A stretch of 64,000 bases of DNA, taken from assembly GCA_046482545.1 (NCBI GenBank), contig JAWOEX010000009.1, positions 1-64,000 on the forward strand, in the 5' to 3' direction. Within the stretch, counting starts at the first letter, position 1; the number at the start of each line of letters is the position of its first letter. The position numbers were made by a program, and so were the translations under genes. Shown piece after piece: positions 1 through 64,000 of the stretch. The notes under the pieces were generated by a model that had not been told where the DNA came from, did not search any database, and worked only from the letters and a program-made list of their open reading frames with translations. Origin of the DNA: Candidatus Thorarchaeota archaeon (GTDB lineage: Archaea; Asgardarchaeota; Thorarchaeia; Thorarchaeales; Thorarchaeaceae).

Positions 1-378
1 GGCTGTATGCAGTGCTGTTACGCAGCAGCAGACCTAGCAGGAACCATGAAGTTGCAGTACGATGTGAGCGCGAGGATCATCCGGATGCCGTGCACAGCGC
101 GGCTTGATCTCAATTTTATTTTGAAGGCCTTGCAGGAAGGGGCTGACGGTGTGCTTATTGTCGGATGTCATCCAGGGGACTGCGCGTACAAGACCGGGAA
201 CCTCGGGGCGGAGCGGCGAGTTCGATTCGCTCGCAAACTTGTTGGTCAGCTTGGAATGAACGAGGAGCGGGTGAAAATGGTGTTCGTAAGCGCGGCGGAG
301 GGCGATCTCTTTGCTAAGCACATCAATGACTTCGCCAATAAAATTAGAGAAATTGGACCAAACCCAATTCGACTGTAG
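1..378 (+). CDS. mvhD: Hydrogenase iron-sulfur subunit delta (MvhD/FlpD), probably 5'-truncated by the window edge
   Basis: CxxCCYAAADLAG, RMPCTAR, GADGV..GCHPGDC and SAAEG motifs. Confidence 0.9.
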   Translation, partial: GCMQCCYAAADLAGTMKLQYDVSARIIRMPCTARLDLNFILKALQEGADGVLIVGCHPGDCAYKTGNLGAERRVRFARKLVGQLGMNEERVKMVFVSAAEGDLFAKHINDFANKIREIGPNPIRL

Positions 379-464
379 CTTTCTATGCAAGAGACTGACT
401 ATCTAGTTTGTCAACCGAAAGCAAGGTTTATGTGTACATAATATTATAATGTATACGAAAGTCA

Positions 465-779
465 ATGGAAACGGTCACGGCTAGACTTCCAGATGAGATG
501 ATTAGGAAGCTGAAGCTCATCGCCGAGGAAGAACATATCGACAGGTCGGAGATGATTCGAAGGGCACTTGATATCGGGATACAGCAGTTTCTCTTGGAAC
601 GGGCGCTCAAGGCGTATAGAGAGAGAAGAGTCTCTCTCTGGAAGGCGGCATCAATGGCGGGGCTTCCTTTGAGAGCGATGATGGACGAGGCGGAAAAGGC
701 ATCAATACCCATTTCGTATGATGAAGAGGACTTGGAGCGTGACCTTGCTTTTGTCAAAGAAACCGAAAGTGGTCAGTAA
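465..779 (+). CDS. RHH/UPF0175 family antitoxin
   Basis: N-terminal RHH (TVTARLP..DRSEMIRRAL) plus VSLWKAASMAG UPF0175 motif; overlaps downstream PIN gene. Confidence 0.8.
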   Translation: METVTARLPDEMIRKLKLIAEEEHIDRSEMIRRALDIGIQQFLLERALKAYRERRVSLWKAASMAGLPLRAMMDEAEKASIPISYDEEDLERDLAFVKETESGQ

Positions 780-1269
780 TGCAAGTCCGCTGATTTATCT
801 TGCCAAGGCCGGACAGCTTCAGATACTGAGAGAAGTATATACTGAAATTCTCATACCACATAAGGTATTCCAGGAGGCCGGTGGAATCAAGGACTCACCG
901 GATGCTATACTGATAGCTTCTGCAGTAGATGATGGATGGATACACATTGAGGACTCAGACCTTGATACGGCGAATCAGCTATCTGAAAGCGCAGGAATTG
1001 AAATTGGAGAGGCCGCAGCTATTTTATTGGCAAGGGAAAAGACTGCGTTGCTTCTCATAGATGACAAGATGGGGAGAAGTGCTGCTGAAACCCTCGCCGT
1101 GACGTGTCTAGGAACTGTTGGTGTTCTCCTCCAGGGGCTATCCACATCAACTCTGCAATATGATGAATTTGTTGCGATTCTCAACAGAATGATTGACTCC
1201 GGGTTCAGACTGGACTCAAAGGTATACAAACGTGCAATAAATATGGCAAAGAGCTTAGTGAAGAAGTAG
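751..1269 (+). CDS. DUF3368 family PIN-domain toxin
   Basis: VVSNASPLI, GEAAAI, LLIDD..GR, GTVGVL motifs; start refined to TTG. Confidence 0.85.
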   Translation: MSKKPKVVSNASPLIYLAKAGQLQILREVYTEILIPHKVFQEAGGIKDSPDAILIASAVDDGWIHIEDSDLDTANQLSESAGIEIGEAAAILLAREKTALLLIDDKMGRSAAETLAVTCLGTVGVLLQGLSTSTLQYDEFVAILNRMIDSGFRLDSKVYKRAINMAKSLVKK

Positions 1270-1275
1270 TTCAGC

Positions 1276-1428
1276 ATGCAATCTATGTATGCAGTAGCAG
1301 ATCTATTGGGAACGATGATGCCACAGTATAACGCGAGCGCGGCAGAGGGCGATTTGTTTGCCAAACACATCAATGACTTCGCGAAGAAGATCAGGGAAAT
1401 CGGGCCAAATCCGATTCGACTGGAGTGA
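1276..1428 (+). pseudogene. Internally deleted mvhD duplicate (50 codons)
   Basis: Translates MQSMYAVADLLGTMMPQYNA-SAAEGDLFAKHINDFAKKIREIGPNPIRLE, i.e. N- and C-termini of the 7..378 protein joined. Confidence 0.85.
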
Positions 1429-1433
1429 ACTGA

Positions 1434-1835
1434 CTAGTAGGGTATGTTTTCGACACCGGGAATTTTGTCAAAATGGGTGTCAATTGATACAATTCTCTGG
1501 CAACCATTAGAGGCGGCAATTGCGGCAGTGAAACAGTCATTCAGCCCGACAACGGTACCACTTCGTTCCAAGTCAGTGTAGATTCTGCTAGCACGTTCAG
1601 CAGCATCGATAGTAAAATTCCAGACGACTAACCTTGATGTAATTTCGCGAACTGTTTCTTCTTCTGATTTGATTCTCCCGCGTTTGTCAATACCTCTGAA
1701 GAGCTCAAAGACGTTGATTACGGTGGTAGCAAGATTGTAGTCTTTTGATTTCAAATTCAAATATGTTTCACGTGCGCTATCTTTGCCACGTAGAAAATCA
1801 ATGAGAAAGGATGTGTCGAGGCACGTGAAGGTCAA
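1434..1835 (-). CDS. vapC: VapC PIN-domain toxin
   Basis: CLDTSFLID, TVINVFEL, DCFTAAIA, DTHF motifs. Confidence 0.9.
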   Translation of the reverse strand: MTFTCLDTSFLIDFLRGKDSARETYLNLKSKDYNLATTVINVFELFRGIDKRGRIKSEEETVREITSRLVVWNFTIDAAERASRIYTDLERSGTVVGLNDCFTAAIAASNGCQRIVSIDTHFDKIPGVENIPY

Positions 1836-2053
1836 TGCTTCCAAGCCCCCCACATCTTTTCTAACTCGTCGAAAAACACCCTGCGTTCTTTATCAGTCAT
1901 TGAGATGGTTCCGAAGAGATCCAGGATATCATCGTCTGGCCTGAGCAGACGTTCTATGACCTCACTGAAGGATTCGCCTTCGCGTTTTGCTCGTTTTAGT
2001 CTGCGGTATATGTCTTCTCGGAGGGAGATATTCTTGTAACCCACTTGAACCAT
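1832..2053 (-). CDS. vapB: VapB-type antitoxin (DUF217-like)
   Basis: KNISLREDIYRRLKRAKREGESFSEVIERLL; overlaps vapC start. Confidence 0.85.
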   Translation of the reverse strand: MVQVGYKNISLREDIYRRLKRAKREGESFSEVIERLLRPDDDILDLFGTISMTDKERRVFFDELEKMWGAWKH

Positions 2054-2276
2054 CTGTGTATTTATACACGATTACTCATATAAGCTCACCTTTGATGGGG
2101 GTATACCAGATAACCGGCTTCTTATAGTTGAATGAGTAAGCCCGACTACGCGAAACTTTTGTGATTGGATAAAATCCGATTCGGCTATAGCTTTTCACTC
2201 AAGCAAGCGGCTATTTTTCTCTGCAATATAGAGCAAGTCTCATGTATACAAAATGACATAATGTATACGGAAGGTC

Positions 2277-2838
2277 ATGGAAACAGTCACAGCACGAGTA
2301 CCAGATGAGATGATTGCGAAGCTGGAGCTCACCGCCAAGGAAGAACATATCGATAGGTCTGAGATGATCCGAAGAGCACTTAATGTCGGGATACAACAGT
2401 TTCTCTTGGAGAGGGCGCTCAAAGCCTATAGAGAGAAGAGTCTCACTGTGGAAAGCGGCGTCGATGGCTGGAGTTCCTTTGCGAGTCATGACTGCTATCG
2501 ATGACGGATGGGTACATCCTATGTATCCAACAGGTGACGATGTGAACCTGTTAGCAAGGAGTATCGGAATCAACATAGGGGAAGCAACTGCAACACAACT
2601 TGTGAGAGCAGAAACGGCTCTGCTTCTCATAGACGATAAAATGGGCCGAAGTGCGGCTGACATACTTGGTGTCAGATGCCTTGGCACAGTTGGTCTTTTC
2701 CAAGCATTAGCCCAATCGGTGCTTCAACTCACTGAATTCAAAATAGTGCTGCATAGGATGATTAATGCTGGACTCAGGTTGGATTCCAAGGTATACCGAG
2801 TGGCAATGGAAATGGCAGATGATATTGCGCAGAAATAA
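2277..2838 (+). pseudogene. Degenerate duplicate of the UPF0175/DUF3368 TA pair
   Basis: Similar to 465-1269; frameshift in the GA run near 2430 and a deletion fusing antitoxin 3' part to toxin middle. Confidence 0.85.
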
Positions 2839-2999
2839 TCTTCCAGCCGTGCTGAGGCTACATTTCTGTTCCGCCAATTCTGAATGCTTTCAACGCAATA
2901 GAGACTTTGGCTATTTTGTTCATATGAATCCATCTTCCTATGGGAAGGGCGTGCCGAATTCAGCTTAGACTCGTAGAGCATCCAATAGCCGTCTAATTC

Positions 3000-3491
3000 C
3001 TACATCCTGCTAGCAATCCAAACACAGAGAAGGGCAATGATTGCCACTACGGGTGTCAATGGCACGGGAAGGACAGTCCAACTGCTCAGCTGTCTGTAGA
3101 TGAAATATACTCCGAGAATCCAGATCGCCAGAGAGACAGACAAAACAATTAGATGAACAAGGAGTCTCTTCTTCCCTCGGGCAGGAGAGATGAACTGCAG
3201 AGACGCTATCAGAGTCAAGAGGAAAAAGAGCGCGCTGTCTCGTTGATTCAGCCCGTTTATACTGTACGTTTCCTGAAACCCACCACTCCCGAAATCGGCC
3301 CCGCCCAAGTACAGTCGTATACTATATGTCCAACCGGGCGGTAGACCACCTACTGGAGGTTCTTCCATGTTGTATAGTATGGCATAAGGTATCATAAAAC
3401 CGGCAATGAGTGTGATTATCATTGCAAAGAAACCGAGTACTCTCATCTTGACGATGTCATGGCTTGTTTCGGATTCCGCTTCTGAAACCAC
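3000..3491 (-). CDS. Hypothetical membrane protein (about 4 TM)
   Basis: Hydrophobic segments, SD-like GGGAG upstream. Confidence 0.6.
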   Translation of the reverse strand: MVSEAESETSHDIVKMRVLGFFAMIITLIAGFMIPYAILYNMEEPPVGGLPPGWTYSIRLYLGGADFGSGGFQETYSINGLNQRDSALFFLLTLIASLQFISPARGKKRLLVHLIVLSVSLAIWILGVYFIYRQLSSWTVLPVPLTPVVAIIALLCVWIASRM

Positions 3492-3725
3492 TCCCTATCC
3501 CTGAGTAAATACTGATACCTTGTGAGTTATCTCTTTCGCTTCCTTGTTGATGAACCCAATGAGCTCCAGCATGATGTGACCTCAAGACACATCTGATATG
3601 CAGACAAACTATGGGATAGAGATTGAGGCATGTAAGAGTGATTAAGCTCACATTGCATAGTAATTATATGGTCCCGCTGGTATGACAAGAATGCAGTATT
3701 CTTTCGAAACTCAACATGCAGGCGA

Positions 3726-5063
3726 TTGAAATTGGAGAAGAATGAGCATTTTAAAAAAACAATTCGTACCTATGAGAAGAATACACCGAAGTCCAAAGAA
3801 CTGTACGAGAAATCCATACAGATCTTACCCGGTGGAATTGGCGGGTCCGCCGCATCATATGCGCCATATCCCATATCTGTAGAGAAAGGAGAGGGCGCCA
3901 AGATTTGGGATGTGGACGGAAATGAATACCTTGACTTCAATCTTTGCTGGGGTGCTCTTATGGTTGGTCACAGACACCCCAAAATCATCCAAGGATTGCA
4001 GGAGACACTGCAAGCCGGGACTATGTTCGGACTACATCATGAAGAATCGATTGAAGCGGCAGAGGCATTGATAGACCGTTTCCCTATAGACAAACTTCGA
4101 TTCGTCAATTCCGGTTCCGAAGCAACCTTGTACGCCATTCGTCTTGCGCGAAGATACACGGACAAGGGCAAAATTATGAAGGTAGAAGGTTCCTACCATG
4201 GTGTAATGGATTCATTGCATATCAGCAAGAAACTCCCCATGGGCAAAGCTGGACCAAAGAGCCATCCCACGTCCATACCATATGGCAAAGGAATTCTACG
4301 ATCTACCGTCAACAATACCATCATTACTCCCTTCAATGATATCGAAACCACCCGGGACCTCATTGAAGAGAATATTGGGGAAATTGCAGCCATTATAGTT
4401 GAGCCGACTATGATGAATGCAGGAGTAATCCCTCCAGAAGAGGGATACTTGGAAGAGCTTCGCGAACTCACCGAGGATTACAATATCGTCCTTATTTTCG
4501 ACGAGGTGAAGACTGGCGTGAAGATTGCAAAGGGTGGTGCGTGCGAGTACTTCGGCATCGAGCCTGATTTGGTTTCTCTTGCCAAGGCTGTGGGTGGTGG
4601 TTTACCGCTCGGTGCTTGTGGAGGAAAGGCTGAAATAATGGACGGAATTGGTGATGAGGGTCTCTTTGGTACATTTTCAGCAAACCCGTTGTCAATTCGA
4701 GCCTGTAAGATTACTTTGAACGAGGTGCTCACCGACGCCAAGTACAAGGAACTAGAGGAACTTGGTAATGCACTTATGGATGGCTACCGAGATATTGTGG
4801 ATGACGAGAACCTTGAGGCTGTTATCCAAGGGATAAACGCTGTAGGGGGCCTTTTCTTTGCAAAGGAACATTTCCATAACTACAGGGAATGGGCCAAGAT
4901 AGACCAGCAAAAGAATGACGAGTACTGGTTAGCAATGATCAATGAAGGAGTCATCCCGATGGCTTGTGGTGCTGATGAGGAGTGGTTAATTTCAGCGCAG
5001 CACACCATGGACGACATCGACACTCACTTGGAAGCCTTCAAGTCTGTTGCACCTGAACTATAG
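3726..5063 (+). CDS. Class III aminotransferase, glutamate-1-semialdehyde aminomutase-like
   Basis: DVDGNEYLDF, FVNSGSEAT, SYHG, LIFDEVKTG, AKAVGGGLP. Confidence 0.85.
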   Translation: MKLEKNEHFKKTIRTYEKNTPKSKELYEKSIQILPGGIGGSAASYAPYPISVEKGEGAKIWDVDGNEYLDFNLCWGALMVGHRHPKIIQGLQETLQAGTMFGLHHEESIEAAEALIDRFPIDKLRFVNSGSEATLYAIRLARRYTDKGKIMKVEGSYHGVMDSLHISKKLPMGKAGPKSHPTSIPYGKGILRSTVNNTIITPFNDIETTRDLIEENIGEIAAIIVEPTMMNAGVIPPEEGYLEELRELTEDYNIVLIFDEVKTGVKIAKGGACEYFGIEPDLVSLAKAVGGGLPLGACGGKAEIMDGIGDEGLFGTFSANPLSIRACKITLNEVLTDAKYKELEELGNALMDGYRDIVDDENLEAVIQGINAVGGLFFAKEHFHNYREWAKIDQQKNDEYWLAMINEGVIPMACGADEEWLISAQHTMDDIDTHLEAFKSVAPEL

Positions 5064-5202
5064 TTGAAACCGGAGACCTGCGGGTCTTCCCCTTCTTTCT
5101 TTTTTTGCCATTGTGATATCTTTAATATAGTAAACAATCGTAAGTAATCTAACTTATTTGGCTACTTCTTAATTATTAGTAGCATTTAGGAGGGTAATTA
5201 CT

Positions 5203-6015
5203 TTGACCAATAAAAAAACACGCCACCCATTGAAAAAACGCGTAAGAAACCTTTTCAGCGACAAAAAGTTGCTGACAGTAGCATTTGACGAGCTAGAGAA
5301 TGATACTGAAGTCCAGACACTACTGGAAGATAGCAATCGCATGGCCATTGACAGAATGCATTACAGTGACCATGGCCATATTCACTCGCTCATTGTTACC
5401 AAGAACGGAATGAAGCTCTTTGATACTCTTAACAGCGCAGTGGAACCTACAGTAGTTAAAGAGGACACCGCTAGTCTAGAAGATGCTTACCTTATAGTGC
5501 TTCTCGCCTGCTATCTCCATGATATCGGAATGAGCGTTCACAGGGAAAATCATACCAATTTCAGCATTACACTCGCTCTGCCCATTCTGAACAGAGTCTT
5601 AGAGAAAGTATATCCGAAAGATGTACACAAACGTGTACATATTCGTGGACATGTCCTGCATGCAATCAAATCACACGATAAGATAATAACCCCACAGACT
5701 ACAGAAGCGGGTATAGTTGGTATTGCTGATGCATTGGACATGACCAAAGGTAGAGCAAGAATCCCTTTTGAAGCAGGGAGTGTGAACATCCATAGTGCTT
5801 CAGCTATGGCAATAGAGAATGTGACCATAGAAAAAGGAGAAAAGAAGACGGTTCGAATCTCTGTCTACATGAATAACGCATCCGGCATATTCCAGATACA
5901 GGAACTGCTCGAGGAGAAGATTAAGTCCTCACAACTCATAGATCATATCGAGCTGTATGCAGTTATGTCGCAAAAGGCCAATCGTATTTTGGATGAGCAA
6001 ATTCGCGTGCTCTAA
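5203..6015 (+). CDS. HD-domain phosphohydrolase
   Basis: DHGHIH, YLHDIGMSVHR, ADALD. Confidence 0.85.
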   Translation: MTNKKTRHPLKKRVRNLFSDKKLLTVAFDELENDTEVQTLLEDSNRMAIDRMHYSDHGHIHSLIVTKNGMKLFDTLNSAVEPTVVKEDTASLEDAYLIVLLACYLHDIGMSVHRENHTNFSITLALPILNRVLEKVYPKDVHKRVHIRGHVLHAIKSHDKIITPQTTEAGIVGIADALDMTKGRARIPFEAGSVNIHSASAMAIENVTIEKGEKKTVRISVYMNNASGIFQIQELLEEKIKSSQLIDHIELYAVMSQKANRILDEQIRVL

Positions 6016-6191
6016 TCCTACAATTTAACGGTATTTTGAGTCTATTATACGTGGAATTTACTCAATATCACGGTACTTTTCCAAACAATTTACCTGAAAA
6101 TATGTTCGAACAGTATCTATATATGAGTGGGTTGATTCATTCACTTGTTTATGGGTTCTATGACCGTTTTGGATGCTATTGGTGAACTTAC

Positions 6192-6629
6192 ATGGAATTA
6201 GATGACATTGATCGGACCATAATCGAGATGCTCAAAGAGGATGGCCGTCGCTCATATTCTGAGATTGCTGAGCATGTAGACCGTACCGAAGTGACAGTAA
6301 GACGTCGTGTCAATAACCTATTGGAAGAGGGTGTCATTCGTCGTTTCACAATCGATGTTGATCCATTAAAAATCGGGCGCCGTATAAGAGCAATCATCCG
6401 GGTAAAGCTGAACATGAAGGAGGCGAGTGCTATTGCTGAAGAAGTGAAACACTTCAAGGAAGTTACTGACGCTTACATACTCGATGGCAGCTGCGGCTTG
6501 ATGCTGAAAATAGTACTCGATAATCTTACAGAGCTCCGCAAGTTTTTGGAGGATGAGTTTGGTTCCCTTCCGGGTGTGGGTGAGGTTGAAACCTGCATTG
6601 TATTAGAAGACATCAAATGCACCTTTTGA
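6192..6629 (+). CDS. Lrp/AsnC transcriptional regulator
   Basis: LDDIDRTIIEMLKEDGRRSYSEIA..TVRRRV. Confidence 0.9.
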   Translation: MELDDIDRTIIEMLKEDGRRSYSEIAEHVDRTEVTVRRRVNNLLEEGVIRRFTIDVDPLKIGRRIRAIIRVKLNMKEASAIAEEVKHFKEVTDAYILDGSCGLMLKIVLDNLTELRKFLEDEFGSLPGVGEVETCIVLEDIKCTF

Positions 6630-7060
6630 TGGGTGTTATACAATTGCACTATCGCCTTAGTATTTCTAAAGAACACCTGAACAAATTACAGGCCTACGCT
6701 GAAGCGAAACTACCGTACGAATCAGTTGCTCTTCTATTTGGGGGAAAGGACGGAAAGAGGATAGAGGTAAAAACGATTAACCTCGTCGAGAATATCTCGT
6801 CAGCTCCCAAAACAGAATTCTCAGTTGAGCCGGAAGAGGAATACAAGCTTCTTCTTAAGGCTGAAGAACGTGACGAGCACCTTGTGGCTATTTTCCATTC
6901 ACATACTGCGCCCCCTTACCCATCTGAAAAGGATCTTGACAATATGCGCTTGAACCAAGTTGTATGGCTTATCGCGTCAAGATGCTCAGGAACATGGAAG
7001 ACCAAGGCTTTCTTGCTGGTAGACAATCAGCTAGAAGAAATCGCCCTTGAAGTACTCTAG
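6617..7060 (+). CDS. JAMM/MPN+ metalloprotease (desampylase-like)
   Basis: E..., FHSH..PSEKD JAMM motif; true start may be slightly downstream. Confidence 0.85.
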   Translation: MHLLMGVIQLHYRLSISKEHLNKLQAYAEAKLPYESVALLFGGKDGKRIEVKTINLVENISSAPKTEFSVEPEEEYKLLLKAEERDEHLVAIFHSHTAPPYPSEKDLDNMRLNQVVWLIASRCSGTWKTKAFLLVDNQLEEIALEVL

Positions 7061-7064
7061 GACA

Positions 7065-7379
7065 TCATTTCTCCAATGCTTTCAAAGTTCCAGAGGTCTT
7101 TAATGGTTGAAATGCGACCAAATTCTCGTCTATTGCATCAATCAGCGATGCAGCAGTAATGATTTTTGTCAGGATTCGTTCATCACATTGCAGGACACCA
7201 ATTCCCAACTTATTATGGAATTCGTTAAGGTAGAATCTAGAATCAGCTGCTGTTGTCTCACCGTATATCGAAAGGAGATTTTTCCAAATCTTCTGAGAGA
7301 GTTCTTTTCTTGTAATGGACTCCTCTCCATGGAGCCGAAAGAGAAGATATCTCTTACGACGCTTCTTCATCTGAATCAC
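7065..7379 (-). CDS. rnp2: RNase P protein Pop5/Rpp14
   Basis: RKRYLLF N-terminus, TSGTLK C-terminus; exosome superoperon context. Confidence 0.85.
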   Translation of the reverse strand: MIQMKKRRKRYLLFRLHGEESITRKELSQKIWKNLLSIYGETTAADSRFYLNEFHNKLGIGVLQCDERILTKIITAASLIDAIDENLVAFQPLKTSGTLKALEK

Positions 7380-8058
7380 TCTTTACCAGCTCAATTCCTG
7401 GAGCTATGATATTGTCACCAAGTTTAGCTATATTCCTCTCGATTATCTCCATAGGATAATCCCGAATCCCCTTTTCCGCTGTTTCAAAATCCATGTTGAG
7501 CAAAATTCCCATATGCTGAATGCTAATTGGCGAGCGCATTCGAAGAGCACGGTCAGCTCCGCTGGAGAGTATAATCCTCATCCCCGCTCGGGAAGCAGTA
7601 CGGATGGACTCTCTTAGAGATTTCAAGACTCTAGAACGTTTCAATCCAGAAACTCTCAGAAGAGAAGCCATCGACACTTCAAGAGCTGTATTGGTAGATG
7701 CAGCAAGCTTTGCCGTTGAATACCTCAAATCCTTCTCCCATGGGTTGCCATAGGTCGTAAGCAAATCAACGCGATGATCGTTGGCCGCCCAATTGACGAC
7801 ATTGACATCACCAATTCTGACCGAGATAATCACAGCTTCTCTTCTTCCTTGGCCAACACGGCTCTTGACCGTTCCCAACTTATCCGCTTTCAATTCTATC
7901 CTTCTACAAAGCTTGAATCCACCATCATATTGCGTCACAGGATCTTTGAGCGATAGCGGTGTGGCGAGTGCCTGGAAATGATACTCCTTTGCCATCTTGA
8001 GGAATTCATCGAGCTCTTGTCTGTTCTTGATTCTTACATTCAGATCTGCTGCTCCCAA
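7354..8058 (-). CDS. rnp3: RNase P protein Rpp30
   Basis: DLNV, RVDLL, ALEV, ILSSGA..MRSP. Confidence 0.85.
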   Translation of the reverse strand: MGAADLNVRIKNRQELDEFLKMAKEYHFQALATPLSLKDPVTQYDGGFKLCRRIELKADKLGTVKSRVGQGRREAVIISVRIGDVNVVNWAANDHRVDLLTTYGNPWEKDLRYSTAKLAASTNTALEVSMASLLRVSGLKRSRVLKSLRESIRTASRAGMRIILSSGADRALRMRSPISIQHMGILLNMDFETAEKGIRDYPMEIIERNIAKLGDNIIAPGIELVKSDSDEEAS

Positions 8059-8061
8059 AAT

Positions 8062-8520
8062 TCATTCCTCTTCGATATCCAGCCGGTTGAGTATCATCTC
8101 TTTTGCATCCTCTCGAACACAGCGTGGATACTGAAGAAGATGCACATTTACACTGATTAAGTCTGGCCCTGCTGCTACCTTGATGTCATTCAAGTAGGCT
8201 GCCTGTTTAGAGAATCTTAGAAACAACGTACAACTTTCATCCACACGCGCATCAAGTGTACTCTCTAGATATAGCTTATCTTCAAGTGAAAGCTTGCCAA
8301 AAATGTAGTCGAGGATACCGTTACATAGCTGCTTCTTTTTCACTGTTGTAGTAATAACCACAATTCGATTCTCGTTATGCCCTTCGGTGAGTACACTATT
8401 CAATTCGATATCTTTCCTCAGATTCTCTGGGAAGAGACGCAAGACCGCACTCTGTACTCTTTCAACAACTTCTGTTGCTTGAGCATGGGCCCTAAATTCT
8501 ATCCTTTGAATAAACGGCAC
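8062..8520 (-). CDS. DUF54 RNA-binding protein
   Basis: HAQATE..RV, GHNENRI, LRFSKQAAY; rpl15e-rnp3 context. Confidence 0.8.
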   Translation of the reverse strand: MPFIQRIEFRAHAQATEVVERVQSAVLRLFPENLRKDIELNSVLTEGHNENRIVVITTTVKKKQLCNGILDYIFGKLSLEDKLYLESTLDARVDESCTLFLRFSKQAAYLNDIKVAAGPDLISVNVHLLQYPRCVREDAKEMILNRLDIEEE

Positions 8521-8551
8521 CTAAACGGCACCTCTGACTTGCTTGTTGTGG

Positions 8552-9133
8552 CTATTTGCCCCGGTTCTTCTTGGATCCAAGAGAAGGTCGAACTTTTTCA
8601 GCACCCCGGCCCTTGTTCCGCAAACCTCTGCTCTTCTTACCAGCTGAAGTCTTTCCACGATGTACTCTTCCCTTCTGATTAGGTGCGCATATCCAGTTGA
8701 TATGTGGATCGTTGTATATTACTGGATGGTTAGGATCAACCATGATGACTTCATGCCATAACCACTTGTGGTCTGAGCCAACCCAATACGAATTCAGAAC
8801 ACGCAGATTCGGAAACTTGCGAGCAGTCCTTTCTTCGGCTATCCATCGTCGAGATTTCTGCGGGGTGTATCTTGAGACGCCTAAACTTCTCGGCTTCCGT
8901 CCCATTTTGGGTCGCGGTTTCTCTCTTGGCCCCCTTCCTGTTCTTACTCTCGCCATCACGTAGCCTTGCTTGGCTTTGTAGCCCAATGATCTGGCTCTGC
9001 CCAATCTTGTGGGACGGTCTATTCTGACAATTGTATCCTGTTTTCTCCAGACAATAAGTCGCTCCCTAACAATATCGGAGCGTTCTTTCTGTTCTTCTCG
9101 CCATTGTTTGGCCATGTACTTGTACGCTGACAT
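8552..9133 (-). CDS. rpl15e: 50S ribosomal protein L15e
   Basis: RPTRLGRARSLGYKAKQG, VLNSYWVG, GKTSAGKKSRGL. Confidence 0.97.
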   Translation of the reverse strand: MSAYKYMAKQWREEQKERSDIVRERLIVWRKQDTIVRIDRPTRLGRARSLGYKAKQGYVMARVRTGRGPREKPRPKMGRKPRSLGVSRYTPQKSRRWIAEERTARKFPNLRVLNSYWVGSDHKWLWHEVIMVDPNHPVIYNDPHINWICAPNQKGRVHRGKTSAGKKSRGLRNKGRGAEKVRPSLGSKKNRGK

Positions 9134-9232
9134 TTGGTTCCCATCCTTTGCGGTAAATCGTTTTCACTTTGCTTGTGGTTCAGCCTGCTAAGGCCACATC
9201 CCGTACGGATTTCTCCGCCAACACAAAGGAAT
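9134..9232 (-). promoter_or_regulatory. Structured rpl15e 5' leader (putative eL15 r-leader)
   Basis: UCCUUUGUG/CGCAAAGGA stem enclosing GCGGA-GAAA-UCCGU and GUGG-CCU..AGG-CUGAA-CCAC hairpins. Confidence 0.6.
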
Positions 9233-9330
9233 GCGATAGAGTCATACAGATTGTTCTGTGCGACTCACGCACTTGTAGCCCAATTTATCTACTTAAAGGT
9301 GTAGCGATTTGTTATATTCGCTATTGACGC

Positions 9331-10245
9331 TTACCCAAGTTCTCTGATGACTTTCTCAGCAGTGAGTTCGCCGACCCGATCCTGTGCCTCATACGTGGTT
9401 GAGGCCAGATGAGGAGTTGTCACAGTTTTGGGGTGTTTGACTAGCTTCCACAAGCTAGGTGAGCTTGGTGGCTCCTCTGTATATACGTCAAGCGCAGCCC
9501 CTGCTATCAGTTCATCATCCAATGCTTGCAGTAGAGCATCCTCATCTACGATTCCCCCCCGTGCTGTGTTGATTAGAAAAGCACTCCGCTTCATGAGCTT
9601 AAGCTCCTCTTTTCCAATCATACTTTTCGTCCCGGGAACTAGTGGCACGTTGATTGTCAGGTAGTCAGCTTCACGGAGTAGTTGCTCGAACTCCACTTGC
9701 CGAGCGCCAACTTCGAGGCATTCTTCCTCTCGGCCTGATTTGTCCTTCTTTACCACAAGGACATCCATTTCGAGACCCGTACCTCGCTTCGCGATTTCCT
9801 TACCGATACGGCCGAATCCGATTATACCAAGCTTCTTTTGCCATAGTTCGACCCCTCTTAGCTTTTTCTTCAGCCATTTTTCCTGATTCATTCCCGCATC
9901 AGCTTCTGGAATGTGACGGGCAAGAGCGAACATGTGAGCAAATACCAGTTCGGCTACCGAAACACTGGGAGCTTCTGGAGTGTTGAGCACCTTTACTCCG
10001 CATTTGTCAGCATAGTCAAGGTCAATATTATCAAGGCCAACGCCTGCTCGTACAATGACCTTCAGCTGATCCGCAGCGTCAAGGACTTCCTTTGTAACCT
10101 TGGTAGCACTTCGGACAACTGCGCCATCGAAGCCTACTATCGCTTCTTCGATGGGTTTTTCCCGTATGACAACTTCAATACCGGCTTCCTTTATTTCTTC
10201 TATTGCAGATTCTGCTATAGGATCCGAAATCAATACACGCGACAC
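9331..10245 (-). CDS. D-isomer 2-hydroxyacid dehydrogenase (SerA-like)
   Basis: VRSATKV, RAGVGLDNID, GIIGFGRIG, INTARG, TPHL. Confidence 0.9.
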   Translation of the reverse strand: MSRVLISDPIAESAIEEIKEAGIEVVIREKPIEEAIVGFDGAVVRSATKVTKEVLDAADQLKVIVRAGVGLDNIDLDYADKCGVKVLNTPEAPSVSVAELVFAHMFALARHIPEADAGMNQEKWLKKKLRGVELWQKKLGIIGFGRIGKEIAKRGTGLEMDVLVVKKDKSGREEECLEVGARQVEFEQLLREADYLTINVPLVPGTKSMIGKEELKLMKRSAFLINTARGGIVDEDALLQALDDELIAGAALDVYTEEPPSSPSLWKLVKHPKTVTTPHLASTTYEAQDRVGELTAEKVIRELG

Positions 10246-10374
10246 AGCATTTCACCCTCTTTAGGCAATCATATCTTCGAAGATTTAATCGAAGATAAAA
10301 ATATGTTTGTCTCGACATTTTCATAAAGGGGAATCTACAATGAGGGAATAGAGAGTAATCTAGAGGAAGCTATC

Positions 10375-10911
10375 ATGAAAAAGAAGCTGAAACCGTATAC
10401 TGCAGTAATCCCTTGCCCTGTTGCGCTGGTAAGTGTTGCCGGTGAGGAGAAACCAAATATGCTTACTATCTCTTGGATGGCAAACGTGTGCAGCAAGCCT
10501 CCTAAGCTGGCAATTGGTGTACGCCCCTCTAGATACAGTCATCATCTGATTAAAGATGCAGGCGATTTCGTAGTTAATATTCCACCAGCTGATCTGGTTG
10601 AAGCTGCAGCTCTTGCGGGAAGCAAATCCGGCAGTGACATAGATAAGTTCGAGTATCTACGGCTTACTCCTGCTAGCTCATCAGATATTACTTCACCACG
10701 AATTGAGGAGTGCATCATCAATATTGAATGCAAGACCTCGCAGATTATCGATATCGGTTCCCATGATTTGTTCATCGCTGACGTTGTGGCTGTTCATGTA
10801 GATGAATCCATCCTCGACTCCAAGGATCGGTTAGATCCCATGAAGGCTAATACATTCGTTTATTTGCCACTAATTCAAGAATATTGGACGTTAGGAGAAC
10901 GACTCCGATAA
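10375..10911 (+). CDS. Flavin reductase family protein
   Basis: PCPVALV, SKPP, GDFVVNIP, GSHDLFI. Confidence 0.88.
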   Translation: MKKKLKPYTAVIPCPVALVSVAGEEKPNMLTISWMANVCSKPPKLAIGVRPSRYSHHLIKDAGDFVVNIPPADLVEAAALAGSKSGSDIDKFEYLRLTPASSSDITSPRIEECIINIECKTSQIIDIGSHDLFIADVVAVHVDESILDSKDRLDPMKANTFVYLPLIQEYWTLGERLR

Positions 10912-10980
10912 ACAATTTGATGTCTGTTGAGTATGTGCGCAGCAGAGACAAGAATAGGCAAGTAACAAGCACATCTCCCC

Positions 10981-12198
10981 CTATCTTCCACCTGCGCTGA
11001 CAATCTTGATCACATCTTTATCCTCAAGAACATGGTCATCAGATATTCTCATTTTTGTGCGTGCATTTACTGCGTGAACAAAATTATCTTCCAAGTCGCT
11101 GTGAATATATCCCGCGAATTCTTTTGCAGTTGTACCTTTGGGAACCAAATACGCGTCTGGTAATACATTACCGTCGCTATCTGTTAATGAGTTTACGTCC
11201 TGCACAGGATATACAGTGATGTAATTGAGGAAACTGAATACGGCTTTATTGAGGATGCCCTGCACTCCGGTACCATCGTACTTCTTCAATATCTTTTCTT
11301 TGATTTTTTCGAGCTGTTTCAATTCTCCTTTAGCCAACTTATCCGGATCTAAAACATCAAAATCATCGTCGCCAGGAATGTACTTGATTATCCCCTGTTT
11401 GTCTAAATCCTTCAGAACCTTCTCTGCTAGTGCACTCACCGGCACAACCAATTTCTCAGGATATATTTCTTTCAAGCGCTGGTAGTTATCTTGTGCGGTT
11501 GGCAAGTCCATCTTATTCGCCGCAATGATAACCGGTTTCGCTATTGTATGCAGTTTTTCAACGAACTGACAGATATCCTCGTCAGACCACTGGTCAACGT
11601 TTTCCGCCTTTAGCCCTGATTCTCGAATAGCCTTCAGAAGATGCACTCTTCCAATTTTGAGGCCTGATAATTTATCGAGGAGTAAATCACTTAGTTTGGC
11701 CCCTTCCGCCCTTACTCGCCCTACAATTCTGCGCCAGTCATCTTTTACGATTCCTAAAATCCACTCGGTGATTTCCCTGTCTAGGAACTTGACGTCATCG
11801 ACAGGGTCATAACTTCCCGCCGTTACTTCTTGACCCTTTTCATCCAAAGTGCCGCTTGCATCAATAATGTGAATGAGAACATCAGCTTGTCGCAGGTCAT
11901 CCAGAAACTGGTTTCCCATCCCTTTTCCTTCGTGTGCTCCTGGCACTAAACCCGCAACGTCTATCAGCTTGATTGGAATCAGTCGAATGCCATCAATGCA
12001 TATCGAGTTCTGGGGATTGTCCTCAACATCGAAATCCTGACAAGCACATTTCGTCCGAACATGGGTGACACCAACATTCGCTTCAATAGTGGTGAATGGA
12101 TATGAACCGACCTTGAACGATGTCATACAAGCTGCATTTGTGAAGGACGTTTTGCCGCATGAGGGCTTCCCGACGATGCCGACTTTGAATTCTGCCAC
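10981..12198 (-). CDS. ychF: YchF/Obg family NTPase with TGS domain
   Basis: [27 protein letters not shown]; GTG start refined. Confidence 0.9.
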
Positions 12199-12375
12199 TT
12201 GAGCATATCTCCTTGTTGTTCTTTGGATGGGATGTAAGAGACTGTTCTTTGTTACGAACTGCAAGTTATGGTTTATCGGAATGTGGATATGGATTTGTTG
12301 CTTCCGATTGGTTTTTATGAGTGTTGAAAACAATAATTATGTAGAAGCATCTAACATTCTTCAAGAGGACTAAAT

Positions 12376-12789
12376 ATGAAAGTCTGTATCACTGCATCTG
12401 ACGACAACCTTCAATCACCCATTGATCCGCGGTTTGGCCGCTGTGCATATTTTATCATCGTTGATACCGACACGATGAATGCGAATGCAATCAAGAACCA
12501 AGCTGCTTCAACAACTGGCGGTGCGGGAGTCCAAGCTGCTCAGACTGTTGCATCGAGCGGCGCGGAGGTCATAATAACTGGTGGTGTTGGGCCTAATGCT
12601 CACTCTGCACTACAGAGCTCAGGAATGCAAATCCTGACCGGTGCCTCTGGTACGGTCAATGACGCAATAGAAGCTTTCAAAGCCGGCGAGTTGACTGAGA
12701 TACAATCACCAGGTCGCGCTCACAGAGGCTTGGGTGCTGGAACGCGCCGAGGCGGTGGGAGAGGCCACAGTGATGGACGAGGTAGATGA
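12376..12789 (+). CDS. NifB/NifX family protein
   Basis: DPRFGRCAYF, GGAGVQAAQ, VGPNA. Confidence 0.9.
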   Translation: MKVCITASDDNLQSPIDPRFGRCAYFIIVDTDTMNANAIKNQAASTTGGAGVQAAQTVASSGAEVIITGGVGPNAHSALQSSGMQILTGASGTVNDAIEAFKAGELTEIQSPGRAHRGLGAGTRRGGGRGHSDGRGR

Positions 12790-13160
12790 AAATGAAACGC
12801 AGAGTACTGGTTCCTTCGGAAGATGAAAATGGTAGTGTAGTTGCTATGCACTTTGGGCGAGCACCGTACTTTTCCATGTTCGACATCGATGAAGATGGTA
12901 ACATCATCAACAAAGAAGTTCATACCAATCGTGGAGAACACGCTGGCGGCAGAGGTCATGCCCACGATAATGTTCTTACTCTACAGCCAAACGTAATCAT
13001 CGTACAGGGAATGGGTCCACGAGGTCTGAGAAGCTTCCAGAGTCAGAGCATCGCAGTACTACAGGCAAACAGCAGAGATGTTAATCAAGTTGTCCAGTCT
13101 TATATCGACGGAAATCTGCAAGAGCTAACGGATGGATGTGACCAAGCACGTCACGCATAG
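12786..13160 (+). CDS. NifB/NifX family protein
   Basis: HFGRAPYF, GMGPR. Confidence 0.88.
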   Translation: MKMKRRVLVPSEDENGSVVAMHFGRAPYFSMFDIDEDGNIINKEVHTNRGEHAGGRGHAHDNVLTLQPNVIIVQGMGPRGLRSFQSQSIAVLQANSRDVNQVVQSYIDGNLQELTDGCDQARHA

Positions 13161-13197
13161 ATTGCCTACCCGGCCTGCTGACGGTGGTTGAGTAGCC

Positions 13198-14040
13198 ATG
13201 CTTGTTACAGTGGCTAGTGGGAAAGGTGGAACGGGCAAGACAACTGTGGCGGTTAATCTTGCTCTTTCAGTACAAGCATCGAAGCTTTTGGACTGTGACG
13301 TTGAAGAACCAAACGCTCATACGCTTCTTGAAACGGAAATCGAAGAATCCATGCCAGTGACATCGCCACACCCTGTAGTGGATGCCGATGCTTGCACACT
13401 ATGTGGTAAATGTGCAGATTTCTGTGAATTCAACGCTCTCTTTGTTGGTAAGGATGAAGTTCTGGTCTACGAACAAATGTGTCATTCCTGTGGTGGCTGC
13501 TCCATGGTTTGCCCGGAGCAAGCAATTACTGAGGTCCCGCGGGAAGTCGGTGTGCTTCATACATGTACAGCAGATGGATTGGATCTCGTCTATGGCGAAC
13601 TGAATATTGGTGAACCCATTGCCACTAGAGTAATCAAGGCAGTGAAATCCCATCAGAATCCTGATGGATTGAATATAGTGGATGCCCCACCGGGGACTGC
13701 ATGTCCTGTGATAGAAACGATGGAGCATAGTGACTATCTGATTCTGGTAACCGAACCAACACCCTTTGGTCTTCATGACCTAGAGATGGCTGTTAGTGTT
13801 GTTGAGAAACTGCATATACCGTTCGGTGTGGTCATCAATCGAGATGGCATCGGTAACGAGGATGTTCATGACTTCTGTGAGAAGAAATCCATACCAATCC
13901 TGCTGAGAATTCCATTTGACCGAAAAATCGCTGAAATGTATTCAGAGGGTACAGCATTCGCACTAGAACTCGATGATTGGGATACCCGCTTCAAGAGCAT
14001 GATGAAGACAATAAAGGAGGCAATAGACGATGGCCAATGA
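13198..14040 (+). CDS. MinD-like P-loop ATPase with 4Fe-4S ferredoxin insert
   Basis: SGKGGTGKT, DCDVEEPN, two CxxCxxC motifs, DAPPGTAC. Confidence 0.92.
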   Translation: MLVTVASGKGGTGKTTVAVNLALSVQASKLLDCDVEEPNAHTLLETEIEESMPVTSPHPVVDADACTLCGKCADFCEFNALFVGKDEVLVYEQMCHSCGGCSMVCPEQAITEVPREVGVLHTCTADGLDLVYGELNIGEPIATRVIKAVKSHQNPDGLNIVDAPPGTACPVIETMEHSDYLILVTEPTPFGLHDLEMAVSVVEKLHIPFGVVINRDGIGNEDVHDFCEKKSIPILLRIPFDRKIAEMYSEGTAFALELDDWDTRFKSMMKTIKEAIDDGQ

Positions 14041-14896
14041 AGTAGCAGTAATATCCGGAAAAGGAGGGTCTGGGAAAACAACTGTAACCTCATCTTTTGC
14101 AGCTATTGCAGGGGATATTGTCATCGTCGACTGCGATGTTGACGCTCCTGACCTCCATATTCTTCTGCAGCCGGAAGCGCAGGTGTCAGAGGAATTCCAA
14201 GCCTCCAAGGTAGCAGTCATAGATCCTGACCTCTGCATTGAATGTGGTCTCTGCGAGGAAAATTGCCGCTTTGATGCTGCTCATCCCCCTGAGATTGATT
14301 CTATTGCTTGCGAGGGTTGTAGCGTCTGTACTCTTGTATGTCCTGAAGACGCTATCGATATGATACCACGAATATCCGGTCATTTGTATGAATCAGACAC
14401 TCGTTTAGGTCGGATGGTTCATGCGAAATTGTTACCCGGTGAAGGAAACTCTGGGCTATTGGTCACCGAGGTAAAGAAGCGCGCCCAGAGGATAGCTGAA
14501 GAGACAGGTACCAACAAGATTCTCATTGATGGATCCCCTGGTATTGGTTGTCCAGTTATTGCTACTCTTACTGGTGTGAAAGTCGCTACTGTTGTCACTG
14601 AACCCACCATGTCCGGAATTCATGATATGGAACGCGTGGTTCGACTTATCCGGCGATTTCAGAGCATTCCTACTGTGATTGTCAACAAGTATGACTTGAA
14701 TCTCAAAAATACTGCGCGGATTGAAGCATTCTGCAAAAGCGAGGGTATCGAATTACTGGGTAAGATTCCCTTCGATTCGATAACAACAAGGTCAATGGTA
14801 GATGCAACCACATTGCCCGAATATTCTCCCCAGCATGAGCTTGTGAAACTGTTTGAGCAGATGTGGGATAGAATTAGCGTACTTCTCTCACAATGA
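14030..14896 (+). CDS. MinD-like P-loop ATPase with 4Fe-4S ferredoxin insert
   Basis: SGKGGSGKT, DCDVDAPDL, CxxCxxC motifs, DGSPGIGC. Confidence 0.92.
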   Translation: MANEVAVISGKGGSGKTTVTSSFAAIAGDIVIVDCDVDAPDLHILLQPEAQVSEEFQASKVAVIDPDLCIECGLCEENCRFDAAHPPEIDSIACEGCSVCTLVCPEDAIDMIPRISGHLYESDTRLGRMVHAKLLPGEGNSGLLVTEVKKRAQRIAEETGTNKILIDGSPGIGCPVIATLTGVKVATVVTEPTMSGIHDMERVVRLIRRFQSIPTVIVNKYDLNLKNTARIEAFCKSEGIELLGKIPFDSITTRSMVDATTLPEYSPQHELVKLFEQMWDRISVLLSQ

Positions 14897-14947
14897 AATT
14901 TAAACAGAAATAGTAGTGCACATGGGGGGCGCTGCCCCGCCACCTGA

Positions 14948-15265
14948 TTAATCTTCTAGCTCTCCGAGCCTCTCTTCAATCCTATTTAGAGTCTCTTCCA
15001 GTGATTTGATTTGCTGTTCCATGACTTCTTTCTGCCGCTCTAATGCCTGTAATTCTGTCTGTGCAGGCATAGGAACAGAGGGTGCTACTCCCGTGGTTCC
15101 TGTTGGAGAAGTACCCCAATAACCAAGGGCCCAGCATGATCCAGGTCCATATAACCATCCGGGTCTTTCCCATGGCGGTAAGTGACTAAAGGGACCATTC
15201 CCTGGCCAAAGACTTCCGCCCCGGCCTCGACCCCAGCCACCACCTCTTCCGTAATAATACGCCAT
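14948..15265 (-). CDS. DUF5320-like Gly-rich/coiled-coil protein
   Basis: GRGGGWGRG, PPWERPGW, C-terminal coiled coil; typical NifX-cluster neighbour. Confidence 0.7.
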   Translation of the reverse strand: MAYYYGRGGGWGRGRGGSLWPGNGPFSHLPPWERPGWLYGPGSCWALGYWGTSPTGTTGVAPSVPMPAQTELQALERQKEVMEQQIKSLEETLNRIEERLGELED

Positions 15266-15393
15266 TCATTTCATCTCCTGTGTTATTTTGTGCTTATGCA
15301 CACTGTTATTATTGTGCATAATTACAGATAAAAATCTGTTGTTCACATACATTATTCTTATTAAAATAGAACTAAGAATTGGATTTGATTGAT

Positions 15394-15702
15394 ATGCACA
15401 GGAGAAGACGTGGCCGAAGAGGAAGACTCCCAATTCAGCCTGACATCAAGATAGAACCAGCAATAGACCGGATGGTACCAGAACCCAGAGGCGCGGGTGA
15501 ACCTGTCCATCTCAACTTGGCTGAAGCGGAAGCCTTGCGACTAGTGGACTTAGAAGGAAAATATCAGGAAGAAGCAGGAGCCAGTATGGGAGTCTCTAGA
15601 GGGACTATATGGCGTCTTCTTTCCAGTGCCCGACAGAAAGTCACACAGGCTATCTTTGAAGGACGCCCACTTGTCATCGGTTTACCAGATGAAGAACCAT
15701 GA
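15394..15702 (+). CDS. DUF134 HTH regulator
   Basis: EAEALRLVDLEG.YQEEAG..MGVSRGTIWRLL.SARQKV. Confidence 0.9.
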   Translation: MHRRRRGRRGRLPIQPDIKIEPAIDRMVPEPRGAGEPVHLNLAEAEALRLVDLEGKYQEEAGASMGVSRGTIWRLLSSARQKVTQAIFEGRPLVIGLPDEEP

Positions 15703-15872
15703 TATTCATGAGGCGCGTCTTCTAGAAGTGTCGTCCGATTGTTAAGACATCATTGGTTGAAGATTACGTTTCCTCCACCACGATTCATGACCATTTTGAA
15801 TCCTTTAGATTTTCAAGACAGAAATATTCTTAGAAGGCTGCTGCAGCTATTCTAGGAATCCATCCTTATACT

Positions 15873-16346
15873 ATGCTGTCTTATATACCATTGATTCACC
15901 TTTCCTATTTAGAGTGGATGTACATGCAGTCGTCGGTATCAGCACAAACAGAGACGCTTGCTAATCATATTCTGGTACGACACCCTGCTTTTCCCCGGCG
16001 ATGGAATTCTGTCAATAAACCGCATGTTGCAATTCTAGCTAGGGATCCAGTGAATAGCGGTTTCATTCGCTATTACCTCTCGAGAAACTGCTTTGATTCC
16101 ACCTCCGGCGAGCCAGTTCTAGAGGTAGCAGATATTGACACCTTCGAAGAAGGAACACTCCTCGAAGTGCGCTTTGACGCTAGAACTGCGAATCTCTACC
16201 GATTGGAGCTGATTGATGGCGCTCCCTGTTGGTGGTGGATTGGCCGTTGCCGCGGCCTGCCCGATTTTGAATATCCTAGAAATATCGATTGGTTGGATAA
16301 ACTTCCCAGAGACGAAATTTCAGAACCCCAAGTTGCGGGCCTCTAG
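15873..16346 (+). CDS. Hypothetical protein
   Basis: 157-codon ORF, no family recognised; start may be near 15924. Confidence 0.5.
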   Translation: MLSYIPLIHLSYLEWMYMQSSVSAQTETLANHILVRHPAFPRRWNSVNKPHVAILARDPVNSGFIRYYLSRNCFDSTSGEPVLEVADIDTFEEGTLLEVRFDARTANLYRLELIDGAPCWWWIGRCRGLPDFEYPRNIDWLDKLPRDEISEPQVAGL

Positions 16347-16603
16347 GATACTATCATTATCTGGCAATCTATCGACGGATATTGAGACGGGATGAGTGTA
16401 TCCGCTCTTCTTCTAACTACATAAAAGATGAACATAGATATAGCAGAGAGTGAAAACTTGGTCAAAGAATAGGTGAATTACTGGAAATCGTTGTAGCCAA
16501 GATTCTCACTTCATTGATTTCAATAAGAAGGGAAGTACGTATAGTAGTGACGCAATAATTATTGAAACTATTGAGGAATAAATAAAATACACAAATGAAC
16601 ATG

Positions 16604-16713
16604 TGGTAGCGGGTGGACGATTTGAACGTCCGATTTCGGGGTGTCCCATGCGCGACTCATGTGGTCTACGCCATATGAGCCCCGCGGGATAGGCCAGGCT
16701 TCCCCAACCCGCT
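16604..16713 (-). tRNA. tRNA-Met(CAT), initiator type, with 31-nt intron at 37/38 (16643-16673)
   Basis: A1-U72, G-C rich anticodon stem, BHB central helix CUCA/UGGG, encoded CCA. Confidence 0.92.
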
Positions 16714-16905
16714 GTACTGGTATTTTTGATTGCTCAGTATTGATTTAAGGGTTTTCGTAGACCACTAATTGAAGGCATCGGCTTAATCATAGATATCTCT
16801 TAATCGATGCCTTTTTGCCCCTTTTCGAATACGTGTGGTTCAAAAAGCTTAGACCTGACTAATCTCTGTGGACTCCCTGCATCGGATAAAACTCTGGGTT
16901 AGAAT

Positions 16906-17163
16906 ATGATTCCTGAATTGTCTATACTCGCGGCAGTGTTTATAGTCTGGATGTTGAGTTTAGTCTACGGAATGGTCGCAAGTGATGAGATTTCTCTGAC
17001 CATAGCTACTCTCCCCTTCATTTTGTCTCTTCCGATCAGTCTGATATGTGCCGCCTCGCTTGAGGTCATAATACCGGGCATTTTTTTCGCAGATTTCGTC
17101 TTGGCTGCAGTAGTTGCAGTCCTATTTTCGGTTCGGTGGATAATGGCAATAATAGGAGAATAG
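16906..17163 (+). CDS. Small membrane protein
   Basis: Three hydrophobic segments. Confidence 0.55.
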   Translation: MIPELSILAAVFIVWMLSLVYGMVASDEISLTIATLPFILSLPISLICAASLEVIIPGIFFADFVLAAVVAVLFSVRWIMAIIGE

Positions 17164-17240
17164 TCATTCAAAACTAGCAATTGAAATAGAACTGAAGTAG
17201 AAGTGCATTGGTCTTTCAGAAAGAGGGAAAGTTAGCGAAA

Positions 17241-17402
17241 TCAGCCCTTCTTGTCTCGCTTGAATTCAGTGTATCCGCAGCGCCCACAGGAATACCTGTC
17301 ATAGTGCTCAGCCATGAACGTGCCTTTCTCACAACGAGGGCAAGTTCTCTTGTCCCGATCAACATTGCCATCGGCATCTACCTTGTAGTAATCCTGAGCC
17401 AT
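17241..17402 (-). CDS. rps27ae: 30S ribosomal protein S27ae (not in ORF track)
   Basis: [30 protein letters not shown]; follows rps24e. Confidence 0.95.
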
Positions 17403-17405
17403 TTT

Positions 17406-17693
17406 CTATTCCTCCTCTGCCCCATGTCGCTTGAGCACATAATCAAGTTCAACTCTTCTCATCTGATCCGGGTCTGAGTATATTCTGGCTATTCCGTCAG
17501 TGATTCCGACTCCAAATCTGGTCTTTATTTTGGAAATAACAACGTTTTCTGGGTCAGCATCATAGTGCGCTACAACCTTAGAATGCACATCAGCTCTACT
17601 TGGTGTGGTATCACCAATATGCTCTATCCGAAAGTTGACCTCTCTTCTCGCGAGCGGTTTGTTCTCTTTTTCTTGTACTATTTCTACTTTCAT
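17406..17693 (-). CDS. rps24e: 30S ribosomal protein S24e
   Basis: ENKPLARREV, TPSR, TRFGVG..ARIY. Confidence 0.93.
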   Translation of the reverse strand: MKVEIVQEKENKPLARREVNFRIEHIGDTTPSRADVHSKVVAHYDADPENVVISKIKTRFGVGITDGIARIYSDPDQMRRVELDYVLKRHGAEEE

Positions 17694-17791
17694 TGCTATC
17701 ACATTGGATTTTTCGGACGGCACACTTAGTGAGTTGACAGCCCGACCTTTGATTTTCTAATAAAGTTTTCACCGTATACAACACTAAAGAT

Positions 17792-18004
17792 CTATCGCAC
17801 CTTAAGAGCGTACTTCCCGGGATTCTCGATGTTTAGCCTCTTGGCTACATATGATGACTCTCGAGGGTCATCATTGGGATCCTTGGGTGGCAACACGATG
17901 ACGATACCTGTATACGATGTTGTGAGATTGGTACTCTTGCAATTGGGGCATTGATTTTCCGTCGTTAGACGGTGACAATCTCTACATGCTTTTAGATTGG
18001 CCAT
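17792..18004 (-). CDS. spt4: Transcription elongation factor Spt4 (RpoE'')
   Basis: KACRDC..CPNC..PGKYALKVR. Confidence 0.93.
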   Translation of the reverse strand: MANLKACRDCHRLTTENQCPNCKSTNLTTSYTGIVIVLPPKDPNDDPRESSYVAKRLNIENPGKYALKVR

Positions 18005-18007
18005 GCT

Positions 18008-18610
18008 TTATTCCTCACCATCTTCGTCTTCTTCGTCCTCGCCATGGGCTGCTTTCAAATCCAGCTCTATCCATGATATATCTGGCCCTATCTTTCCAAG
18101 AAACGGTTGCCGCATGGTGAGACCGAGTTTCCCTGACCTGTTTCCTGATTCGAAACTAATCGAGGTAATGCGGGCACGAACTTGGTCTCCCTCGGATAAT
18201 CTTCTGCCACTTTCTTTCCCCATGAGAGAATTGCTTTTCGGATCTTGAGTAATGAAATCATCACAGATTTGGCTGACATGGCAAAGCCCATCAAGCGGAC
18301 CGATTCGTACGAATGCCCCAAAATCCATCAATTCGACTACATTTCCTTCCACGACTTCTCCGCGCATTGGCTTGAATGCAAGTACACGGTATTGCACTGT
18401 GTGATAGGTAGCACCGTCACCTGGAATTAGACGCCCTTCTCCAATCTTATCAACTCCAATGACTGCAATCATAAGCCCGATATCACGATCTAGTACATTC
18501 TCGTGGTTCTTGCGCAAGTGAATCATTGCTGCCTCTTCAATTGTTGTTCCAAATTGAGAAGGTGGTATTCTGACTGTGTCCTTGACTTTGACGACGCTAT
18601 ACATATACAA
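18008..18610 (-). CDS. rpoE1: RNA polymerase subunit E' (Rpo7)
   Basis: VRIPP, PGDGA, GEVVEG, GPLDGLCHVSQI, LTMRQPFLG. Confidence 0.95.
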   Translation of the reverse strand: MYMYSVVKVKDTVRIPPSQFGTTIEEAAMIHLRKNHENVLDRDIGLMIAVIGVDKIGEGRLIPGDGATYHTVQYRVLAFKPMRGEVVEGNVVELMDFGAFVRIGPLDGLCHVSQICDDFITQDPKSNSLMGKESGRRLSEGDQVRARITSISFESGNRSGKLGLTMRQPFLGKIGPDISWIELDLKAAHGEDEEDEDGEE

Positions 18611-18739
18611 AAGCTCCTTTGTTTGGGGATAGTAGTCTCAGAATGCTCAGACGTTTCAGGGATTTTTCTGACAGTCTGACTTGACGGCTCAGCCGAGCAA
18701 CACTTTGGTACGCATAAAAACGTTATGAAACTGTCTAAA

Positions 18740-19147
18740 TCAATCAATCAAACCCTCAACAATAACTCTTTTTCTCCCACGCAGGATAAGAAGAGGAATT
18801 TCGAACTTGCGCGCCTTGGCACGAAGCTCCTTGTCATTAGTTGCAATAACACCGCTTACTTTCTTGGCATACTCAAGCACTTGGTCATCAACCGGTATAC
18901 CTGCCAATTCATCCTTTACTTCGACCACTCTACACCGTTTCATAAGTTCAGTTGTTACCCTTAACAGTCTCTTTTCCTTACTTCCAGTAGCTTTGGAGAC
19001 TTTCCTTTCAACTTCTGCAACAACCGAATCGAGAACTATGAATTCGGTTTTACGATCGACGGCCTCGTCAGCCTGAGTGAAGATATCAATTCCAAACTGC
19101 GCAGGAAGCATTAGAAAGTTGGTATCAACGATTACAGGAAGAGACAT
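18740..19147 (-). CDS. PIN-domain rRNA processing protein (Fcf1/Utp24-like)
   Basis: VDTNFL, VDD, ATNDKEL; aIF2g-rpoE context. Confidence 0.85.
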   Translation of the reverse strand: MSLPVIVDTNFLMLPAQFGIDIFTQADEAVDRKTEFIVLDSVVAEVERKVSKATGSKEKRLLRVTTELMKRCRVVEVKDELAGIPVDDQVLEYAKKVSGVIATNDKELRAKARKFEIPLLILRGRKRVIVEGLID

Positions 19148-19189
19148 TATACCATCATGCCCTTGGTATTTGGATACCCATTCTGCCAG

Positions 19190-20425
19190 CTATAACTGTG
19201 CGTATCCCACAAGTCGCCACTTATTGTCAACCCGGCGACCGATAGCTATTCGTTGTCCTTCTTCAGCACAAACAGGTCTCTTTAGTGTCAGTTTGATTTG
19301 GTCTCCATGCAGTTTGGTTATGACGCCTACCGTTGCTGCTGTACCAACTACCAACATAAGAGGTTCATTTAGCCTAAGATTTTCCACTTGTTTCTTTGAT
19401 TCCATTCCTATAACTCGCTGCATGAGTTTTGGCTCAATCATCATTTCCGAAATCGTATCTGGCATCTTTCCTACTTTGCCCACAACATTCCCCACCAACC
19501 TATCCGCTCTGGTGGAGGCCGGATCAAGTCCCGTTCCTACACCAATGAGACCTCCAGGATATGCTTGTTTCAGCCTGTTCCCACTCCCTGATACGAGACT
19601 TCGAACCTTGGCTCGTATTGGTTTGAACTGGCCATCAACGCGCGCTCCTGGTGCAATCTCTATCTTATCACCAACTTCCAATTTTCCTTCAACTATAGAT
19701 CCACCAACTACTCCACCTTCTAGGTCATCTGGAGTTGTTCCCGGTCTATTGATGTCAAATGAGCGAGCGACGAACATCTTAGGCGGTTTGTCTTCAGGTC
19801 TTTCGGGGGTAGGAATAGTCTGCTGAATCTCCTGTATCAAATAATCGACATTAGCACCAAAGACAGCGGAAATCGGAATGATTGGTGCGTCTTCAGCCAT
19901 TGTGCCTCTGAGGAAGTCTTTGATTTGCTGGTAATGCTCTTTTGCTTCCTCCTCGGATACCAGTTCGATTTTGTTCTGAACCACTATTACATTCTCAACA
20001 CCGACAATCTCCAGAGCACGGAGGTGTTCGGATGTCTGAGGCATCGGACAATCCTCGTTGGCTGCAATCACCAGGATTGCACCGTCCATAATGCTTGCCC
20101 CACTCAGACATGTGGCCATTAGAGACTCGTGTCCCGGACTGTCAACAAAAGATATTTCTCGCAGGACCTCTAAATCAGTACCACACTTAGGGCATTTTCC
20201 TTCTTTTGCTAGGTAAGAAGTAGTATAGGCTTCAGGCTCAGGACACTCAGGGCATTTCATGAGTTTTGTAGCTGCATATCCTAACCGAATGGAGATGCCT
20301 CGCTTAACTTCGTCTGAATGACGGTCGGTCCATTCACCAGTCATATATTCCACCAGCGTTGTCTTGCCATGGTCAACGTGGCCTAACGTTCCTATGCTGA
20401 TTTCAGATTGCCCCTCGTATTTCAC
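19190..20425 (-). CDS. eif2g: Translation initiation factor aIF2 gamma
   Basis: GHVDHGKT, RGISIRLGY, DSPGHE, NKIE, Zn knuckle. Confidence 0.97.
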   Translation of the reverse strand: MKYEGQSEISIGTLGHVDHGKTTLVEYMTGEWTDRHSDEVKRGISIRLGYAATKLMKCPECPEPEAYTTSYLAKEGKCPKCGTDLEVLREISFVDSPGHESLMATCLSGASIMDGAILVIAANEDCPMPQTSEHLRALEIVGVENVIVVQNKIELVSEEEAKEHYQQIKDFLRGTMAEDAPIIPISAVFGANVDYLIQEIQQTIPTPERPEDKPPKMFVARSFDINRPGTTPDDLEGGVVGGSIVEGKLEVGDKIEIAPGARVDGQFKPIRAKVRSLVSGSGNRLKQAYPGGLIGVGTGLDPASTRADRLVGNVVGKVGKMPDTISEMMIEPKLMQRVIGMESKKQVENLRLNEPLMLVVGTAATVGVITKLHGDQIKLTLKRPVCAEEGQRIAIGRRVDNKWRLVGYAQL

Positions 20426-20545
20426 GTGGTTTTCACTTCCGACTGTCTATCATTTGCAGAGATTAGCCTCTGTATAAAATGTATGGTTTATGGTTCTTAC
20501 TGAAAGGACCGTTTGCATGGGGATTAGTCATCCACACGGGAAGGT

Positions 20546-20929
20546 TCAGGCTGCCTTCATAATCAGTTCTTCCAGAGGTGTGCTGCCTTTCTCTTCGACA
20601 CGCATATTTACTTGTGATATATCCATGTCTATTTCTCTTCCTCGTACGGTTTTTCTTCTTTTGAGGCCCTTCCGTTTCGGTCTGAATCCCGGTGGCCCTT
20701 TCATCAGGACCTTCTGTTTGCCACTGCCATGTACATCGCGGCGCATCGGGAAGCCAGAAGAATCACTACCGCCTGTTATCTTGAGCCTGTATCCGGGAAG
20801 GCCTATCGCATCGCCTTCGACGATTTCTCCAATGATGTTGCCTATCAATGCATTTGATTTTTCATCTTCGAGTTCGTATTGTACGGCAACGCCCTTTTCT
20901 GGATCTGAGATTACAAGCTTCAATGGCAC
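20546..20929 (-). CDS. rps6e: 30S ribosomal protein S6e
   Basis: KITGGSDSSGFPMR, RRKTVRG. Confidence 0.96.
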   Translation of the reverse strand: MPLKLVISDPEKGVAVQYELEDEKSNALIGNIIGEIVEGDAIGLPGYRLKITGGSDSSGFPMRRDVHGSGKQKVLMKGPPGFRPKRKGLKRRKTVRGREIDMDISQVNMRVEEKGSTPLEELIMKAA

Positions 20930-21140
20930 TACAATTCGCCTTCCCTTATGACTAAGATGGTGCCCTATTCAGGCTCCAGCTTTAGGCAAATTCTTGAGAT
21001 TATAAAAGATATGGTTTCAACCATCCAGTATCCTAACAGCTGAATGTTTGTATGTCATCTGACGCCAGGCTTCATGAATCTCACAAGTCACAATCGTTAT
21101 AATACCTCTAGCTTCACTCCGTTTATCCTGCTGGAGAAAG

Positions 21141-22319
21141 GTGCTAAACCTTATGGAATCTCTATTCATCTTTGCTATTGTTGGGGCAGTTTACCTCCTA
21201 GTCTATTTGATGGCCCGCGCTCTCGGTATTGAGAAGTTAAGAGAGAAAGGGGTCGACGCTGGCACGCCATTCTTCGTAATGATTCGCACCAAGAAAATCA
21301 ATGAATTCTTGACACGCATGGGTAAGAAGTTTCCTCGCGCGTTTTTCAATATCGGTGTAGTTGTCGCCTTTGGCGGTATGATTTACGGTTTCTGGATGTT
21401 TCTCAACAATCTACTCGCGTTCTTTATCGCTCCTTCACAAGCTGGAGCGGTGGTTCCCATCATTCCAGGCATCACCATAACCGGTCTACCACTGGTCTAT
21501 ATGCTCATTGGTCTGGCTATCACTTTGGTTACACACGAATTTGCCCATGGACTAGCTTCAGCAAAGGACAACATAGGAATTGAAAGCTCAGGTCTACTGT
21601 TTTTCTTCGTTCTATTTGGTGCCTTTGTTGAACCTGATGAGGAGGAATTTGAAGAGGAAGCCACACCAAAAGAACGAATGCGCCTGCTTGCCGCTGGCTC
21701 CTATTCGAATCTCATATTTGCTTTCATTGTTTTAGTTATTACGTTAAACTTCCCCGTTTTGATGTCAATTGGGTTCAACCAACCAAGTGGTGCATACATA
21801 TACGACATCTCAGCTGACACCCCGGCCGATCAAGCCCTTGAGATTGGAGATGTTATTACTGGCTTGAACAATACCGATATCGACAAGTGGAACGAAATTA
21901 GCCAATTCATGGCGAATACAGAACCCGGCGACTCCCTAACTATTGAGACACTTGAGGGCAACGTCACTATAGTGCTAGGGGCGAGTACCGCTAACGCATC
22001 AAAAGGTTACATTGGTATATATGGGGCCGATTATTGGAAACCTAAGCCGGGATGGGATTTCATCCTCAACCCCATGGTACCTTTTCATTTACAGCTCACT
22101 CTGACCTGGACTTTCATCATTCTATTCAGCGTGGCTCTGTTCAATTTGCTTCCCATTCCTGCGCTAGATGGCGACAAGTTACTGGCTAATGGTCTTCGCC
22201 TTGCGATTTCAGATGAGAAAAAGGTCAGCATGATTATGTGGCCCATGAGAATCTTCTCACTTGCGATTGTAGTTTTGAGCATGATTCTGACTTTCATGAG
22301 CGGAAAAACGCTGTTCTGA
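21141..22319 (+). CDS. Site-2 protease (M50) with PDZ insert
   Basis: HEFAH, GAFVEP, AAGS..N, FNLLPIPALDG. Confidence 0.93.
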   Translation: MLNLMESLFIFAIVGAVYLLVYLMARALGIEKLREKGVDAGTPFFVMIRTKKINEFLTRMGKKFPRAFFNIGVVVAFGGMIYGFWMFLNNLLAFFIAPSQAGAVVPIIPGITITGLPLVYMLIGLAITLVTHEFAHGLASAKDNIGIESSGLLFFFVLFGAFVEPDEEEFEEEATPKERMRLLAAGSYSNLIFAFIVLVITLNFPVLMSIGFNQPSGAYIYDISADTPADQALEIGDVITGLNNTDIDKWNEISQFMANTEPGDSLTIETLEGNVTIVLGASTANASKGYIGIYGADYWKPKPGWDFILNPMVPFHLQLTLTWTFIILFSVALFNLLPIPALDGDKLLANGLRLAISDEKKVSMIMWPMRIFSLAIVVLSMILTFMSGKTLF

Positions 22320-22447
22320 TAGTATGGTCATACATAAAGCGGAAACTCCATTGGTCCGTGGCATTCTTGGAGCTCACTAATCATGCTTTATCAGCTAGAA
22401 AAGCAGTTTTAACCCAGCTTTACAAGTCTTTTCTGAAGCTGACCGAC

Positions 22448-23380
22448 ATGTCCCCTCAATGTTCTAGATGTACTAGAGAGGCAGTCTACTTTCGCTGCTA
22501 TACAGAGGAAAAGCTATGCAAAAGATGCCTTTTGGATACAACACTGGACAAAATCAGGGAAACCATCAACCAGAGGGGCATGTTCAAGCGCGATGATAGA
22601 ATCATAGTTGCAATTTCTGGTGGCAAAGATAGTGCGGTCCTTCTTGATGCCCTAGTCCGAATAGAAGCGGCATATCCCGAAACAGAATTATGCCCCGTCA
22701 CTATCGATGAAGGCATTACAGGTTATAGAGACGAAGCTCTGAAAACTGCAAAAGAGCTTACATCCAATCTGGGCCTTAATCTTACTGTTTTATCGTTCAA
22801 TGATTTGTTTGGTTATTCCCTAGACGAAATCGTGGCAAATCGAGAGGAGAATGGACTTGGTGCATGTTCATATTGTGGCATCCTGAGGCGAAGGGCAATC
22901 AACAATGCAGCTCGAAAGATTGATGGAAATGTTATAACGACCGGGCACAACCTAGATGATGAAGCACAAACAGTAGTCATGAATGTACTAAGGGGCGACG
23001 CACATCGCATCGGGCGGATGAATCGCACTCGAGGTGGCACAATGGAAGGGTTCATTCCCCGCGTGAAGCCCATCACAAGACTCTCTGAGCGGGATATCGT
23101 CGCATATGCACATCACTTCTCATTACCGTATCATGATGCTCCCTGTCCATATGCCCATGAAGCCTACCGAAACGATGTCCGCCAGTTTCTCAACAGAATG
23201 GAACAGAAGCGCCCGGGCACACTTCTGGGAATACTTGGGTCATCCGAGAAAATTGCTGAAGCTATGAGGGCGGATACTTCTTCGTCCCAGTTCAATTCGT
23301 GTACTCGATGTGGCAATCCAACATCCGCAAAGGTGTGTAGAGTGTGCAAAATCCTTGAAAAAATCGGGGAGGCAATGTGA
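22448..23380 (+). CDS. tRNA 2-thiolation protein (NcsA/TtuA family)
   Basis: SGGKDS, CSYCG.LRR, GHNLDDE, CPY, terminal Zn fingers. Confidence 0.92.
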   Translation: MSPQCSRCTREAVYFRCYTEEKLCKRCLLDTTLDKIRETINQRGMFKRDDRIIVAISGGKDSAVLLDALVRIEAAYPETELCPVTIDEGITGYRDEALKTAKELTSNLGLNLTVLSFNDLFGYSLDEIVANREENGLGACSYCGILRRRAINNAARKIDGNVITTGHNLDDEAQTVVMNVLRGDAHRIGRMNRTRGGTMEGFIPRVKPITRLSERDIVAYAHHFSLPYHDAPCPYAHEAYRNDVRQFLNRMEQKRPGTLLGILGSSEKIAEAMRADTSSSQFNSCTRCGNPTSAKVCRVCKILEKIGEAM

Positions 23381-24087
23381 ACTTCATGTCAAGGCGCCCC
23401 GAAGAACTTCATCGAACCCGCCTAGTAAAATATGATACGACTCGATGGAAGCAGCTGGAGAATCTACGAAACCGGGCTCTCGACGTAATCAGTAATCTTT
23501 ACTCATCCGGTATCGACTCCTATGTGTATGGGTCGGTAGCACGCGGTGATGTATCTACAACATCTGACATCGACATAATAATCCCGTATCCTGTATCCAG
23601 CTTCAAAGTGGAACTGGCAATAGGAAAAGGAACTCACAGAGAAGCAGTCCAAGCTACGCCATCATCTGTAGTCAAGGGGCATATCTACCTGAGGCAGAAC
23701 ACGGTGGTCACCTTTCCGCTTTTCAAGATGCTATCGAGAGAACGTGATTTCTACAAGTGGGGAGGGATGGTCAACACAACACAGCTAGAAAAAGATACTC
23801 GGGTACCAGGGGTGGATAAGAGACTGCTCTTTATTGAGCCCACGAATTCAGGTCACCGAGAAAGCGGTGTTATTGGTCACGAACACGAGGTGGCAAAGAA
23901 GCTTGATGTTAGTGTGGAGATCGCGAAGGAGCGCGTAAGGGTATTAACGCGGCGTAGTAATGTTGGCCGTACAGGAGTATACTTGACCAAGCAGCTAAAT
24001 ATGGATGAGAGCTTTGAAGAAGTCTTGAAGAATCTAAGAGATAGAAATCCAGCCATCCGGCGGACCATTGAAAACCGATTAGAGTAG
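23377..24087 (+). CDS. Pol-beta superfamily nucleotidyltransferase (COG2413-like)
   Basis: YGSVARGDV..SDIDI, RVPGVDKRL, GRTG. Confidence 0.85.
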   Translation: MNFMSRRPEELHRTRLVKYDTTRWKQLENLRNRALDVISNLYSSGIDSYVYGSVARGDVSTTSDIDIIIPYPVSSFKVELAIGKGTHREAVQATPSSVVKGHIYLRQNTVVTFPLFKMLSRERDFYKWGGMVNTTQLEKDTRVPGVDKRLLFIEPTNSGHRESGVIGHEHEVAKKLDVSVEIAKERVRVLTRRSNVGRTGVYLTKQLNMDESFEEVLKNLRDRNPAIRRTIENRLE

Positions 24088-24097
24088 GAGGGATGTT

Positions 24098-25216
24098 GTG
24101 ACACGAAATATCAAAGAGATTGAAGCAGGGTCTCTAATCGTAGGAGAACTCCCTGAGGGCTGCAAGCGATGTGCAGAGGGGTCTAAGATGGTACTCTTCG
24201 TTACTGGACTCTGTGATAGTCATTGCTTCTATTGCCCCCTCTCAATGGAGAAGAAGAATCAAGATGTTGTTTTTGCGGATGAGATGCCAGTACAAAATGA
24301 ATCTGATATTTTGTACGAACTGAAGGCCATTGGTGCGAAAGGTGCAGGCATCAGCGGAGGTGACCCCCTTTACAAGCTCGACCGAACAGTCAGATATATT
24401 GAACTGATGAAAAACGAAATGGGACCGGATTTTCACATTCATCTATATACTGCCAAATCCGATATTGCGTTTGATTCTTTGGCGAGATTGAAATCAACCG
24501 GGCTTGACGAAATCCGCTTTCATCCGCAATATGATGACTGGTCAGGAATCTACTCAGCTCTCGAGTTTGATTGGCGTGTGGGATTAGAAGTCCCGGCTAT
24601 TCCCAATGAGGAACATAATCTCATCAATTTGGCTCAGAGAGCAGAAGAATGCGGTGTTCATTTCATGAATATCAACGAACTCGAAGCAAGCGAAAGCAAT
24701 TTCTCGAAATTGGTCAGTCTAGGTTTTCGTTTGACAAGTCTCGATGCTGCCAGTATCGAGGAAAGTGAGACCATTGCTAAGGAAGTGCTATCATGGGGAG
24801 CGTCTAACTTACACAATCTATCGCTACACTATTGCTCTGCTCGGTTCAAAGACTCCGTTCAAATGTGCAACCGTTTAGAGCGTCGTCTGGAACGTACCAT
24901 TCGGCCTTTTGAAGAACGGGACAAAAATGAACCGCTTGTGATTCTTGGAATCGTCCGGGCAAAGCACGGTTCTCATCTATCAAGTGAGCAATTAGAATCA
25001 ATCTGGCAGATTTTAGTAGATAGTTATGAGGTTCCAAACGATTTGTGCAACTTGAACATAGCTCGCGACAGGATTGAACTAGCCCCTTGGGTTCTTGTTG
25101 AATTGGCCGGCGAACTTAGGACTGAACTCAGTGAACAAATCTCCAGTCTGGAAATCGGAATCGCCTATGAGTACCCTTCTTGTGACAGGCTTCAGACACA
25201 GTTTATCCCGGTATAG
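24098..25216 (+). CDS. Radical SAM protein (COG2108-like)
   Basis: TGLCDSHCFYCP, SGGDP, GLDEIRFHP. Confidence 0.9.
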   Translation: MTRNIKEIEAGSLIVGELPEGCKRCAEGSKMVLFVTGLCDSHCFYCPLSMEKKNQDVVFADEMPVQNESDILYELKAIGAKGAGISGGDPLYKLDRTVRYIELMKNEMGPDFHIHLYTAKSDIAFDSLARLKSTGLDEIRFHPQYDDWSGIYSALEFDWRVGLEVPAIPNEEHNLINLAQRAEECGVHFMNINELEASESNFSKLVSLGFRLTSLDAASIEESETIAKEVLSWGASNLHNLSLHYCSARFKDSVQMCNRLERRLERTIRPFEERDKNEPLVILGIVRAKHGSHLSSEQLESIWQILVDSYEVPNDLCNLNIARDRIELAPWVLVELAGELRTELSEQISSLEIGIAYEYPSCDRLQTQFIPV

Positions 25217-26305
25217 CTATTGACCTATCGAAAAACGAAGAATTGCAGCCAGCCCTCCCAAGTTCTGCAGCTGGTCGCCGGCTGGGTGGTCTGTGGACAC
25301 AACATGGAAAGAACCACGGGCATTCTCAGTATCCCGAATCAATTTATCCATCCACCGCCGTCTCTCTTCGTCGGCATCTCTCAGCTTCTTATCGTTTATA
25401 AGCAGCTCCTCTACTGCTCCGTATTGTACTGCCCTCTCAACTTCATCATCACCATATGTTGCAAGTCCATCCTCTTTCGCCAAGTGTTTGAGAACTTCTT
25501 CTACCAGCTTGGTTTCTTTCTCAATCTTGAGCCCTTCTATGGCTTCTGAGATTACACCATGGTAGAGTATTTCTTTCGCTGCTGGAATTCCAGTGGTTCC
25601 TGTGCCTTGTACTATGACTGGAGGCAGGTCACTTATGCCCTCATCCAACAGATAGTCTTTGAAATGATCTTTCACAAATCCCGGACCTGCAATCACTACC
25701 AGAGCTATCTCATTCTGTTCAAGCTGTGATCTTACAGCTAAGACTACACTGGAAAAGAACTCGCGCATGGTCGCATCGTGAGATTTCTGGCTTCCGTGTT
25801 TTCGTGAAATACTTTGTCGAACAGATACAGCTTCTCTGATTCCATAATCTGCTACAAGAATAAGCTCGGCCACACCATCCTCAATGGTGATGACAAGACA
25901 GACGGGTCGCGCATGGGCTTCTTCTGCCTCCTTCAATCTCTTCAGGGCGTATCTTGGCCAATGCTCCTTTATTATCGTGATTTTATCATTAGGTTCAACA
26001 TTGAAAGTATGATACGATCCTGTACTCACCCAATCTTCTGGCCCTTCGACTATTGTGCCCTTGATTCGAACCCTGTTGGTGAAATTGTGAAACGAAACAT
26101 CTTCTACTTTGAGCTTCAGGGTCATGTATTTGCGAACGCTATCTTGCTTTCTGGCATTTTCATCCCCAATCTTGACTTTGCGACTGGTGCGGGCGATTAC
26201 TTGATCTCCTTTGTCCACTATATTGTAAAGGTGCCATAAATCGTCAAGTGTATCTAATTTGATGACAATCTTACCATTGCGCATAATCCTTTTCAATACT
26301 TTCAA
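25217..26305 (-). CDS. pelA: Pelota (aDom34) ribosome rescue factor
   Basis: DDLWHL, GSYHT, IAGPGF, LGGLAAILRF; TTG start after GGAGG. Confidence 0.93.
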   Translation of the reverse strand: MKVLKRIMRNGKIVIKLDTLDDLWHLYNIVDKGDQVIARTSRKVKIGDENARKQDSVRKYMTLKLKVEDVSFHNFTNRVRIKGTIVEGPEDWVSTGSYHTFNVEPNDKITIIKEHWPRYALKRLKEAEEAHARPVCLVITIEDGVAELILVADYGIREAVSVRQSISRKHGSQKSHDATMREFFSSVVLAVRSQLEQNEIALVVIAGPGFVKDHFKDYLLDEGISDLPPVIVQGTGTTGIPAAKEILYHGVISEAIEGLKIEKETKLVEEVLKHLAKEDGLATYGDDEVERAVQYGAVEELLINDKKLRDADEERRRWMDKLIRDTENARGSFHVVSTDHPAGDQLQNLGGLAAILRFSIGQ

Positions 26306-26331
26306 GGCGTAGTCAGCCCTCCTATGAGGTA

Positions 26332-27771
26332 TTAGAAGAAATAGTCTCTGCTTTCCGAACTGCCTTCGATTGTACATGTTGTATCTGTGTACTTTCCAGT
26401 CTGATCTAGGAGATTCATCGATATCGGTTTAGCTGATTTCACATGCTTCGCAGATACATGGGAATCGTTTTCCTGTACTGCAAGGTCTCCTGCTACTCTG
26501 ATCACCCCACCGAGTTCTCGCAATCTCAAGGTTAACGCATTTTTCATTCCGTCCATTTCATCAGCGATTTTTTGTGATATAGTGATGATCTCTCTTAGTG
26601 CTTCTGATGTGAAATGAGGAATTCTGCCGTCCTCTTCTATGGTCTGAGCCACAAACCGGATGGTCCCTTTAATTGATTCTTCGTTCTTTTCCATCCATGA
26701 TGCGAGTTTTATTTCATAACCGTACCCGCGGATTCGCGAACGCAAGGGTGGCAGGATATGCGCGAGGTCCTCCAAATTACAGGCTGCAAACAAGATGAAA
26801 TCACAGGGCACATCATCTACCCGAACTGCCGCACCAGAGCTTCTTGGATTATGGCCGGAAATGGGATAGTTCCGATCCTGCATTGCAGTCAACAGATGCT
26901 TCTGATATTGACCTAGAGACGCGATTTCATCAATGAAGAGGATGCCTTCATGGGCTTCGTGAATTGCTCCTGGTACAACACGCATGTGCGCGGGTGTAGA
27001 TTGCGGTCCTGAGCCATATGGGCTATGTTCTACATCTCCCAGTAGCTCCACGGGACTTGCCCCACTTACTCGTACGAAACGTTTGGAGTTGAGTGGTACC
27101 AGAATCCTCTCAGTTTCGGTGTTTTCCTTGCCCTTCCTTTTTCCTTGTTGAACTGTAGATCTTCTTATCGCTTTGACCATACCATGCTTGTCTTTCTGGT
27201 AAATTATTTCGCTTACCCTGTCTCTCGTGACTTCCTGATGTTCTACCGATTCGAGAGCTGGTTCCTTCATTACTTGAAACATTCTGAAAAGACCTGAATA
27301 AGCGTCTGCTTGTTCCAGATTCGCCCTCTTGGTTGAACCACAATCCATACAAACATGCTGCTCAGGCGATCCAAAGCATCCACACCTCGGACAGCGATAC
27401 CCCATCTTTACAGCTACCTCGAAGGGAATGTCTTCTGCTCTCACATAGGTGACAACGCTTTCCTGATTCAGCTCTTTCCTCCTTTCTGTTGTTTCGCACT
27501 CCTTCGTAGTATATACAATCGGCCTATTCACTTCAGCATCGTTCTGTTTGATACGTATCTCCTCTTTGGGGGCCGGCAGAATCGAGTATGCTGCTTTTGC
27601 AATCATAGACTTGCCGATACCCGGGGGGCCACACAGCAGGACATGCCTTCTTTGCAGAACTGCAGAACGTACCAGCTTGATTGCATTATGTTGACCGACA
27701 ATTCTCTCAAATGGATCACTTGGAACATCTACCTCTTCAGTTGTCTTAAGTGTCTCCAGAATGTCTGTCAA
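26332..27771 (-). CDS. LonB-type AAA+ ATPase lacking the protease domain
   Basis: GPPGIGKS, PGAIHEAHEGILFIDEI, PLRSRIRGYG, LRLRELGG; ends before any Ser-Lys protease domain. Confidence 0.8.
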   Translation of the reverse strand: MTDILETLKTTEEVDVPSDPFERIVGQHNAIKLVRSAVLQRRHVLLCGPPGIGKSMIAKAAYSILPAPKEEIRIKQNDAEVNRPIVYTTKECETTERRKELNQESVVTYVRAEDIPFEVAVKMGYRCPRCGCFGSPEQHVCMDCGSTKRANLEQADAYSGLFRMFQVMKEPALESVEHQEVTRDRVSEIIYQKDKHGMVKAIRRSTVQQGKRKGKENTETERILVPLNSKRFVRVSGASPVELLGDVEHSPYGSGPQSTPAHMRVVPGAIHEAHEGILFIDEIASLGQYQKHLLTAMQDRNYPISGHNPRSSGAAVRVDDVPCDFILFAACNLEDLAHILPPLRSRIRGYGYEIKLASWMEKNEESIKGTIRFVAQTIEEDGRIPHFTSEALREIITISQKIADEMDGMKNALTLRLRELGGVIRVAGDLAVQENDSHVSAKHVKSAKPISMNLLDQTGKYTDTTCTIEGSSESRDYFF

Positions 27772-27910
27772 ACCTGATAACCTCTTGTCTGTGCTATCCA
27801 GATGATTGACTGAGATAATACTGTGTATTATCTGCAAAGCACTCGGCTCAAAGGTATAAAAGAGAAGAAAGGGGACGTATCCCCTTGATATTCTACTCTC
27901 GCACTAACGT

Positions 27911-28354
27911 CTATTCGTATTCGATATTGATATCAGACACCAGTTTAACACAGGAGCCCAGCAGGCAGTTGCCAATAGGACAATTGTCTTTGGCCATATT
28001 GAAGAGCTTCTTGATTCTTGTCTCGTTAGCGCCTTTTGATACTGTTACGGTGGTGTCAATACTGATTGATTCGAATGCGCTTTTCTGTGTCTCTTCATCA
28101 GTGACATATTCGCCTGAAATATCGGATGTTATGTCACTGAATTCGATGTGCCCTTTCTCAAGTGCTATCTCGAAAATGAGGTTCACGCATGAGCCCACGG
28201 AGGCCAAAAACAGATGATGGGGACTACTCGCATCCTCGTGTTCGCTCATATCGGGAGGAGGAACTACGTCGATAGTTTTGTTCCCTCCAAGCGTAATATT
28301 GTGCACCTTTTCTTTGTCAGTTCTATGTAGCTTAGCTGTAAATGTGGTTGCCAT
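27911..28354 (-). CDS. OsmC family protein
   Basis: SPHHLFLASVGSC...CPI. Confidence 0.85.
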   Translation of the reverse strand: MATTFTAKLHRTDKEKVHNITLGGNKTIDVVPPPDMSEHEDASSPHHLFLASVGSCVNLIFEIALEKGHIEFSDITSDISGEYVTDEETQKSAFESISIDTTVTVSKGANETRIKKLFNMAKDNCPIGNCLLGSCVKLVSDINIEYE

Positions 28355-28603
28355 TATAACCAACTCTTTGTTTTTCGGGTTCCTATCGGACTGATCACCA
28401 GTATGGTCCGCAATCACAGACAGGAGACTTCCCTTTTCACATGGTTGAGGCATCATGGCTTCAATAAAAAACAATTGATACCTTACAAATTTTCGAATAA
28501 ATCCGGTATCAAAACGTTGTGTAAACCTCCTTGCGCACTTCTCTCTTATCCTACAAAATTGGGTGTGAATTATGATAGGTATGGAACAATTCTGCAGTAG
28601 ACC

Positions 28604-29162
28604 TAGGCAAGTGGGCTAGTGCTGTGCACGACGCACACGGCCGAAAGCTGTGAGGTGGACGCGTTCCACTAAGCAGAAGTCCTCACTCTCCACACAGGAA
28701 CTTCATCAGGTTTCGGAGAGTCCGCGGCTGTTCGCTTTGTCCAATTGGATTTGTCCAGCTTCGGTGACGAAGCCGGGCAGAGCGATAATAACCCCGCCGT
28801 GGTAAAAGCTGTGGGAACACTCGCTGCCTCTGGACGTGATGTGTCCGGGTCAGGGCAGGAGACAGAAGCCGAGGCCGCAAGAAGGACCGTGTCCTGATGA
28901 TGGCGGCCAAAGTCCTTGCTTGGCCGGGGGTAGCGCCCTGGTATAGTGGTAACACTGGGCAAGGGAAGGGTGGAACAGGAGTTTCATACAGTTGCTAAAA
29001 CTGTATGAAACGGGTTATCAAGAGCTGAGGAGTATCTTGATGGGGGTGACGCTGGGCAGGAGAAAGCTGGAACACAGAAGTTTCAAGCAATTCTAGTTCA
29101 CTCTCTCATGAGAGGTGGACTGCAAAGATTCCACTACCGCACAGATTACGGCCGCCTGTTTA
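28604..29162 (+). ncRNA. Large structured ncRNA (about 560 nt), possibly a highly divergent/expanded RNase P-like RNA
   Basis: GC-rich, no credible ORF; paired ends, GNRA tetraloops, canonical k-turn 28873-28908, 13-bp hairpin 28981-29011; G-U pairs indicate + strand. Confidence 0.65.
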
Positions 29163-29185
29163 ATCCGCTCTTCTGTACCAAAAGT

Positions 29186-30493
29186 CTATAGATTCAAATC
29201 GTCAAACATGACGATTTTCATAGCTCTTGGCTTATTCTCTATCTCTGCAGTTGCTGCTGCAACCAAGATTTTGATCCCTTTCACTTTGGCAGTATCAACT
29301 AGGCGTTGTGTTACAACTCCATCTAGGACAATCGCTTTTGCGTCATCCAACGAATCAAGCACATCAGTTAATTCTGCTACCCCGCATTCCTTGATGAGAT
29401 TATCCTTCCTATCAAAGACAGCAGCTTTGAAGCTTTCTTTGAGCTCTTTTGCCTCGTTTACATAGGCTTCATTCACTCTTTTGCGCTTGGGTTTTGGAGG
29501 CGGCTTTTCACGCGGTTTTCTTTCCTCTTTCTTCTTTTGAGACGGCCTTTTTTCTTTCTTGCTTGGCGGTTTCTTCCGCTTTCTTTTCTTCGCTTCTCTC
29601 TTGTCTTCTTTCTCCTTCTCAAGCAAACTCAAGGCTTGTTCAGCAGGTATCTTTCTCTTAAGCGCCCTTGATACTGCCTTCCGATTCAAATCTTCGACTT
29701 CTTTTCCCTTTGGTGCTCTTGCGATATAGTCTATATCCGCAACCTGCATCAGCTCTCGAAGTATCAACTCTCCCCCTCGGTCGCCATCCAAGAATGCAGT
29801 GATTTTCTTCCCTTTTTCCTTTGAGAGTTCTGAAATCGAATCTGGGATGTTAGTTCCTTCTGCTGAAATTGTGTTCGTTACCCCGCTCTTCATAAGATTG
29901 ATAACATCAGCTCGCCCTTCGACGATAATTACCTCATCACTCTCAGGCATACTTGGGCCCGCAGGCAGTTTGTCTTCACCATACTTGGTGATGCCCCTCT
30001 TTTTCGCCCTTGTTACCGCATCAGTTATCTCGTCAGCACCTGGAGCGATTTCTTCTTCCCATCCTTTCAAAATGCTGATGGCTCTGCTGACCACTCTTCT
30101 ACGTTTCGCACCACGGATATCTTCCACCTTCTGCAGCGTAACCTCCGCTGAACATGGTCCAACCCGATCCACGGTTTCCATTGATGCAGCAAGGATAGCT
30201 GTAGCTGTTCGATCCATCGATACGGGGATTACGATTTCTCCCTTGCTTTTTCCCTTTTCTGATTTTATTCCTATCTGAATTCTACCAATACGTCCGCTTC
30301 GTTGAAGTTCTCTGAGATCCAAATCTTCGCCCAGTAATCCTTCTGTTTGACCAAATATTGCCCCAACGACATCTGGCTTGTCAACAACACCATCTATCTC
30401 AATTTTTGCTCTAATAACGTATTTCGCAGTAGAATTATCAAAGTCTCCTGCTCCCATATATGCATCTCCTTTTCTCTTGTATGTATCTGTCAC
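29186..30493 (-). CDS. dnaG: Archaeal DnaG (TOPRIM; exosome-associated)
   Basis: DVVGAIFGQTEGLLG, VEGRADV, FLDGDRGG. Confidence 0.96.
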   Translation of the reverse strand: MTDTYKRKGDAYMGAGDFDNSTAKYVIRAKIEIDGVVDKPDVVGAIFGQTEGLLGEDLDLRELQRSGRIGRIQIGIKSEKGKSKGEIVIPVSMDRTATAILAASMETVDRVGPCSAEVTLQKVEDIRGAKRRRVVSRAISILKGWEEEIAPGADEITDAVTRAKKRGITKYGEDKLPAGPSMPESDEVIIVEGRADVINLMKSGVTNTISAEGTNIPDSISELSKEKGKKITAFLDGDRGGELILRELMQVADIDYIARAPKGKEVEDLNRKAVSRALKRKIPAEQALSLLEKEKEDKREAKKRKRKKPPSKKEKRPSQKKKEERKPREKPPPKPKRKRVNEAYVNEAKELKESFKAAVFDRKDNLIKECGVAELTDVLDSLDDAKAIVLDGVVTQRLVDTAKVKGIKILVAAATAEIENKPRAMKIVMFDDLNL

Positions 30494-30950
30494 CTGCCCC
30501 CAACGGACTCGCCAGTATGTTCTATGCGCAACTAATCATACCGGCGAATTATGCCGTTTCACCTATCTCATGAACCGCTACTTGATTCTTGGTAGGAATC
30601 CAGCTTGTTCTATATGTTTATGCTGTTTCAGTGATGAGCGAATGAATCTGTGAATTGCAATTCTCATATGATTGGCCAGGCGCATATTGATCCCAAGCTA
30701 TCCCATTGAGGACGCCATGACACTTGTGATGTGATGATATGATGATAGTAAAGCTTAGCCGCATTATGCTGTTAAGCCTTACATGGGGGATGAATTCATG
30801 TGTATATTTGAAGATGTCGCTATAGTCAGATACTCGCTTCAAAATACAATTTCTGGGACTTGACTGGAGCCAGAATGTCATTGTTTACCTCTGTTTGTGT
30901 ATCTAGTTCTTTGAAAAACCTAATAACTGTACAAACACTAGCACAACTTG

Positions 30951-31238
30951 CTCAGATGAAACAGCCCCCTTTCGAGGGCACACTGAGATTTTCGATGATG
31001 TGATTGCGCATAAAAGGCGGGGACAAGCTGGGCACAACCGTTTGAGATACAATGAGCCGTAACGGACTCTGGTGATATGGGTGAATGCCCAAAGATGAGC
31101 TGCGAGTCACCCCGGCATCATACATCAGCGGCCGGTTGATACATACGATGCCCAACATGAGACATCCCGGCGAAGCCAGAGGTAACCTCTGATGCGAGGA
31201 TGCTGGGCGTTAGTGCATTGGGCTACAGTATCAACCGG
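30951..31238 (+). ncRNA. Structured ncRNA (about 290 nt), family unknown
   Basis: Three stem-loop domains incl. 11-bp CCGGTTGATAC/GTATCAACCGG; promoter-like element upstream, U-tract downstream. Confidence 0.6.
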
Positions 31239-31292
31239 ATTATACCCTGTTTCTCTGATTTTTACCGCTATAAGCAGTTCGTATGTTAGCCT

Positions 31293-31967
31293 TTAGAATG
31301 TAATTTCAAGAGTATCGCCAGGCTTCATGACCTTTACTTCGGTTTCTGGTACCCTGTCTCCCACGAGTTCCTTGAACTCCTCTGGATTCGCCTCGATTGG
31401 TGGGAACGTACCATAGTGCATTGGCACCACTAATTGTGGTTTCAGCAGTTCAGTTGCCAAAGACGCCTGTTCCACATCCATAGTATAGTAACTGCCAATC
31501 GGAAGCATTGCCAAGTCAGGTGAGTACAGTTCCCGAAAGAGCTCCATACTTGAGAACACGCCGGTGTCACCTGCATGGTAAAAGGTAAAGCTCGGCATTT
31601 TTACAATAAACCCAGTTGGTGCTCCTTCTCCACAGGAATGGAAAGCCTGCACGAGGGTCACCCGCACATTATCAATATTTATACTGCCGCCAATATTGAG
31701 TGTGTGCACCTTTTCCAAACCCCTCTCCTTGGCGTCAATCGCTAGCTCGTTGATTGCAATGAAATACGCACCGGTTTTTTCACATATTTTTCTGGCCTCA
31801 GCGTAGCCATGGTCCTGATGGTCGTGCGTCACCAAGACGATATCCGCGTCAGCTACATCGTCCACGCTCATGGGTGATGCGGGCCCGCCAAGCCAAGGAT
31901 CCACATAGATTGTTTTGTTATCTGATTCAACCTTAAATCCTGCATGTCCGAGATACGTCACTTTCAT
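31293..31967 (-). CDS. Metallo-beta-lactamase fold hydrolase (UPF0173)
   Basis: YLGHA, THDHQDH, YHAGDT, PMHYGTF. Confidence 0.92.
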   Translation of the reverse strand: MKVTYLGHAGFKVESDNKTIYVDPWLGGPASPMSVDDVADADIVLVTHDHQDHGYAEARKICEKTGAYFIAINELAIDAKERGLEKVHTLNIGGSINIDNVRVTLVQAFHSCGEGAPTGFIVKMPSFTFYHAGDTGVFSSMELFRELYSPDLAMLPIGSYYTMDVEQASLATELLKPQLVVPMHYGTFPPIEANPEEFKELVGDRVPETEVKVMKPGDTLEITF

Positions 31968-32099
31968 AATTTTCTTCATCTCCTGTATTCTAATCTTCCT
32001 TACGCACGAACTTCTATGTTTCGTTATGATGTCTGTCTTCACTGCGCCATAGAACAGCTTAAAGATAGAATATCGGAGATTCTCAGTGTCGAGATTGAG

Positions 32100-32993
32100 A
32101 TGGCAACTAAACCTCATCCGGATTCATTAGAGGCAGGCCAAATTGCAGCAAAAGTTCTTGATGAAACTATAGGACTTGTGACACCTGGTAGGAATGTCAT
32201 CGATATTTGTGAGTTTGCAGAAAAGAAAATTCGCGAATTGGGTGCTCATCCCGCTTTTCCTTGCAACGTTTCTATCAATAGTGAAGCAGCCCACTACTCC
32301 AGCCCTTATGGTGATACACGAAAGGTTCCTGAAAAGGGGCTGATTAAGGTTGACCTTGGAGCCCACGTAAACGGCCATATATCCGATACTGCCAGAACAG
32401 TAGATTTGGATGGCTCTTTTGGACATTACATTGCCGCTGTAGAGGATGCTCTTCAAGCTGCCATAGATATGGTTCGCCCAGGTGTGAAAACGGGCCAAGT
32501 TGGAGCAGCTATTGAAGATGCAATTCGTTATTATGATCTTCAACCTGTGTATCAGCTTTCAGGCCATGAATTGAAACCATGGATATTGCATGCCGGCCGC
32601 AATGTGCCGAATGTGGGCTCACGAAAGGGCGACATAATGAAATCTGGGGATACTTTCGCAATCGAACCGTTCGCTACAGATGGGGATGGCTCAATTACTA
32701 GCGACCAAAGAATGTATATCTTCAGGAATAATATGTCCAGTGGCACCCATCTGGAAAGTACCACAAAACAGCTCAGAGACAGAGCACGACGTTTATTCGG
32801 CTCACTGCCTTGGGCTTCGCGGTGGATTTATGATACCAGCTTAGATATGGCGTATCAACTCAAAACTATGTTACGTAAACGAGTAATCACAGGTTATCCT
32901 GTTCTGTTGGATGCGAAAGGTGGCATGGTCTCACAAAGGGAGCACACCGTATTTGTAGGCGAAGATGGAGCAATCGTAACTACGAAGGATTAG
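32100..32993 (+). CDS. map: Type II methionine aminopeptidase
   Basis: AFPC, AAHY, D..D, GH, AIEPF, EHT. Confidence 0.92.
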   Translation: MATKPHPDSLEAGQIAAKVLDETIGLVTPGRNVIDICEFAEKKIRELGAHPAFPCNVSINSEAAHYSSPYGDTRKVPEKGLIKVDLGAHVNGHISDTARTVDLDGSFGHYIAAVEDALQAAIDMVRPGVKTGQVGAAIEDAIRYYDLQPVYQLSGHELKPWILHAGRNVPNVGSRKGDIMKSGDTFAIEPFATDGDGSITSDQRMYIFRNNMSSGTHLESTTKQLRDRARRLFGSLPWASRWIYDTSLDMAYQLKTMLRKRVITGYPVLLDAKGGMVSQREHTVFVGEDGAIVTTKD

Positions 32994-33004
32994 GAGAATA
33001 GATT

Positions 33005-33904
33005 ATGAGTCAGGAACCCACAGGTGCTCATAAACAGGCGGGGAAAATTGCAGCAAAGGTACGAGATGAGACCGCAGAAAAACTGGAACCTGGCATGAAG
33101 ATAGTAGAAGTTTGCGAGTACGCAGAATCAAGAATTACTGAGCTTGGTGGGAAACCCGCATTTCCATGCAATGTTTCTATTGATCACATCGCAGCACACT
33201 ATACCTCTCCCCGAAATGACGAGTCTATTCTCCCGGATAGTGGTTTGGTTAAGATTGACATTGGTGTCCACGTAGATGGCTACATAGCAGATACAGCTCG
33301 GACAGTAGATCTGACCAGAGAATTGGAGGGCTTCATTGCTGCAACTGATGACGCATTGCAGGAAGCTATCGAACTCATGCAACCAAGCACATCCTTGGGT
33401 GACATCGGATCAAAAATCGAAGATGTCATTGGTGCCTATGGTTTGAGACCCATCCGCAATCTTAGCGGCCATGAGATGAAAAGGTACAGGCTTCATGGCG
33501 GCAAAAGGGTCCCAAATGTAAAAGAACGGTTTACTGACAAAATTGAGGCGGGGGAAACCTATGCGATTGAACCATTCGCCACTACTGGTACTGGAAAGGT
33601 GACTGATACCAAATACACATACATTTTTTCAAATACCAGAGCGGAAGTCACACTTGATGATGTGACTCAAAAACTCAGAGATCATCTACTGAAGAATTAT
33701 GGCCCTTTTCCTTTTGCTGCTAGGTGGGTGGGGACACGGAATGATGATTTAGAACTTGAAAAAGAATTTGTGAAGCTTTTGGATTCGAATGCAATCAAAC
33801 CCTATCCGGTTCTGGTAGAAAAAGGGAATCGACCCGTCGCACAATCAGAGCATACTGTTTTTGTTGGACGGGGACGGACCCTCACCTTGACCTTGCGGAA
33901 CTGA
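33005..33904 (+). CDS. map: Type II methionine aminopeptidase (second copy)
   Basis: Same motif set intact. Confidence 0.92.
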   Translation: MSQEPTGAHKQAGKIAAKVRDETAEKLEPGMKIVEVCEYAESRITELGGKPAFPCNVSIDHIAAHYTSPRNDESILPDSGLVKIDIGVHVDGYIADTARTVDLTRELEGFIAATDDALQEAIELMQPSTSLGDIGSKIEDVIGAYGLRPIRNLSGHEMKRYRLHGGKRVPNVKERFTDKIEAGETYAIEPFATTGTGKVTDTKYTYIFSNTRAEVTLDDVTQKLRDHLLKNYGPFPFAARWVGTRNDDLELEKEFVKLLDSNAIKPYPVLVEKGNRPVAQSEHTVFVGRGRTLTLTLRN

Positions 33905-34276
33905 GAAGCGACCTTTTTCTGTCTCTTCCTCCTCACGCACGACATAGATCCCCTCGATGACCATTTCTGCTTCACATTTGGGGCATCCCTTATCCAAGAC
34001 TTTGAGAACGTAGTCTCCTTCTTCGAAATTGCGGATTTCTTTGAAGTCACAGTCTGGAGATGTGCAGCGAATCTCAGTGACTGTCGGCGGAGGCGGTTCC
34101 AGCTCTTGATCTCCTCGGCCGGCTGTCAAAAGACTGAATCCTATCGACATACCGACTAGGCCGAGGAAGAACAGAATATACGAAAATAATCCAGAACTAA
34201 ATGTCATGCCGTAGAAGACTACTAAAGCACCTGCTGCAGCGAATATGATACCTATAGCTTTTAGCAACTTACTCAT
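33845..34276 (-). CDS. Membrane protein with C-terminal Zn ribbon
   Basis: Two TM helices then CxxxxC..FEEGDYV..CPKC; DUF1512 neighbour. Confidence 0.75.
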   Translation of the reverse strand: MSKLLKAIGIIFAAAGALVVFYGMTFSSGLFSYILFFLGLVGMSIGFSLLTAGRGDQELEPPPPTVTEIRCTSPDCDFKEIRNFEEGDYVLKVLDKGCPKCEAEMVIEGIYVVREEEETEKGRFSVPQGQGEGPSPSNKNSML

Positions 34277-34281
34277 TTGAA

Positions 34282-35412
34282 TCACAATCCTATGCCGATA
34301 GTATTACCAATCCCAGCGAGAATGATGTGATCTCCTGTCCTAGTTCTCTTATGGATTGCCTCCTTGATACGTTCGATTACCTCAGGTACCGCATCGAGAA
34401 CCTTTTTATCCATCACACCGACTGCTGCAGTTTCGTTCTCTTTTACTACAACTGCTTCGAGTCCAATGCCATTCTTCCTTGCAACTTCCTCTATGGCATG
34501 CTTCTCAGGACCAGGATCACCAATTGCTGCCCCAGTACCTTCGGACACTCTGCCTAACTCCTCACCTTCAAGTTTGAGTGCTGCATCAACAGTTATTATT
34601 CTGCGAATTTTGCCTGGGTTCTCGTTGACCAGTTTCTTTACTGCGAAACCAGGTTTGCCTACTGTTCCACCCGGACCAGTTGCTCGAAGCGCATATACTG
34701 TTCGTCCTTCATACTCGACAGGATAGTAGCCGACCCCTCTTGTGATTTCTTGAACATAGCTCTCATTATCCTTGCCCTGCTCTCTTGCGAACTTCGTCAC
34801 AGCCAACGGCCCTACTCCATCGCCTATCGGCTTGCCTTCCGAGAAGGCTCCCATAGCATCAAAATACGCCTTGGCCAACCGTAACAGTTCGGGCAGCTGC
34901 ATCTGTATCTGCATTATCATAATCTGGCTGCCATGCTTCTTGCCCAGTAGATAGTAGTGCCTCACAACACGGAAAATCAGCGATAGCACTTGGGTGACTT
35001 CAAGTGTGTTCTCAAGATTGCTTCTCACTTCATCTGATGCTTCTGGTGCAAGTTCTTCAGTAAATTCCTCAAATCGGTCTTTCCTCTCTTCAAGGATATG
35101 GTCAAGTCTCTCCAGAACCCCTGCAGGATCGAGATCAACAGGCCGTATGGTGAAGTAGTCTAACCATCGGTCTACTTCTTCAGCTACTTCCTTCTCTTCC
35201 TTCCCGTATTTCTTGAAGGTATCAATGGCTGTCTGTCTCGATTTGATTGCCATTTGTTTCAGTTCAATCAGACCTGCTTCTATCTGTTTCAGCCACTGCC
35301 ACATCTGTATCCGTTGACCATACAGACTGAGCACCATTATGAAGACAAGGAACACCAACTGGATAATCCAGCTAAATTCTCCCGCATCGGCGCCGAATAG
35401 TTGTAAGAGCAT
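34282..35412 (-). CDS. DUF1512 family membrane protein
   Basis: PVDLDPAG, PIGDGVGPL, GPGGTVGKPG, VDAALKLEGE, GIGNTIGIG. Confidence 0.85.
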   Translation of the reverse strand: MLLQLFGADAGEFSWIIQLVFLVFIMVLSLYGQRIQMWQWLKQIEAGLIELKQMAIKSRQTAIDTFKKYGKEEKEVAEEVDRWLDYFTIRPVDLDPAGVLERLDHILEERKDRFEEFTEELAPEASDEVRSNLENTLEVTQVLSLIFRVVRHYYLLGKKHGSQIMIMQIQMQLPELLRLAKAYFDAMGAFSEGKPIGDGVGPLAVTKFAREQGKDNESYVQEITRGVGYYPVEYEGRTVYALRATGPGGTVGKPGFAVKKLVNENPGKIRRIITVDAALKLEGEELGRVSEGTGAAIGDPGPEKHAIEEVARKNGIGLEAVVVKENETAAVGVMDKKVLDAVPEVIERIKEAIHKRTRTGDHIILAGIGNTIGIGL

Positions 35413-35508
35413 GAACTCAGAACAATCTTGACATCTTTTAATGATTTAGATGCCCGTGAAAATGTAGTCTCCCCTTTCTCGGTATTGAGAAACTGGTAGA
35501 ATAGAGAA

Positions 35509-35624
35509 TGGCCAGTTTGCGGGCCTGTCACGAGCGCTAGCCCGCACATATCCCGCAACGACCCCGGGCTTAACTTCCGCGTTCGGCCGAGAGCGGGTGG
35601 GCCCCGGGGACTATGACCGGCCTA
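35509..35624 (-). rRNA. rrf: 5S rRNA (stand-alone)
   Basis: GGCCGGU/ACUGGCC terminal helix, CAUAG, CCGAAC..GAAGUUAAGCC conserved motifs, about 116 nt. Confidence 0.9.
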
Positions 35625-35673
35625 ATTTCGGTTACAAGATGTAGCATTTTAAACCTTATCGTAACGCCACCTT

Positions 35674-36537
35674 CTACTTGTCAGGCTCTTGCTGCTGCGG
35701 TTGAAATGCATCTCGTACTCGGTCAAGAGAAATATGTATCCAGTTGATTCGGTGAAGAATGAAGACTGTTACAGCCGTGCCACTGATACCTGCCAATGAC
35801 ACCGCTACAACTAGGTCTATTGCAAGGAGAACAGAGGTGCTGCCAGAAGGAAGCGTAAGCGACATCATCCGAACACTGGTTTCATAGCTCAGATTAGCAT
35901 TCATAACATGAAGAGAGCCCTCGGGCGTACTCTTGCTGCTTTGCTTCTTCAGTTCGATTGTAATTGGCTTCTCACTGATTTCTATTGATGAGCCATCACG
36001 AAGATGTATAGTCAGCCCCTTGAAGACGAAGATTCCACCGAAGCTGGGCAGGTAACGGCTCAAGGGCTTATTGGTAATCATGGGTTGTGCTGCAATCATC
36101 TGTCCATCAATGAGTGTGTCATTCAGTTCGAGTGCTGGCTCAGTATCAAGCCAGTCATACGTTTTTCCATCGAAACCGGACCACATCGGGTAGAATGCAA
36201 AGCTATCCACTTTTGCAGAACGAATCAGTGTTCGTCCAAGAGCGGATTTCGTGTAGTAGAATCCAATAAGTACAGATATATGGTGCCTGCTGATTATGGG
36301 TTGATGATGCTGATGGTAATAAGCCAGCTTGAAAGACCCGCGGAGAAGAAGCACCTCTATGCCGTCTGATAGTTTGAACGAAACCTTGTAGGTGAACTCA
36401 TCTATTGTGAAGGTTTGGAGGCTTGGCGTCATTTCGCCGCTTGGTTCTGTACGTGCAGCAGTCGCCCCCGACGGCGCCACGGCTGTGATAAGCAACAGCA
36501 TTGCAACGACCAATAGAAGAGCTTGCCTTCGGGCCAT
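35674..36537 (-). CDS. Secreted/membrane-anchored hypothetical protein
   Basis: Signal-peptide-like N-terminus and C-terminal TM helix. Confidence 0.6.
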   Translation of the reverse strand: MARRQALLLVVAMLLLITAVAPSGATAARTEPSGEMTPSLQTFTIDEFTYKVSFKLSDGIEVLLLRGSFKLAYYHQHHQPIISRHHISVLIGFYYTKSALGRTLIRSAKVDSFAFYPMWSGFDGKTYDWLDTEPALELNDTLIDGQMIAAQPMITNKPLSRYLPSFGGIFVFKGLTIHLRDGSSIEISEKPITIELKKQSSKSTPEGSLHVMNANLSYETSVRMMSLTLPSGSTSVLLAIDLVVAVSLAGISGTAVTVFILHRINWIHISLDRVRDAFQPQQQEPDK

Positions 36538-36751
36538 TCGGTTCTACCTCTTTTTGATTACGTATTGATTTTAGATTAAAAGGGAGTTGCGATGTAAGCA
36601 ATCATCTGCGAATCATCCTCCAAGCATTGAATCAACAGACAAGAAAACTGTCGAGAATGGACTGTGGATGATGCGCCTCACTAAAGAAGACCGTGCCAAG
36701 TATACTGACGAAGATGGTCGAACAAGTAGAGTAGAATGATACTGCTGAAAA

Positions 36752-36916
36752 TGGTGGGAAGGATGGGATTTTTTGGCTGCCACTTGGAAATCAAGCAGCA
36801 CGAACCCACGATCGACGAGTCTCGCCAAGCGACGTCTATCTTTGACCCGCTCTTTACTGGCTCGAAATGAGCCGAGATCTGGAGCCCGTCGCCATACCGG
36901 ACTAGGCCACCTTCCC
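36752..36916 (-). tRNA. tRNA-Trp(CCA) with two introns: 37/38 (36821-36878) and T-loop, probably 56/57 (36772-36801)
   Basis: Cloverleaf restored after removing both BHB-like introns; encoded CCA. Confidence 0.88.
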
Positions 36917-37189
36917 ATGCAAGACAGACCTGTGAACAGCCTATAGGTCGCCGAGATAATCACGGTCTGTGTAGATAGAGGCAGTAATGGGTTTGGATAT
37001 GAAGTTTTCGCCAAGGGAATCGATTGTAATTTCAAATCTCATAGAGGAAGACGGGAATCAAAAGGTTTAGCATCGATAAATACTATCATGTAGCTGGCCT
37101 AAGTGGAACGGGTAAAACGAGAACTGAGCATCAAAAGAATCACAAACAGGAATGACGGTTAGTGAGTGAGAAATATGGACGAGGAAGGT

Positions 37190-37864
37190 ATGGTCTTGCA
37201 CCGGGTGGCTGGCGTAGACGAAGCTGGACGCGGTCCCATGATTGGCCCTATGGTCATCTGTGGTGTAGCATTCGATGCAGGGGACATTCAGAAACTTGAA
37301 TCTCTGGGCGTTAAGGATTCGAAGCTACTGACGCCAAAAAGACGGGAAGAGCTAAACCAGAGCATCTCACACCTCGCCGAGAAGATTGTCATCAAACCGA
37401 TATCAGCGGCTGAGATAGACGCCGCTCGGAAACGAGGCACATCGCTGAATGATATCGAGCTCGATGCTTTTGTGTCGATCATTGGGGAGATTCAGCCCTC
37501 TGAGGTATTTGTGGACGCAGCTGACGTTGATGCTGATAGATTTGGACGACAAATTGTTGAAAGATGTATTCTGGGTCCCAATTGCAAGGTTGTGTCAGAA
37601 CACAGAGCTGACATCACCTACCCCGTTGTATCAGCTGCATCAGTCCTTGCAAAAGTCGAACGTGACCGCAGGGTGAAGGAGTTACATGCTGTTCATGGTG
37701 ATTTTGGTTCTGGGTATCCTTCTGATTCTGTTAGTGTTCACTTCATCCAATCAGTAGTCGCACATACTGGCGACGTGCCCGACATAGTCCGAAGGACATG
37801 GAGTCCGGTCCGCAAAATCATTCTAGATGCGAACACGAAACAGTCCCAGCTCGACTCATTCTAA
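37190..37864 (+). CDS. rnhB: Ribonuclease HII
   Basis: GVDEAGRGP, DSK, VSAASVLAK, GSGYPSD. Confidence 0.96.
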   Translation: MVLHRVAGVDEAGRGPMIGPMVICGVAFDAGDIQKLESLGVKDSKLLTPKRREELNQSISHLAEKIVIKPISAAEIDAARKRGTSLNDIELDAFVSIIGEIQPSEVFVDAADVDADRFGRQIVERCILGPNCKVVSEHRADITYPVVSAASVLAKVERDRRVKELHAVHGDFGSGYPSDSVSVHFIQSVVAHTGDVPDIVRRTWSPVRKIILDANTKQSQLDSF

Positions 37865-37865
37865 A

Positions 37866-38825
37866 TTACTGCTCAGAACGTTCTGAAATTATTTTCTTGA
37901 GTTCGTCAGATTTCTCAATATCATCCAACTCAAGTTGCCTGATGACTGGCAATTCAGAGAGGCACTCTTCTGCCTGTCCCTCCTCAACAATGATCACTGC
38001 ACTTGAGTCCGTGACATCAGATACGCTTCTGAGAATATCTGTACGTTTCTTAAGCGCCCAGCTTCTGATTGAACCGACGCTTGACATGAGAGGCGGCCCT
38101 TCTTCCTTTGCTGCCAAGTGGAATGGTGCTCTATCGGTCCAGAGGACTCTCATTCCAAGCTTCTTGAAGAACTTATTAATCCGGCTCTCAAAAGTTGCCG
38201 GATTGGGCTGTTGAGGAGATACCCCCTCTCTCTGTATAACTTCGTCCTCAAAGAGATTCACAGGAAGGACCAAGTCAGTCTCAAGAACTTCCTCGAGACG
38301 TTCCGCCACATCCTTGCTCACGTCGACCTCATCTTTCTCGTACGACAAGATGGTTCTTGCTGACACTTCCACACAGTCTGCAAGTTCTTCCTTTGACATA
38401 CTCTTTGATAGCCTAATCTCTTTCAACCTGGCTCCATCGATTGAGACAAATCTGCCCCCTCTCTGTATGAATTCCTTGGGCATCTCCTTTTCAGTAATCA
38501 TGCTGTTGAAGCTCTTGGGCTCGATTGTAGGCACGCCATATCGTCTGTAGACGACTCCTGTGTCAAGCTTTCGTCTTCTGGTTTTTCGGCCGATGATGAC
38601 TGGAGTCGCCTCAAAGAAATGCGCAACTAGCTGAAGAGCCAGGGCATCCTCCTTGGTAAGTGCATCTATGTTGGTAAGCACCTTGATTAGGAGCAGCTGG
38701 TTGCTCCTCTTAGCTACCATATCGAAGCAGGTAGGCCTTACGTTGCACTTCGTTGATAGTTTGAATCCAGCATCATCTAGTTGAGACTTAACTTCTTGAA
38801 TCAGCTGAACTCTAGACCGGGTCAT
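37866..38825 (-). CDS. Archaeal HTH transcriptional regulator (COG1395-like)
   Basis: CFDMVAK..LIKVLTNID, central Cro-type HTH. Confidence 0.85.
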   Translation of the reverse strand: MTRSRVQLIQEVKSQLDDAGFKLSTKCNVRPTCFDMVAKRSNQLLLIKVLTNIDALTKEDALALQLVAHFFEATPVIIGRKTRRRKLDTGVVYRRYGVPTIEPKSFNSMITEKEMPKEFIQRGGRFVSIDGARLKEIRLSKSMSKEELADCVEVSARTILSYEKDEVDVSKDVAERLEEVLETDLVLPVNLFEDEVIQREGVSPQQPNPATFESRINKFFKKLGMRVLWTDRAPFHLAAKEEGPPLMSSVGSIRSWALKKRTDILRSVSDVTDSSAVIIVEEGQAEECLSELPVIRQLELDDIEKSDELKKIISERSEQ

Positions 38826-39204
38826 CTTCTATCTCGTGCCTACTCTTACATCTATGAATATCAAGATAACTAAAGGTGCGTTTGGGTGTGACTGGAATTA
38901 CCTCTTATCAATCTGTTTCAGTTATCTGTAAGCAAGATTATGGAGGGATTCTTCTTCTCAACTGCTACACTTGTTGCCTGACTAGCCGGTCACGCCATTC
39001 CCATTTGTGCAGTTTTCTCCATGGTAGGTTAATATATCCTAGGATTTTATGAACGAGAAAAAGTGTATGCTTCGTATCCGATATTGTGAAGGTGCCAGTA
39101 CCTAAGTCAATACGTCTCAGTAGTATGATTGGCAATATTCAGGGATAGGCGGGTGGTCGGCAAATGATTATTGAAAGAATCGATTTCCCGCTCTATAAAC
39201 GAGC

Positions 39205-39903
39205 TCACGATATTTTCTCTTTGACCCTCGTCACAACCATTGCATGGGCCTTCTCAAGGGGATCCAAGTCGACCCGTTCCATCACTTCAAGCCCATATTC
39301 GTCGAGTTCAGTAACTACCCGTTTGTAGATACTCTGAATGTCATCAACAGCATCTATGCTCCGTGCTTTAACTGCAATCATACCCCACGCGCCATAGGAG
39401 CAGAACGTTCTGAGATTATCGTATAGGATTCGCGCTTGGTTCACTTGAGCAATGTCTTGGTATACCACATCTATAATACCCATAAGGAATGAGGTGTATC
39501 TGTTTGGATGTCTCGCATCATCAACGATTGGCACAATATTTTCTCGCTCTTCTGATAGAACAATCAAATCTCGGGCTGTTCGTGGTGAGAATTCCACCGC
39601 ATAAACAACACCATTTGGACCTACGATATCCGAAACATGACTTACAGTGGTTCCGGAGGCTGCTCCCAGATACAAAACCCTTGAACCTCGCTGGATAGGC
39701 ATGTGTCTGACGCCTTTGATAATCGCTGCTGCCAGCTTGGACCTGTTGACTGACCAAGATCTGTATTCCTTGCCATTCACCTGAATCAGTTCCTCACCGT
39801 AGACTTTCTTTCCTGGCGTGAGTGATTGAGTCCAGAGTTTAATCTTCTTTCCTTTCTTACTCCTGAATACTCCAGGAAACTTGTACTCCTCAATTTTCTC
39901 CAT
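39205..39903 (-). CDS. flpA: Fibrillarin rRNA/tRNA 2'-O-methyltransferase
   Basis: RSKLAAAI, VLYLGAASGTTVSHVSD, DIAQ..QA. Confidence 0.96.
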   Translation of the reverse strand: MEKIEEYKFPGVFRSKKGKKIKLWTQSLTPGKKVYGEELIQVNGKEYRSWSVNRSKLAAAIIKGVRHMPIQRGSRVLYLGAASGTTVSHVSDIVGPNGVVYAVEFSPRTARDLIVLSEERENIVPIVDDARHPNRYTSFLMGIIDVVYQDIAQVNQARILYDNLRTFCSYGAWGMIAVKARSIDAVDDIQSIYKRVVTELDEYGLEVMERVDLDPLEKAHAMVVTRVKEKIS

Positions 39904-39904
39904 T

Positions 39905-41098
39905 TCAGCTTCCCCCCTTTCCTTTCTTAGATTTGCTTGATGGCGGCTCAGGATACTTCCGTTGAATCTCCTCAATTTTCTCTTCGAACTCAGCCCTAAG
40001 CTTGGCTCCAATATTACGTTTTGAATACGCATCTACTCGAGCTGCGATGGACAACTTACCTGCTAGGGCTCTGGAAATGTTCCCCCGCTGCCAGTATGGG
40101 GCTGTATGAATTTCTGGCAGCTGATAAATCACACCATGCTTAGGGGGTGCAGCACCTGTCTTAAGACTCCTGAACAATGCTTTTTCTGCACCATAAACTT
40201 GAATGGTGCTGGAGGGTTTTCTAGCTAAATCCTTGAGAGATCCAGCATGACTAAGGAGCCTAGCAGCAATCAACGGGCCCACAAGTGTTGACATATTTGG
40301 AGCCACTTCTCTCATGACTTTCTCAACGTATTTTTGCAAATTATGTCTGAGCTCGACAAGTCCACGTAGCGTTTCTGCAAGATTACGAATTATTTCTGCA
40401 TCCTCAGGTCTGATATCGGCACCAGTATCCCTCGTACGGTTTGCAGCGATGGCTTCCACGTTCTTCTGACTTAATCCCAGTTTGCCGAGATTCTCCGAGG
40501 TTATCTCATTCTTAAGGCCAATCTCTGAGATTATGGTTGCTAGGGTTTCTGGGTTCTCTACTTCGTTTACGAGCGTGGGAAAATGTAGCGAATACCATTC
40601 TTTCAACCGCATATCCATTTCATTGATGGAACGATCTACTTCATCAACTGAGTCGATTGCCTGTTTCACGAGTAAATCTCTTCGTTCCGTTGCTGCCCGT
40701 ATTCGATTCCTAGCAATATGGATTGCCACTTCTTTCCGGAAGCGTATGGAATCATCCTCTGATTCTAAAATATCCTGCTCGATGAGTTCTTTCTCACCTG
40801 TCGTTCTAAACCACTTGATAGGTGAACTAATTTGTTCAACTTCAACCTGCAAATTGCAGGCATCTTGGACTGCTTCTTTCAACCAACGAGTCTCTACTAT
40901 AACTACTTTAGCATCATTACGCGGGATTTCATTGATTATACTGTCCAACAGATTTGTTGAGTTGCCTCTCCGTATGGAGATAAGGTTACGAGATGATTGT
41001 TCGATATCGGGATATGCCATCCGATTAGCCAGAATGTTACCTTCCTTGTCAAGAAGGAAAGCTCCCAGCGCATTCATCGTGAGATAGACCCGCGTCAT
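39905..41098 (-). CDS. nop5: Nop5 (Nop56/58) C/D RNP protein
   Basis: EWYSLHFP, APN, PSSTIQVYGAEKALF, PKHG. Confidence 0.95.
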   Translation of the reverse strand: MTRVYLTMNALGAFLLDKEGNILANRMAYPDIEQSSRNLISIRRGNSTNLLDSIINEIPRNDAKVVIVETRWLKEAVQDACNLQVEVEQISSPIKWFRTTGEKELIEQDILESEDDSIRFRKEVAIHIARNRIRAATERRDLLVKQAIDSVDEVDRSINEMDMRLKEWYSLHFPTLVNEVENPETLATIISEIGLKNEITSENLGKLGLSQKNVEAIAANRTRDTGADIRPEDAEIIRNLAETLRGLVELRHNLQKYVEKVMREVAPNMSTLVGPLIAARLLSHAGSLKDLARKPSSTIQVYGAEKALFRSLKTGAAPPKHGVIYQLPEIHTAPYWQRGNISRALAGKLSIAARVDAYSKRNIGAKLRAEFEEKIEEIQRKYPEPPSSKSKKGKGGS

Positions 41099-41244
41099 GT
41101 ATCGTCTCTCTTCCTTTCTGAGTTGAATAGTCGAATAAGTGTGTTGGCAACCCATTATTTTATGACCAGTGAAAAAAATGACATCCATCTATTTTCGCTG
41201 GTCTTATTACCCCGAACGTATCATCGACCACCGACGGTGATTCA

Positions 41245-42114
41245 GTGAAAATCGAGGGATACTGGCTTGCATCGGGTGTGCTGGGCGTTACCGGTGCAAT
41301 CATGGCGCGAGTTGCCAGGGAGGGAGCTGATATCATCGTAACCAAATCTGTAGGCTTGGAACCACGGAAAGGCTATCCCGGGCCGAATATCACTGCATCC
41401 CATTCAGGTCTGCTGAATGCGGTTGGCCTTACCAATCCTGGTATTGATAGCTTTCTAGATGAGCTTAGAATCCTAAAAAAGCATGACGTCCCCTTCGTCA
41501 TCAGCATATTTGGTCGCACGGAGAACGAAATTACCCAAGTGGCCAAGAAAGCGTTTGAAGCCGAACCATCAGCTCTTGAGCTCAATTTATCTTGTCCTCA
41601 TGCAGAGATAAGTCAGATAGGCCACAGTCCCAAATTGACTAGGAGTTTCGTAAAGGCGGTCAAAGGCACAGTCTCCCTCCCAGTTTTTGCAAAACTAACT
41701 CCTAATGCCAGTGATGTTGTTGCTGTAGGCAAAGCGGCTGAAGAGGCCGGAGCAGACGCTATTGTTGCTATCAATACAGTTCGAGGGATGAGGATTGATA
41801 TCAAGCAGAAAGCACCGGTCTTAGCAAACAAAGTTGGAGGTCTTTCTGGTCCTCCCATCTTTCCCGTAGCTGTGCGCTGTGTCTATGATCTCTACTCTGC
41901 ATTGTCTATACCAATAATTGGTGTAGGCGGGGTATCAACATGGGAAGATGCGGTAGAAATGCATCTAGCCGGAGCAAGCGCGATTCAAATCGGAACGGCA
42001 ACTCTCGGTGGGCTGGATGTTTTTACTCGAATTCGAGAAGGAGTAGAGGAATATCTGGCTCGTGAAGGATTTACCGATATTTCTGATATTGTCGGTTTAG
42101 CAGGGAGGACCTAG
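41245..42114 (+). CDS. pyrD: Dihydroorotate dehydrogenase, catalytic subunit
   Basis: NAVGLTNPG, ELNLSCPH, KLTPN, GGLSG. Confidence 0.95.
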   Translation: MKIEGYWLASGVLGVTGAIMARVAREGADIIVTKSVGLEPRKGYPGPNITASHSGLLNAVGLTNPGIDSFLDELRILKKHDVPFVISIFGRTENEITQVAKKAFEAEPSALELNLSCPHAEISQIGHSPKLTRSFVKAVKGTVSLPVFAKLTPNASDVVAVGKAAEEAGADAIVAINTVRGMRIDIKQKAPVLANKVGGLSGPPIFPVAVRCVYDLYSALSIPIIGVGGVSTWEDAVEMHLAGASAIQIGTATLGGLDVFTRIREGVEEYLAREGFTDISDIVGLAGRT

Positions 42115-42115
42115 T

Positions 42116-42937
42116 ATGAACTTGGAACACACAGTGGGAAATCCAACATCTGTCCAGATTACCCAGGTTGTTGACGAAAACCCGCTCTGTCATACATTAT
42201 ACTTTGATACTCCTTGGAAGGGATCAGTTGTCCAACCCGGCCAATTCGTTATGGTTTGGATACGGAATGTAGACGAGATTCCTATGAGTATCTGCTACCA
42301 AGATGACGAAGAGATGGCAATAACTGTAAAACAGGTGGGCGAAGCAACAGAAGCCCTGATGACCCTGCAACCAGAAGACTACATTGGGTTACGCGGTCCT
42401 TTTGGTAATGGATTCAGTTTGGCATCAAAGAATCCTTTGCTCGTAGGCGGCGGGATTGGAATGGCACCTCTTCGTTTTCTCACACACGAACTGATTCGTG
42501 AAGGTTCCAACGTCACTCTACTCGTAGCTGCCAAGACGGGAGGGGACTTACTTCTATTTGACTTTGAAAATCAACTTTCAGACAGTATCGAATTGAAGAT
42601 TGCAACAGATGATGGGTCAAGGGGATTAGAGGGACTTGCTACTGACCTCGCAGATTCCCTTATTCAAGAAAACGAGTTTGACAGGCTCTATACCTGTGGT
42701 CCGGAGATCATGATGGCAGGTCTTTGTAAATCCGCTGCACATCATGGAATCCCTCTGGAAGCGTCCCTTGAAAGATACATGAAATGCGGATGCGGTATCT
42801 GTGGAACCTGTGCGATGGACCCGCAAGGTCTCATGGTATGCGTGGATGGACCCGTATTTTCGGACAAACAGCTGCAACAAATCGATGAGTTCGCCTCTTA
42901 TACACGTGATTCCACAGGCAAAAAGCAACCGTTGTAA
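42116..42937 (+). CDS. pyrK: Dihydroorotate dehydrogenase electron transfer subunit
   Basis: PGQFVM, GPFGNGF, MKCGCGICGTC..VC.DGPVF. Confidence 0.95.
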   Translation: MNLEHTVGNPTSVQITQVVDENPLCHTLYFDTPWKGSVVQPGQFVMVWIRNVDEIPMSICYQDDEEMAITVKQVGEATEALMTLQPEDYIGLRGPFGNGFSLASKNPLLVGGGIGMAPLRFLTHELIREGSNVTLLVAAKTGGDLLLFDFENQLSDSIELKIATDDGSRGLEGLATDLADSLIQENEFDRLYTCGPEIMMAGLCKSAAHHGIPLEASLERYMKCGCGICGTCAMDPQGLMVCVDGPVFSDKQLQQIDEFASYTRDSTGKKQPL

Positions 42938-43144
42938 CACAACAAGGCCGGAACGCGGTTCTGATATTCAGCTGCTTTCTCAGTCCTTCAGTGAGATACA
43001 GCTTGAATACGGAGTAATAGATGTAAAAAGTGAAGATGTGACTTGGCTATTCTGCGGCCAAGTCAAATACAAAATTGCCCTATATCACAATTTACAGTAT
43101 CGTTTCTTTGCGAAGCTTTGGAAACGTCGTTGAAATCTACTTGA

Positions 43145-43300
43145 TTAGCGGCCTTTGACCTTACCCTTCACAAAACGCCGGACATAATTACGTTTATTGC
43201 GCACGCGGGGAATGGGAGAATGTCGTTCCTTTCCATCAACCTTAGGTGTCTGCTCCCTAACTTTTCCCGCCTTTGTCAGTGAACCATGTGATCCTGGCAT
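43145..43300 (-). CDS. rps30e: 30S ribosomal protein S30e (not in ORF track)
   Basis: [30 protein letters not shown]. Confidence 0.95.
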
Positions 43301-43436
43301 CATTCATTCCTCTTTGTCTTCTAACCTTGATTTTGCAAAGTGATGTTATAAGGCTATTCACTTGGCATGGCTAATCTCCTGTCCTTTAGATACAACCAAT
43401 GATATTAAACTACAAAATGCAAATCTGAGAATCGTC

Positions 43437-45032
43437 ATGTCGGCTGAAGAACACCATCTTCACAGAGCAATCATACAGGACATTCTACAATCAGATGATG
43501 TCTTAGACCGCCGTGACATCAACGCGATTAAGAAGAAAGCATGTGCTGAATTCGGTGCATCCCGTGTACCTTCCAACGCGGATGTGCTTCAAAGTGCTAC
43601 AGAAGATGAGTGGGATGAGCTACAAACCCTTCTTCAAAAAAGGCCTGTTCGAACGGCCTCTGGTGTGGCTGTTGTTGCGGCAATGACCGAACCTCATGAA
43701 TGCCCTCATGGCCAATGTGCTTACTGCCCGGGTGGCCCAAAGCTTGGGGTCCCTCAAAGCTATACAGGGCATGAACCAGCAACGATGAGGGGTATCCAGA
43801 ATGCTTTCGACCCGTATCTTCAGGTCAAAAACAGATTGAACCAGTTGAGAGCGACTGGACATTCTGTACAGAAAATTGAGCTCATTGTGATGGGTGGAGA
43901 TTGGTGTTCAAAGGATAGAGCCTACCGGGAATGGTTTGTAACCGGGTGCCTAGAGGCTATGAACGGCGAAATCAGTAATGATTTCGAACAGGCCAAGAAG
44001 AAAAATGAAACTGCTGACGTTCGGAATGTCGGAACAACTTTTGAAACTCGCCCCGACCAGATTTCTCAACAAACCGTGGATGAGATGCTGGAACTAGGGG
44101 GAACGCGCGTAGAAATTGGTGTTCAGACGTTACGCGATGATTTACTCACCTATGTTAACAGGGGTCACGGGGTAAAGGAAATCAGCAAGGCTACACAGAT
44201 ACTTCGTGATACTGGACTCAAAGTATGTTACCATATGATGCCTGGTCTTCCTGGTAGCTCTATCGATGCCGATATCGCAGATTTTGAACATCTTTTCCAT
44301 GATGCGCGCTTTCAGCCTGATATGATGAAAATCTATCCGACTATCGTGGTCGCTAATACCAAGCTCTACAATTGGTGGAAGAACGGTGAGTATGAACCAT
44401 ATACCAATGACGAAATCGTGGAGATGGTTTCACGCGCTGTCAGCAAGATGCCAGAATACGTTAGAATCCAGCGCATGCAGCGCGATATTCCCATACACCA
44501 AATTGAAGCCGGACTAAGCAAAGGAAATCTACGAGAACTTGTTCATGACTGGATGAAGGAAAGAAATATGAGAAATCCTACAATCCGCTATCGTGAAATT
44601 GCCCATTTCCAGAGACGCTCAGATGAAATGGTGAAACCCGAGAACATTGAACTTATTGAACGTACCTACCCTGCCTCCGGTGGCAATGAAGTATTTCTTT
44701 CCTTCGAAGAACCTAACTTGGATGTGATACTTGGCTTTCTGAGGCTTCGGAAACCGAGCAACAAGGCACATAGAAGAGAGATTTCCGAAGTCCCATCTGC
44801 CATCATACGGGAGCTTAGGGTTTATGGCCCGGTGGTCAATATTGGTGAACGGGATGAGGAATCTTGGCAACATCTCGGTCTCGGAGAGCAGCTCCTTGTA
44901 AGAGCTGAACAGATTACAGAGAACGATTTTGGAGCTGAACGATTACTTGTTCTCAGCGGGATTGGAGTGAAGGAATACTACCGCAACCTTGGCTTCAATG
45001 ATTGTGGCCCCTATCTTGCCAAGTTCATCTGA
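43437..45032 (+). CDS. elp3: Elp3 tRNA U34 carboxymethyltransferase
   Basis: CPHGQCAYCPGG, QSYTG.EPA, ETRPD, QHLGLG, GVKEYY. Confidence 0.96.
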   Translation: MSAEEHHLHRAIIQDILQSDDVLDRRDINAIKKKACAEFGASRVPSNADVLQSATEDEWDELQTLLQKRPVRTASGVAVVAAMTEPHECPHGQCAYCPGGPKLGVPQSYTGHEPATMRGIQNAFDPYLQVKNRLNQLRATGHSVQKIELIVMGGDWCSKDRAYREWFVTGCLEAMNGEISNDFEQAKKKNETADVRNVGTTFETRPDQISQQTVDEMLELGGTRVEIGVQTLRDDLLTYVNRGHGVKEISKATQILRDTGLKVCYHMMPGLPGSSIDADIADFEHLFHDARFQPDMMKIYPTIVVANTKLYNWWKNGEYEPYTNDEIVEMVSRAVSKMPEYVRIQRMQRDIPIHQIEAGLSKGNLRELVHDWMKERNMRNPTIRYREIAHFQRRSDEMVKPENIELIERTYPASGGNEVFLSFEEPNLDVILGFLRLRKPSNKAHRREISEVPSAIIRELRVYGPVVNIGERDEESWQHLGLGEQLLVRAEQITENDFGAERLLVLSGIGVKEYYRNLGFNDCGPYLAKFI

Positions 45033-45070
45033 GAAGACCCTAATAGGCCTAAGTCGAGCAGAATAAGATT

Positions 45071-45188
45071 TGGCGCCGAGGAGGAGATATGTCCAGCCAG
45101 ACGAACTGTCTTGACTTTCGAACTCCTGAGTGCATCTGCACACTGGTTTTCAAGACCAGCGCCTTAATCCGGGCTTGGCTACCTCGGC
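45071..45188 (-). tRNA. tRNA-Ser(TGA) with 29-nt T-loop intron at 58/59 (45089-45117)
   Basis: Long variable arm, G73, central helix GUUC/GGAC, encoded CCA. Confidence 0.9.
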
Positions 45189-45290
45189 AAACTGTGACTG
45201 CCCAGATTCTGTAGGCAACCAACTGCCTTGAGTGGCTAAGAAACGCCTTTTAAGCTTCTTGGAGTGTTGTTCATTGAAGTTGGTTAAGAG

Positions 45291-45722
45291 ATGACAGAAG
45301 GGTTTAGGTTTCACGAACATACGGCTGATATTACTATCGAGGCGTGGGGCCCTGATCTTCCTACAGCCTTTGAACAGGGAGCAAAAGCTACCCTCGAAAT
45401 CATGGTGGACACCTCCAGTGTCTCATCTGAAGAACCAACTGACGTTGCTGTTGAGGGTATTGACCTACAGGAATTACTGGTGCAATGGATTGGCGAAATT
45501 ATCACCATGGTAGACATCGAATCGAAGTTCTATTCTACCTTCGAAATTGGTGAAATCACCCAGCGCGACGAGAGATACTTGCTTGAAGCCACTATCTGGG
45601 GTGAAGGAATCGATCATAATAAGCATGAGACAAGAACCGAAGTCAAGGCAATGACATATGCTGATTTACGAATCGAAGAAAAGGAAGAGAAGACAACTGT
45701 TTGGTTCACACTTGACCTCTAG
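45291..45722 (+). CDS. Archease
   Basis: EHTADI, EVKAMTY, C-terminal LDL. Confidence 0.93.
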   Translation: MTEGFRFHEHTADITIEAWGPDLPTAFEQGAKATLEIMVDTSSVSSEEPTDVAVEGIDLQELLVQWIGEIITMVDIESKFYSTFEIGEITQRDERYLLEATIWGEGIDHNKHETRTEVKAMTYADLRIEEKEEKTTVWFTLDL

Positions 45723-45735
45723 AGGATGATATCCT

Positions 45736-46590
45736 TTGACTCTCGAAGTTGCAATTCCTGATACCACACTTCGTCACTGTTCTGACTTGCGTGAAAAAAC
45801 AGTGACCACAGGATTTCTCGGAAGAGCATTCGCTGTATTTCGCGCGGAGAAAATCATAGTCTTCGAGACAGGACGCTTGAACAAACAAGAACTGAAAGAT
45901 GCAGACCTTTTGGTGCGTCTACTCCGTTATATGGACACACCACAGTACCTTCGAAAGCGCGTGTTCCCTCGTGCTCCGGCGTTGAGATTTGTTGGGCTTC
46001 TTCCACCACTACGGACTCCAAGCCACCCTTTATTTTCCTCAATTGAGGATATTGAAAAGGGAGAGCTGCGTTGGGGCATACAAATTGGGCCCGGAAAAGT
46101 GGATTTGGGCCTAGATGAAACCATAGACTACGATGGATATGTGGACGAACGCGAACCCACCCTTTTCCGTGTTGTTGAAACAAAACCACGCATCAAACTC
46201 GAAGTAACAGACCGAAGTGAAACAACAGCATACTGGGGTTTCGAGACATTGATGGCCGATGATCTTGAAGATTACCTTAGCGAAAGTGTAGAAGCAACCA
46301 CTATCGCGCTCTCACGCGAAGCACCCCCATTCAGCAAAATGAAAAACGCCATAGAGGCTACGGTTGAGGGTACTGAATCAGTTCTTGCTCTATTTGGTGG
46401 ACCAAAGCTCGGCCTTCACGAATTATTCTCTCAACCCTCGGGCCTAAAAGACTACATAGATTTCTGGATTAATACAATTCCCGGTCAGGGGACCGAAACT
46501 GTGCGTTTGGAAGAAGCGGTATTCTCCAGCTTGGCGCTTCTGAACTACTCAATTGGGGATCTTGTTGCTAAGAAGGGGTTTTACGAATAA
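45736..46590 (+). CDS. SPOUT RNA methyltransferase (DUF171/SPOUT1-like)
   Basis: TPQYLRK, LPPLRTPSH, NTIPGQGTETVRLEEA. Confidence 0.9.
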   Translation: MTLEVAIPDTTLRHCSDLREKTVTTGFLGRAFAVFRAEKIIVFETGRLNKQELKDADLLVRLLRYMDTPQYLRKRVFPRAPALRFVGLLPPLRTPSHPLFSSIEDIEKGELRWGIQIGPGKVDLGLDETIDYDGYVDEREPTLFRVVETKPRIKLEVTDRSETTAYWGFETLMADDLEDYLSESVEATTIALSREAPPFSKMKNAIEATVEGTESVLALFGGPKLGLHELFSQPSGLKDYIDFWINTIPGQGTETVRLEEAVFSSLALLNYSIGDLVAKKGFYE

Positions 46591-46715
46591 TCAGCTCTAT
46601 TTTCTTCTGTTGACCCTAGGGCAAGGTTAAAAAGTAAAACCAGAGCTGGCCGAGTCAAGTAGTACGAATAGCCCAGCCTAGAGGCCGTTCGATACGCGAA
46701 TCTTGGTGTTTACAA

Positions 46716-47723
46716 ATGGCGCACAGAAAAAAACATGCACCCAAACGTGGTAGCTTAGCATATTTGCCACATGGTCGTGCTTCAAAATTTGTGCCGCGCG
46801 TGAAGAGCTGGCCTGAGTATAGTGGCTCGGCTGCAAAACTACTTGGCTTTGTAGGATATAAGGCTGGAATGACACACGCAGTAACGACTGTCACCAATCA
46901 GGACAGTCCGTTCAAGGGACGCGAGACAGTTATTCCCATAACTGTGCTTGATACCCCTCCAGTACGTCCATTCTCAATCCGTGGCTACGATACCACTCCG
47001 TATGGTTCTCGAGTTATCACGGAGGCATTAGCAGAGGATACTTCCGATGCTCTGTTCAAGACGATGCCATTGCCGAAAGACTACGATTATAGTGCCAAGA
47101 TGGAAGAGTTTGAAGCCGAACTTGATTCACTTTCCGAAATCAGGATGCTAGTCCACACTCAGCCAAGACTTGCCGCGGTACCTAAGAAGCGACCAGAAGT
47201 TATGGAATACAAGATAGGTGCTCCGAGTGTGGAGGAAGCCTTCGAATATGCAACGGATATACTTGGTACCGACGTACGTGTTGCGGACATACTCGAAGAG
47301 GGCATGCTCGTAGATACAATTGCTGTTACCAAGGGACATGGATTCCAGGGAACTGTTAGACGATGGGGCGTACGAATCCTTCAACATAAGTCTCGAAAGA
47401 CCAAGAGAGGCATAGGGTGTCTCGGACCTTGGTCACCTAGCAATATTCGGTATACCGTTCCTCAACCCGGCCAGACCGGTTATCATTCACGAACAAACTT
47501 CAACAACGCTATCGTGCAGCTGGGTGAGCGTGGTGAGGAAATCACTCCAGAAGGTGGTTTCGTAAACTATGGTGTCATCCGGGGAGACTACGTGATGGTG
47601 AAGGGGTCCGTACCGGGTCCCGTGAAGAGACCTATCAGGTTGAGATACGCTATTAGAGCTCCTAGCGGGTATTCTCCAGAACCATTCCAAGTTAACTACA
47701 TCAGTACAACATCAAAGCAATAG
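46716..47723 (+). CDS. rpl3: 50S ribosomal protein L3
   Basis: PKRGSL, GYKAGMTH, TKGHGFQG. Confidence 0.97.
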   Translation: MAHRKKHAPKRGSLAYLPHGRASKFVPRVKSWPEYSGSAAKLLGFVGYKAGMTHAVTTVTNQDSPFKGRETVIPITVLDTPPVRPFSIRGYDTTPYGSRVITEALAEDTSDALFKTMPLPKDYDYSAKMEEFEAELDSLSEIRMLVHTQPRLAAVPKKRPEVMEYKIGAPSVEEAFEYATDILGTDVRVADILEEGMLVDTIAVTKGHGFQGTVRRWGVRILQHKSRKTKRGIGCLGPWSPSNIRYTVPQPGQTGYHSRTNFNNAIVQLGERGEEITPEGGFVNYGVIRGDYVMVKGSVPGPVKRPIRLRYAIRAPSGYSPEPFQVNYISTTSKQ

Positions 47724-47739
47724 GAGAAGGTGGTTATCA

Positions 47740-48528
47740 ATGGCAACTATAAAATCGTACACATTGGATGGTAAACCTGATTCCGACATTGAGTTACCTG
47801 AGCATTTCAATACTCCCTACCGACCAGATGTCATAAAGCGGGCCGTATTGGCAGTCCAATCACGCGGACGCCAGCCACATGGTATAGATCCTCTAGCTGG
47901 TAAGCGAACAACCGCTGAAAGTTGGGGTGTAGGCCATGGAAGGTCGAGAGTACCCCGGGTGAAAGGTGGAGGCACTCCTGCAGCAAACAAGGCTGGTTTC
48001 ATGCCTGGTGTTGTAGGTGGAAGACGGGCTCACCCTCCAGAAGCACGAGAGGTTCTCGAGGAAGATATCAATACAAAAGAGAATCGATTGGCAATCCGTT
48101 CGGCTATCGCCGCGACAGGACACAAAGATATTGTATCTCGACGCGGCCACAAGGTGGATTCGGCATCAGAGTTTCCTATCGTTGTTAGTGATGAACTAGA
48201 AACTCTCACCAAAACGAGAGAAGTCATGGATGTAATTGAAGCCTTAGGACTTGATGATGATATTAAGCGAGTAAGAAACGGACACAAGATTCGAGCTGGA
48301 AAGGGTAAGATGCGTGGTCGCAAGTATAAGACCCCGAAGTCTATTCTTTTCGTTGTTGGGACTGACTTGGGGATTGAGCGTGCTGCACGTAACATTCCTG
48401 GAGTTGAAATAGCAGAAGTCCATGCACTGAATGCAGATTTGCTGGCACCTGGAACACATGCTGGGCGTTTAGTTATATGGACCAAGTCAGCCCTAGAACG
48501 CCTGCAGGAAGAGGGCCTTTTTGTCTGA
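47740..48528 (+). CDS. rpl4: 50S ribosomal protein L4
   Basis: AESWGVGHGRSRVPR, RAGKGKMRGR, LAPG. Confidence 0.97.
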   Translation: MATIKSYTLDGKPDSDIELPEHFNTPYRPDVIKRAVLAVQSRGRQPHGIDPLAGKRTTAESWGVGHGRSRVPRVKGGGTPAANKAGFMPGVVGGRRAHPPEAREVLEEDINTKENRLAIRSAIAATGHKDIVSRRGHKVDSASEFPIVVSDELETLTKTREVMDVIEALGLDDDIKRVRNGHKIRAGKGKMRGRKYKTPKSILFVVGTDLGIERAARNIPGVEIAEVHALNADLLAPGTHAGRLVIWTKSALERLQEEGLFV

Positions 48529-48539
48529 GGTGTGTCAAT

Positions 48540-48803
48540 ATGAGAGATCCAAATGAAATCGTCATAAGACCAGTAGTGACAGAGGCCAGTCTTGAAGCCG
48601 TTGACATGGAGAACAAACTTACTTTCTTCGTGGCTCTTCGCTCGAACAAGAACATGATTCGGTGGGCTGTTGAGACACTCTATGAAGTCGTTGTGGAACG
48701 TGTAAACACACTGATTACACCGACAGGGCAAAAGAAAGCTTTCGTGAAGCTAGCGCCTGAATACAGTGCGGGTGAATTAGCCACTCGGCTGGGGATATTC
48801 TAA
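48540..48803 (+). CDS. rpl23: 50S ribosomal protein L23
   Basis: PVVTE, NKLTF, VNTLIT..KKAFVKL. Confidence 0.95.
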   Translation: MRDPNEIVIRPVVTEASLEAVDMENKLTFFVALRSNKNMIRWAVETLYEVVVERVNTLITPTGQKKAFVKLAPEYSAGELATRLGIF

Positions 48804-48816
48804 GTGGTGTTTGATA

Positions 48817-49542
48817 ATGGGTAAGCGTATATTAGTTCAGAGAAAAGGTCGCGGTACTTCAAGATGGCGTTCGCCTTCACACAAGAAACTCGCACCGGCT
48901 CGCCATCCCAAATGGGCGCCCGATAAGACCTATCGGGGAAAGATTGTTGCTCTATTCCACGAACCTGGAAGGGGCGCTCCGCTTGCAGAGGTCCGATTTG
49001 AGGACAGTTCTACTCCTAATTTCATGGTTGCTCCTGAAGGTGCATATGTGGGACAAGAGATTGAATGCGGGGAAAATGCCGCTCTTGTAAATGGCAACAC
49101 TCTGATGCTTCAACATATCCCTGAAGGTACACCTATCTACAACATAGAAGGCAAGCCTGGAGACGGTGGCAAGTTTGTTCGATCATCCGGACTGACAGCC
49201 ATGATTGTCTCTGCTGATCCTTCAAAGGCGATGGTTAGATTGCCTAGCGGGTCACAGAAAGCATTCAGCCCTCGGTGTCGAGCTACAATCGGTATAGTTG
49301 CCGGTGGTGGTCGGAAGGAGAAACCGTTTCTCAAAGCTGGTACTGTCTGGCATCACAATCGTGTCAAGGCAAGGAAATGGCCAGTTGTTAGAGGTGCTGC
49401 AATGAACGCTGTGTCTCATCCACATGGTGGAGGCTCTCATCAGTCTCCCGGAAGACCCACAACAGTCGGCAGGAATACCCCACCAGGCCGTAAAGTAGGC
49501 AATATCGCTGCTCGGAGAACAGGCCGTAAAAAGAAGACTTGA
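48817..49542 (+). CDS. rpl2: 50S ribosomal protein L2
   Basis: MGKRI..QRKG, HEPGRGAP, MNAVSHPHGGG. Confidence 0.97.
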   Translation: MGKRILVQRKGRGTSRWRSPSHKKLAPARHPKWAPDKTYRGKIVALFHEPGRGAPLAEVRFEDSSTPNFMVAPEGAYVGQEIECGENAALVNGNTLMLQHIPEGTPIYNIEGKPGDGGKFVRSSGLTAMIVSADPSKAMVRLPSGSQKAFSPRCRATIGIVAGGGRKEKPFLKAGTVWHHNRVKARKWPVVRGAAMNAVSHPHGGGSHQSPGRPTTVGRNTPPGRKVGNIAARRTGRKKKT

Positions 49543-49869
49543 GAGGAGTTCTTTACTCCCTCCTTCTTCTATTTAGAGCATCTTGTGCAGGTGATTATGC
49601 AGCCTCAACCTAAGTCCAGATAGTACCCTATTTCCCTTTTTGATGATGTCCTATCTTATACCCCGACAATCGCCCGGTAATATCCATACTTGCCTTTCTA
49701 TGTTCTCTTTTCTAGTCTCTTCTTGACTATGACAAGTTCAATTGTGTTATTCCATGTTTCGTCTAGATAACCCGTTTACAGTTGGGTTCACTTCCTCAAC
49801 TGTAAAAAAACAGGTTATAATATCTACATTCATATCTAAAGAGAATCACAGTTGGACAGAGGACTTGTC

Positions 49870-50055
49870 ATGCGGCTGATTGCTGTACATCTCCCGGAAC
49901 AGATTGTGTCTGACATAGAGGAACTCGTCACTAATGGTTTCTATCCTAACAGGAGTGAAGCAATCAGAAACGCAATACGTGACCTTTTGAAGCGTGAACT
50001 TTGGAATGGCAAAGTCATAGCTGATGAGACGAAGAGCGAGGCTGTTAACCAATGA
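49870..50055 (+). CDS. cdrS: RHH regulator CdrS-like
   Basis: LV..G.YPNRSEAIRNAIRDLL, overlapping ftsZ start. Confidence 0.8.
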   Translation: MRLIAVHLPEQIVSDIEELVTNGFYPNRSEAIRNAIRDLLKRELWNGKVIADETKSEAVNQ

Positions 50056-51317
50056 AATCTCTAATTGATTCGGCACGTGACCACAGTAAACATGAACAAA
50101 GAGATTCCAAAAACCGCGATATGGGACAAGCTCGAATCCTTGTCGTTGGCTGTGGTGGTGCAGGCAATAATACAGTAAAACGACTCATGACTATTGGAGT
50201 ACAGGGAGCTGAATGTGTTGCAGTGAATACTGATCGGCAACATCTTTCAGTTACAACCGCTCATCGCAAGCTACTCATTGGTGAGAGAATTACCCGGGGT
50301 CTCGGTGCAGGGGGCTATCCCCATGTCGGGCAGGCTGCAGCTGAGGAATCATCCCACGAGCTAACAGAGTTGCTGCGAGATGCTGATTTGGTATTCATTG
50401 CTGCCGGTATGGGTGGCGGAACTGGCACGGGGGCTGCTCCCGTTGTGGCTAAGATAGCAAAGAAGAATGATGCCATAGTTGTCGGTGTAGTTACTATGCC
50501 GTTTGAACTCGAACGGACTCGCATTGACAAAGCGAAATCAGGCTTGGCTCGACTGCAAAAGAACGCAGACACAGTAGTTGTCATAGATAACCAGAAGCTC
50601 ATGGAATTAGTGCCTGACCTTCCGCTGGAAGAGGCCTTTGGTGTTGCCGATGAAGTGCTTGCTGGCATGGTAAAAGGCATCACTGAAACAATCACGATGC
50701 CTAGTTTAATCAACCTCGACTACGCTGATGTCCGCTCTATCATATGTAACGGTGGTGTGGCTCTGGTTGGGCTGGGAGAGGCAAGTGATGAGAATCGGGC
50801 AGAAGAAGCTATTAAGAACGCATTGAACAGCCCCCTTCTTGAGGTAGAATGGACCGGGGCAACTGGTGCACTTATCCACATAACAGGCGGACCTGATATG
50901 TCGCTTTCGGAAGCAAACAATGTCGGCCAAATCGTATCCGATAGGATGAGTGATTCTGCTAATGTAATCTGGGGTGCACGTGTAGATCCACGATTGAGTG
51001 GAATACTGCGCGTGATGCTCATTCTAACTGGCGTAAAGAGCCCACAGCTGCTTCCCCGTTCAAAGGAATCCAAAACAGAGGAGAAAGATACATCAGTTAC
51101 GCGGAAACGGCTTGCCGAGTTCGGTCTTTTCAGCAACCCCTCTCCCGCAAACACCAAGGCACAATCTCAATCGATTGGCAAATTTCCGCCGGTTCGGAGC
51201 CGCTCTTGGGAAGATAGATTGAAGCCTCCAAGTGAACGCTTCGAACGGCGAAAGCAACAGAAGAAGGAAGAAAAGAAACCGAAACTGGATGATTTGGGCT
51301 TGAAGAGAATCTTCTAA
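50052..51317 (+). CDS. ftsZ: Cell division protein FtsZ
   Basis: GGAGNN, GMGGGTGTG, NLDYAD. Confidence 0.97.
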   Translation: MKSLIDSARDHSKHEQRDSKNRDMGQARILVVGCGGAGNNTVKRLMTIGVQGAECVAVNTDRQHLSVTTAHRKLLIGERITRGLGAGGYPHVGQAAAEESSHELTELLRDADLVFIAAGMGGGTGTGAAPVVAKIAKKNDAIVVGVVTMPFELERTRIDKAKSGLARLQKNADTVVVIDNQKLMELVPDLPLEEAFGVADEVLAGMVKGITETITMPSLINLDYADVRSIICNGGVALVGLGEASDENRAEEAIKNALNSPLLEVEWTGATGALIHITGGPDMSLSEANNVGQIVSDRMSDSANVIWGARVDPRLSGILRVMLILTGVKSPQLLPRSKESKTEEKDTSVTRKRLAEFGLFSNPSPANTKAQSQSIGKFPPVRSRSWEDRLKPPSERFERRKQQKKEEKKPKLDDLGLKRIF

Positions 51318-51475
51318 AGCCCTTTGTCGATCCCCTTCTCAGTTAATTATATGTCAGACGGCTAGATTCATGTATCCCCATCAATTCGGTGAGACTTATC
51401 TCTTGTCGGTGTTTGGGACCTAATATCAGCTGCCTTGACAACGCGGTGGTTATTACCATAGCATCGACGTTTTGT

Positions 51476-51916
51476 CTATTGCAGCCCGTGATCTTCTAGC
51501 CATTCATCTGCAATACTCTTCACTCTTTCATAGAGCGGACCGCTGCCTTCGACTCCTTCAGGAGTGATACGAACCTTGTTCATGACAACTATGACTGCAG
51601 TATCTGGATAGTATCGTACTCCGCCTGGAGGGAAGCTACTCTCAAGTTCCCTTGCAAGCCCTTCAAGGCTGACTTCTTTTTCGGATAGTGAGAAAGAAGC
51701 AATACTATCGCCGTAGATGAACATCTTGGGAATGTTCTGGTTTTCTTCTGTGTGAACTTCTGCGAGGACAATACTGAGGCTTTCCTTGTCAATCCCTCTG
51801 ATTGTACCCGAGTAGACTTCACCGCTTTTCAGTTTCACTTCCACACTGGCGCCAACCACTGCTGCAAGTTCTCTGTTAAATGCTCTCATTGAAGCGACAT
51901 CAGACAAATATCTCAC
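51476..51916 (-). CDS. Sm-like protein with C-terminal domain (SmAP3 type)
   Basis: Sm1/Sm2 fold then V..EGVEGSGP domain. Confidence 0.8.
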   Translation of the reverse strand: MRYLSDVASMRAFNRELAAVVGASVEVKLKSGEVYSGTIRGIDKESLSIVLAEVHTEENQNIPKMFIYGDSIASFSLSEKEVSLEGLARELESSFPPGGVRYYPDTAVIVVMNKVRITPEGVEGSGPLYERVKSIADEWLEDHGLQ

Positions 51917-52049
51917 CTTTGATTGATTATACTACTCAAAAAATCGGTTATGCTGTTTTAAAAGTGGTGCTAATGGCGGTAGTGTTAGCCTATTTCCCCC
52001 TTGGTCATAGGGAATTAATTATTAGCTCCTTGGCCTTGTTGGCAATCGT

Positions 52050-52889
52050 GTGAACACCTTGACCACTTCAAATCAACATTTTTCACGAGCGTACTTACGT
52101 GAGGAGGCTCTACCTTCTCCTTTCTGCCCCGGCTGCGGCAACGGTATCACCATCAACTGCTTCTTCAAGGCCCTTCGCGATTTGGGGCACGAAACTCTCG
52201 ATGGATTCGCGTTTGTTTCGGGAATCGGTTGTGGTGCTTGGATTCCATCTCCGCATTTCGATGCTGATACGCTCCACACCACTCACGGAAGGGCTGTTGC
52301 CTTTGCTACAGGTCTCAAGCTTGCACGTCCAGAACTGAAAGTCGTAGTAATTTCTGGCGATGGTGACATTGCAGGTATCGGTGGCAACCATCTTGTACAT
52401 GCAGCTCGTCGCAACGTCGATATGACGGTGATTTGCAGCAACAATTACAACTACGGTATGACTGGCGGCCAAGTGAGTGCCACAACTTTTGCTGGCGACA
52501 CCACCTCTACCACACCTTATGGTAATCCTGAACGACCTTTTGACCTATCCCGTCTGGTTACAATGGCTGGTGCAAATTATGTCGCAAGATGGACCACAGC
52601 TCATCCTTTCCAAGCATCTAGGTCCATAAAAGCGGCTTTAGAACATGAAGGTTTCACATTCATCGAGATGCTGAGTCAGTGTCCTACTGCCTACGGAAGA
52701 CGCGCCAAGATTGGGGATTCCCAAGATTTCTTTGATTGGTTCAAGAGCTTGCGCATCAGAAAGAAAGGTGAGCCGCTCCATTACCGTGTTCCGACAAAGG
52801 AGAACATCGATCTGGGTGTGTTTGTTGATAGGAACGAAAAAGGATACAAGCCAGCACTCAGCGAAACTGTTGTACCGAAGAGGCACTGA
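52050..52889 (+). CDS. korB: 2-oxoacid:ferredoxin oxidoreductase beta subunit
   Basis: FCPGCG, SGIGC, HGR, GDGD, YGMTGGQ. Confidence 0.9.
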   Translation: MNTLTTSNQHFSRAYLREEALPSPFCPGCGNGITINCFFKALRDLGHETLDGFAFVSGIGCGAWIPSPHFDADTLHTTHGRAVAFATGLKLARPELKVVVISGDGDIAGIGGNHLVHAARRNVDMTVICSNNYNYGMTGGQVSATTFAGDTTSTTPYGNPERPFDLSRLVTMAGANYVARWTTAHPFQASRSIKAALEHEGFTFIEMLSQCPTAYGRRAKIGDSQDFFDWFKSLRIRKKGEPLHYRVPTKENIDLGVFVDRNEKGYKPALSETVVPKRH

Positions 52890-52894
52890 TAGCA

Positions 52895-53422
52895 ATGCAG
52901 AAAGAAATTCGAATTGCTGGCACAGGCGGCATGGGTGTAGTACTGGCTGGAGTGATAGTTGGTCATTCTGCAGTGGTCTATGGTGGTCTGAATGCGGTAC
53001 AGAGCCAGAGCTATGGGTCGGAAGCTAGAGGCACAGCTGCAAAAAGCGAAGTCATCGTAGGTGATGGTGACATCCATTTTCCAAAGGTGAGAAAATCAGA
53101 TTTCTTCGTCGTGATGAGCCAATCAGCTCTTGACAAGTACATTGATGACGCAAAACCAGACAGCTTGGTTATAGCAGATCCGGATCTTGTGGATACATCT
53201 GGTCTTGAAGAGAACTATGAGCTCGTCACGGTTCCTGCTATGAAGACTGCAGATGACCTTGGTGTTCGCTTGGCTTCAAATATGGTAATGCTAGGCGCTC
53301 TTGTAGAGAAATCCGGCTTATTTTCGCTAGAGGCATTAGAAGGCGGAGTCAATGATATGGTTCCGGAAAGATACCTTAAAATCGATAAGAAAGCTATACA
53401 CGCTGGTGCTGAGCTCGTTTAG
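52895..53422 (+). CDS. korC: 2-oxoacid:ferredoxin oxidoreductase gamma subunit
   Basis: AGTGGMGV, YGSEARG, NMVMLGA. Confidence 0.9.
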   Translation: MQKEIRIAGTGGMGVVLAGVIVGHSAVVYGGLNAVQSQSYGSEARGTAAKSEVIVGDGDIHFPKVRKSDFFVVMSQSALDKYIDDAKPDSLVIADPDLVDTSGLEENYELVTVPAMKTADDLGVRLASNMVMLGALVEKSGLFSLEALEGGVNDMVPERYLKIDKKAIHAGAELV

Positions 53423-53697
53423 CCGCCATGTATGAGCGGTAGAATCAGCAGACTATCTCCGTCATCTAGCCGTGTATCAAGACCATCGAACAAAGTCATA
53501 TCTTTCTCATTGAGAAGTACCATAGTATTCCGGGTCACGGCTTCCACATCAGAGAATATCTGTTCGAGTTCTTTATTCTGCTGTAGAAGCTTGCCTAGAA
53601 CGTCTCGAATCTTACTGTGGTCCATTGCATTAACTAGATATATTGTCTGGATTCCATAGCTTTCCAGAGGACCGCGAAATTCAACTTTAATTGTCAT
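53419..53697 (-). CDS. MoaD/ThiS (SAMP-like) ubiquitin-fold protein
   Basis: GLDT.L.DGD..ILP, C-terminal GG. Confidence 0.88.
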   Translation of the reverse strand: MTIKVEFRGPLESYGIQTIYLVNAMDHSKIRDVLGKLLQQNKELEQIFSDVEAVTRNTMVLLNEKDMTLFDGLDTRLDDGDSLLILPLIHGG

Positions 53698-53944
53698 GAC
53701 CTTCAAACCATTGAGAAACTCATATAGTTGATAAACACCACGGCATGGACTCGGAAAGCCTAGACTTGAATAACAACTTCTATGTTTTGTTCAAGATTTT
53801 GTGTGTCACCTGATTCTCGTGCCATCGAATCCTGACCAAAATGGATAGCGCAAACGATAACTTATTCATGGGATGCTTGATTTCTCGGCAATCCAATACA
53901 ATGAAGTTATTGTAACCTGAAAGTATGATAGACAACTCAATATA

Positions 53945-55498
53945 TTGATGGATGTGAATACCTTGGGGCAAGAAGAGCGGGAGACTGATGAATCACTTGA
54001 GGGAAATGAGGAAACATCTCCTGAGGGACAAGAAATAGTCCAATCAAGTCTTCCTGCCCGGCTTCTTGGTTTTGAAAACCCAACGGAAAATGCTCTCTAC
54101 CTTGCTAAGGTACTCACTATTCTCATACCGCTCTTTGCAGGCACCTTCCAGCTGAGCACGAGTTTCTACATGATTCACATAGCAGAAACTCTAGGTGGAG
54201 GAAGCTACGACCAAGGGCTAACCTTAGTTGGCATCTTGGTCGTGATTCAGCTCGCTGTACAAACCCTCCTAGACTATCCCACAGGAGTGATTGGCGATTG
54301 GATCGGACAGCGTTACGTCATCGCGTGCGCATTGTTCAGCTATGCTGTTGCATTCTGGCTGACTGCAACGGTGACTCCGGACACGCCATTCTCGGTATTC
54401 ATAGTAATCTACGCGCTAATGGGATTTGGAGCATCTCAGGAAAGTGGGGCCTTCCAAGCTTGGTTCGACAATAACTACCGCATCGCAATGCCGCACGATG
54501 AAAAACGAGAATCTTATGGCGCGTTCTGGGGTAAAGTTGGTTCTATAAACCAGATATTCGCCACTTTGGTTCTTATCCCTGGAAGCTGGCTTGCAGTAAT
54601 ATATGCGCGAGAACTTGTCTTCAGACTCCAAGCTATTCTGGCCGTCCTTCTGGCACTAATGGTCTTGAAACTGATTAAGGACCTGCCAGGCGTTCGAGGC
54701 GAAGATGAAGAGAGCCGATCATTTGAGGAGTATACTTCCATCATGAAGCGTGGAGTCCGTTTCCTTGTTTCAGATCCTTTTGTTATCTTCTTCATACTGG
54801 GGGAAGTCCTGCTCCTTAGCGTTGGCCCACTTTGGTGGAATCTGCTGCTATTTCCACTGTACTTCAACTACCTGGTTACCGAAGTCGCTGTTTCCTCCTA
54901 CAGGACGCTGATATTCGTACCAAACGCGGTCTTTCAGGAGCGAACTGGCATATGGGCCAAACGATTTGAACCAAAGAAATGGATTCCGCGATTTCGCCTT
55001 GCACAGTTCAATGGTTTTCTTGCATTACTTGGGCTTGCGGCTCTCACCTTTGTGTTTCCACGGGCACCTGCAGGTGCTGAAATGGTAAATATCGTAATTC
55101 CGTATCTTAATCTTGCAATCATTGAAGTTCCCACTGTTTCACTGGTCCCTGTACTGCTGATGTTCATCATTTTCGTAGTAACAGGCATATTTGGCGGGCT
55201 TGCCAGCATACTAAGTCAGCGTATTATGATAGATGTTGTTCCCAATAAGATTAGAAACAGTCTCTATTCGTTACGTCCGACTTTGGTAATGATTCTGTCA
55301 ATGCCACTGATAGCGTTCTTTGGTTGGTTTAAGCCAGCTTTCGGTTTTCCTGCTACCTTCGCTCTTTGTGCTATCATCCCTCTACTCGGAGTATTGGCGA
55401 CGAAGAAGGCCCTTAGCTACCCGATACCGAAAGCCGAACTGGTGAAGCCTGCTACCGAGGATGAGCGAGAAGAAGTTGAAGAGCTAGACGTGACCTAA
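53945..55498 (+). CDS. MFS transporter
   Basis: DYPTG..GD..G.R motif, SGAFQAW, about 12 TM. Confidence 0.85.
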   Translation: MMDVNTLGQEERETDESLEGNEETSPEGQEIVQSSLPARLLGFENPTENALYLAKVLTILIPLFAGTFQLSTSFYMIHIAETLGGGSYDQGLTLVGILVVIQLAVQTLLDYPTGVIGDWIGQRYVIACALFSYAVAFWLTATVTPDTPFSVFIVIYALMGFGASQESGAFQAWFDNNYRIAMPHDEKRESYGAFWGKVGSINQIFATLVLIPGSWLAVIYARELVFRLQAILAVLLALMVLKLIKDLPGVRGEDEESRSFEEYTSIMKRGVRFLVSDPFVIFFILGEVLLLSVGPLWWNLLLFPLYFNYLVTEVAVSSYRTLIFVPNAVFQERTGIWAKRFEPKKWIPRFRLAQFNGFLALLGLAALTFVFPRAPAGAEMVNIVIPYLNLAIIEVPTVSLVPVLLMFIIFVVTGIFGGLASILSQRIMIDVVPNKIRNSLYSLRPTLVMILSMPLIAFFGWFKPAFGFPATFALCAIIPLLGVLATKKALSYPIPKAELVKPATEDEREEVEELDVT

Positions 55499-56449
55499 TG
55501 CTTTCCTTACCATCACCACGTTGATTTCGCCTGCACGGTAAATCATCTCCGCATCTATATCCATGATTGAGACTTGTGCAGGACTAAAGAGCCGCTGATT
55601 CCTATCATTGGGATTGTAGTCTGCGTCCTTATATAACTTCGAAAATGACTTCCCGTAGCTTTCCGAGTAGTTCGAACATGCCTCCTGAACCATCTCTTCA
55701 AGGTTGATATCTTCTTCTGGAGTAACGAAGAAATGTGTTCTCCCACCATATGCTAAACATTCATTGCTGGCTACCATCGCAAGATAATCATCGTCCATTT
55801 TCGGACGGAAAGGTGCTACCCCATATCCACTCCTGAATTGACTTGGTTTCATTCCCAGTTTGTATAGCCTATAGATACCGACTTCGACGGTCCTTGCCGC
55901 TATCTGGACAGAACCTGCGATACTGGCAGTCGGAACAAGAACACAATAGAGGTTAGATGGGAGAACGTCACAAGTGTCTGCTATTGACTCCAGCACGTTA
56001 TCCGGAGGATATTGGCGCGTTTCCAGAACAAGCACTGCACAACCCCCATCATCAGCATAACCAATGTTATCAAAGAGATTTGTCTCGACTCTAGCTCTTG
56101 CTTGGGCAGGACCCGACCCCATGGCCGAATACTCGGGATATCTCAACCTCCATCTTGCTAATTGTGAACCGAGTGTTGCAATGACAGGTTCTTGTGTCGC
56201 CACCATGACACCCTGAACGGTCATGTCTCCAATATGTACTTGGACGATACGGACTGCAGCTAGGCCACCCATACAGATCTTCCCAATCAATCTGCCTGCT
56301 TCAACGGAGCCTGCGACTTCTATTCCTGCATCAACAAGCGTTGCTCCGCATGTGGTGTGTGTTACCTTGCAGCCCAATTCATTGGGTCTTTCCGTGAGAT
56401 TCTGGAGTATTTGCAAAGCCCTTTCGTTGATGCTTGGACTCAGACTCAT
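55484..56449 (-). CDS. mch: Methenyl-H4MPT cyclohydrolase-like protein
   Basis: DAG, ICMGGL, MGSGPA, PTASIAGSVQ..R..E, YGG, FSPA. Confidence 0.85.
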   Translation of the reverse strand: MSLSPSINERALQILQNLTERPNELGCKVTHTTCGATLVDAGIEVAGSVEAGRLIGKICMGGLAAVRIVQVHIGDMTVQGVMVATQEPVIATLGSQLARWRLRYPEYSAMGSGPAQARARVETNLFDNIGYADDGGCAVLVLETRQYPPDNVLESIADTCDVLPSNLYCVLVPTASIAGSVQIAARTVEVGIYRLYKLGMKPSQFRSGYGVAPFRPKMDDDYLAMVASNECLAYGGRTHFFVTPEEDINLEEMVQEACSNYSESYGKSFSKLYKDADYNPNDRNQRLFSPAQVSIMDIDAEMIYRAGEINVVMVRKALGHV

Positions 56450-56619
56450 ACAATCTACCCGTTTTCTATTGAAATATATTATAGCCTGAAACGCGCGCGC
56501 TCTTCATAAACCCTTTAGGTACAAATCTTTAGTCACAAGTAGAAAACTTTAAGGCCGTTGTAATAGCCGAGAGCGCTGTGCCTCGGTCTGCAATCATGTG
56601 ACCCGGTTCATGGATGCAA

Positions 56620-56756
56620 GCCCCAGTAGCTCAGCCTGGTTAGATCGCATCCTTGGTATGGACGTCCGATTTCCGGACTAGCCGAACAGGATGAGGCCGC
56701 GGGTTCGAGGAAGCTATTGATTCCCAGTAGTTTCGAAACTCCCGCCTGGGGCTCCA
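56620..56756 (+). tRNA. tRNA-Thr(GGT) with two introns: 37/38 (56659-56687) and T-loop 59/60 (56710-56739)
   Basis: BHB helices UUGG/CCGA and UUCG/CGAA; encoded CCA. Confidence 0.9.
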
Positions 56757-56803
56757 CTATTTCTATTTCCATGCAAATTGCCTAGTCCTATTGTTTCTGG
56801 CCG

Positions 56804-57121
56804 GTGCAAAAGCAAATATGGGGCATGTTGCATTGGCATCAGGTCATGTGGAGGAGATTAACTGTGGAGAGAGAATATCCTCCAACCCTACTTCTTACTG
56901 CGCTAGGTGATACTCGTGTTGATCCAATGCATGCGTTGAAAATGACTGCTCGACTTCAATACAATGTGGCCCCTCTTGATGAGGAGCGGCCGATTCTTCT
57001 CTACACGGAGAGCAAGGTGGGGCATGGGGCAGGGACTTCAAAAGAAAGGGCCATAGAAATTATGGTCAAGTCATTCACTTTCAGAGCTCATCATATAGGT
57101 ATGGATATCTCAAGTGAATAG
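56804..57121 (+). pseudogene. Prolyl oligopeptidase C-terminal fragment
   Basis: YPPTLL..DTRVDPMHALK..PILL..GHG (catalytic D/H region only). Confidence 0.7.
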
Positions 57122-57347
57122 ATGTCTGATTCAGAACTGGGAGAATGATAGTGACAATGATACAAATTTACAACCGCTTCAGCCCTTCTTCCATTTTCCC
57201 GAGGTTGTTCAGCTCAAAAGCGGGTTGTTTGTTTCAACTATCTGCATGGCTCGGTTCATGGATGGGTTTGAAATTTTGAGTATCTCGCCTGAGCCGCATC
57301 AACTTATCCTTGGATTACTCAAAGCGGTGGTCGCGAACATAGCCATT

Positions 57348-57695
57348 TTATGCCATCTCAGGTATTTCGGGTCGGGCTGCATCTCGTAGATCCTCTGTTT
57401 TTCTTATACGCTTGAGTGAGCGGTAGATTAAGAAGACGCCAATGATGCTCAAAGCGATGACACCTACCAGAAGGCTCACTACGAATACAATTACGTCGGC
57501 CGGATTGTAGAGATTTGAAGTGGCAATGAGTATAGTCAGCAATGACATGGGTATAGCAAGTATTGCGGTTCCAGTGCGCAACTCTGCAAGGTGTGTTCGC
57601 TTCTCAGCCTCAAGTATTCGAATTATGGATAGCTTAACCCTTATACCCCGAGCTGCGTTCGGTGGTAAATCGATTTCTTCAGATTCAGAATTCAA
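57348..57695 (-). CDS. Small 2-TM membrane protein (DUF202-like)
   Basis: AEKRTHLAELRTG followed by two TM helices. Confidence 0.6.
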   Translation of the reverse strand: MNSESEEIDLPPNAARGIRVKLSIIRILEAEKRTHLAELRTGTAILAIPMSLLTILIATSNLYNPADVIVFVVSLLVGVIALSIIGVFLIYRSLKRIRKTEDLRDAARPEIPEMA

Positions 57696-57754
57696 AAAAA
57701 CCCTCCTCGGAAAGGATTACGGAGTCATTGTGGTCATTGCATTATCTCGCGTTG

Positions 57755-57958
57755 TTATTCGGTGTTTTTCTCGTTCAGCAGTTTCTTTGCCTTTTCTGCC
57801 CCGACTAGCTTTCGAATCTTTCGTTGTGCTTCGGGCGAATCTTTCTTATCGAGTAGTTTTTCGAGCTCCCTCCTTACTGCAGGCGAGAGATCCCGCGCGA
57901 GCTTCTTGAGGCGCTCTTTCCGATCCTTGTCAAAATCGTCAGGCCCTAACAAACTCAA
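57755..57958 (-). CDS. Small charged hypothetical protein
   Basis: 67-codon helical ORF. Confidence 0.5.
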   Translation of the reverse strand: MSLLGPDDFDKDRKERLKKLARDLSPAVRRELEKLLDKKDSPEAQRKIRKLVGAEKAKKLLNEKNTE

Positions 57959-58072
57959 CTTGTCAAACCCATATTAGCTCACTATTTGAGCTTATTTGAC
58001 CTTTATGTTATCAAAGACAGCTACACAACTAAAAAAAGATGGTAGCCGGTATTCCAAATAGTGACTTCAGCC

Positions 58073-60466
58073 ATGTCTAAAAAACTAGGACCTGTTCATG
58101 ATATCGGCATTCAAAAGAACCATGTCGACTACTCCTGTGAAAATGGAAAGGCAAGAATCACAGTAGTCTCTCCTAAAATTGTGAGAGTTCAAGTGACCCG
58201 CGATGAACACTACAGGCAAGAACCATCGGTTGCAGCTGTTGATAGGCAACAAAACGTCTCCCTTGATTTCCGTAGGAAAAATGGCGCATCCATGATTTCA
58301 TGGAGGACTTTCACACTAGCGGTCACTCTAGAAGATGCTGCAATTCGCATCGAGGACCAAACTGGTTCAATCCTAATCGAAACTCCAGCAGGCTTTGGAC
58401 TTGGCTGGCACGATGACAGTTTTGTTTGCAGAATAAAGAGCTCTGGTGGCGAGTACTTCTATGGAATGGGCGAGAAAACAAACGGGCTTGACAAATCCGG
58501 TCTGCATTATGAGATGTGGAATAATGACAATCCACACCACGATTCTGAGACTGACCCGCTGTACCAGAGTGTTCCCTTTTTCATCACATTACGTGACGGA
58601 ACTGCACATGGTATCTTTTTTGATAACACCTTCCGGACTCAATTTGACTTCAGACAACAAAGTGATGATTTCTATTCTTTTGGTGCCCCCGGAGGTCCAA
58701 TCGACTATTACGTGATACTTGGCCCTTCGATAGCAGAGGTGTTGGATGGTTACACCTGGCTGACCGGTCGCCCTCATTTCATGCCTCTATGGGCTTTGGG
58801 GCACCACTGGTCGAGATGGGCGGAGTACGAGAGTCAAGAGGAAGTACTGAACGTTGCTAGCGCCTTCAGAAAACACAATATCCCCTGCGATACCATCACA
58901 CTTGACATCGGCTACATGGATGAATTCAAAATCTTCACATGGAATCCGGAGGTCTTTCCGAACCCGCGCGGATTCGTTAAGAAACTGACAGATTTGGATT
59001 ATCACGTTATGGCTATTATCGATCCAGGCATCAAGCTCGAAGAGGGTTACAGGCTGTATGATGAAGGCATTGAGAATGATTTCTTCCTCAAAGAGAAAGA
59101 CGGTAAGGTGTACGTTGGCCTGGTATGGCCAGGAAGAACAGTATTTCCCGATTTTTATCGCGAGGAAGTGCGAGAGTGGTTTGCTTCTCAGTATGAAGAC
59201 TTCATGCAATCCGGGCTAAGTAATGCAAGCTGGTTAGACATGAATGAACCCAGCAACTGCATGTACCCTGGGCTTCGAGAGGAGTATTCCATGAAGGATG
59301 TTGTAGACTCTAAGGGTAGGCCTTGGGAACCAAGGATGCGGAACAGATACGCTCTTGACATGATGCGCGCTGTTTTCGATGGATTGAAGGAGGTTTTCCC
59401 TGATGAACGTCCCTTTATACTGACTCGAGCTGGGTTTGCCGGCTATCAGCGATATGCGGCCACATGGACTGGCGATAATCATTCTACCTGGGAGTACCTA
59501 GCTCTCTCCATACCGATGCTGCTCAATCTTGGACTATCGGGTATACCATTCTGTGGTGCTGACATCGGCGGTTTTAGTGATGATGTGACACAGGAGCTGT
59601 TGATTCGGTGGTATCAGCTCGGCAGTCTCTATCCTTTTTCCCGCAACCATACGAGAATCAATACTTCACGTCAAGAGCCGTGGGAGCTTGGCGAAGAGGC
59701 CATTGCTAACGCTCGGAAATATATCTCATTCCGATATCGCTTCTTGCGGTACTTCTACTATCTCGCGAAGCAAGCCAACGACTCTGGGCTGCCCATCATG
59801 CGTCCCCTTGTGCTGGAGTTCCAAGATGATCCTACGACGTATGAGATTGATGATCAGTTCATGATCGGCTCAAGCATGATGGCTGCTCCAGTGCTTGAGA
59901 AAGGCGCTGAAAACCGCAGTGTGTATTTCCCACCAGGAGAGTGGTTTGATTACTGGACAAACGAGCGAATTGAAGGCGGCCAGAGAATCACGGTTTCGGC
60001 ACCCCTTGATACCATGCCTGTTTACTTTAGGGGCGGATCAGTAGTTCCAACAGGAGATGTAGTCCAAACTACCGACAAAGACCAAGGCGACCTTCGAATT
60101 CTGGTCTATCCCGAGGGGGAAGACTGCATTGAGTTATACGAAGATGACGGGATTTCTGAGGCTGGTCCGTCGGCTGTAATATTGATGAGCACCTCTTGTG
60201 ATGAAGATAGCCTGTCCATTCACGTATCTGAGAGGCGGGGCGACTGGACACCACCGTCGCGAAACCTGATTATCGAATTCAGGGCCGTTGCAGAAGAACC
60301 CCGTACCATACAAGTAGATGGCACGACTATTCCTGTTGATTTCGCGTCCGCTAACGGTGACCAAGATATGATTGTGCGGGCAGCAGCCTATCATCCCGAA
60401 ACCAGTACCTTCGAAATTGAACTCGAAGATGATGGGGCTGCCCATAAACTCTCATTTCGAAAATGA
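58073..60466 (+). CDS. GH31 alpha-glucosidase
   Basis: WLDMNEPS nucleophile, WTGDN, GADIGGF, RNH. Confidence 0.95.
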   Translation: MSKKLGPVHDIGIQKNHVDYSCENGKARITVVSPKIVRVQVTRDEHYRQEPSVAAVDRQQNVSLDFRRKNGASMISWRTFTLAVTLEDAAIRIEDQTGSILIETPAGFGLGWHDDSFVCRIKSSGGEYFYGMGEKTNGLDKSGLHYEMWNNDNPHHDSETDPLYQSVPFFITLRDGTAHGIFFDNTFRTQFDFRQQSDDFYSFGAPGGPIDYYVILGPSIAEVLDGYTWLTGRPHFMPLWALGHHWSRWAEYESQEEVLNVASAFRKHNIPCDTITLDIGYMDEFKIFTWNPEVFPNPRGFVKKLTDLDYHVMAIIDPGIKLEEGYRLYDEGIENDFFLKEKDGKVYVGLVWPGRTVFPDFYREEVREWFASQYEDFMQSGLSNASWLDMNEPSNCMYPGLREEYSMKDVVDSKGRPWEPRMRNRYALDMMRAVFDGLKEVFPDERPFILTRAGFAGYQRYAATWTGDNHSTWEYLALSIPMLLNLGLSGIPFCGADIGGFSDDVTQELLIRWYQLGSLYPFSRNHTRINTSRQEPWELGEEAIANARKYISFRYRFLRYFYYLAKQANDSGLPIMRPLVLEFQDDPTTYEIDDQFMIGSSMMAAPVLEKGAENRSVYFPPGEWFDYWTNERIEGGQRITVSAPLDTMPVYFRGGSVVPTGDVVQTTDKDQGDLRILVYPEGEDCIELYEDDGISEAGPSAVILMSTSCDEDSLSIHVSERRGDWTPPSRNLIIEFRAVAEEPRTIQVDGTTIPVDFASANGDQDMIVRAAAYHPETSTFEIELEDDGAAHKLSFRK

Positions 60467-60645
60467 AAGTTCTACTCTCTAACCTGTTTTGATTTCAGTT
60501 GAGTTCACTTCCTCTTCTGTTTTGGAGGGAGTTATCTAACTCATATACTTCGACACACGAATTCTAAGACACTCCAATCGCCTGTTTAGGTATCTTTCCA
60601 CTACTCTTATAATGCGAATTGATGGAACCATGCCTTGCAATCACT

Positions 60646-60755
60646 GGGTCGGTGGTCTAGCTATTCCGTTAGAATCAGTCTAACGGAACTAGTGTGGCGA
60701 AGATTCTCGGTTTGGGTCCGAGTGATCAGGCGTTCAAATCGCCTCCGGCCCACCA
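60646..60755 (+). tRNA. tRNA-Pro(TGG) with 32-nt D-loop intron (60663-60694)
   Basis: Central helix CUAG/CUAG, 10-bp intron stem, encoded CCA. Confidence 0.9.
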
Positions 60756-60864
60756 CATACCCCTCACTTTTTGCTACCGAATACTGTCTATTCCATGATT
60801 TAACAACACAATCTTCGACTATTGACGAATACCTTTATCAAACATCAAGGGGCAACCCTAACAA

Positions 60865-61590
60865 ATGTCCATGCAGTCCTCAGCAAGAGAAAGGCTAGCC
60901 CGCAGGATGGCTGGCGAAATCGCTTTATCCGACAATCCTGGGAAGACTATGCGCATGTGGCGTGAGAGATTCAGACTTGCGCAAGTTGACATAGCCGACT
61001 ACCTTGATATCAGTCCAAGTGTGATAAGTGACTATGAATCAGGGCGAAGAGAGTCTCCTGGGAGTGCAACAATCAGGCGCTTCGTAATGGCCCTCATTAC
61101 GCTAGACGAACAGAACGGCGGTCAAGTTGTCTCTGCCTTTCTTCGATTGATGGATGTTGATTTGGTCAATTTGAATATTGTATTAGCAATGTCTGATTTG
61201 CATACTCCGCTAACTGCTGAGCAGATTTGCAAGAAACTGAAATGCGATGTGCTGACGGGTGAGAATCTCCTGCAACGTGAAATCTATGGCTATTCAGTAG
61301 TTGACGCTGAGAGAGCAGTAAAGGAACTGAACAGTGAAGCTTTTTTGAAAATTTTCGGGGCCGCAACTGAGCGATGCCTTGTCTTCACCAAGGTTAGTAC
61401 CGGAAGAGCTCCCATGGTGGCAATCAAATCTCAGGAGTTCAAGCCAACATTTGTTATTCTGCATGGAACCCCCGAAGTGGACCGCCTTACCATCGAATTG
61501 GCAGAGAGAATGAATATTCCCTTGGCTACGAGCGGAATCAACTCGATTGATGAGTTGATAAAGGAGCTTCAGGATCTTCAGCGTGAATGA
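60865..61590 (+). CDS. XRE-family HTH regulator (COG1709-like)
   Basis: AGEI..SDNPG..WRE.F, ISDYESGRR.SPG, VSTGRAPMVAI. Confidence 0.88.
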   Translation: MSMQSSARERLARRMAGEIALSDNPGKTMRMWRERFRLAQVDIADYLDISPSVISDYESGRRESPGSATIRRFVMALITLDEQNGGQVVSAFLRLMDVDLVNLNIVLAMSDLHTPLTAEQICKKLKCDVLTGENLLQREIYGYSVVDAERAVKELNSEAFLKIFGAATERCLVFTKVSTGRAPMVAIKSQEFKPTFVILHGTPEVDRLTIELAERMNIPLATSGINSIDELIKELQDLQRE

Positions 61591-62501
61591 CTCAGGATGA
61601 GTTCAAGTAGCGCCATCCGAGTCACCACACCACTGTAGACTTGGTCGAAATAACGGGCTTGCGGTGCGGAATCGACTTCTGAATCAATCTCATCCACTCT
61701 GGGCAATGGATGGAGGATAATGGCGTCATCCTTCATCATACTGACTTCATCCATAGTTATTCTGAATTTGCCTTTCACCTTGTCGTACTCGCGGATGTCA
61801 GGAAACCGTTCTTTCTGAATACGGGTCATGTAGCAAACATCAACATCCTTTACTGCGTCTTCAATATTCTCTACCTGTTTAACTTCAATTCCTGCTTTGT
61901 CCAATTCTCTAATAACTATCGGTTTCATTTTCAGTGTGGGTGGTGCGGCTAGGGTGATTTGGACATTGTAGTATGATAGGGCTATGCCAAGAGAATGAAC
62001 AGTTCTTCCATACTTCAAGTCTCCACAAAGAGAAATAGAGCAACCATCTATGCTGCCTTTCATCTTCTTTATCGAATACAAATCCAGAAGGGCTTGCGTT
62101 GGATGTTCTTCCGAGCCGCTACCCGCATTGACGATGGGTATACTTGAGAACTCTGCTGCTAGTCGAGCGGAGCCGTCTAATGGATGACGAATGGCTATCA
62201 AATCAGCATACTGTTCTACCGTTCGTATAGTATCTGCAAGATTCTCCCCCTTTCCCCCTGCACTTGTAACACCAATATCTGCAAAGCCGAGTATACTGCC
62301 ACCAAGCCGCAACATAGCGCTCTCAAAGGAAAGACGTGTTCGTGTGGAGGGTTCGAAGAAGAGGCACGCCATTATTTTCTTCTCCAGCCTCTTGCTGCGT
62401 TCGATGGCTTCGTCCTCCATCTCTGCTGCCCTGTTTAGTATCATATCGATATCTTCGCGTGACAGGTCATGAATGGATATCAAATCATACAAGTTTGACA
62501 T
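61578..62501 (-). CDS. pyrB: Aspartate carbamoyltransferase
   Basis: FFEPSTRTRLSFE, HPTQ, RIQKER, HPLPR. Confidence 0.97.
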   Translation of the reverse strand: MSNLYDLISIHDLSREDIDMILNRAAEMEDEAIERSKRLEKKIMACLFFEPSTRTRLSFESAMLRLGGSILGFADIGVTSAGGKGENLADTIRTVEQYADLIAIRHPLDGSARLAAEFSSIPIVNAGSGSEEHPTQALLDLYSIKKMKGSIDGCSISLCGDLKYGRTVHSLGIALSYYNVQITLAAPPTLKMKPIVIRELDKAGIEVKQVENIEDAVKDVDVCYMTRIQKERFPDIREYDKVKGKFRITMDEVSMMKDDAIILHPLPRVDEIDSEVDSAPQARYFDQVYSGVVTRMALLELILSHSR

Positions 62502-62572
62502 AATTTTGGCTCCTTGATTGGATTATCATACAACATGCTGTAGGCGGTCTTTAATCTTTCCGGATATCCGGC

Positions 62573-63064
62573 CTACTTCCGGTTTCTTGCAATCCGTCCG
62601 TATTTCCTCTCTATTCCTACTCTACGAATTTTCAAATTTGCCTCTTCAATTAGTTGTGCAGCAAGCTCATCCTCATAGGGCTCTATGTAGATAATCTCAG
62701 TTATTCCTGCGTTGATAAGCATCTTAGTGCAGATACTGCATGGTTTTGTTGTGACGTATAGCTTTGCCCCCTTCACCGAGACACCATGGTATGCAGCCTG
62801 TATAATGGCGTTTTGTTCGGCATGCAGCCCTCTGCAGAGCTCGTGCCTTTCTCCCGGTGGCACATTCAGTTCATCTCTGATACATCCTACTTCCTCACAA
62901 TGAGGTAACCCTTTTGGTGCTCCATTGTAGCCCGTGCTAAGAATCTGTGATTCTTTAACAAGAACTGCGCCAACTTTGTTCCTGAGACAGGTACTACGTG
63001 AGGACACAAGATCAGCAATCTCGCAGAAGTAGGTATCTTTGCTCTTTCGTTTCGCCAACAACAA
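62573..63064 (-). CDS. dCMP deaminase family protein
   Basis: STC..VGAV, TGYNG, HAEQNA, PCSIC. Confidence 0.92.
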
Positions 63065-63211
63065 ACTTACTCCTTCAACTTGATGTTCCTTGAAACCTTT
63101 CATCTCTCTTAAGGCCCTTGCTGTTGAAACGAAGGTTAAAAAAGCAAACAAGGGCCAACTTCGCCCTAGGACCCGTGTAGCACTGGTCGATCCACAGGAG
63201 ACGACATACTC

Positions 63212-63553
63212 ATGAAAGAGCGTGATGGTTTAATCATCTGGCCCGAATACATAGATGCCAAGCTCACGCGGGCTGAAGGCCGAAGAGTCCCCACCAATCT
63301 CTGTGTTAAGGACGTAAACGCCCGTCTTCTTCGTTTGGCGGCCAAAGTTATAGGCCATGAGGCAAAGGTGGTTGAAGACAAAAGATATCCTCGACACCCC
63401 TCAGAAGATCGAGGTGGGTATGTTATTCTGAAAAATCCGCAAGGCCACAGCAAAAAGCGTCTTCTGATGATGCTTGCAAAGGGTGCGCGCAAGGTTGTTG
63501 CTAAGAAAAAGAAACTCGAAGAAGCCAAGCGGAAGCGAAAGTCACGTAGATGA
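63212..63553 (+). CDS. srp19: Signal recognition particle protein SRP19
   Basis: [22 protein letters not shown]. Confidence 0.93.
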
Positions 63554-63578
63554 TACAATTACCTGAGAGAGAAATGAT

Positions 63579-63809
63579 TTGAGACGCTTAGGAAGAGTAA
63601 TTCACATTTCGAAGACAGAATCAATTATTCTCAGAACCAAAAAGATTCCTGCAATCGGGGCATCTGTTGTGGATAAGAGTCTAGACCGCATTGGCACCGT
63701 AACGGATGTGTTCGGTCCAGTGAAATATCCTTATGTAGCAGTCTCCCCCGCTGGAAAGGTAGACAAGAAGCGTCTCCCAAACACGGTTTTATACCTCTAC
63801 GAAGAATAA
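63579..63809 (+). CDS. gar1: H/ACA RNP component Gar1
   Basis: LG.V.H, IG.V.DVFGPV..PY. Confidence 0.9.
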   Translation: MRRLGRVIHISKTESIILRTKKIPAIGASVVDKSLDRIGTVTDVFGPVKYPYVAVSPAGKVDKKRLPNTVLYLYEE

Positions 63810-64000
63810 TGGTTACGTCAGCACATTCATGTATACAAATGTGCACAGGAAGACAAATTTGAAGAGCAGCTTCCGAATAATTATTAATCCTCAAAACTAT
63901 ACTAGTCAGCTAGTTGTCATACGTATTGCCGAAAGGTCATGAAGAATGGAACATATGGCCGACCAAATTGTGGCCGCCATAAAAGCGGCAGGTGACAGAG

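Follow-up and report, generated by a model that had tools for sequence, protein, structure and literature searches.

Transposons that carry tnpB beside a divergent Cas1 homologue have been described from Asgard archaea as aCas1-associated TnpB elements (Altae-Tran et al. 2023, PMC10691335), and that paper, citing Makarova et al. 2020, also names the groups Cas1H-Asgard-1 and Cas1H-Asgard-2. It notes that GTTCACTCA and, ahead of it, a variable segment lie downstream of tnpB; its main text leaves the meaning of this arrangement open and suggests that the segment is the guide. The omega-RNA of ISDra2, 231 nt long with a 116-nt core, forms a pseudoknot from its last scaffold bases just before the guide (PMC10097598). 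Autorepression of an effector by a crRNA-like mini-array, CreR, has been shown for Cas12a (Liu et al. 2023, bioRxiv 10.1101/2023.03.10.532045).

The window analysed here is a stretch of 64,000 nucleotides from a Candidatus Thorarchaeota contig. The structured RNA between its OsmC-like gene and dnaG is very likely the omega-RNA, or guide scaffold, of the TnpB of a Thorarchaeota aCas1-TnpB transposon family, present in the window as a gene-less copy that was moved in trans. Sequence evidence carries this reading: a multicopy insertion with an empty site, a tnpB gene whose 3' end the RNA overlaps, a covarying k-turn fold, a pseudoknot, a complementary leader unit and a spacer that copies a promoter. 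With the published elements the family shares its Asgard host, a tnpB gene beside a divergent, Cas1-fold protein, flanking repeats and, downstream of tnpB, the variable segment followed by GTTCACTCA. The main text of the published account calls the RNA region not understood, and its anatomy is supplied here: an RNA delimited (~420 nt) and folded, a reading of the segment as an anti-repeat, a crRNA-like unit in the leader, a TTAAT motif, the 6-bp core TCNNGA and gene-less copies numbering in the dozens. What is new is a variant of the TnpB omega-RNA from a named but uncharacterised transposon family.

The RNA resembles the omega-RNAs of ISDra2 and IS200/IS605. It overlaps the 3' end of tnpB and runs to the right end of the element, its last scaffold bases form a pseudoknot before a variable, flank-derived guide, its crRNA-like and tracr-like halves are joined by a loop, and standalone copies exist. 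Unlike the ISDra2 RNA it is about 420 nt long, against 231 nt, and it contains a k-turn. The elements also differ from IS200/IS605 or IS607 in having no Y1 or serine transposase beside tnpB and a 6-bp word at both junctions, and from IS200/IS605 in their insertion sites, which have no TAM, and in a second half-guide upstream of tnpB.

In the window, the element is flanked by two host genes that lie outside it, the OsmC-like gene (27911-28474, minus strand) and dnaG (29186-30493, minus strand). The scaffold occupies 28595-29018 on the plus strand, about 424 nt. The region has a GC content of 57-58%, against about 43% in its surroundings, and none of 100 shuffled sequences folds as well as it does (z -5.35 for 28590-29180 and z -4.5 for 28595-29018); it is a real folded RNA, as the initial annotation held. 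The copy extends to about 29030 in its 93% identity with C34:83721-84165 of genome G000, and homology to other genomic copies ends sharply at 29018-29024, after GGTTAT. At this point lies TCAAGA (29018-29023, plus strand), a form of the 6-bp word seen at both junctions of intact copies. It is followed by a diverged second 3' module (29024-29122, plus strand), the leftover of an older copy, with a hairpin, a GTGA tetraloop, GGAACACAG and the GTTCACTC motif; this aligns locally over about 100 nt with the family 3' end of locus L013, matches the family profile at E 2.5e-12, and has its best match in another genome. From about 29123 the DNA resembles the empty site of a sister species, and 29123-29185 is host intergenic DNA between the older copy's tail and dnaG.

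Upstream of the scaffold, 28460-28594 (plus strand) appears to be the decayed left end and promoter region of the older copy, with a CTTACA box at 28482-28487 and the TATA-like element at 28567-28576. It aligns weakly to the left end of the C34 copy and to the family profile, and the left-end HMM gives no score for it; its left junction is approximate, at about 28460-28470. The segment is not present in the syntenic osmC-dnaG gap of genomes G077 and G078, and in both sister species this gap measures only about 100 bp. The window copy seems to have a nested, young-in-old origin: a young copy would have inserted into an older one at TCAAGA, after which the two direct-repeat RNA copies would have recombined.

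This composite origin explains why the RNA had been taken to be about 560 nt long. The proposed end-to-end helix (28604-27/29139-62) and the helix 28654-59/29130-35 have as their 3' partners host intergenic DNA resembling the sister-species empty site, while the helices reaching to 29051-29084 use the older copy's leftover 3' end; in the family consensus the 5' strands of all these helices pair locally. As they join unrelated pieces, the old copy's tail and host DNA, all the outer helices to 29051-29162 are artefacts. The individual motifs fared better: ACAGAAG at 28862, the k-turn at 28873-28908, GGGTGGAAC at 28968, the 13-bp hairpin at 28981-29011 and the TATA-like element are all where they had been placed. 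The region does indeed contain no credible ORF, but 28688-28840 (plus strand) still reads as the C-terminal tail of TnpB, with 53% identity to residues 489-539, a relic of the tnpB 3' coding frame.

The RNA is a mobile repeat. The 3-Mb genome has 76 strong matches to it, about 55 of which cover at least 300 model positions, and matches occur in 53 of the 86 genomes of the host family. Most copies have a left end in common, set about 140 nt before the RNA, giving gene-less elements of about 550 bp. The window copy is one of these, a non-autonomous, MITE-like unit of left end, RNA and right end with no genes; it is ordinary, most likely one of dozens of passengers, and has no link to dnaG or RNase P.

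The initial annotation had offered two readings, an expanded RNase P/MRP-like RNA and a new class of large archaeal ncRNA. The first drew on ACAGAA, the k-turn and GGTGGAAC standing in an RNase P-like order, and a few 9-11-nt words are indeed common to the locus RNA and the genome's own RNase P RNA (E 0.08 or higher). The likeness to archaeal RNase P RNA (RF00373) amounts to the k-turn and two short similar words, but the locus RNA has no match to that model, no P4 and an unrelated origin, and the true gene is elsewhere. In the genome-wide search RF00373 scored above its cut-off only for a canonical RNase P RNA on another contig, at C34:21067-21410 (156.5 bits), SRP RNA was also found elsewhere, and neither the RNase P, MRP and SRP covariance models nor any other in Rfam matched the locus up to E 10. 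The family profile found no match in the genome's RNase P RNA beyond words at chance level. A P4 pseudoknot built from CR-I and CR-V is not in the consensus of 44 homologues, where the only pseudoknot found pairs TRACC with GGTYA. A single-copy, syntenic housekeeping gene is also not what we see: about 55 near-full copies are dispersed through the genome, and the locus is empty in relatives, with the RNA at none of the 29 other dnaG loci examined, those of both congeners included. It is thus extremely improbable that this is an RNase P/MRP-like ribozyme or a dnaG-linked housekeeping RNA. SRP RNA was discarded as an identity too, and so was a dnaG-linked RNA module, the insert being missing beside dnaG in the 29 relatives. 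Of the second reading, a large structured archaeal RNA with a true k-turn and no Rfam family holds; a free-standing new class does not, as in complete elements the RNA and the tnpB 3' end share sequence.

The fold was derived from an alignment of 44 homologues with 68% mean identity, which gave 81 predicted pairs. Base pairing is retained in 96% of alignment cells, and double-sided changes occur in 55 of the 81 pairs, compared with 28 for shuffled and 18-23 for slid controls, although the consensus structure comes from the same alignment as these counts and the relatives are not independent. In the window copy all but three of the pairs remain (78 of 81). Its core multi-helix domain (28722-28802, plus strand) is made of helices 28722-28/28796-802, 28732-36/28781-85, 28739-42/28747-50 and 28753-63/28768-78, the last capped by a GUGA tetraloop. 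The 3' domain (28809-28978, plus strand) is closed by the long-range helix 28809-13/28975-78, and in the window copy it has lost two conserved nucleotides (AC) near 28975 and one pair. Covariation supports this closing helix, the k-turn arm, the 28913-20/28958-65 stem and two GNRA-capped hairpins, and so upholds the k-turn stems, the GUGA and GUAA hairpins and the 28913-20/28958-65 stem of the initial annotation. The k-turn arm (28873-28908, plus strand) has the canonical features, an NC stem (28873-78/28903-08), tandem GA/AG pairs, a 3-nt bulge and a C stem (28883-87/28891-95); the GA positions are at least 90% conserved and both stems covary. From its sequence, this k-turn is probably bound by L7Ae.

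The end of the scaffold is marked by the pseudoknot. A TRACC inside the scaffold pairs with its last bases, GGTYA, and the two strands show compensatory changes; in the window they read TAACC (28789-28793, plus strand) and GGTTA (29013-29017), and the helix proposed earlier at 28788-94/29012-18 is therefore present, and 28789-93/29013-17 is this covarying pseudoknot. Just before it stands the terminal hairpin (28981-29011, plus strand), in which an anti-repeat would be joined in cis to a repeat in a single-guide form. GTTCACTCA, at least 90% conserved in the 44 homologues, is deleted in the young window copy and present as GTTCACTC in the old 3' module; the GTTCACTC motif is missing from the terminal-hairpin loop of the window copy, as it is in 35 of 55 genomic copies. 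With the scaffold ending at the pseudoknot, the guide is expected to begin a single base beyond GGTYA, which in the window is position 29019. The register given by the pseudoknot and by the spacers of the leader units predicts a flank-derived guide at 29019-29038 (plus strand). A second candidate pseudoknot, GGAAC/GTTCAC, was dropped: GGAACACAG pairs with CTGTG and GTTCACTC with the leader.

Seven genomic copies of the RNA lie at the 3' end of a gene for TnpB. The protein scores above the cut-off for PF07282, matches NF040570 (guided_TnpB) at E 5e-26 and is placed by Foldseek with Cas12f/TnpB at E 1e-13. D241, G344, E402 and D436 are conserved, with D241, E402 and D436 invariant; a glycine takes the place of the canonical RuvC-II glutamate. 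This rearranged RuvC-II is known from large TnpB clades according to the account of aCas1-TnpB elements (PMC10691335), and a special link to Fanzor was set aside, as the change from E to G is widespread among TnpBs. In the structural model the C-terminal ~80 residues are disordered, and their frame reads through the RNA.

Two complete elements, of 8.2 and 8.3 kb, have the order left end, giant gene, tnpB, RNA, right end. Between their ends these two contain only tnpB, the giant gene and an ORF of ~230 aa that has no Pfam or NCBIfam match; neither has a Y1 or serine transposase or a family B polymerase ORF. The giant gene encodes 1400-2000 aa and is arranged head-to-head with tnpB in four loci of G000 and in many genomes of the host family. 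Pfam, NCBIfam, PDB-sequence and Atlas searches left its product unassigned, and only a fold search identified it. Residues 1-240 have the fold of the Cas1 catalytic domain, with Cas1 proteins for all 12 best matches (Z 13.3, rmsd 3.6, 177 residues aligned), and residues 255-565 the fold of a Cas4/RecB nuclease (Z 7.0). The protein was detected almost exclusively in the host family, in 37 of 59 genomes, with 2 further genomes from one other family among 251 sampled. A Pfam Cas1 search found nothing in G000, and its matches in the family's genomes were ordinary CRISPR loci, with the giant protein undetected. In one of these CRISPR loci a gene-less copy sits between cas4 and the next gene. A gene-less copy inside a cas1-cas4 CRISPR adaptation locus was observed at L108:4820-5400 (G073:C19), where comparison with L109 (G074:C4) gives a clean filled/empty pair.

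From its linkage and fold, the giant Cas1-Cas4 fusion is most likely the transposase that moves the gene-less copies in trans. Casposons, the Cas1-solo transposons, use Cas1 as their integrase, have terminal repeats, duplicate a target word and in some copies lie beside tRNA genes. The Thorarchaeota elements are like them in the Cas1-fold candidate integrase, the terminal repeats, the duplicated target word and some tRNA-adjacent copies. They are unlike them in carrying TnpB, in showing no PolB in the two complete elements, in a 6-bp core that is inherited, and in the giant protein itself, whose Cas1 part is without the N-terminal domain over the range that matched, and to which the Cas4/RecB nuclease and more than 800 further residues are fused.

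Some tnpB loci depart from the usual arrangement. At L136:11399-12304 (G000 C28:236398-237303) an Lrp/AsnC-like HTH start runs in frame into the RuvC half of TnpB, and this fusion has retained its RNA. L131:8477-12173 (G000 C34) has a tnpB with a lost leader target and a mutated leader repeat, and in place of the giant gene a two-gene pair that reads in sequence as a putative AbiEi/AbiEii-type module. L117:2118-6159 (G073:C6) consists of tandem tnpB-RNA units, the second beginning directly after the 3' end of the first RNA.

At the insertion sites, a filled/empty pair from two other genomes has the 6-bp word once where the site is empty and on either side of the insert where it is filled. The core word is TCNNGA, and the two junctions carry identical words in 27 of 52 pairs, where 5.3 would be expected. 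Its two variable bases go with the left-end subfamily (22 of 34 pairs; expectation 5.5), a pattern suggestive of a circular intermediate whose joining depends on homology. The same figures could be taken to mean that the RNA serves chiefly in mobility, as an intermediate or as a bridge-RNA-like recombination guide with which the Cas1-Cas4 fusion chooses core-matching targets: a random staggered cut would not link the core bases to the left end, and the equal cores at the two junctions and the tRNA-Gly genes abutted by 7 of 46 tnpB loci point the same way. We find this improbable. Homology between left end and target beyond the 6 bp is not significant (46 vs 40.4, p 0.13), a circular DNA intermediate with a single core explains the inheritance without any RNA, and the architecture of the RNA is that of a TnpB guide.

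The tnpB loci that abut the 3' end of tRNA-Gly(TCC) have no standard right end (L037, L012, L022, L031, L069, L117 and L124) and are possibly a site-specific subfamily. Five copies (L059, L060, L072, L077 and L126) end beside a common tRNA-like 5' fragment.

Upstream of tnpB, about once per gene, lies a conserved unit ending in GAGTGAAC...GAAAC.GGTYAG; no CRISPR-like arrays of this leader repeat were seen. The unit is complementary to the RNA's variable segment and GTTCACTC, and covaries with the 3' segment of the RNA. Cognate duplexes between leader and anti-repeat reach -23.0 kcal/mol, compared with -20.8 +/- 0.5 for permuted pairs (0 of 20000 permutations as low), although the loci are related and the permutation p-values are overstated. 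The leader GGTYA pairs with the internal strand over 5 bp, each position pairing in 27-28 of 28 leader units, with double-sided changes. These pairings suggest that the 'hypervariable' segment of the published account is an anti-repeat rather than a guide, and that the right end represents the leader repeat in fused form; such a fusion accounts for the 13-bp hairpin at 28981-29011.

It follows a published suggestion (PMC10691335) to see the guide itself in the hypervariable segment upstream of GTTCACTCA, and the segment does differ in length and sequence from locus to locus. But it is only ~7-12 nt long, it covaries with the leader unit and pairs in cis with the right end, and it lies upstream of the pseudoknot that marks the end of the scaffold. 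We regard this reading as very unlikely and retain the anti-repeat.

The leader unit has a spacer of its own. In 42 of 47 loci the 12-15 nt after GGTYAG repeat the TATA region about 95 nt upstream. Identity of spacer and promoter is 12.4/14 against 8.2 when permuted, and 3.4/5 against 1.5/5 outside the TATA core. Directly before the promoter target stands TTAAT or a word much like it, position -4 being T in 42 of 42, and in a genome-wide scan none of four G000 spacers hit anything but its own promoter. As in CreR, there is one repeat-like unit whose spacer partially matches a PAM- or TAM-flanked site in the effector's own promoter; this unit is outside the coordinates of the window RNA. Unlike CreR, the effector is a transposon TnpB, there is no CRISPR array, the large RNA would be needed as scaffold, and repression is a prediction. 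We found no description of the leader unit or of its promoter-copying spacer in the papers searched.

The RNA might also be the TnpB omega-RNA with no second, trans-acting guide beside it, if the leader/3' complementarity and the repeated promoter word belong to the DNA: inverted repeats inside the element, and operator or TATA sites that were duplicated and are bound by a protein. The TATA box in both repeated words does force some identity (cross-locus mean 8/14), and the leader end resembles the right end and could be a relic terminus. DNA repeats, however, would not require the leader GGTYA to covary with an internal segment of the RNA some 1.6 kb away. The identity begins exactly after GGTYAG in one word and after the invariant TTAAT-type word in the other, runs for 12-15 nt and differs between loci, and the leader/3' duplex is broken by unequal loops. 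This explanation is unlikely.

The reading with a second guide proposes that one large RNA serves two guides. In cis, the fused repeat would end the scaffold and a flank-derived guide would follow, as in the ISDra2 omega-RNA. With the leader unit, the large RNA would act as a tracr-like scaffold and TnpB would be led to the TATA region of its own promoter, where it may bind without cutting and repress, as CreR does for Cas12a. Sequence and the analogy with CreR together suggest that the tracr/crRNA split is used for autorepression. We lean slightly towards the full scheme, drawn from sequence, in which a Cas1-Cas4 fusion integrase is accompanied by a TnpB with one k-turn scaffold for a flank-derived and a promoter-repressing, crRNA-like guide, and gene-less copies would compete for TnpB and feed copy number into the loop.

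For the window's flank-derived guide, the genome scan found no target flanked by TTAAT or TTCAT, a TAM that was itself inferred from the leader targets, and flank-derived guides as a group had no licensed long-seed targets beyond chance-level matches. Insertion sites have no TTAAT: the T three bases before the core occurs in 0 of 52 (p 3e-8), which leaves TnpB's usual role, cleavage of the empty donor site, unsupported. The window copy would be a cis form with no licensed target, and most likely a passenger or a decoy for TnpB.

Now that the RNA has defined boundaries, a fold and a scaffold end, together with a likely TAM (TTAAT/TTCAT) and a guide register, the nuclease can be tested directly and reprogrammed. 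If the leader unit works as predicted, this would be RNA-guided autorepression in a transposon TnpB. It would also be a natural, array-free omega-RNA split into tracrRNA and crRNA, the proposed origin of dual-RNA Cas12 systems, and the split would sit beside Cas1-Cas4 domains and bear on the origins of type V CRISPR. The anatomy of the family RNA and its predicted self-targeting guide are testable and of specialist interest.

The window holds other traces of the family. On the minus strand, 49769-49817 is a mini-element of ~50 bp, two inverted right-end halves ending in GGGTTA and then TCTAGA, with similar mini-elements on C28 (231785-231831) and C34 (23819-23858), and 2091-2163 is a decayed right-end remnant (profile E 0.003) ending in GGTTA and then TCTGGT. 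At 60479-60549 (minus strand) lies an orphan leader unit that is not followed by a tnpB and for whose spacer the search gave no target beside TTAAT. Some 90 nt upstream of this unit is a tRNA-like sequence (~60640-60760, minus strand) that seems to contain an intron and was not called by ARAGORN. Another stretch rich in GC and poor in ORFs, at 30990-31260 upstream of dnaG, matches neither Rfam at gathering score nor the element profile. Rfam matches above cut-off in the window include a 5S rRNA (35507-35624, minus strand) and an eL15-Euryarchaeota ribosomal protein leader (9172-9218, minus strand).

Follow-up and report, generated by a model that had tools for sequence, protein, structure and literature searches.

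The closest described relatives of the RNA analysed here are HgcG, Pab40, Pf7, Pho40 and Afu4 (Rfam RF00064; PMC2377435, PMC4652768), which in the cited parts of these papers likewise comprise three motifs, each with a K-turn and an ACA box. According to the cited sections of PMC2377435, the motifs of Pab40, Pf7 and Afu4 are directed to 2588, the 2678 equivalent and 2016 of the P. abyssi 23S rRNA, the first and last motifs of Pab40 being active in vitro, and P. abyssi lacks a modification at the equivalent of E. coli 2586 despite having Pab40. For Haloferax volcanii, the cited parts of PMC7075261 (see also PMC2584109) describe that sR-h45 makes the equivalents of 2586, 1915 and 1917 in vivo, with an unpaired UAUG as the source of the latter two, and that of a run of uridines the most 5' unpaired one is modified (PMC7075261); the halophile site is given as the 2586 equivalent (PMC2584109). 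Equivalent sites are guided by yeast snR46/human ACA16 (yeast 25S 2865) and yeast snR191/human U19 (2258 and 2260) according to the cited parts of PMC8307265, PMC3542256 and PMC7075261, where yeast 2865 corresponds to E. coli 2496 by an offset of 369 (PMC2584109). In contrast to the archaeal RNAs, these snoRNAs are described with two hairpins, an H box and no K-turn, snR191 using one hairpin per site. A literature search returned, by title and abstract, general papers and none on Asgard H/ACA guides.

A window of 64,000 nucleotides (the whole stretch of DNA that was analysed) from a Thorarchaeota genome was examined, in which a preliminary description had placed a structured RNA upstream of dnaG. 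In clusters formed at 90% identity, proteins encoded in the window group with ones labelled Candidatus Thorarchaeota or Promethearchaeia. The gene and its surroundings were determined as follows:

30950..31238, plus strand: predicted three-motif box H/ACA guide RNA gene, with ends set by the outer helices
30913..30926, plus strand: BRE and TATA-like element, a putative promoter about 25 nt 5' of the RNA
31259..31263, plus strand: U-tract, a possible terminator judging from its sequence
29186..30457, minus strand: dnaG, divergent neighbour (Pfam Toprim and NCBI name)
31293..31967, minus strand: metallo-beta-lactamase-fold hydrolase gene, convergent neighbour

The RNA gene at about 30950-31238 on the plus strand is real and conserved across the Asgard archaea. 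The stretch showed a folding energy of -102.1 kcal/mol with a z of -2.71, which was equalled by 1 of 200 shuffled sequences, and a z of -2.94 was obtained against shuffles when the flanks were included. BLAST found one copy in each of 15 of 36 genomes of the family. With a covariance model (R1) constructed from 16 copies, the RNA was detected in 75 of the 80 family genomes, among them all 23 of good quality (this genome counted), and in 33 genomes from 13 other families of the phylum; in this genome it is single-copy. One family genome showed a second, weak R1 match of 29 bits (G196:C201:3654-3959), which could be a paralogue or a contaminant. No credible open reading frame covers 30950-31238, and a tRNA/tmRNA search of the window returned none. 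Position and sequence of the BRE/TATA-like element are near-invariant across 16 homologues, with variable sequence around it, and the homologues carry pyrimidine-rich trailers 3' of the RNA. A minus-strand RNA was ruled out, with boxes, K-turns and promoter element all lying on the plus strand. Since the SRP and RNase P RNAs sit elsewhere in the genome, the preliminary description is supported in proposing a discrete structured non-coding RNA other than SRP RNA, and it also placed the BRE/TATA-like element, the U-tract (31259-31263) and an 11-bp stem (31132-42/31228-38) correctly. The 3' trailer (31247-31257) can pair with the 5' end (30953-30964); by eye, this pairing was seen also in one genome of the same genus and not across the family.

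Based on the model matches, the RNA is a diverged homologue of the HgcG/Pab40-type archaeal H/ACA guide RNA (RF00064), which replaces the earlier statement that it belongs to no recognised family. Rfam searches with the window copy, both at the cut-off and at E up to 10, gave no relevant match, to RF00064 or otherwise. One family homologue matched RF00064 end to end (E of 6.5e-4), and seven more Asgard homologues matched it as well, giving eight in all with a best match of 43 bits (E of 1.7e-8). All of them lie below the gathering cut-off of 77 bits, and the RNA is therefore counted as a homologue of RF00064 and not as a formal Rfam member. In the reverse direction, R1 found three above-cut-off HgcG members (E of 2e-6 to 6e-4), a Thermococci copy (E of 4e-9) and, in three copies from halophiles, the third motif, so that homology was detectable in both directions.

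The alignment of 16 homologues showed three ACA/ANA boxes and three conserved pairs of GA steps. RNAalifold and the single-sequence fold agreed on three domains, each comprising an H/ACA hairpin on a basal helix (all on the plus strand):

30950..31033, plus strand: domain 1; basal helix 30950-55/31028-33, motif 1 lower stem 30965-71/31013-20 and upper stem 30978-83/31000-07
30984..30999, plus strand: K-turn 1; GA 30985-86, bulge 30994-96, GA 30997-98, both GA steps invariant in 16 homologues
31023..31025, plus strand: ACA box 1, located 15 nt from where the 3' guide strand begins, invariant in the alignment
31039..31131, plus strand: domain 2; basal helix 31039-45/31125-31, motif 2 lower stem 31052-59/31113-21 and upper stem about 31065-73/31099-31108
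31074..31098, plus strand: K-turn 2 and apical hairpin; GA 31074-75, bulge 31094-96, GA 31097-98, GA steps invariant and apical stem compensatory
31122..31124, plus strand: ACA box 2, 14 nt after C31108, invariant in the alignment
31132..31238, plus strand: domain 3; 11-bp basal helix 31132-42/31228-38, motif 3 lower stem 31150-58/31213-23 and upper stem 31166-72/31201-07
31173..31200, plus strand: K-turn 3 and apical hairpin; AA 31173-74, bulge 31196-98, GA 31199-200
31225..31227, plus strand: ACA box 3, both A invariant

In this fold, 95.0% of the cells of the 16 homologues were paired and 38 of 74 pairs were compensatory compared to 17.7 in shuffles; when the partners were slid, pairing fell to 36-43% and the compensatory pairs to 6-10. 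The basal helices contribute 5 of 6 compensatory pairs in domain 1 (98% paired), 5 of 7 in domain 2 (95% paired) and 7 of 10 in domain 3, and the lower stem of motif 1 contributes 4 of 7. Lower stem, internal-loop pocket and upper stem in each of the three hairpins, with an ACA/ANA box 3' of each lower stem, correspond to the archaeal H/ACA type, which comprises one to three hairpins. The K-turns sit 10, 10 and 9 nt above pockets 1, 2 and 3, as expected for this type (9-10 nt). K-turn 3 carries AA at 31173-74, where most homologues show GA; the A for G is found in the three genomes of this genus. For K-turn 1, we infer that it is an L7Ae site. Regarding the preliminary description, the number of three consecutive domains held, and the stem drawn for domain 3 is the third basal helix, but boundaries and pairs of the first two domains had to be redrawn: their pairs formed in only 75% of the cells, with 8 compensatory pairs compared to 6.6 in shuffles, and the helices of the UUCG-capped hairpin and of the inner domain 2 stems formed in 52-69%. 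Of the two G-UAA-C loops described, the first is the pocket 2 guide strand and the second a variable apical loop.

The 23S and 16S genes of the genome were recovered, and 1128 rRNA uridines were scored against the pockets, averaged over 16 homologues. A scan that used only the window copy had given spurious top matches including 5S rRNA, which were gone after averaging. Among the 1128 uridines, motif 1 ranked 23S U2850 first, motif 2 ranked U2939 and U2940 first in a tie, and motif 3 ranked U2053 and U2051 first; each bipartite target site was found once in the rRNA. Based on the numbering in the cited part of PMC2584109 and the distance of 90 nt between U2850 and U2940, these positions correspond to E. 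coli 2496 (U2850, yeast 2865), 2585/2586 (U2939/U2940), 1917 (U2053) and 1915 (U2051). The same distance separates 2588 and 2678 in P. abyssi. The target search in rRNA proposed beforehand was the right test, with the pockets ranking the HgcG-type sites first and the three motifs pointing to 2496, 2586 and 1915/1917 in the order of the HgcG group. The guide strands are as follows:

30972..30977, plus strand: pocket 1, 5' guide strand, complementary to 23S 3' of U2850, core invariant
31008..31012, plus strand: pocket 1, 3' guide strand, 3 bp with 23S 5' of U2850
31061..31067, plus strand: pocket 2, 5' guide strand, 6 of 7 paired with 23S 3' of U2940-A2941 (E. coli 2586)
31108..31112, plus strand: pocket 2, 3' guide strand, forming 4 bp with 23S E. 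coli 2581-2584 and placing a C opposite U2585
31159..31163, plus strand: pocket 3, 5' guide strand, forming 5 bp with helix 69 on the 3' side of the loop
31209..31214, plus strand: pocket 3, 3' guide strand, forming 6 bp with helix 69 on the 5' side of U2051 (E. coli 1915)

The spacing between target and ACA box was n+16 for U2850, n+15 for U2940, n+15 for U2053 and n+17 for U2051, the last also being found in a Haloferax copy; bipartite complementarity around a uridine 14-16 nt from the ACA box is the arrangement of archaeal H/ACA RNAs. Counting against the assignment, one side of pocket 1 comprises just 3 Watson-Crick pairs in this copy, pocket 2 contains two mismatches and a guide strand able to extend the upper stem, and K-turn 3 carries the A for G; the lack of an RF00064 match for the window copy and the below-cut-off scores of its homologues weigh in the same direction.

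Pockets 2 and 3 covary with the 23S rRNA across genomes. For pocket 2, a guide AACGG faces 23S CCGUU in 15 of 15 family genomes, and a guide GACGG faces CCGUC in one genome inside (G006) and one outside the family (G071). For pocket 3, GAGAC or GAGGC occurs with GUCUC in 15 of 16, GAGAG with CUCUC in four other Asgard genomes, and GAGGG with CCCUC in three Euryarchaeota (relatives of Methanothrix, Methanococcoides and Haloferax). Exceptions are G015 and G021, and several distant copies of pocket 2 pair less well. Since the genomes are related, this covariation represents few independent changes rather than many.

Compared to HgcG/Pab40, the strands of pocket 1 and the 3' strand of pocket 3 are near-identical, the models match reciprocally, and the order of targets is shared, with P. 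abyssi 2588, 2678 and 2016 in the cited literature corresponding to E. coli 2496, 2586 and 1915. The Thorarchaeota RNA differs in its length of about 290 nt, in the basal helix around every ACA box, in scores below the Rfam cut-off, in guide strands adapted to its own 23S, and in CACC instead of AACC in pocket 2. SL1 and SL2 of sR-h45, as described in the cited parts of PMC7075261 and PMC2584109, correspond to motifs 2 and 3, and sR-h45 differs by the absence of motif 1 and by a linker of 56 nt. The Haloferax copy and the Thorarchaeota RNA have the 3' guide strand of motif 3, the 16-nt spacing and the unpaired UAUG in common, which predicts both 1915 and 1917 as targets.

Altogether, we are highly confident that the gene encodes an archaeal box H/ACA guide RNA with three motifs, predicted to be transcribed independently, which in Thorarchaeota corresponds to Pab40/Pf7/Afu4 (HgcG) and to Haloferax sR-h45. 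Cbf5, Nop10, Gar1 and L7Ae, the proteins of archaeal H/ACA particles, were all detected above cut-off in this genome; the Gar1 gene lies in the same window (63585-63773, plus strand), and the Cbf5 gene (contig C34 of this genome, G000, 21067-22473, minus strand) is the immediate upstream neighbour of the gene for RNase P RNA. In the proposed mechanism, L7Ae would bind the K-turn of each motif and Cbf5-Nop10-Gar1 its lower stem and ACA box, the pocket would clamp the pre-23S rRNA on either side of a uridine, at a distance of about 15 nt to the ACA box, and the clamped uridine would be isomerised to pseudouridine by Cbf5. Motif 1 would thereby act on U2850 (E. coli 2496, yeast 2865), motif 2 on U2940 (E. 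coli 2586) and motif 3 on U2051 and probably also U2053 (E. coli 1915 and 1917, helix 69). The extra helix past each ACA box probably insulates folding and protects the ends, assuming that Cbf5 accepts an ACA inside a helix-closed loop.

The target of motif 2 is ambiguous between U2585 and U2586, because the 3' strand of pocket 2 reads CACC in 43 of 43 scored family loci compared to AACC, with an A opposite U2585, in most other lineages. Accordingly, motif 2 of the Thorarchaeota could be shifted by one base, with the 3' guide strand having lost the A that pairs U2585, so that U2585 instead of U2586 would be modified. This is consistent with the tie of U2939 and U2940 in the uridine scan and with the preference for the most 5' unpaired uridine of a run described for Haloferax in the cited part of PMC7075261. 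However, the distance from the CCC/GGG duplex to the ACA box is the same as in Euryarchaeota, which leaves the n+15 ruler at U2586, and the halophile site is the 2586 equivalent according to the cited part of PMC2584109. The spacing therefore favours U2586, and we consider a shift to U2585 unlikely.

An extra basal helix enclosing each ACA box is a trait of the Asgard copies, and the cited passages of the literature contain no description of such helices. A duplex test with shuffled controls was applied to the sequence beyond the ACA box, with crude windows that make the counts approximate. For motifs 1, 2 and 3, respectively, the helix was significant in 8 of 12, 13 of 16 and 15 of 16 copies from Thorarchaeota, in 1 of 19, 11 of 18 and 16 of 22 copies from other Asgard archaea, and in 0 of 6, 0 of 6 and 1 of 7 euryarchaeal copies. 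In 17 of 19 copies of the other Asgard archaea, motif 1 was closed by a fourth K-turn, compared to 0 of 12 in Thorarchaeota. Whole motifs were lost as well: of 43 family loci, 5 (L043, L044, L045, L046 and L049) have a lost or degenerate motif 1, with the target uridine kept in the 23S rRNA; a genome of the same order (L051) has no motif 2, and motif 1 is absent from L080 and L084, the genome of L080 (G043) also showing a G for C beside the motif 1 target. In the inspected loci without motif 1 the basal helix remains, which suggests a role of its own for this helix. A more far-reaching idea, which we put forward only tentatively, is that in Asgard copies every motif forms a closed cassette, with the ACA in an internal loop over the basal helix and with the fourth K-turn outside Thorarchaeota, that would change assembly, processing or stability of the particle; pocket 2 of the Thorarchaeota copies may also have shifted to U2585, a base of the catalytic centre.

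The loss of motif 1 with retention of its uridine could also be explained by an H/ACA-derived, protein-binding RNA whose main role is to chaperone the folding of pre-23S rRNA, at least one of its pockets being catalytically silent. The atypical pockets 2 and 3, with mismatches beside the target, and P. abyssi, which in the cited part of PMC2377435 lacks the 2586-equivalent modification in spite of Pab40, point in the same direction. In contrast, the spacing of the ACA boxes and the K-turns fit the catalytic rules, and the atypical motif 3 matches SL2 of Haloferax, which is described as active in vivo (PMC7075261, cited part). A chaperone is thus improbable compared to a guide for pseudouridylation.

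With respect to its neighbourhood, the guide RNA gene adjoins dnaG in 48 of 48 family loci, in 6 of 23 other Asgard loci and in one Woesearchaeota locus, and for 39 of the 48 family loci the metallo-beta-lactamase-fold gene falls inside the sequence that was fetched. The constant position beside dnaG could indicate an RNA-DnaG-RNA ribonucleoprotein module. But no dnaG was found within about 1.5 kb in 17 of 23 other Asgard and 10 of 11 non-Asgard loci, rRNA pairing and protein boxes already explain the conserved single strands, and the synteny is explicable by a shared divergent promoter region, which makes such a module highly improbable. The Woesearchaeota locus (L260) carries a single-motif copy of motif 3, and the gene order may be old. 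In another genome (G071, locus L082), the 23S rRNA gene is followed on its own strand, after about 160 bases, by the guide gene. Between dnaG and the guide gene, a second conserved non-coding element was observed at 30620-30830, with an end motif in 47 of 48 family loci. On the minus strand, it comprises a promoter-like motif at about 30803-30822, a hairpin whose G-U pairs favour this strand, and two UCAU/UCAC repeat tracts flanking a variable stem. Rfam gave no family above cut-off for this element, and RNAalifold no consensus fold for the neighbouring conserved stretch. It is probably a long dnaG leader, and, speculatively, its repeats could bind a KH-domain protein. Elsewhere in the window, two methionine aminopeptidase genes of about 49% identity lie in tandem (31944-33904, plus strand), and there is a diverged 5S rRNA gene (35507-35624, minus strand, 49 bits) that is not linked to the genes for 16S and 23S rRNA.

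UGA-containing words and a length near 300 nt could suggest a methylation guide of the box C/D type, or else an SRP or RNase P RNA that has diverged. These readings can practically be dismissed, since the first C-box-like word is unconserved, the other box C/D-like words of the preliminary description are K-turn strands, neither conserved C and D boxes flanking guides of 10-21 nt nor any C/D family match were found inside the RNA, and the SRP RNA (RF01857, helix 8 loop and long helix 5) and RNase P RNA (RF00373, P4 regions), without a match here, were found above cut-off on contigs C28 and C34. A resemblance, noted by eye, to U6 snRNA or to domain V of group II introns was dropped, as the words concerned are pocket and stem sequences.

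The assignment as a three-motif box H/ACA guide RNA fills an annotation gap, namely a gene that was missed by Rfam. Class, mechanism and targets were already known, and it is the gene itself that was previously unannotated. Its basal helices, together with the gain and loss of whole motifs, provide structural variants that can be tested, and its presence in Asgard archaea supports the published view that the guided sites predate eukaryotes.

Follow-up and report, generated by a model that had tools for sequence, protein, structure and literature searches.

A position-fixed AUUUC-type loop recurs in the short tRNA introns of Thorarchaeota

In the accepted view, only the shape of the bulge-helix-bulge (BHB) motif is read in archaeal splicing, and what lies inside the intron is disregarded. 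In Euryarchaeota, a box C/D guide RNA is located inside the tRNA-Trp intron, and hairpin loops that are recognised by proteins on stems of free sequence are known from phage coat-protein operators, boxB and iron-responsive elements. The Asgard archaea are the closest prokaryotic relatives of eukaryotes. Their tRNA genes are heavily interrupted and contain non-canonical BHB introns (Valentin-Alvarado et al. 2024, PMC11291895; Goswami et al. 2026, 10.64898/2026.10.13.758758). The census in the second of these studies detected almost no intron families with at least 80% identity across tRNA types; it considered whole-intron identity only, left the route of arrival open and did not include Thorarchaeota among its focal families (10.64898/2026.10.13.758758). 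A conserved loop or hairpin feature is unmentioned in both papers, and the words hairpin, apical and pentaloop are absent from them. For the Thermoproteales, transposed families are reported in which whole introns are 70-90% identical (Fujishima et al. 2010; review PMC4090602).

The Thorarchaeota introns analyzed here are like the Asgard introns of both studies (PMC11291895; 10.64898/2026.10.13.758758) in that many sites lie in the D-arm and T-arm, several introns occur per gene, splicing is BHB-dependent and gains are recurrent. Unlike the Thermoproteales families, they have only five loop positions and their layout in common, and the remainder is at background identity. They would share with the euryarchaeal Trp guide a functional conserved element in an archaeal tRNA-Trp 37/38 intron, whereas here it is a short hairpin loop that is conserved and there are no C/D boxes. 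As in phage operators, boxB and iron-responsive elements, loop sequence and geometry are kept while the stem covaries, an analogy of logic only. A conserved, strand-specific and position-fixed loop would overturn the view that BHB shape alone is read in Asgard archaea. It would also give a handle on questions raised by the 2026 census, namely why some sites and lineages gain introns and how introns persist.

The window (the whole 64-kb stretch of Thorarchaeota DNA that was analyzed) contains five intron-bearing tRNA genes, those for Trp, Thr-GGU, Ser-UGA, Pro-UGG and Met. When the unspliced window was passed through ARAGORN with default settings, 0 tRNAs were reported and all five genes were missed. 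Because the intron option of ARAGORN is limited to introns of the anticodon loop, we used a purpose-written BHB scanner, in which 1.48 million candidates were spliced and then re-scanned with ARAGORN; eight genes were curated by hand because of a central-helix mismatch. The genome (G000) has 37 BHB introns, mostly hairpins of about 30 nt, spread over 30 of its 46 tRNA genes, and the 46 anticodon species recovered are the standard archaeal set. Comparisons were made with two sister species of the same genus (G001 and G002) and with a family sample of 252 distinct introns from 31 genomes. Intron length is sharply set at 30 nt (71 out of 161 distinct introns). In their common layout, one bulge nucleotide precedes a stem of 9-10 bp with a loop of 5 nt; the return strand is followed by a 6-nt tail, from which the central BHB helix and also the 3' bulge are made.

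The tRNA-Trp(CCA) gene (36752..36916, minus strand) was recognised from its sequence and by splice reconstruction, encodes its CCA, and has orthologues in 24 family genomes. The first of its two introns, at 37/38 (58 nt; 36821..36878, minus strand), begins with a 6-bp hairpin capped by AUUUC at 36864-36868 (minus strand; GAAAT on the plus strand), starting at intron nucleotide 11. Across 10 genomes the stems of this hairpin covary, and the loops are AUUUC in five, ACUUC in three, and UCUGC and GAUUU in one each; a genome added later, G043, has AAUUC. We considered a box C/D guide in this intron and rejected it, as neither a C box (RUGAUGA) nor a D box (CUGA) is found within the intron. The second intron, in the T-loop at 56/57 (30 nt; 36772..36801, minus strand), has a 9-bp stem and an AUUUC loop at 36787-36791 (minus strand; plus strand GAAAT). 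An alternative boundary 1 nt away, at 36771-36800, is possible; the register used here follows the G001 orthologue, whose central helix is 4/4 and whose loop is GUUUC. In G000 both Trp introns have a relaxed BHB with a 3/4 central helix.

The tRNA-Thr(GGU) gene (56620..56756, plus strand) also encodes its CCA and has two introns. That at 37/38 (29 nt; 56659..56687, plus strand) has a 5-bp hairpin, a 5-bp outer helix and the loop AUUUC at 56669-56673 (plus strand), again starting at nucleotide 11; the G001 copy is identical and the loop in G002 is AUUAC. The intron at 59/60 in the T-loop (30 nt; 56710..56739, plus strand) is a perfect hBHBh' with an outer helix of 5 bp, an inner helix of 9-10 bp and the loop AUUCC at 56720-56724 (plus strand). 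It is missing in both sister species and is thus a recent gain. The tRNA-Ser(UGA) gene (45071..45188, minus strand; encoded CCA) has one T-arm intron (29 nt; 45089..45117, minus strand; outer helix 3, inner helix 5). Its loop, AGUUC at 45103-45107 (minus strand; GAACT on the plus strand), starts at nucleotide 11 and is one substitution away from AUUUC, the loop of the orthologous introns in G001 and G002. The tRNA-Pro(UGG) gene (60646..60755, plus strand; encoded CCA) has one D-arm intron after nucleotide 17 (32 nt; 60663..60694, plus strand), whose stem of 10 bp is capped by AUCAG at 60674-60678 (plus strand). The scanner found 4/4 central-helix pairs in both Thr introns and in the Ser and Pro introns, in line with the BHB form, in which a central helix of 4 bp has a 3-nt bulge on either side and the cut follows the second nucleotide of the bulge. 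Splicing restores the cloverleaf, with ARAGORN scores of 119-121 (Thr 120.9 after double splicing, Pro 119.6, Ser 119.0) and a reconstructed mature tRNA-Trp of 74 nt. The 37/38 intron of tRNA-Met(CAU) (31 nt; 16643..16673, minus strand; gene 16604-16713), which lies outside the 36772-60694 region, has a loop without the motif and serves as an internal contrast.

The preliminary description had placed loops in the Trp, Thr, Ser and Pro introns, and all of its loop coordinates hold, each loop capping a paired stem of unrelated sequence. Its grouping of these loops as one AUUUC type is upheld for Trp, Thr and Ser (AGUUC being one step off); the Pro loop does not belong, since it fits neither the motif sequence nor the register. 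It had also named a lack of enrichment across the full intron set as grounds for rejection. When this test was run, the motif was enriched: AUUUC (ATTTC) is found in 6 of the 36 distinct introns of the genome, a count equalled by 1 out of 5000 composition-preserving shuffles. U at intron position 13 is present in 19 out of 28 introns of 28-32 nt, compared to 28.5% in a background of 1664 hairpins with BHB-like flanks (p = 2e-5).

Across the family, the consensus is a degenerate loop, G-[R-Y-U-Y-C]-C, starting at nucleotide 11. This is 10 nt past the 5' cut, or about one helical turn from the cleavage site. RYUYC starts at nucleotide 11 in 38 out of 150 introns and at neighbouring positions in at most 2, and the 5' offset is equal across 29-nt introns, 30-nt introns and the 58-nt Trp intron. 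In a position weight table of the 71 distinct 30-nt family introns, U13 is present in 75% and C15 in 68%, with 0.6-0.8 bit of information at these positions; the value for the conserved 3'-bulge A is 1.09 bit. At sites that were not chosen via the motif in this genome, 23 of 104 (22%) non-canonical introns of 28-32 nt have the motif, and the commonest pentamer is AUUUC. The corresponding rates are 1.2% in background hairpins, 3% (1/34) in introns of the 37/38 region and about 0% for the reverse complement. The motif recurs at about 17 distinct tRNA/site classes. By region, it is most frequent in T-arm introns (19/37) and rare at 37/38 (2/28); introns with a long inner helix and without an outer helix also have one of the highest rates (18/40). 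The whole intron sets of three other genera show the same preferences at U13 (14/19, p = 6e-5) and C15 (10/19, p = 0.003), binomial values that, here as elsewhere, are too strong because the genomes are related and not independent. The strict motif is not universal, being present in 6 out of 28 introns of this genome and in 1 out of 19 non-canonical introns of the three other genera, and many introns presumably splice without it.

Loops are U-rich overall, as would be expected from chance or from a composition bias, for example if deamination had enriched unpaired sense-strand DNA in T. The shuffles and the background hairpins exclude chance, and we regard the probability of this alternative as negligible. 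A C-to-T deamination bias was considered separately and rejected: C15 should then be depleted, and it is enriched.

The strand of the motif bears on a second alternative, in which the intron is a DNA palindrome with an asymmetric centre, left or targeted by an enzyme that inserts 30-bp hairpins. The sense motif is found in 35 out of 124 introns and its reverse complement in 0 out of 124; this 35:0 bias follows the transcribed strand strictly and excludes an orientation-neutral DNA palindrome. The sharp 30-nt length does suggest a ruler, and transposon-related repeats are present in the genome, but the arms have no conserved sequence to which an enzyme could bind and the published census found no association with mobile elements (10.64898/2026.10.13.758758). 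We consider a DNA-level signal very improbable.

Recent transposition of introns among tRNA genes from one ancestor, one of two explanations offered in the preliminary description, finds no support as a general cause. In register, the non-loop positions of the introns of the genome are 27.0% identical, compared to 26.7% for random background hairpins, with 64% for the best pair. Similarity beyond the loop is thus at the level of random hairpins, so that the pattern is not explained by a single recent ancestor. Whole-intron identity of the Thermoproteales type, about 70-80% or more between tRNA types in one genome, was not found. Copying does occur: in one clear event, the single exception and one that involves the sister genomes, the Lys-CUU 56/57 intron (G000 and G001) and the Arg-UCU T-loop intron (G001 and G002) are identical at 29 of 30 positions.

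A further alternative is an older common origin without function, in which one ancient mini-intron spread by copying or gene conversion and the loop is an undecayed remnant. Spread would be easiest between near-identical T-arms. The Lys-CUU/Arg-UCU pair fits this, as does the richness in the motif of T-arm introns, which can move without re-fitting of their tails. The loops GUUUC, ACUUC, AUUCC, AUUAC and AGUUC are all single changes around AUUUC, and the strength of the motif varies among genera, some having it at its strongest and others only weakly. However, unconstrained loops should decay faster than stems, as in non-motif introns (28.9% vs 9.0% differences), and in motif introns the stems are randomised, yet the loops persist. 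In G009 and G024, which belong to one genus, the same loop is found at one site on unrelated stems. The motif is also found in introns with differing tails, namely in the D-arm, in the anticodon stem and at 37/38, and the published census detected no sequence families (10.64898/2026.10.13.758758). On balance we find shared descent without function unlikely.

The relative conservation of loop and stem varies between sites. At Lys-CUU 56/57, loop identity across 5 genera is 0.81 and stem identity about 0.45; this is the only site with a clear contrast, and pooled between-genus identities are 0.55 for the loop and 0.48 for the stem, an unremarkable difference. Thr-GGU introns that were gained independently, at different sites and in different genera, again have AUUUC or GUUUC. 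The loop is not always kept: at Thr-CGU 59/60, the three species of the genus to which G000 belongs have GUAUC, AUUUC and AAAUA on similar stems. Within genera, where the stems have diverged to a similar degree, loops of motif introns differ by 11.6% and those of non-motif introns by 28.9% (p = 0.005 when all pairs, which are non-independent, are counted; p = 0.39 with one pair per site). This is at most suggestive of purifying selection on the loop. The other explanation offered in the preliminary description, selection for a functional loop, is the better fit of the two and agrees with the strand specificity, the fixed position, the recurrence at about 17 classes and the retention at Lys-CUU; the difference in rate is significant only when non-independent pairs are included.

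Another alternative is a purely structural role. If the loop is rich in pyrimidines and closed by G-C, perhaps with an R-C pair that carries a triloop of the UUU type, it could help the hairpin to fold quickly and to avoid pairing with the exons, without any protein reader. Position 11 is R and position 15 is C, so that a pair between them (G-C or protonated A-C) would leave YUY as a triloop. Among the 35 motif introns, 22 have G-C as the closing pair 10/16, and a fixed stem length would account for the fixed register. Against this, position 11 is more often A than G (25 vs 10 of the 35) even though G-C would be the stabler pair, and the 37/38 hairpins of the same transcripts rarely or never use the loop. 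Many other loops should be equally serviceable, and we know of no special stability of an AUUUC-type loop. We therefore rate a structural cap as improbable. Pairing of the loop with the 3' half of the T-loop (RAAU) was set aside as well, as it gives at most 4 pairs by eye and is inapplicable to introns of the D-arm and anticodon-arm.

We favour the reading, with a probability of roughly 0.55 on the sequence evidence, that the AUUUC-type loop is a real RNA-level signature of the ~30-nt tRNA mini-introns of Thorarchaeota and is read by a protein. Selection would then act on the loop motif. The sequence of the stem is free, and the signal would be carried by G-[A/G][U/C]U[U/C]C-C at a fixed distance of 10 nt, which a putative protein may read in addition to the BHB motif, so that splicing would have two determinants. 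The likeliest reader would be the splicing apparatus, either the EndA endonuclease, of (alpha-beta)2 type, or a partner of it, and such reading could help to place relaxed BHB motifs at non-canonical sites. Next likeliest would be a factor that recognises the compact excised intron, probably circular, for clearance. More tentatively, and with rather less confidence than even odds, we propose that Asgard BHB splicing in general has a second, sequence-specific determinant, the apical RYUYC loop 10 nt from the 5' cut, by which a putative dedicated factor or the endonuclease licenses the splicing of the 30-nt mini-introns that have spread into tRNAs, or the clearance of the small circles that result.

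Both endonuclease and ligase are encoded in the genome: EndA alpha (187 aa) and EndA beta (199 aa) each have both Pfam endonuclease domains, and RtcB was identified with 603 bits. The two EndA subunits are of ordinary size and domain content, with no loop reader fused to them in the form of an extra RNA-binding module. The gene overlapping EndA beta encodes a PINA-type ATPase without a PIN domain and is not linked to the loop. There were 0 matches to Rfam families at gathering score in the window.

The loop may provide a simple and testable signature by which hidden mini-introns could be recognised in genes for tRNA, rRNA and proteins, and could improve annotation of genomes in which, as in this window, default ARAGORN misses tRNA genes. 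At the 16S and 23S rRNA loci, a scan for BHB introns was dominated by noise. A phylum-wide search with tRNA-Lys(UUU) yielded just three introns from beyond the family, too few to bear on wider distribution; their positions 11-15 read AUUUC, CGGGA and AGCAA, the AUUUC being one base after the called register. Genome-wide, 30-nt BHB hairpins outside tRNA genes have the motif in 5 out of 130 cases (3.8%, vs 1.2% over all background hairpins), too small a number to establish an excess. The one such candidate that lies in the window (51050-51079, minus strand) runs antisense to a 421-aa ORF that is intact, and was rejected as a chance match.

ARAGORN in its default mode found no tRNA in the 64-kb window, and Rfam at gathering score returned a 5S rRNA and an eL15 leader and nothing else. 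Inspection of the sequence at the places quoted in the preliminary description revealed tRNA genes interrupted by short hairpins. We searched the source genome (3.05 Mb in 45 contigs, 45% G+C; the window is C38:1-64000) with a purpose-written scanner for bulge-helix-bulge (BHB) motifs, which required a 4-bp central helix and two 3-nt bulges and cut after the second bulge nucleotide. The 1.48 million candidates obtained genome-wide were spliced in silico and ARAGORN was rerun; eight genes with one central-helix mismatch were curated by hand. This combination identified 37 introns spread over 30 of 46 tRNA genes, with lengths clustered at 28-32 nt. In the window, coordinates were verified for five intron-bearing genes: tRNA-Trp (two introns), tRNA-Thr-GGU (two), tRNA-Ser-UGA (one), tRNA-Pro-UGG (one) and tRNA-Met (one). 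The last is an initiator-like tRNA-Met(CAU) (16604-16713, minus strand) with its 31-nt intron at 37/38; like the other four genes, it encodes its CCA end. By each criterion open to test the window introns are ordinary BHB introns, and the conserved, position-fixed loop is the new element.

The preliminary description had reported AUUUC-type pentaloops at the tips of six window introns, and all six were found: AUUUC in both Trp introns (36864-36868 and 36787-36791) and at Thr 37/38 (56669-56673), AUUCC in the Thr T-loop (56720-56724), AGUUC in Ser (45103-45107) and, outside the motif, AUCAG in Pro. Genome-wide, AUUUC pentaloops cap the Trp 37/38, Trp T-loop, Thr-GGU 37/38, Ser-GGA D-loop and Lys-CUU T-loop introns, and a sixth intron has AUUUC in a different register; GUUUC in Lys-UUU, AUUCC in Thr-GGU 59/60 and AGUUC in Ser-UGA are close variants. 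The description had asked whether the loop is enriched in the full intron set, and it is: ATTTC occurs in 6 of 36 distinct introns, a count equalled by only 1 of 5000 shuffles, which excludes chance as the source of the motif. Deamination bias is also excluded. Among 1664 genomic hairpins with BHB-like flanks, taken as background, 1.2% have R-Y-U-Y-C, 28.5% have U as the third loop nucleotide and 21.8% have C as the fifth. Of the 28 introns of 28-32 nt in the source genome, 19 have U at nt 13 (U13; p = 2e-5) and five have the motif at nt 11-15, or six if the Trp T-loop intron takes the register of its orthologue in the sister species G001.

We aligned introns by their 5′ ends without folding. 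Across the family's 71 distinct introns of 30 nt, positions 10-16 read G-A-U-U-U-C-C (U13 75%, C15 68%), and the stem positions are all close to uniform in composition. No position is more conserved than the penultimate nucleotide, which opens the 3′ bulge and is A in 57 of these 71 introns; 58 begin with A or U. Of 150 introns, 38 have R-Y-U-Y-C beginning at nt 11, and no adjacent start accounts for more than two. Its offset from the 5′ cut is equal in 29-nt introns, 30-nt introns and the 58-nt Trp intron, and this constancy across lengths indicates that the loop is tied to the 5′ splice site at a distance of 10 nt, roughly one helical turn. In the sense orientation the motif lies at nt 11 in 35 of 124 introns, versus 0 of 124 for the reverse complement, and thus the signal is a property of the transcribed strand. 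A signal acting at the DNA level during insertion, against which this strand specificity speaks, remains as an unlikely rival.

Some 30 genomes, covering 16 genera of the family, supplied orthologous genes, with Trp, Thr-GGU, Lys-CUU, Ser-GGA, Lys-UUU, Thr-CGU and Ser-UGA as queries and Asp, Pro-CGG, Leu-GAG and Arg-UCU as by-catch at the fetched loci; from three further genera we added those intron-bearing tRNA genes that Infernal can detect. Introns were called without the BHB motif: each locus was aligned with the mature tRNA, and BHB score decided the boundary afterwards. This yielded 252 distinct introns, 192 of them of 28-32 nt. Because the first queries were picked for motif carriage in the source genome, sites were tabulated separately. 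For introns of 28-32 nt, the strict motif is at nt 11 in 13 of 26 that share a site with a source-genome motif intron, in 23 of 104 (22%) at other, non-canonical sites and in 1 of 34 at other sites in the 37/38 region. At the other non-canonical sites the reverse-complement motif occurs in 1 of 104, and the commonest pentamer is AUUUC. Split by tRNA region, motif frequency peaks in the T arm (19 of 37 introns) and is low at 37/38 (2 of 28). In three other genera, whose sets were unselected for the motif, the strict form is rare (1 of 19) but U13 (14 of 19) and C15 (10 of 19) are still enriched. Thus, the family-wide core is N-N-U-N-C, and it is sharpened to AUUUC in the genus of the source genome and several others.

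The preliminary description had considered recent transposition of introns among tRNA genes from one ancestor. Outside the loop, source-genome introns are 27.0% identical versus 26.7% for random hairpins, which speaks against such transposition as the general cause and agrees with a 2026 census preprint (10.64898/2026.10.13.758758) reporting almost no Asgard intron families across tRNA types and leaving the arrival route open. Transposition holds for one event. The Arg(UCU) T-loop intron of both sister species (G001, L087; G002, L086) matches the Lys(CUU) 56/57 intron of the source genome (C28:207662-207691) at 29 of 30 positions, and the Arg-UCU gene of the source genome itself is without this intron; the pair clearly records the copying of an intron from one tRNA gene to a different one.

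Several comparisons bear on whether the loop itself is constrained. Between them, various genera have gained Thr-GGU introns at five sites, and several of these introns bear AUUUC or GUUUC on stems of unrelated sequence. Five genera have one or other of these two loops at Lys-CUU 56/57, with loop identity of 0.81 versus about 0.45 in the nearly randomised stem. At this site the same loop is found on unrelated stems in two species of one genus. In 8 of 10 genomes A-Y-U-U-C is retained by the Trp 37/38 hairpin across compensatory changes in the stem. Differences amount to 11.6% in loops and 10.5% in stems of motif introns, and to 28.9% and 9.0%, matching neutral expectation, in non-motif introns. 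The Thr-GGU, Lys-CUU, Trp and substitution-rate comparisons favour constraint on the loop. The case is weakened by the loop-rate contrast, for which p = 0.005 over non-independent pairs and 0.39 with one pair per site, by the Thr-CGU 59/60 loops (GUAUC, AUUUC and AAAUA in three species of the source genus) and by intron copying; shared descent of motif introns remains as a less likely rival.

A loop read on RNA is the best fit, with a probability of roughly 0.55, given the free stem, the fixed loop at its fixed distance from the 5′ cut, the restriction to one strand and the enrichment among BHB motifs that are relaxed and non-canonical. The splicing machinery would be the likeliest putative reader and takes the larger share of this estimate, itself a tentative assignment; a more doubtful candidate is a factor clearing the compact excised intron, which would be a 9-bp dumbbell if circularised, as known RtcB behaviour suggests. 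The splicing endonuclease subunits EndA alpha (60-66% identical to Candidatus Thorarchaeota proteins) and EndA beta and the ligase RtcB are all encoded in the source genome. No extra domain was found on its EndA, so contact with the loop would need the known subunits or another, putative partner. A purely structural role, in which the pentamer caps the hairpin, remains as a further rival to a loop read on RNA. Two accounts of Asgard tRNA introns (PMC11291895 and 10.64898/2026.10.13.758758) make no mention of the conserved loop, and a literature search for tRNA intron, archaea and pentaloop together found no paper.

A PINA-type (PRK13764) ATPase of 424 aa without the N-terminal PIN part of the profile (L136:179-1453, minus strand, source-genome contig C28) overlaps the EndA beta stop by 4 nt, and the two genes are therefore probably co-transcribed. 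The Trp 37/38 intron (window 36821-36878, minus strand; orthologues L002-L018) has a second hairpin, GGGGUC...GACCGUCG, and a GAAGACA-like 3′ end that are both kept across genera; other genera have a 30-34-nt intron at this site (AUCUUAUGA...GGGGUCAUAA) without the first hairpin. A role for the Trp intron as a box C/D guide was rejected.

Other loci of the source genome are also of note. In tRNA-Phe(GAA) (C14, minus strand, plus-strand coordinates 14373-14481) a 32-nt 37/38 intron lies between CUGAA direct repeats, and its best central BHB helix pairs at 2 of 4 positions; the arrangement looks like a target-site duplication, or else a very relaxed motif. Twin tRNA-Arg(CCG) and tRNA-Arg(GCG) genes (C26, minus strand), 473 nt apart and differing solely in the wobble base, share a 34-nt D-loop intron with an AUUAU loop and a 10-bp stem. 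A hairpin start of about 20 nt (ACUAGGC-AAGUG-GGCUAGUG) occurs at window 28602-28625 and in at least 11 further places on many contigs. ARAGORN also called a 91-nt tRNA-SeC(UCA) (C34:60819-60909, plus strand), with a weaker match in genome G021 (L294), which fits the use of selenocysteine by Asgard archaea.
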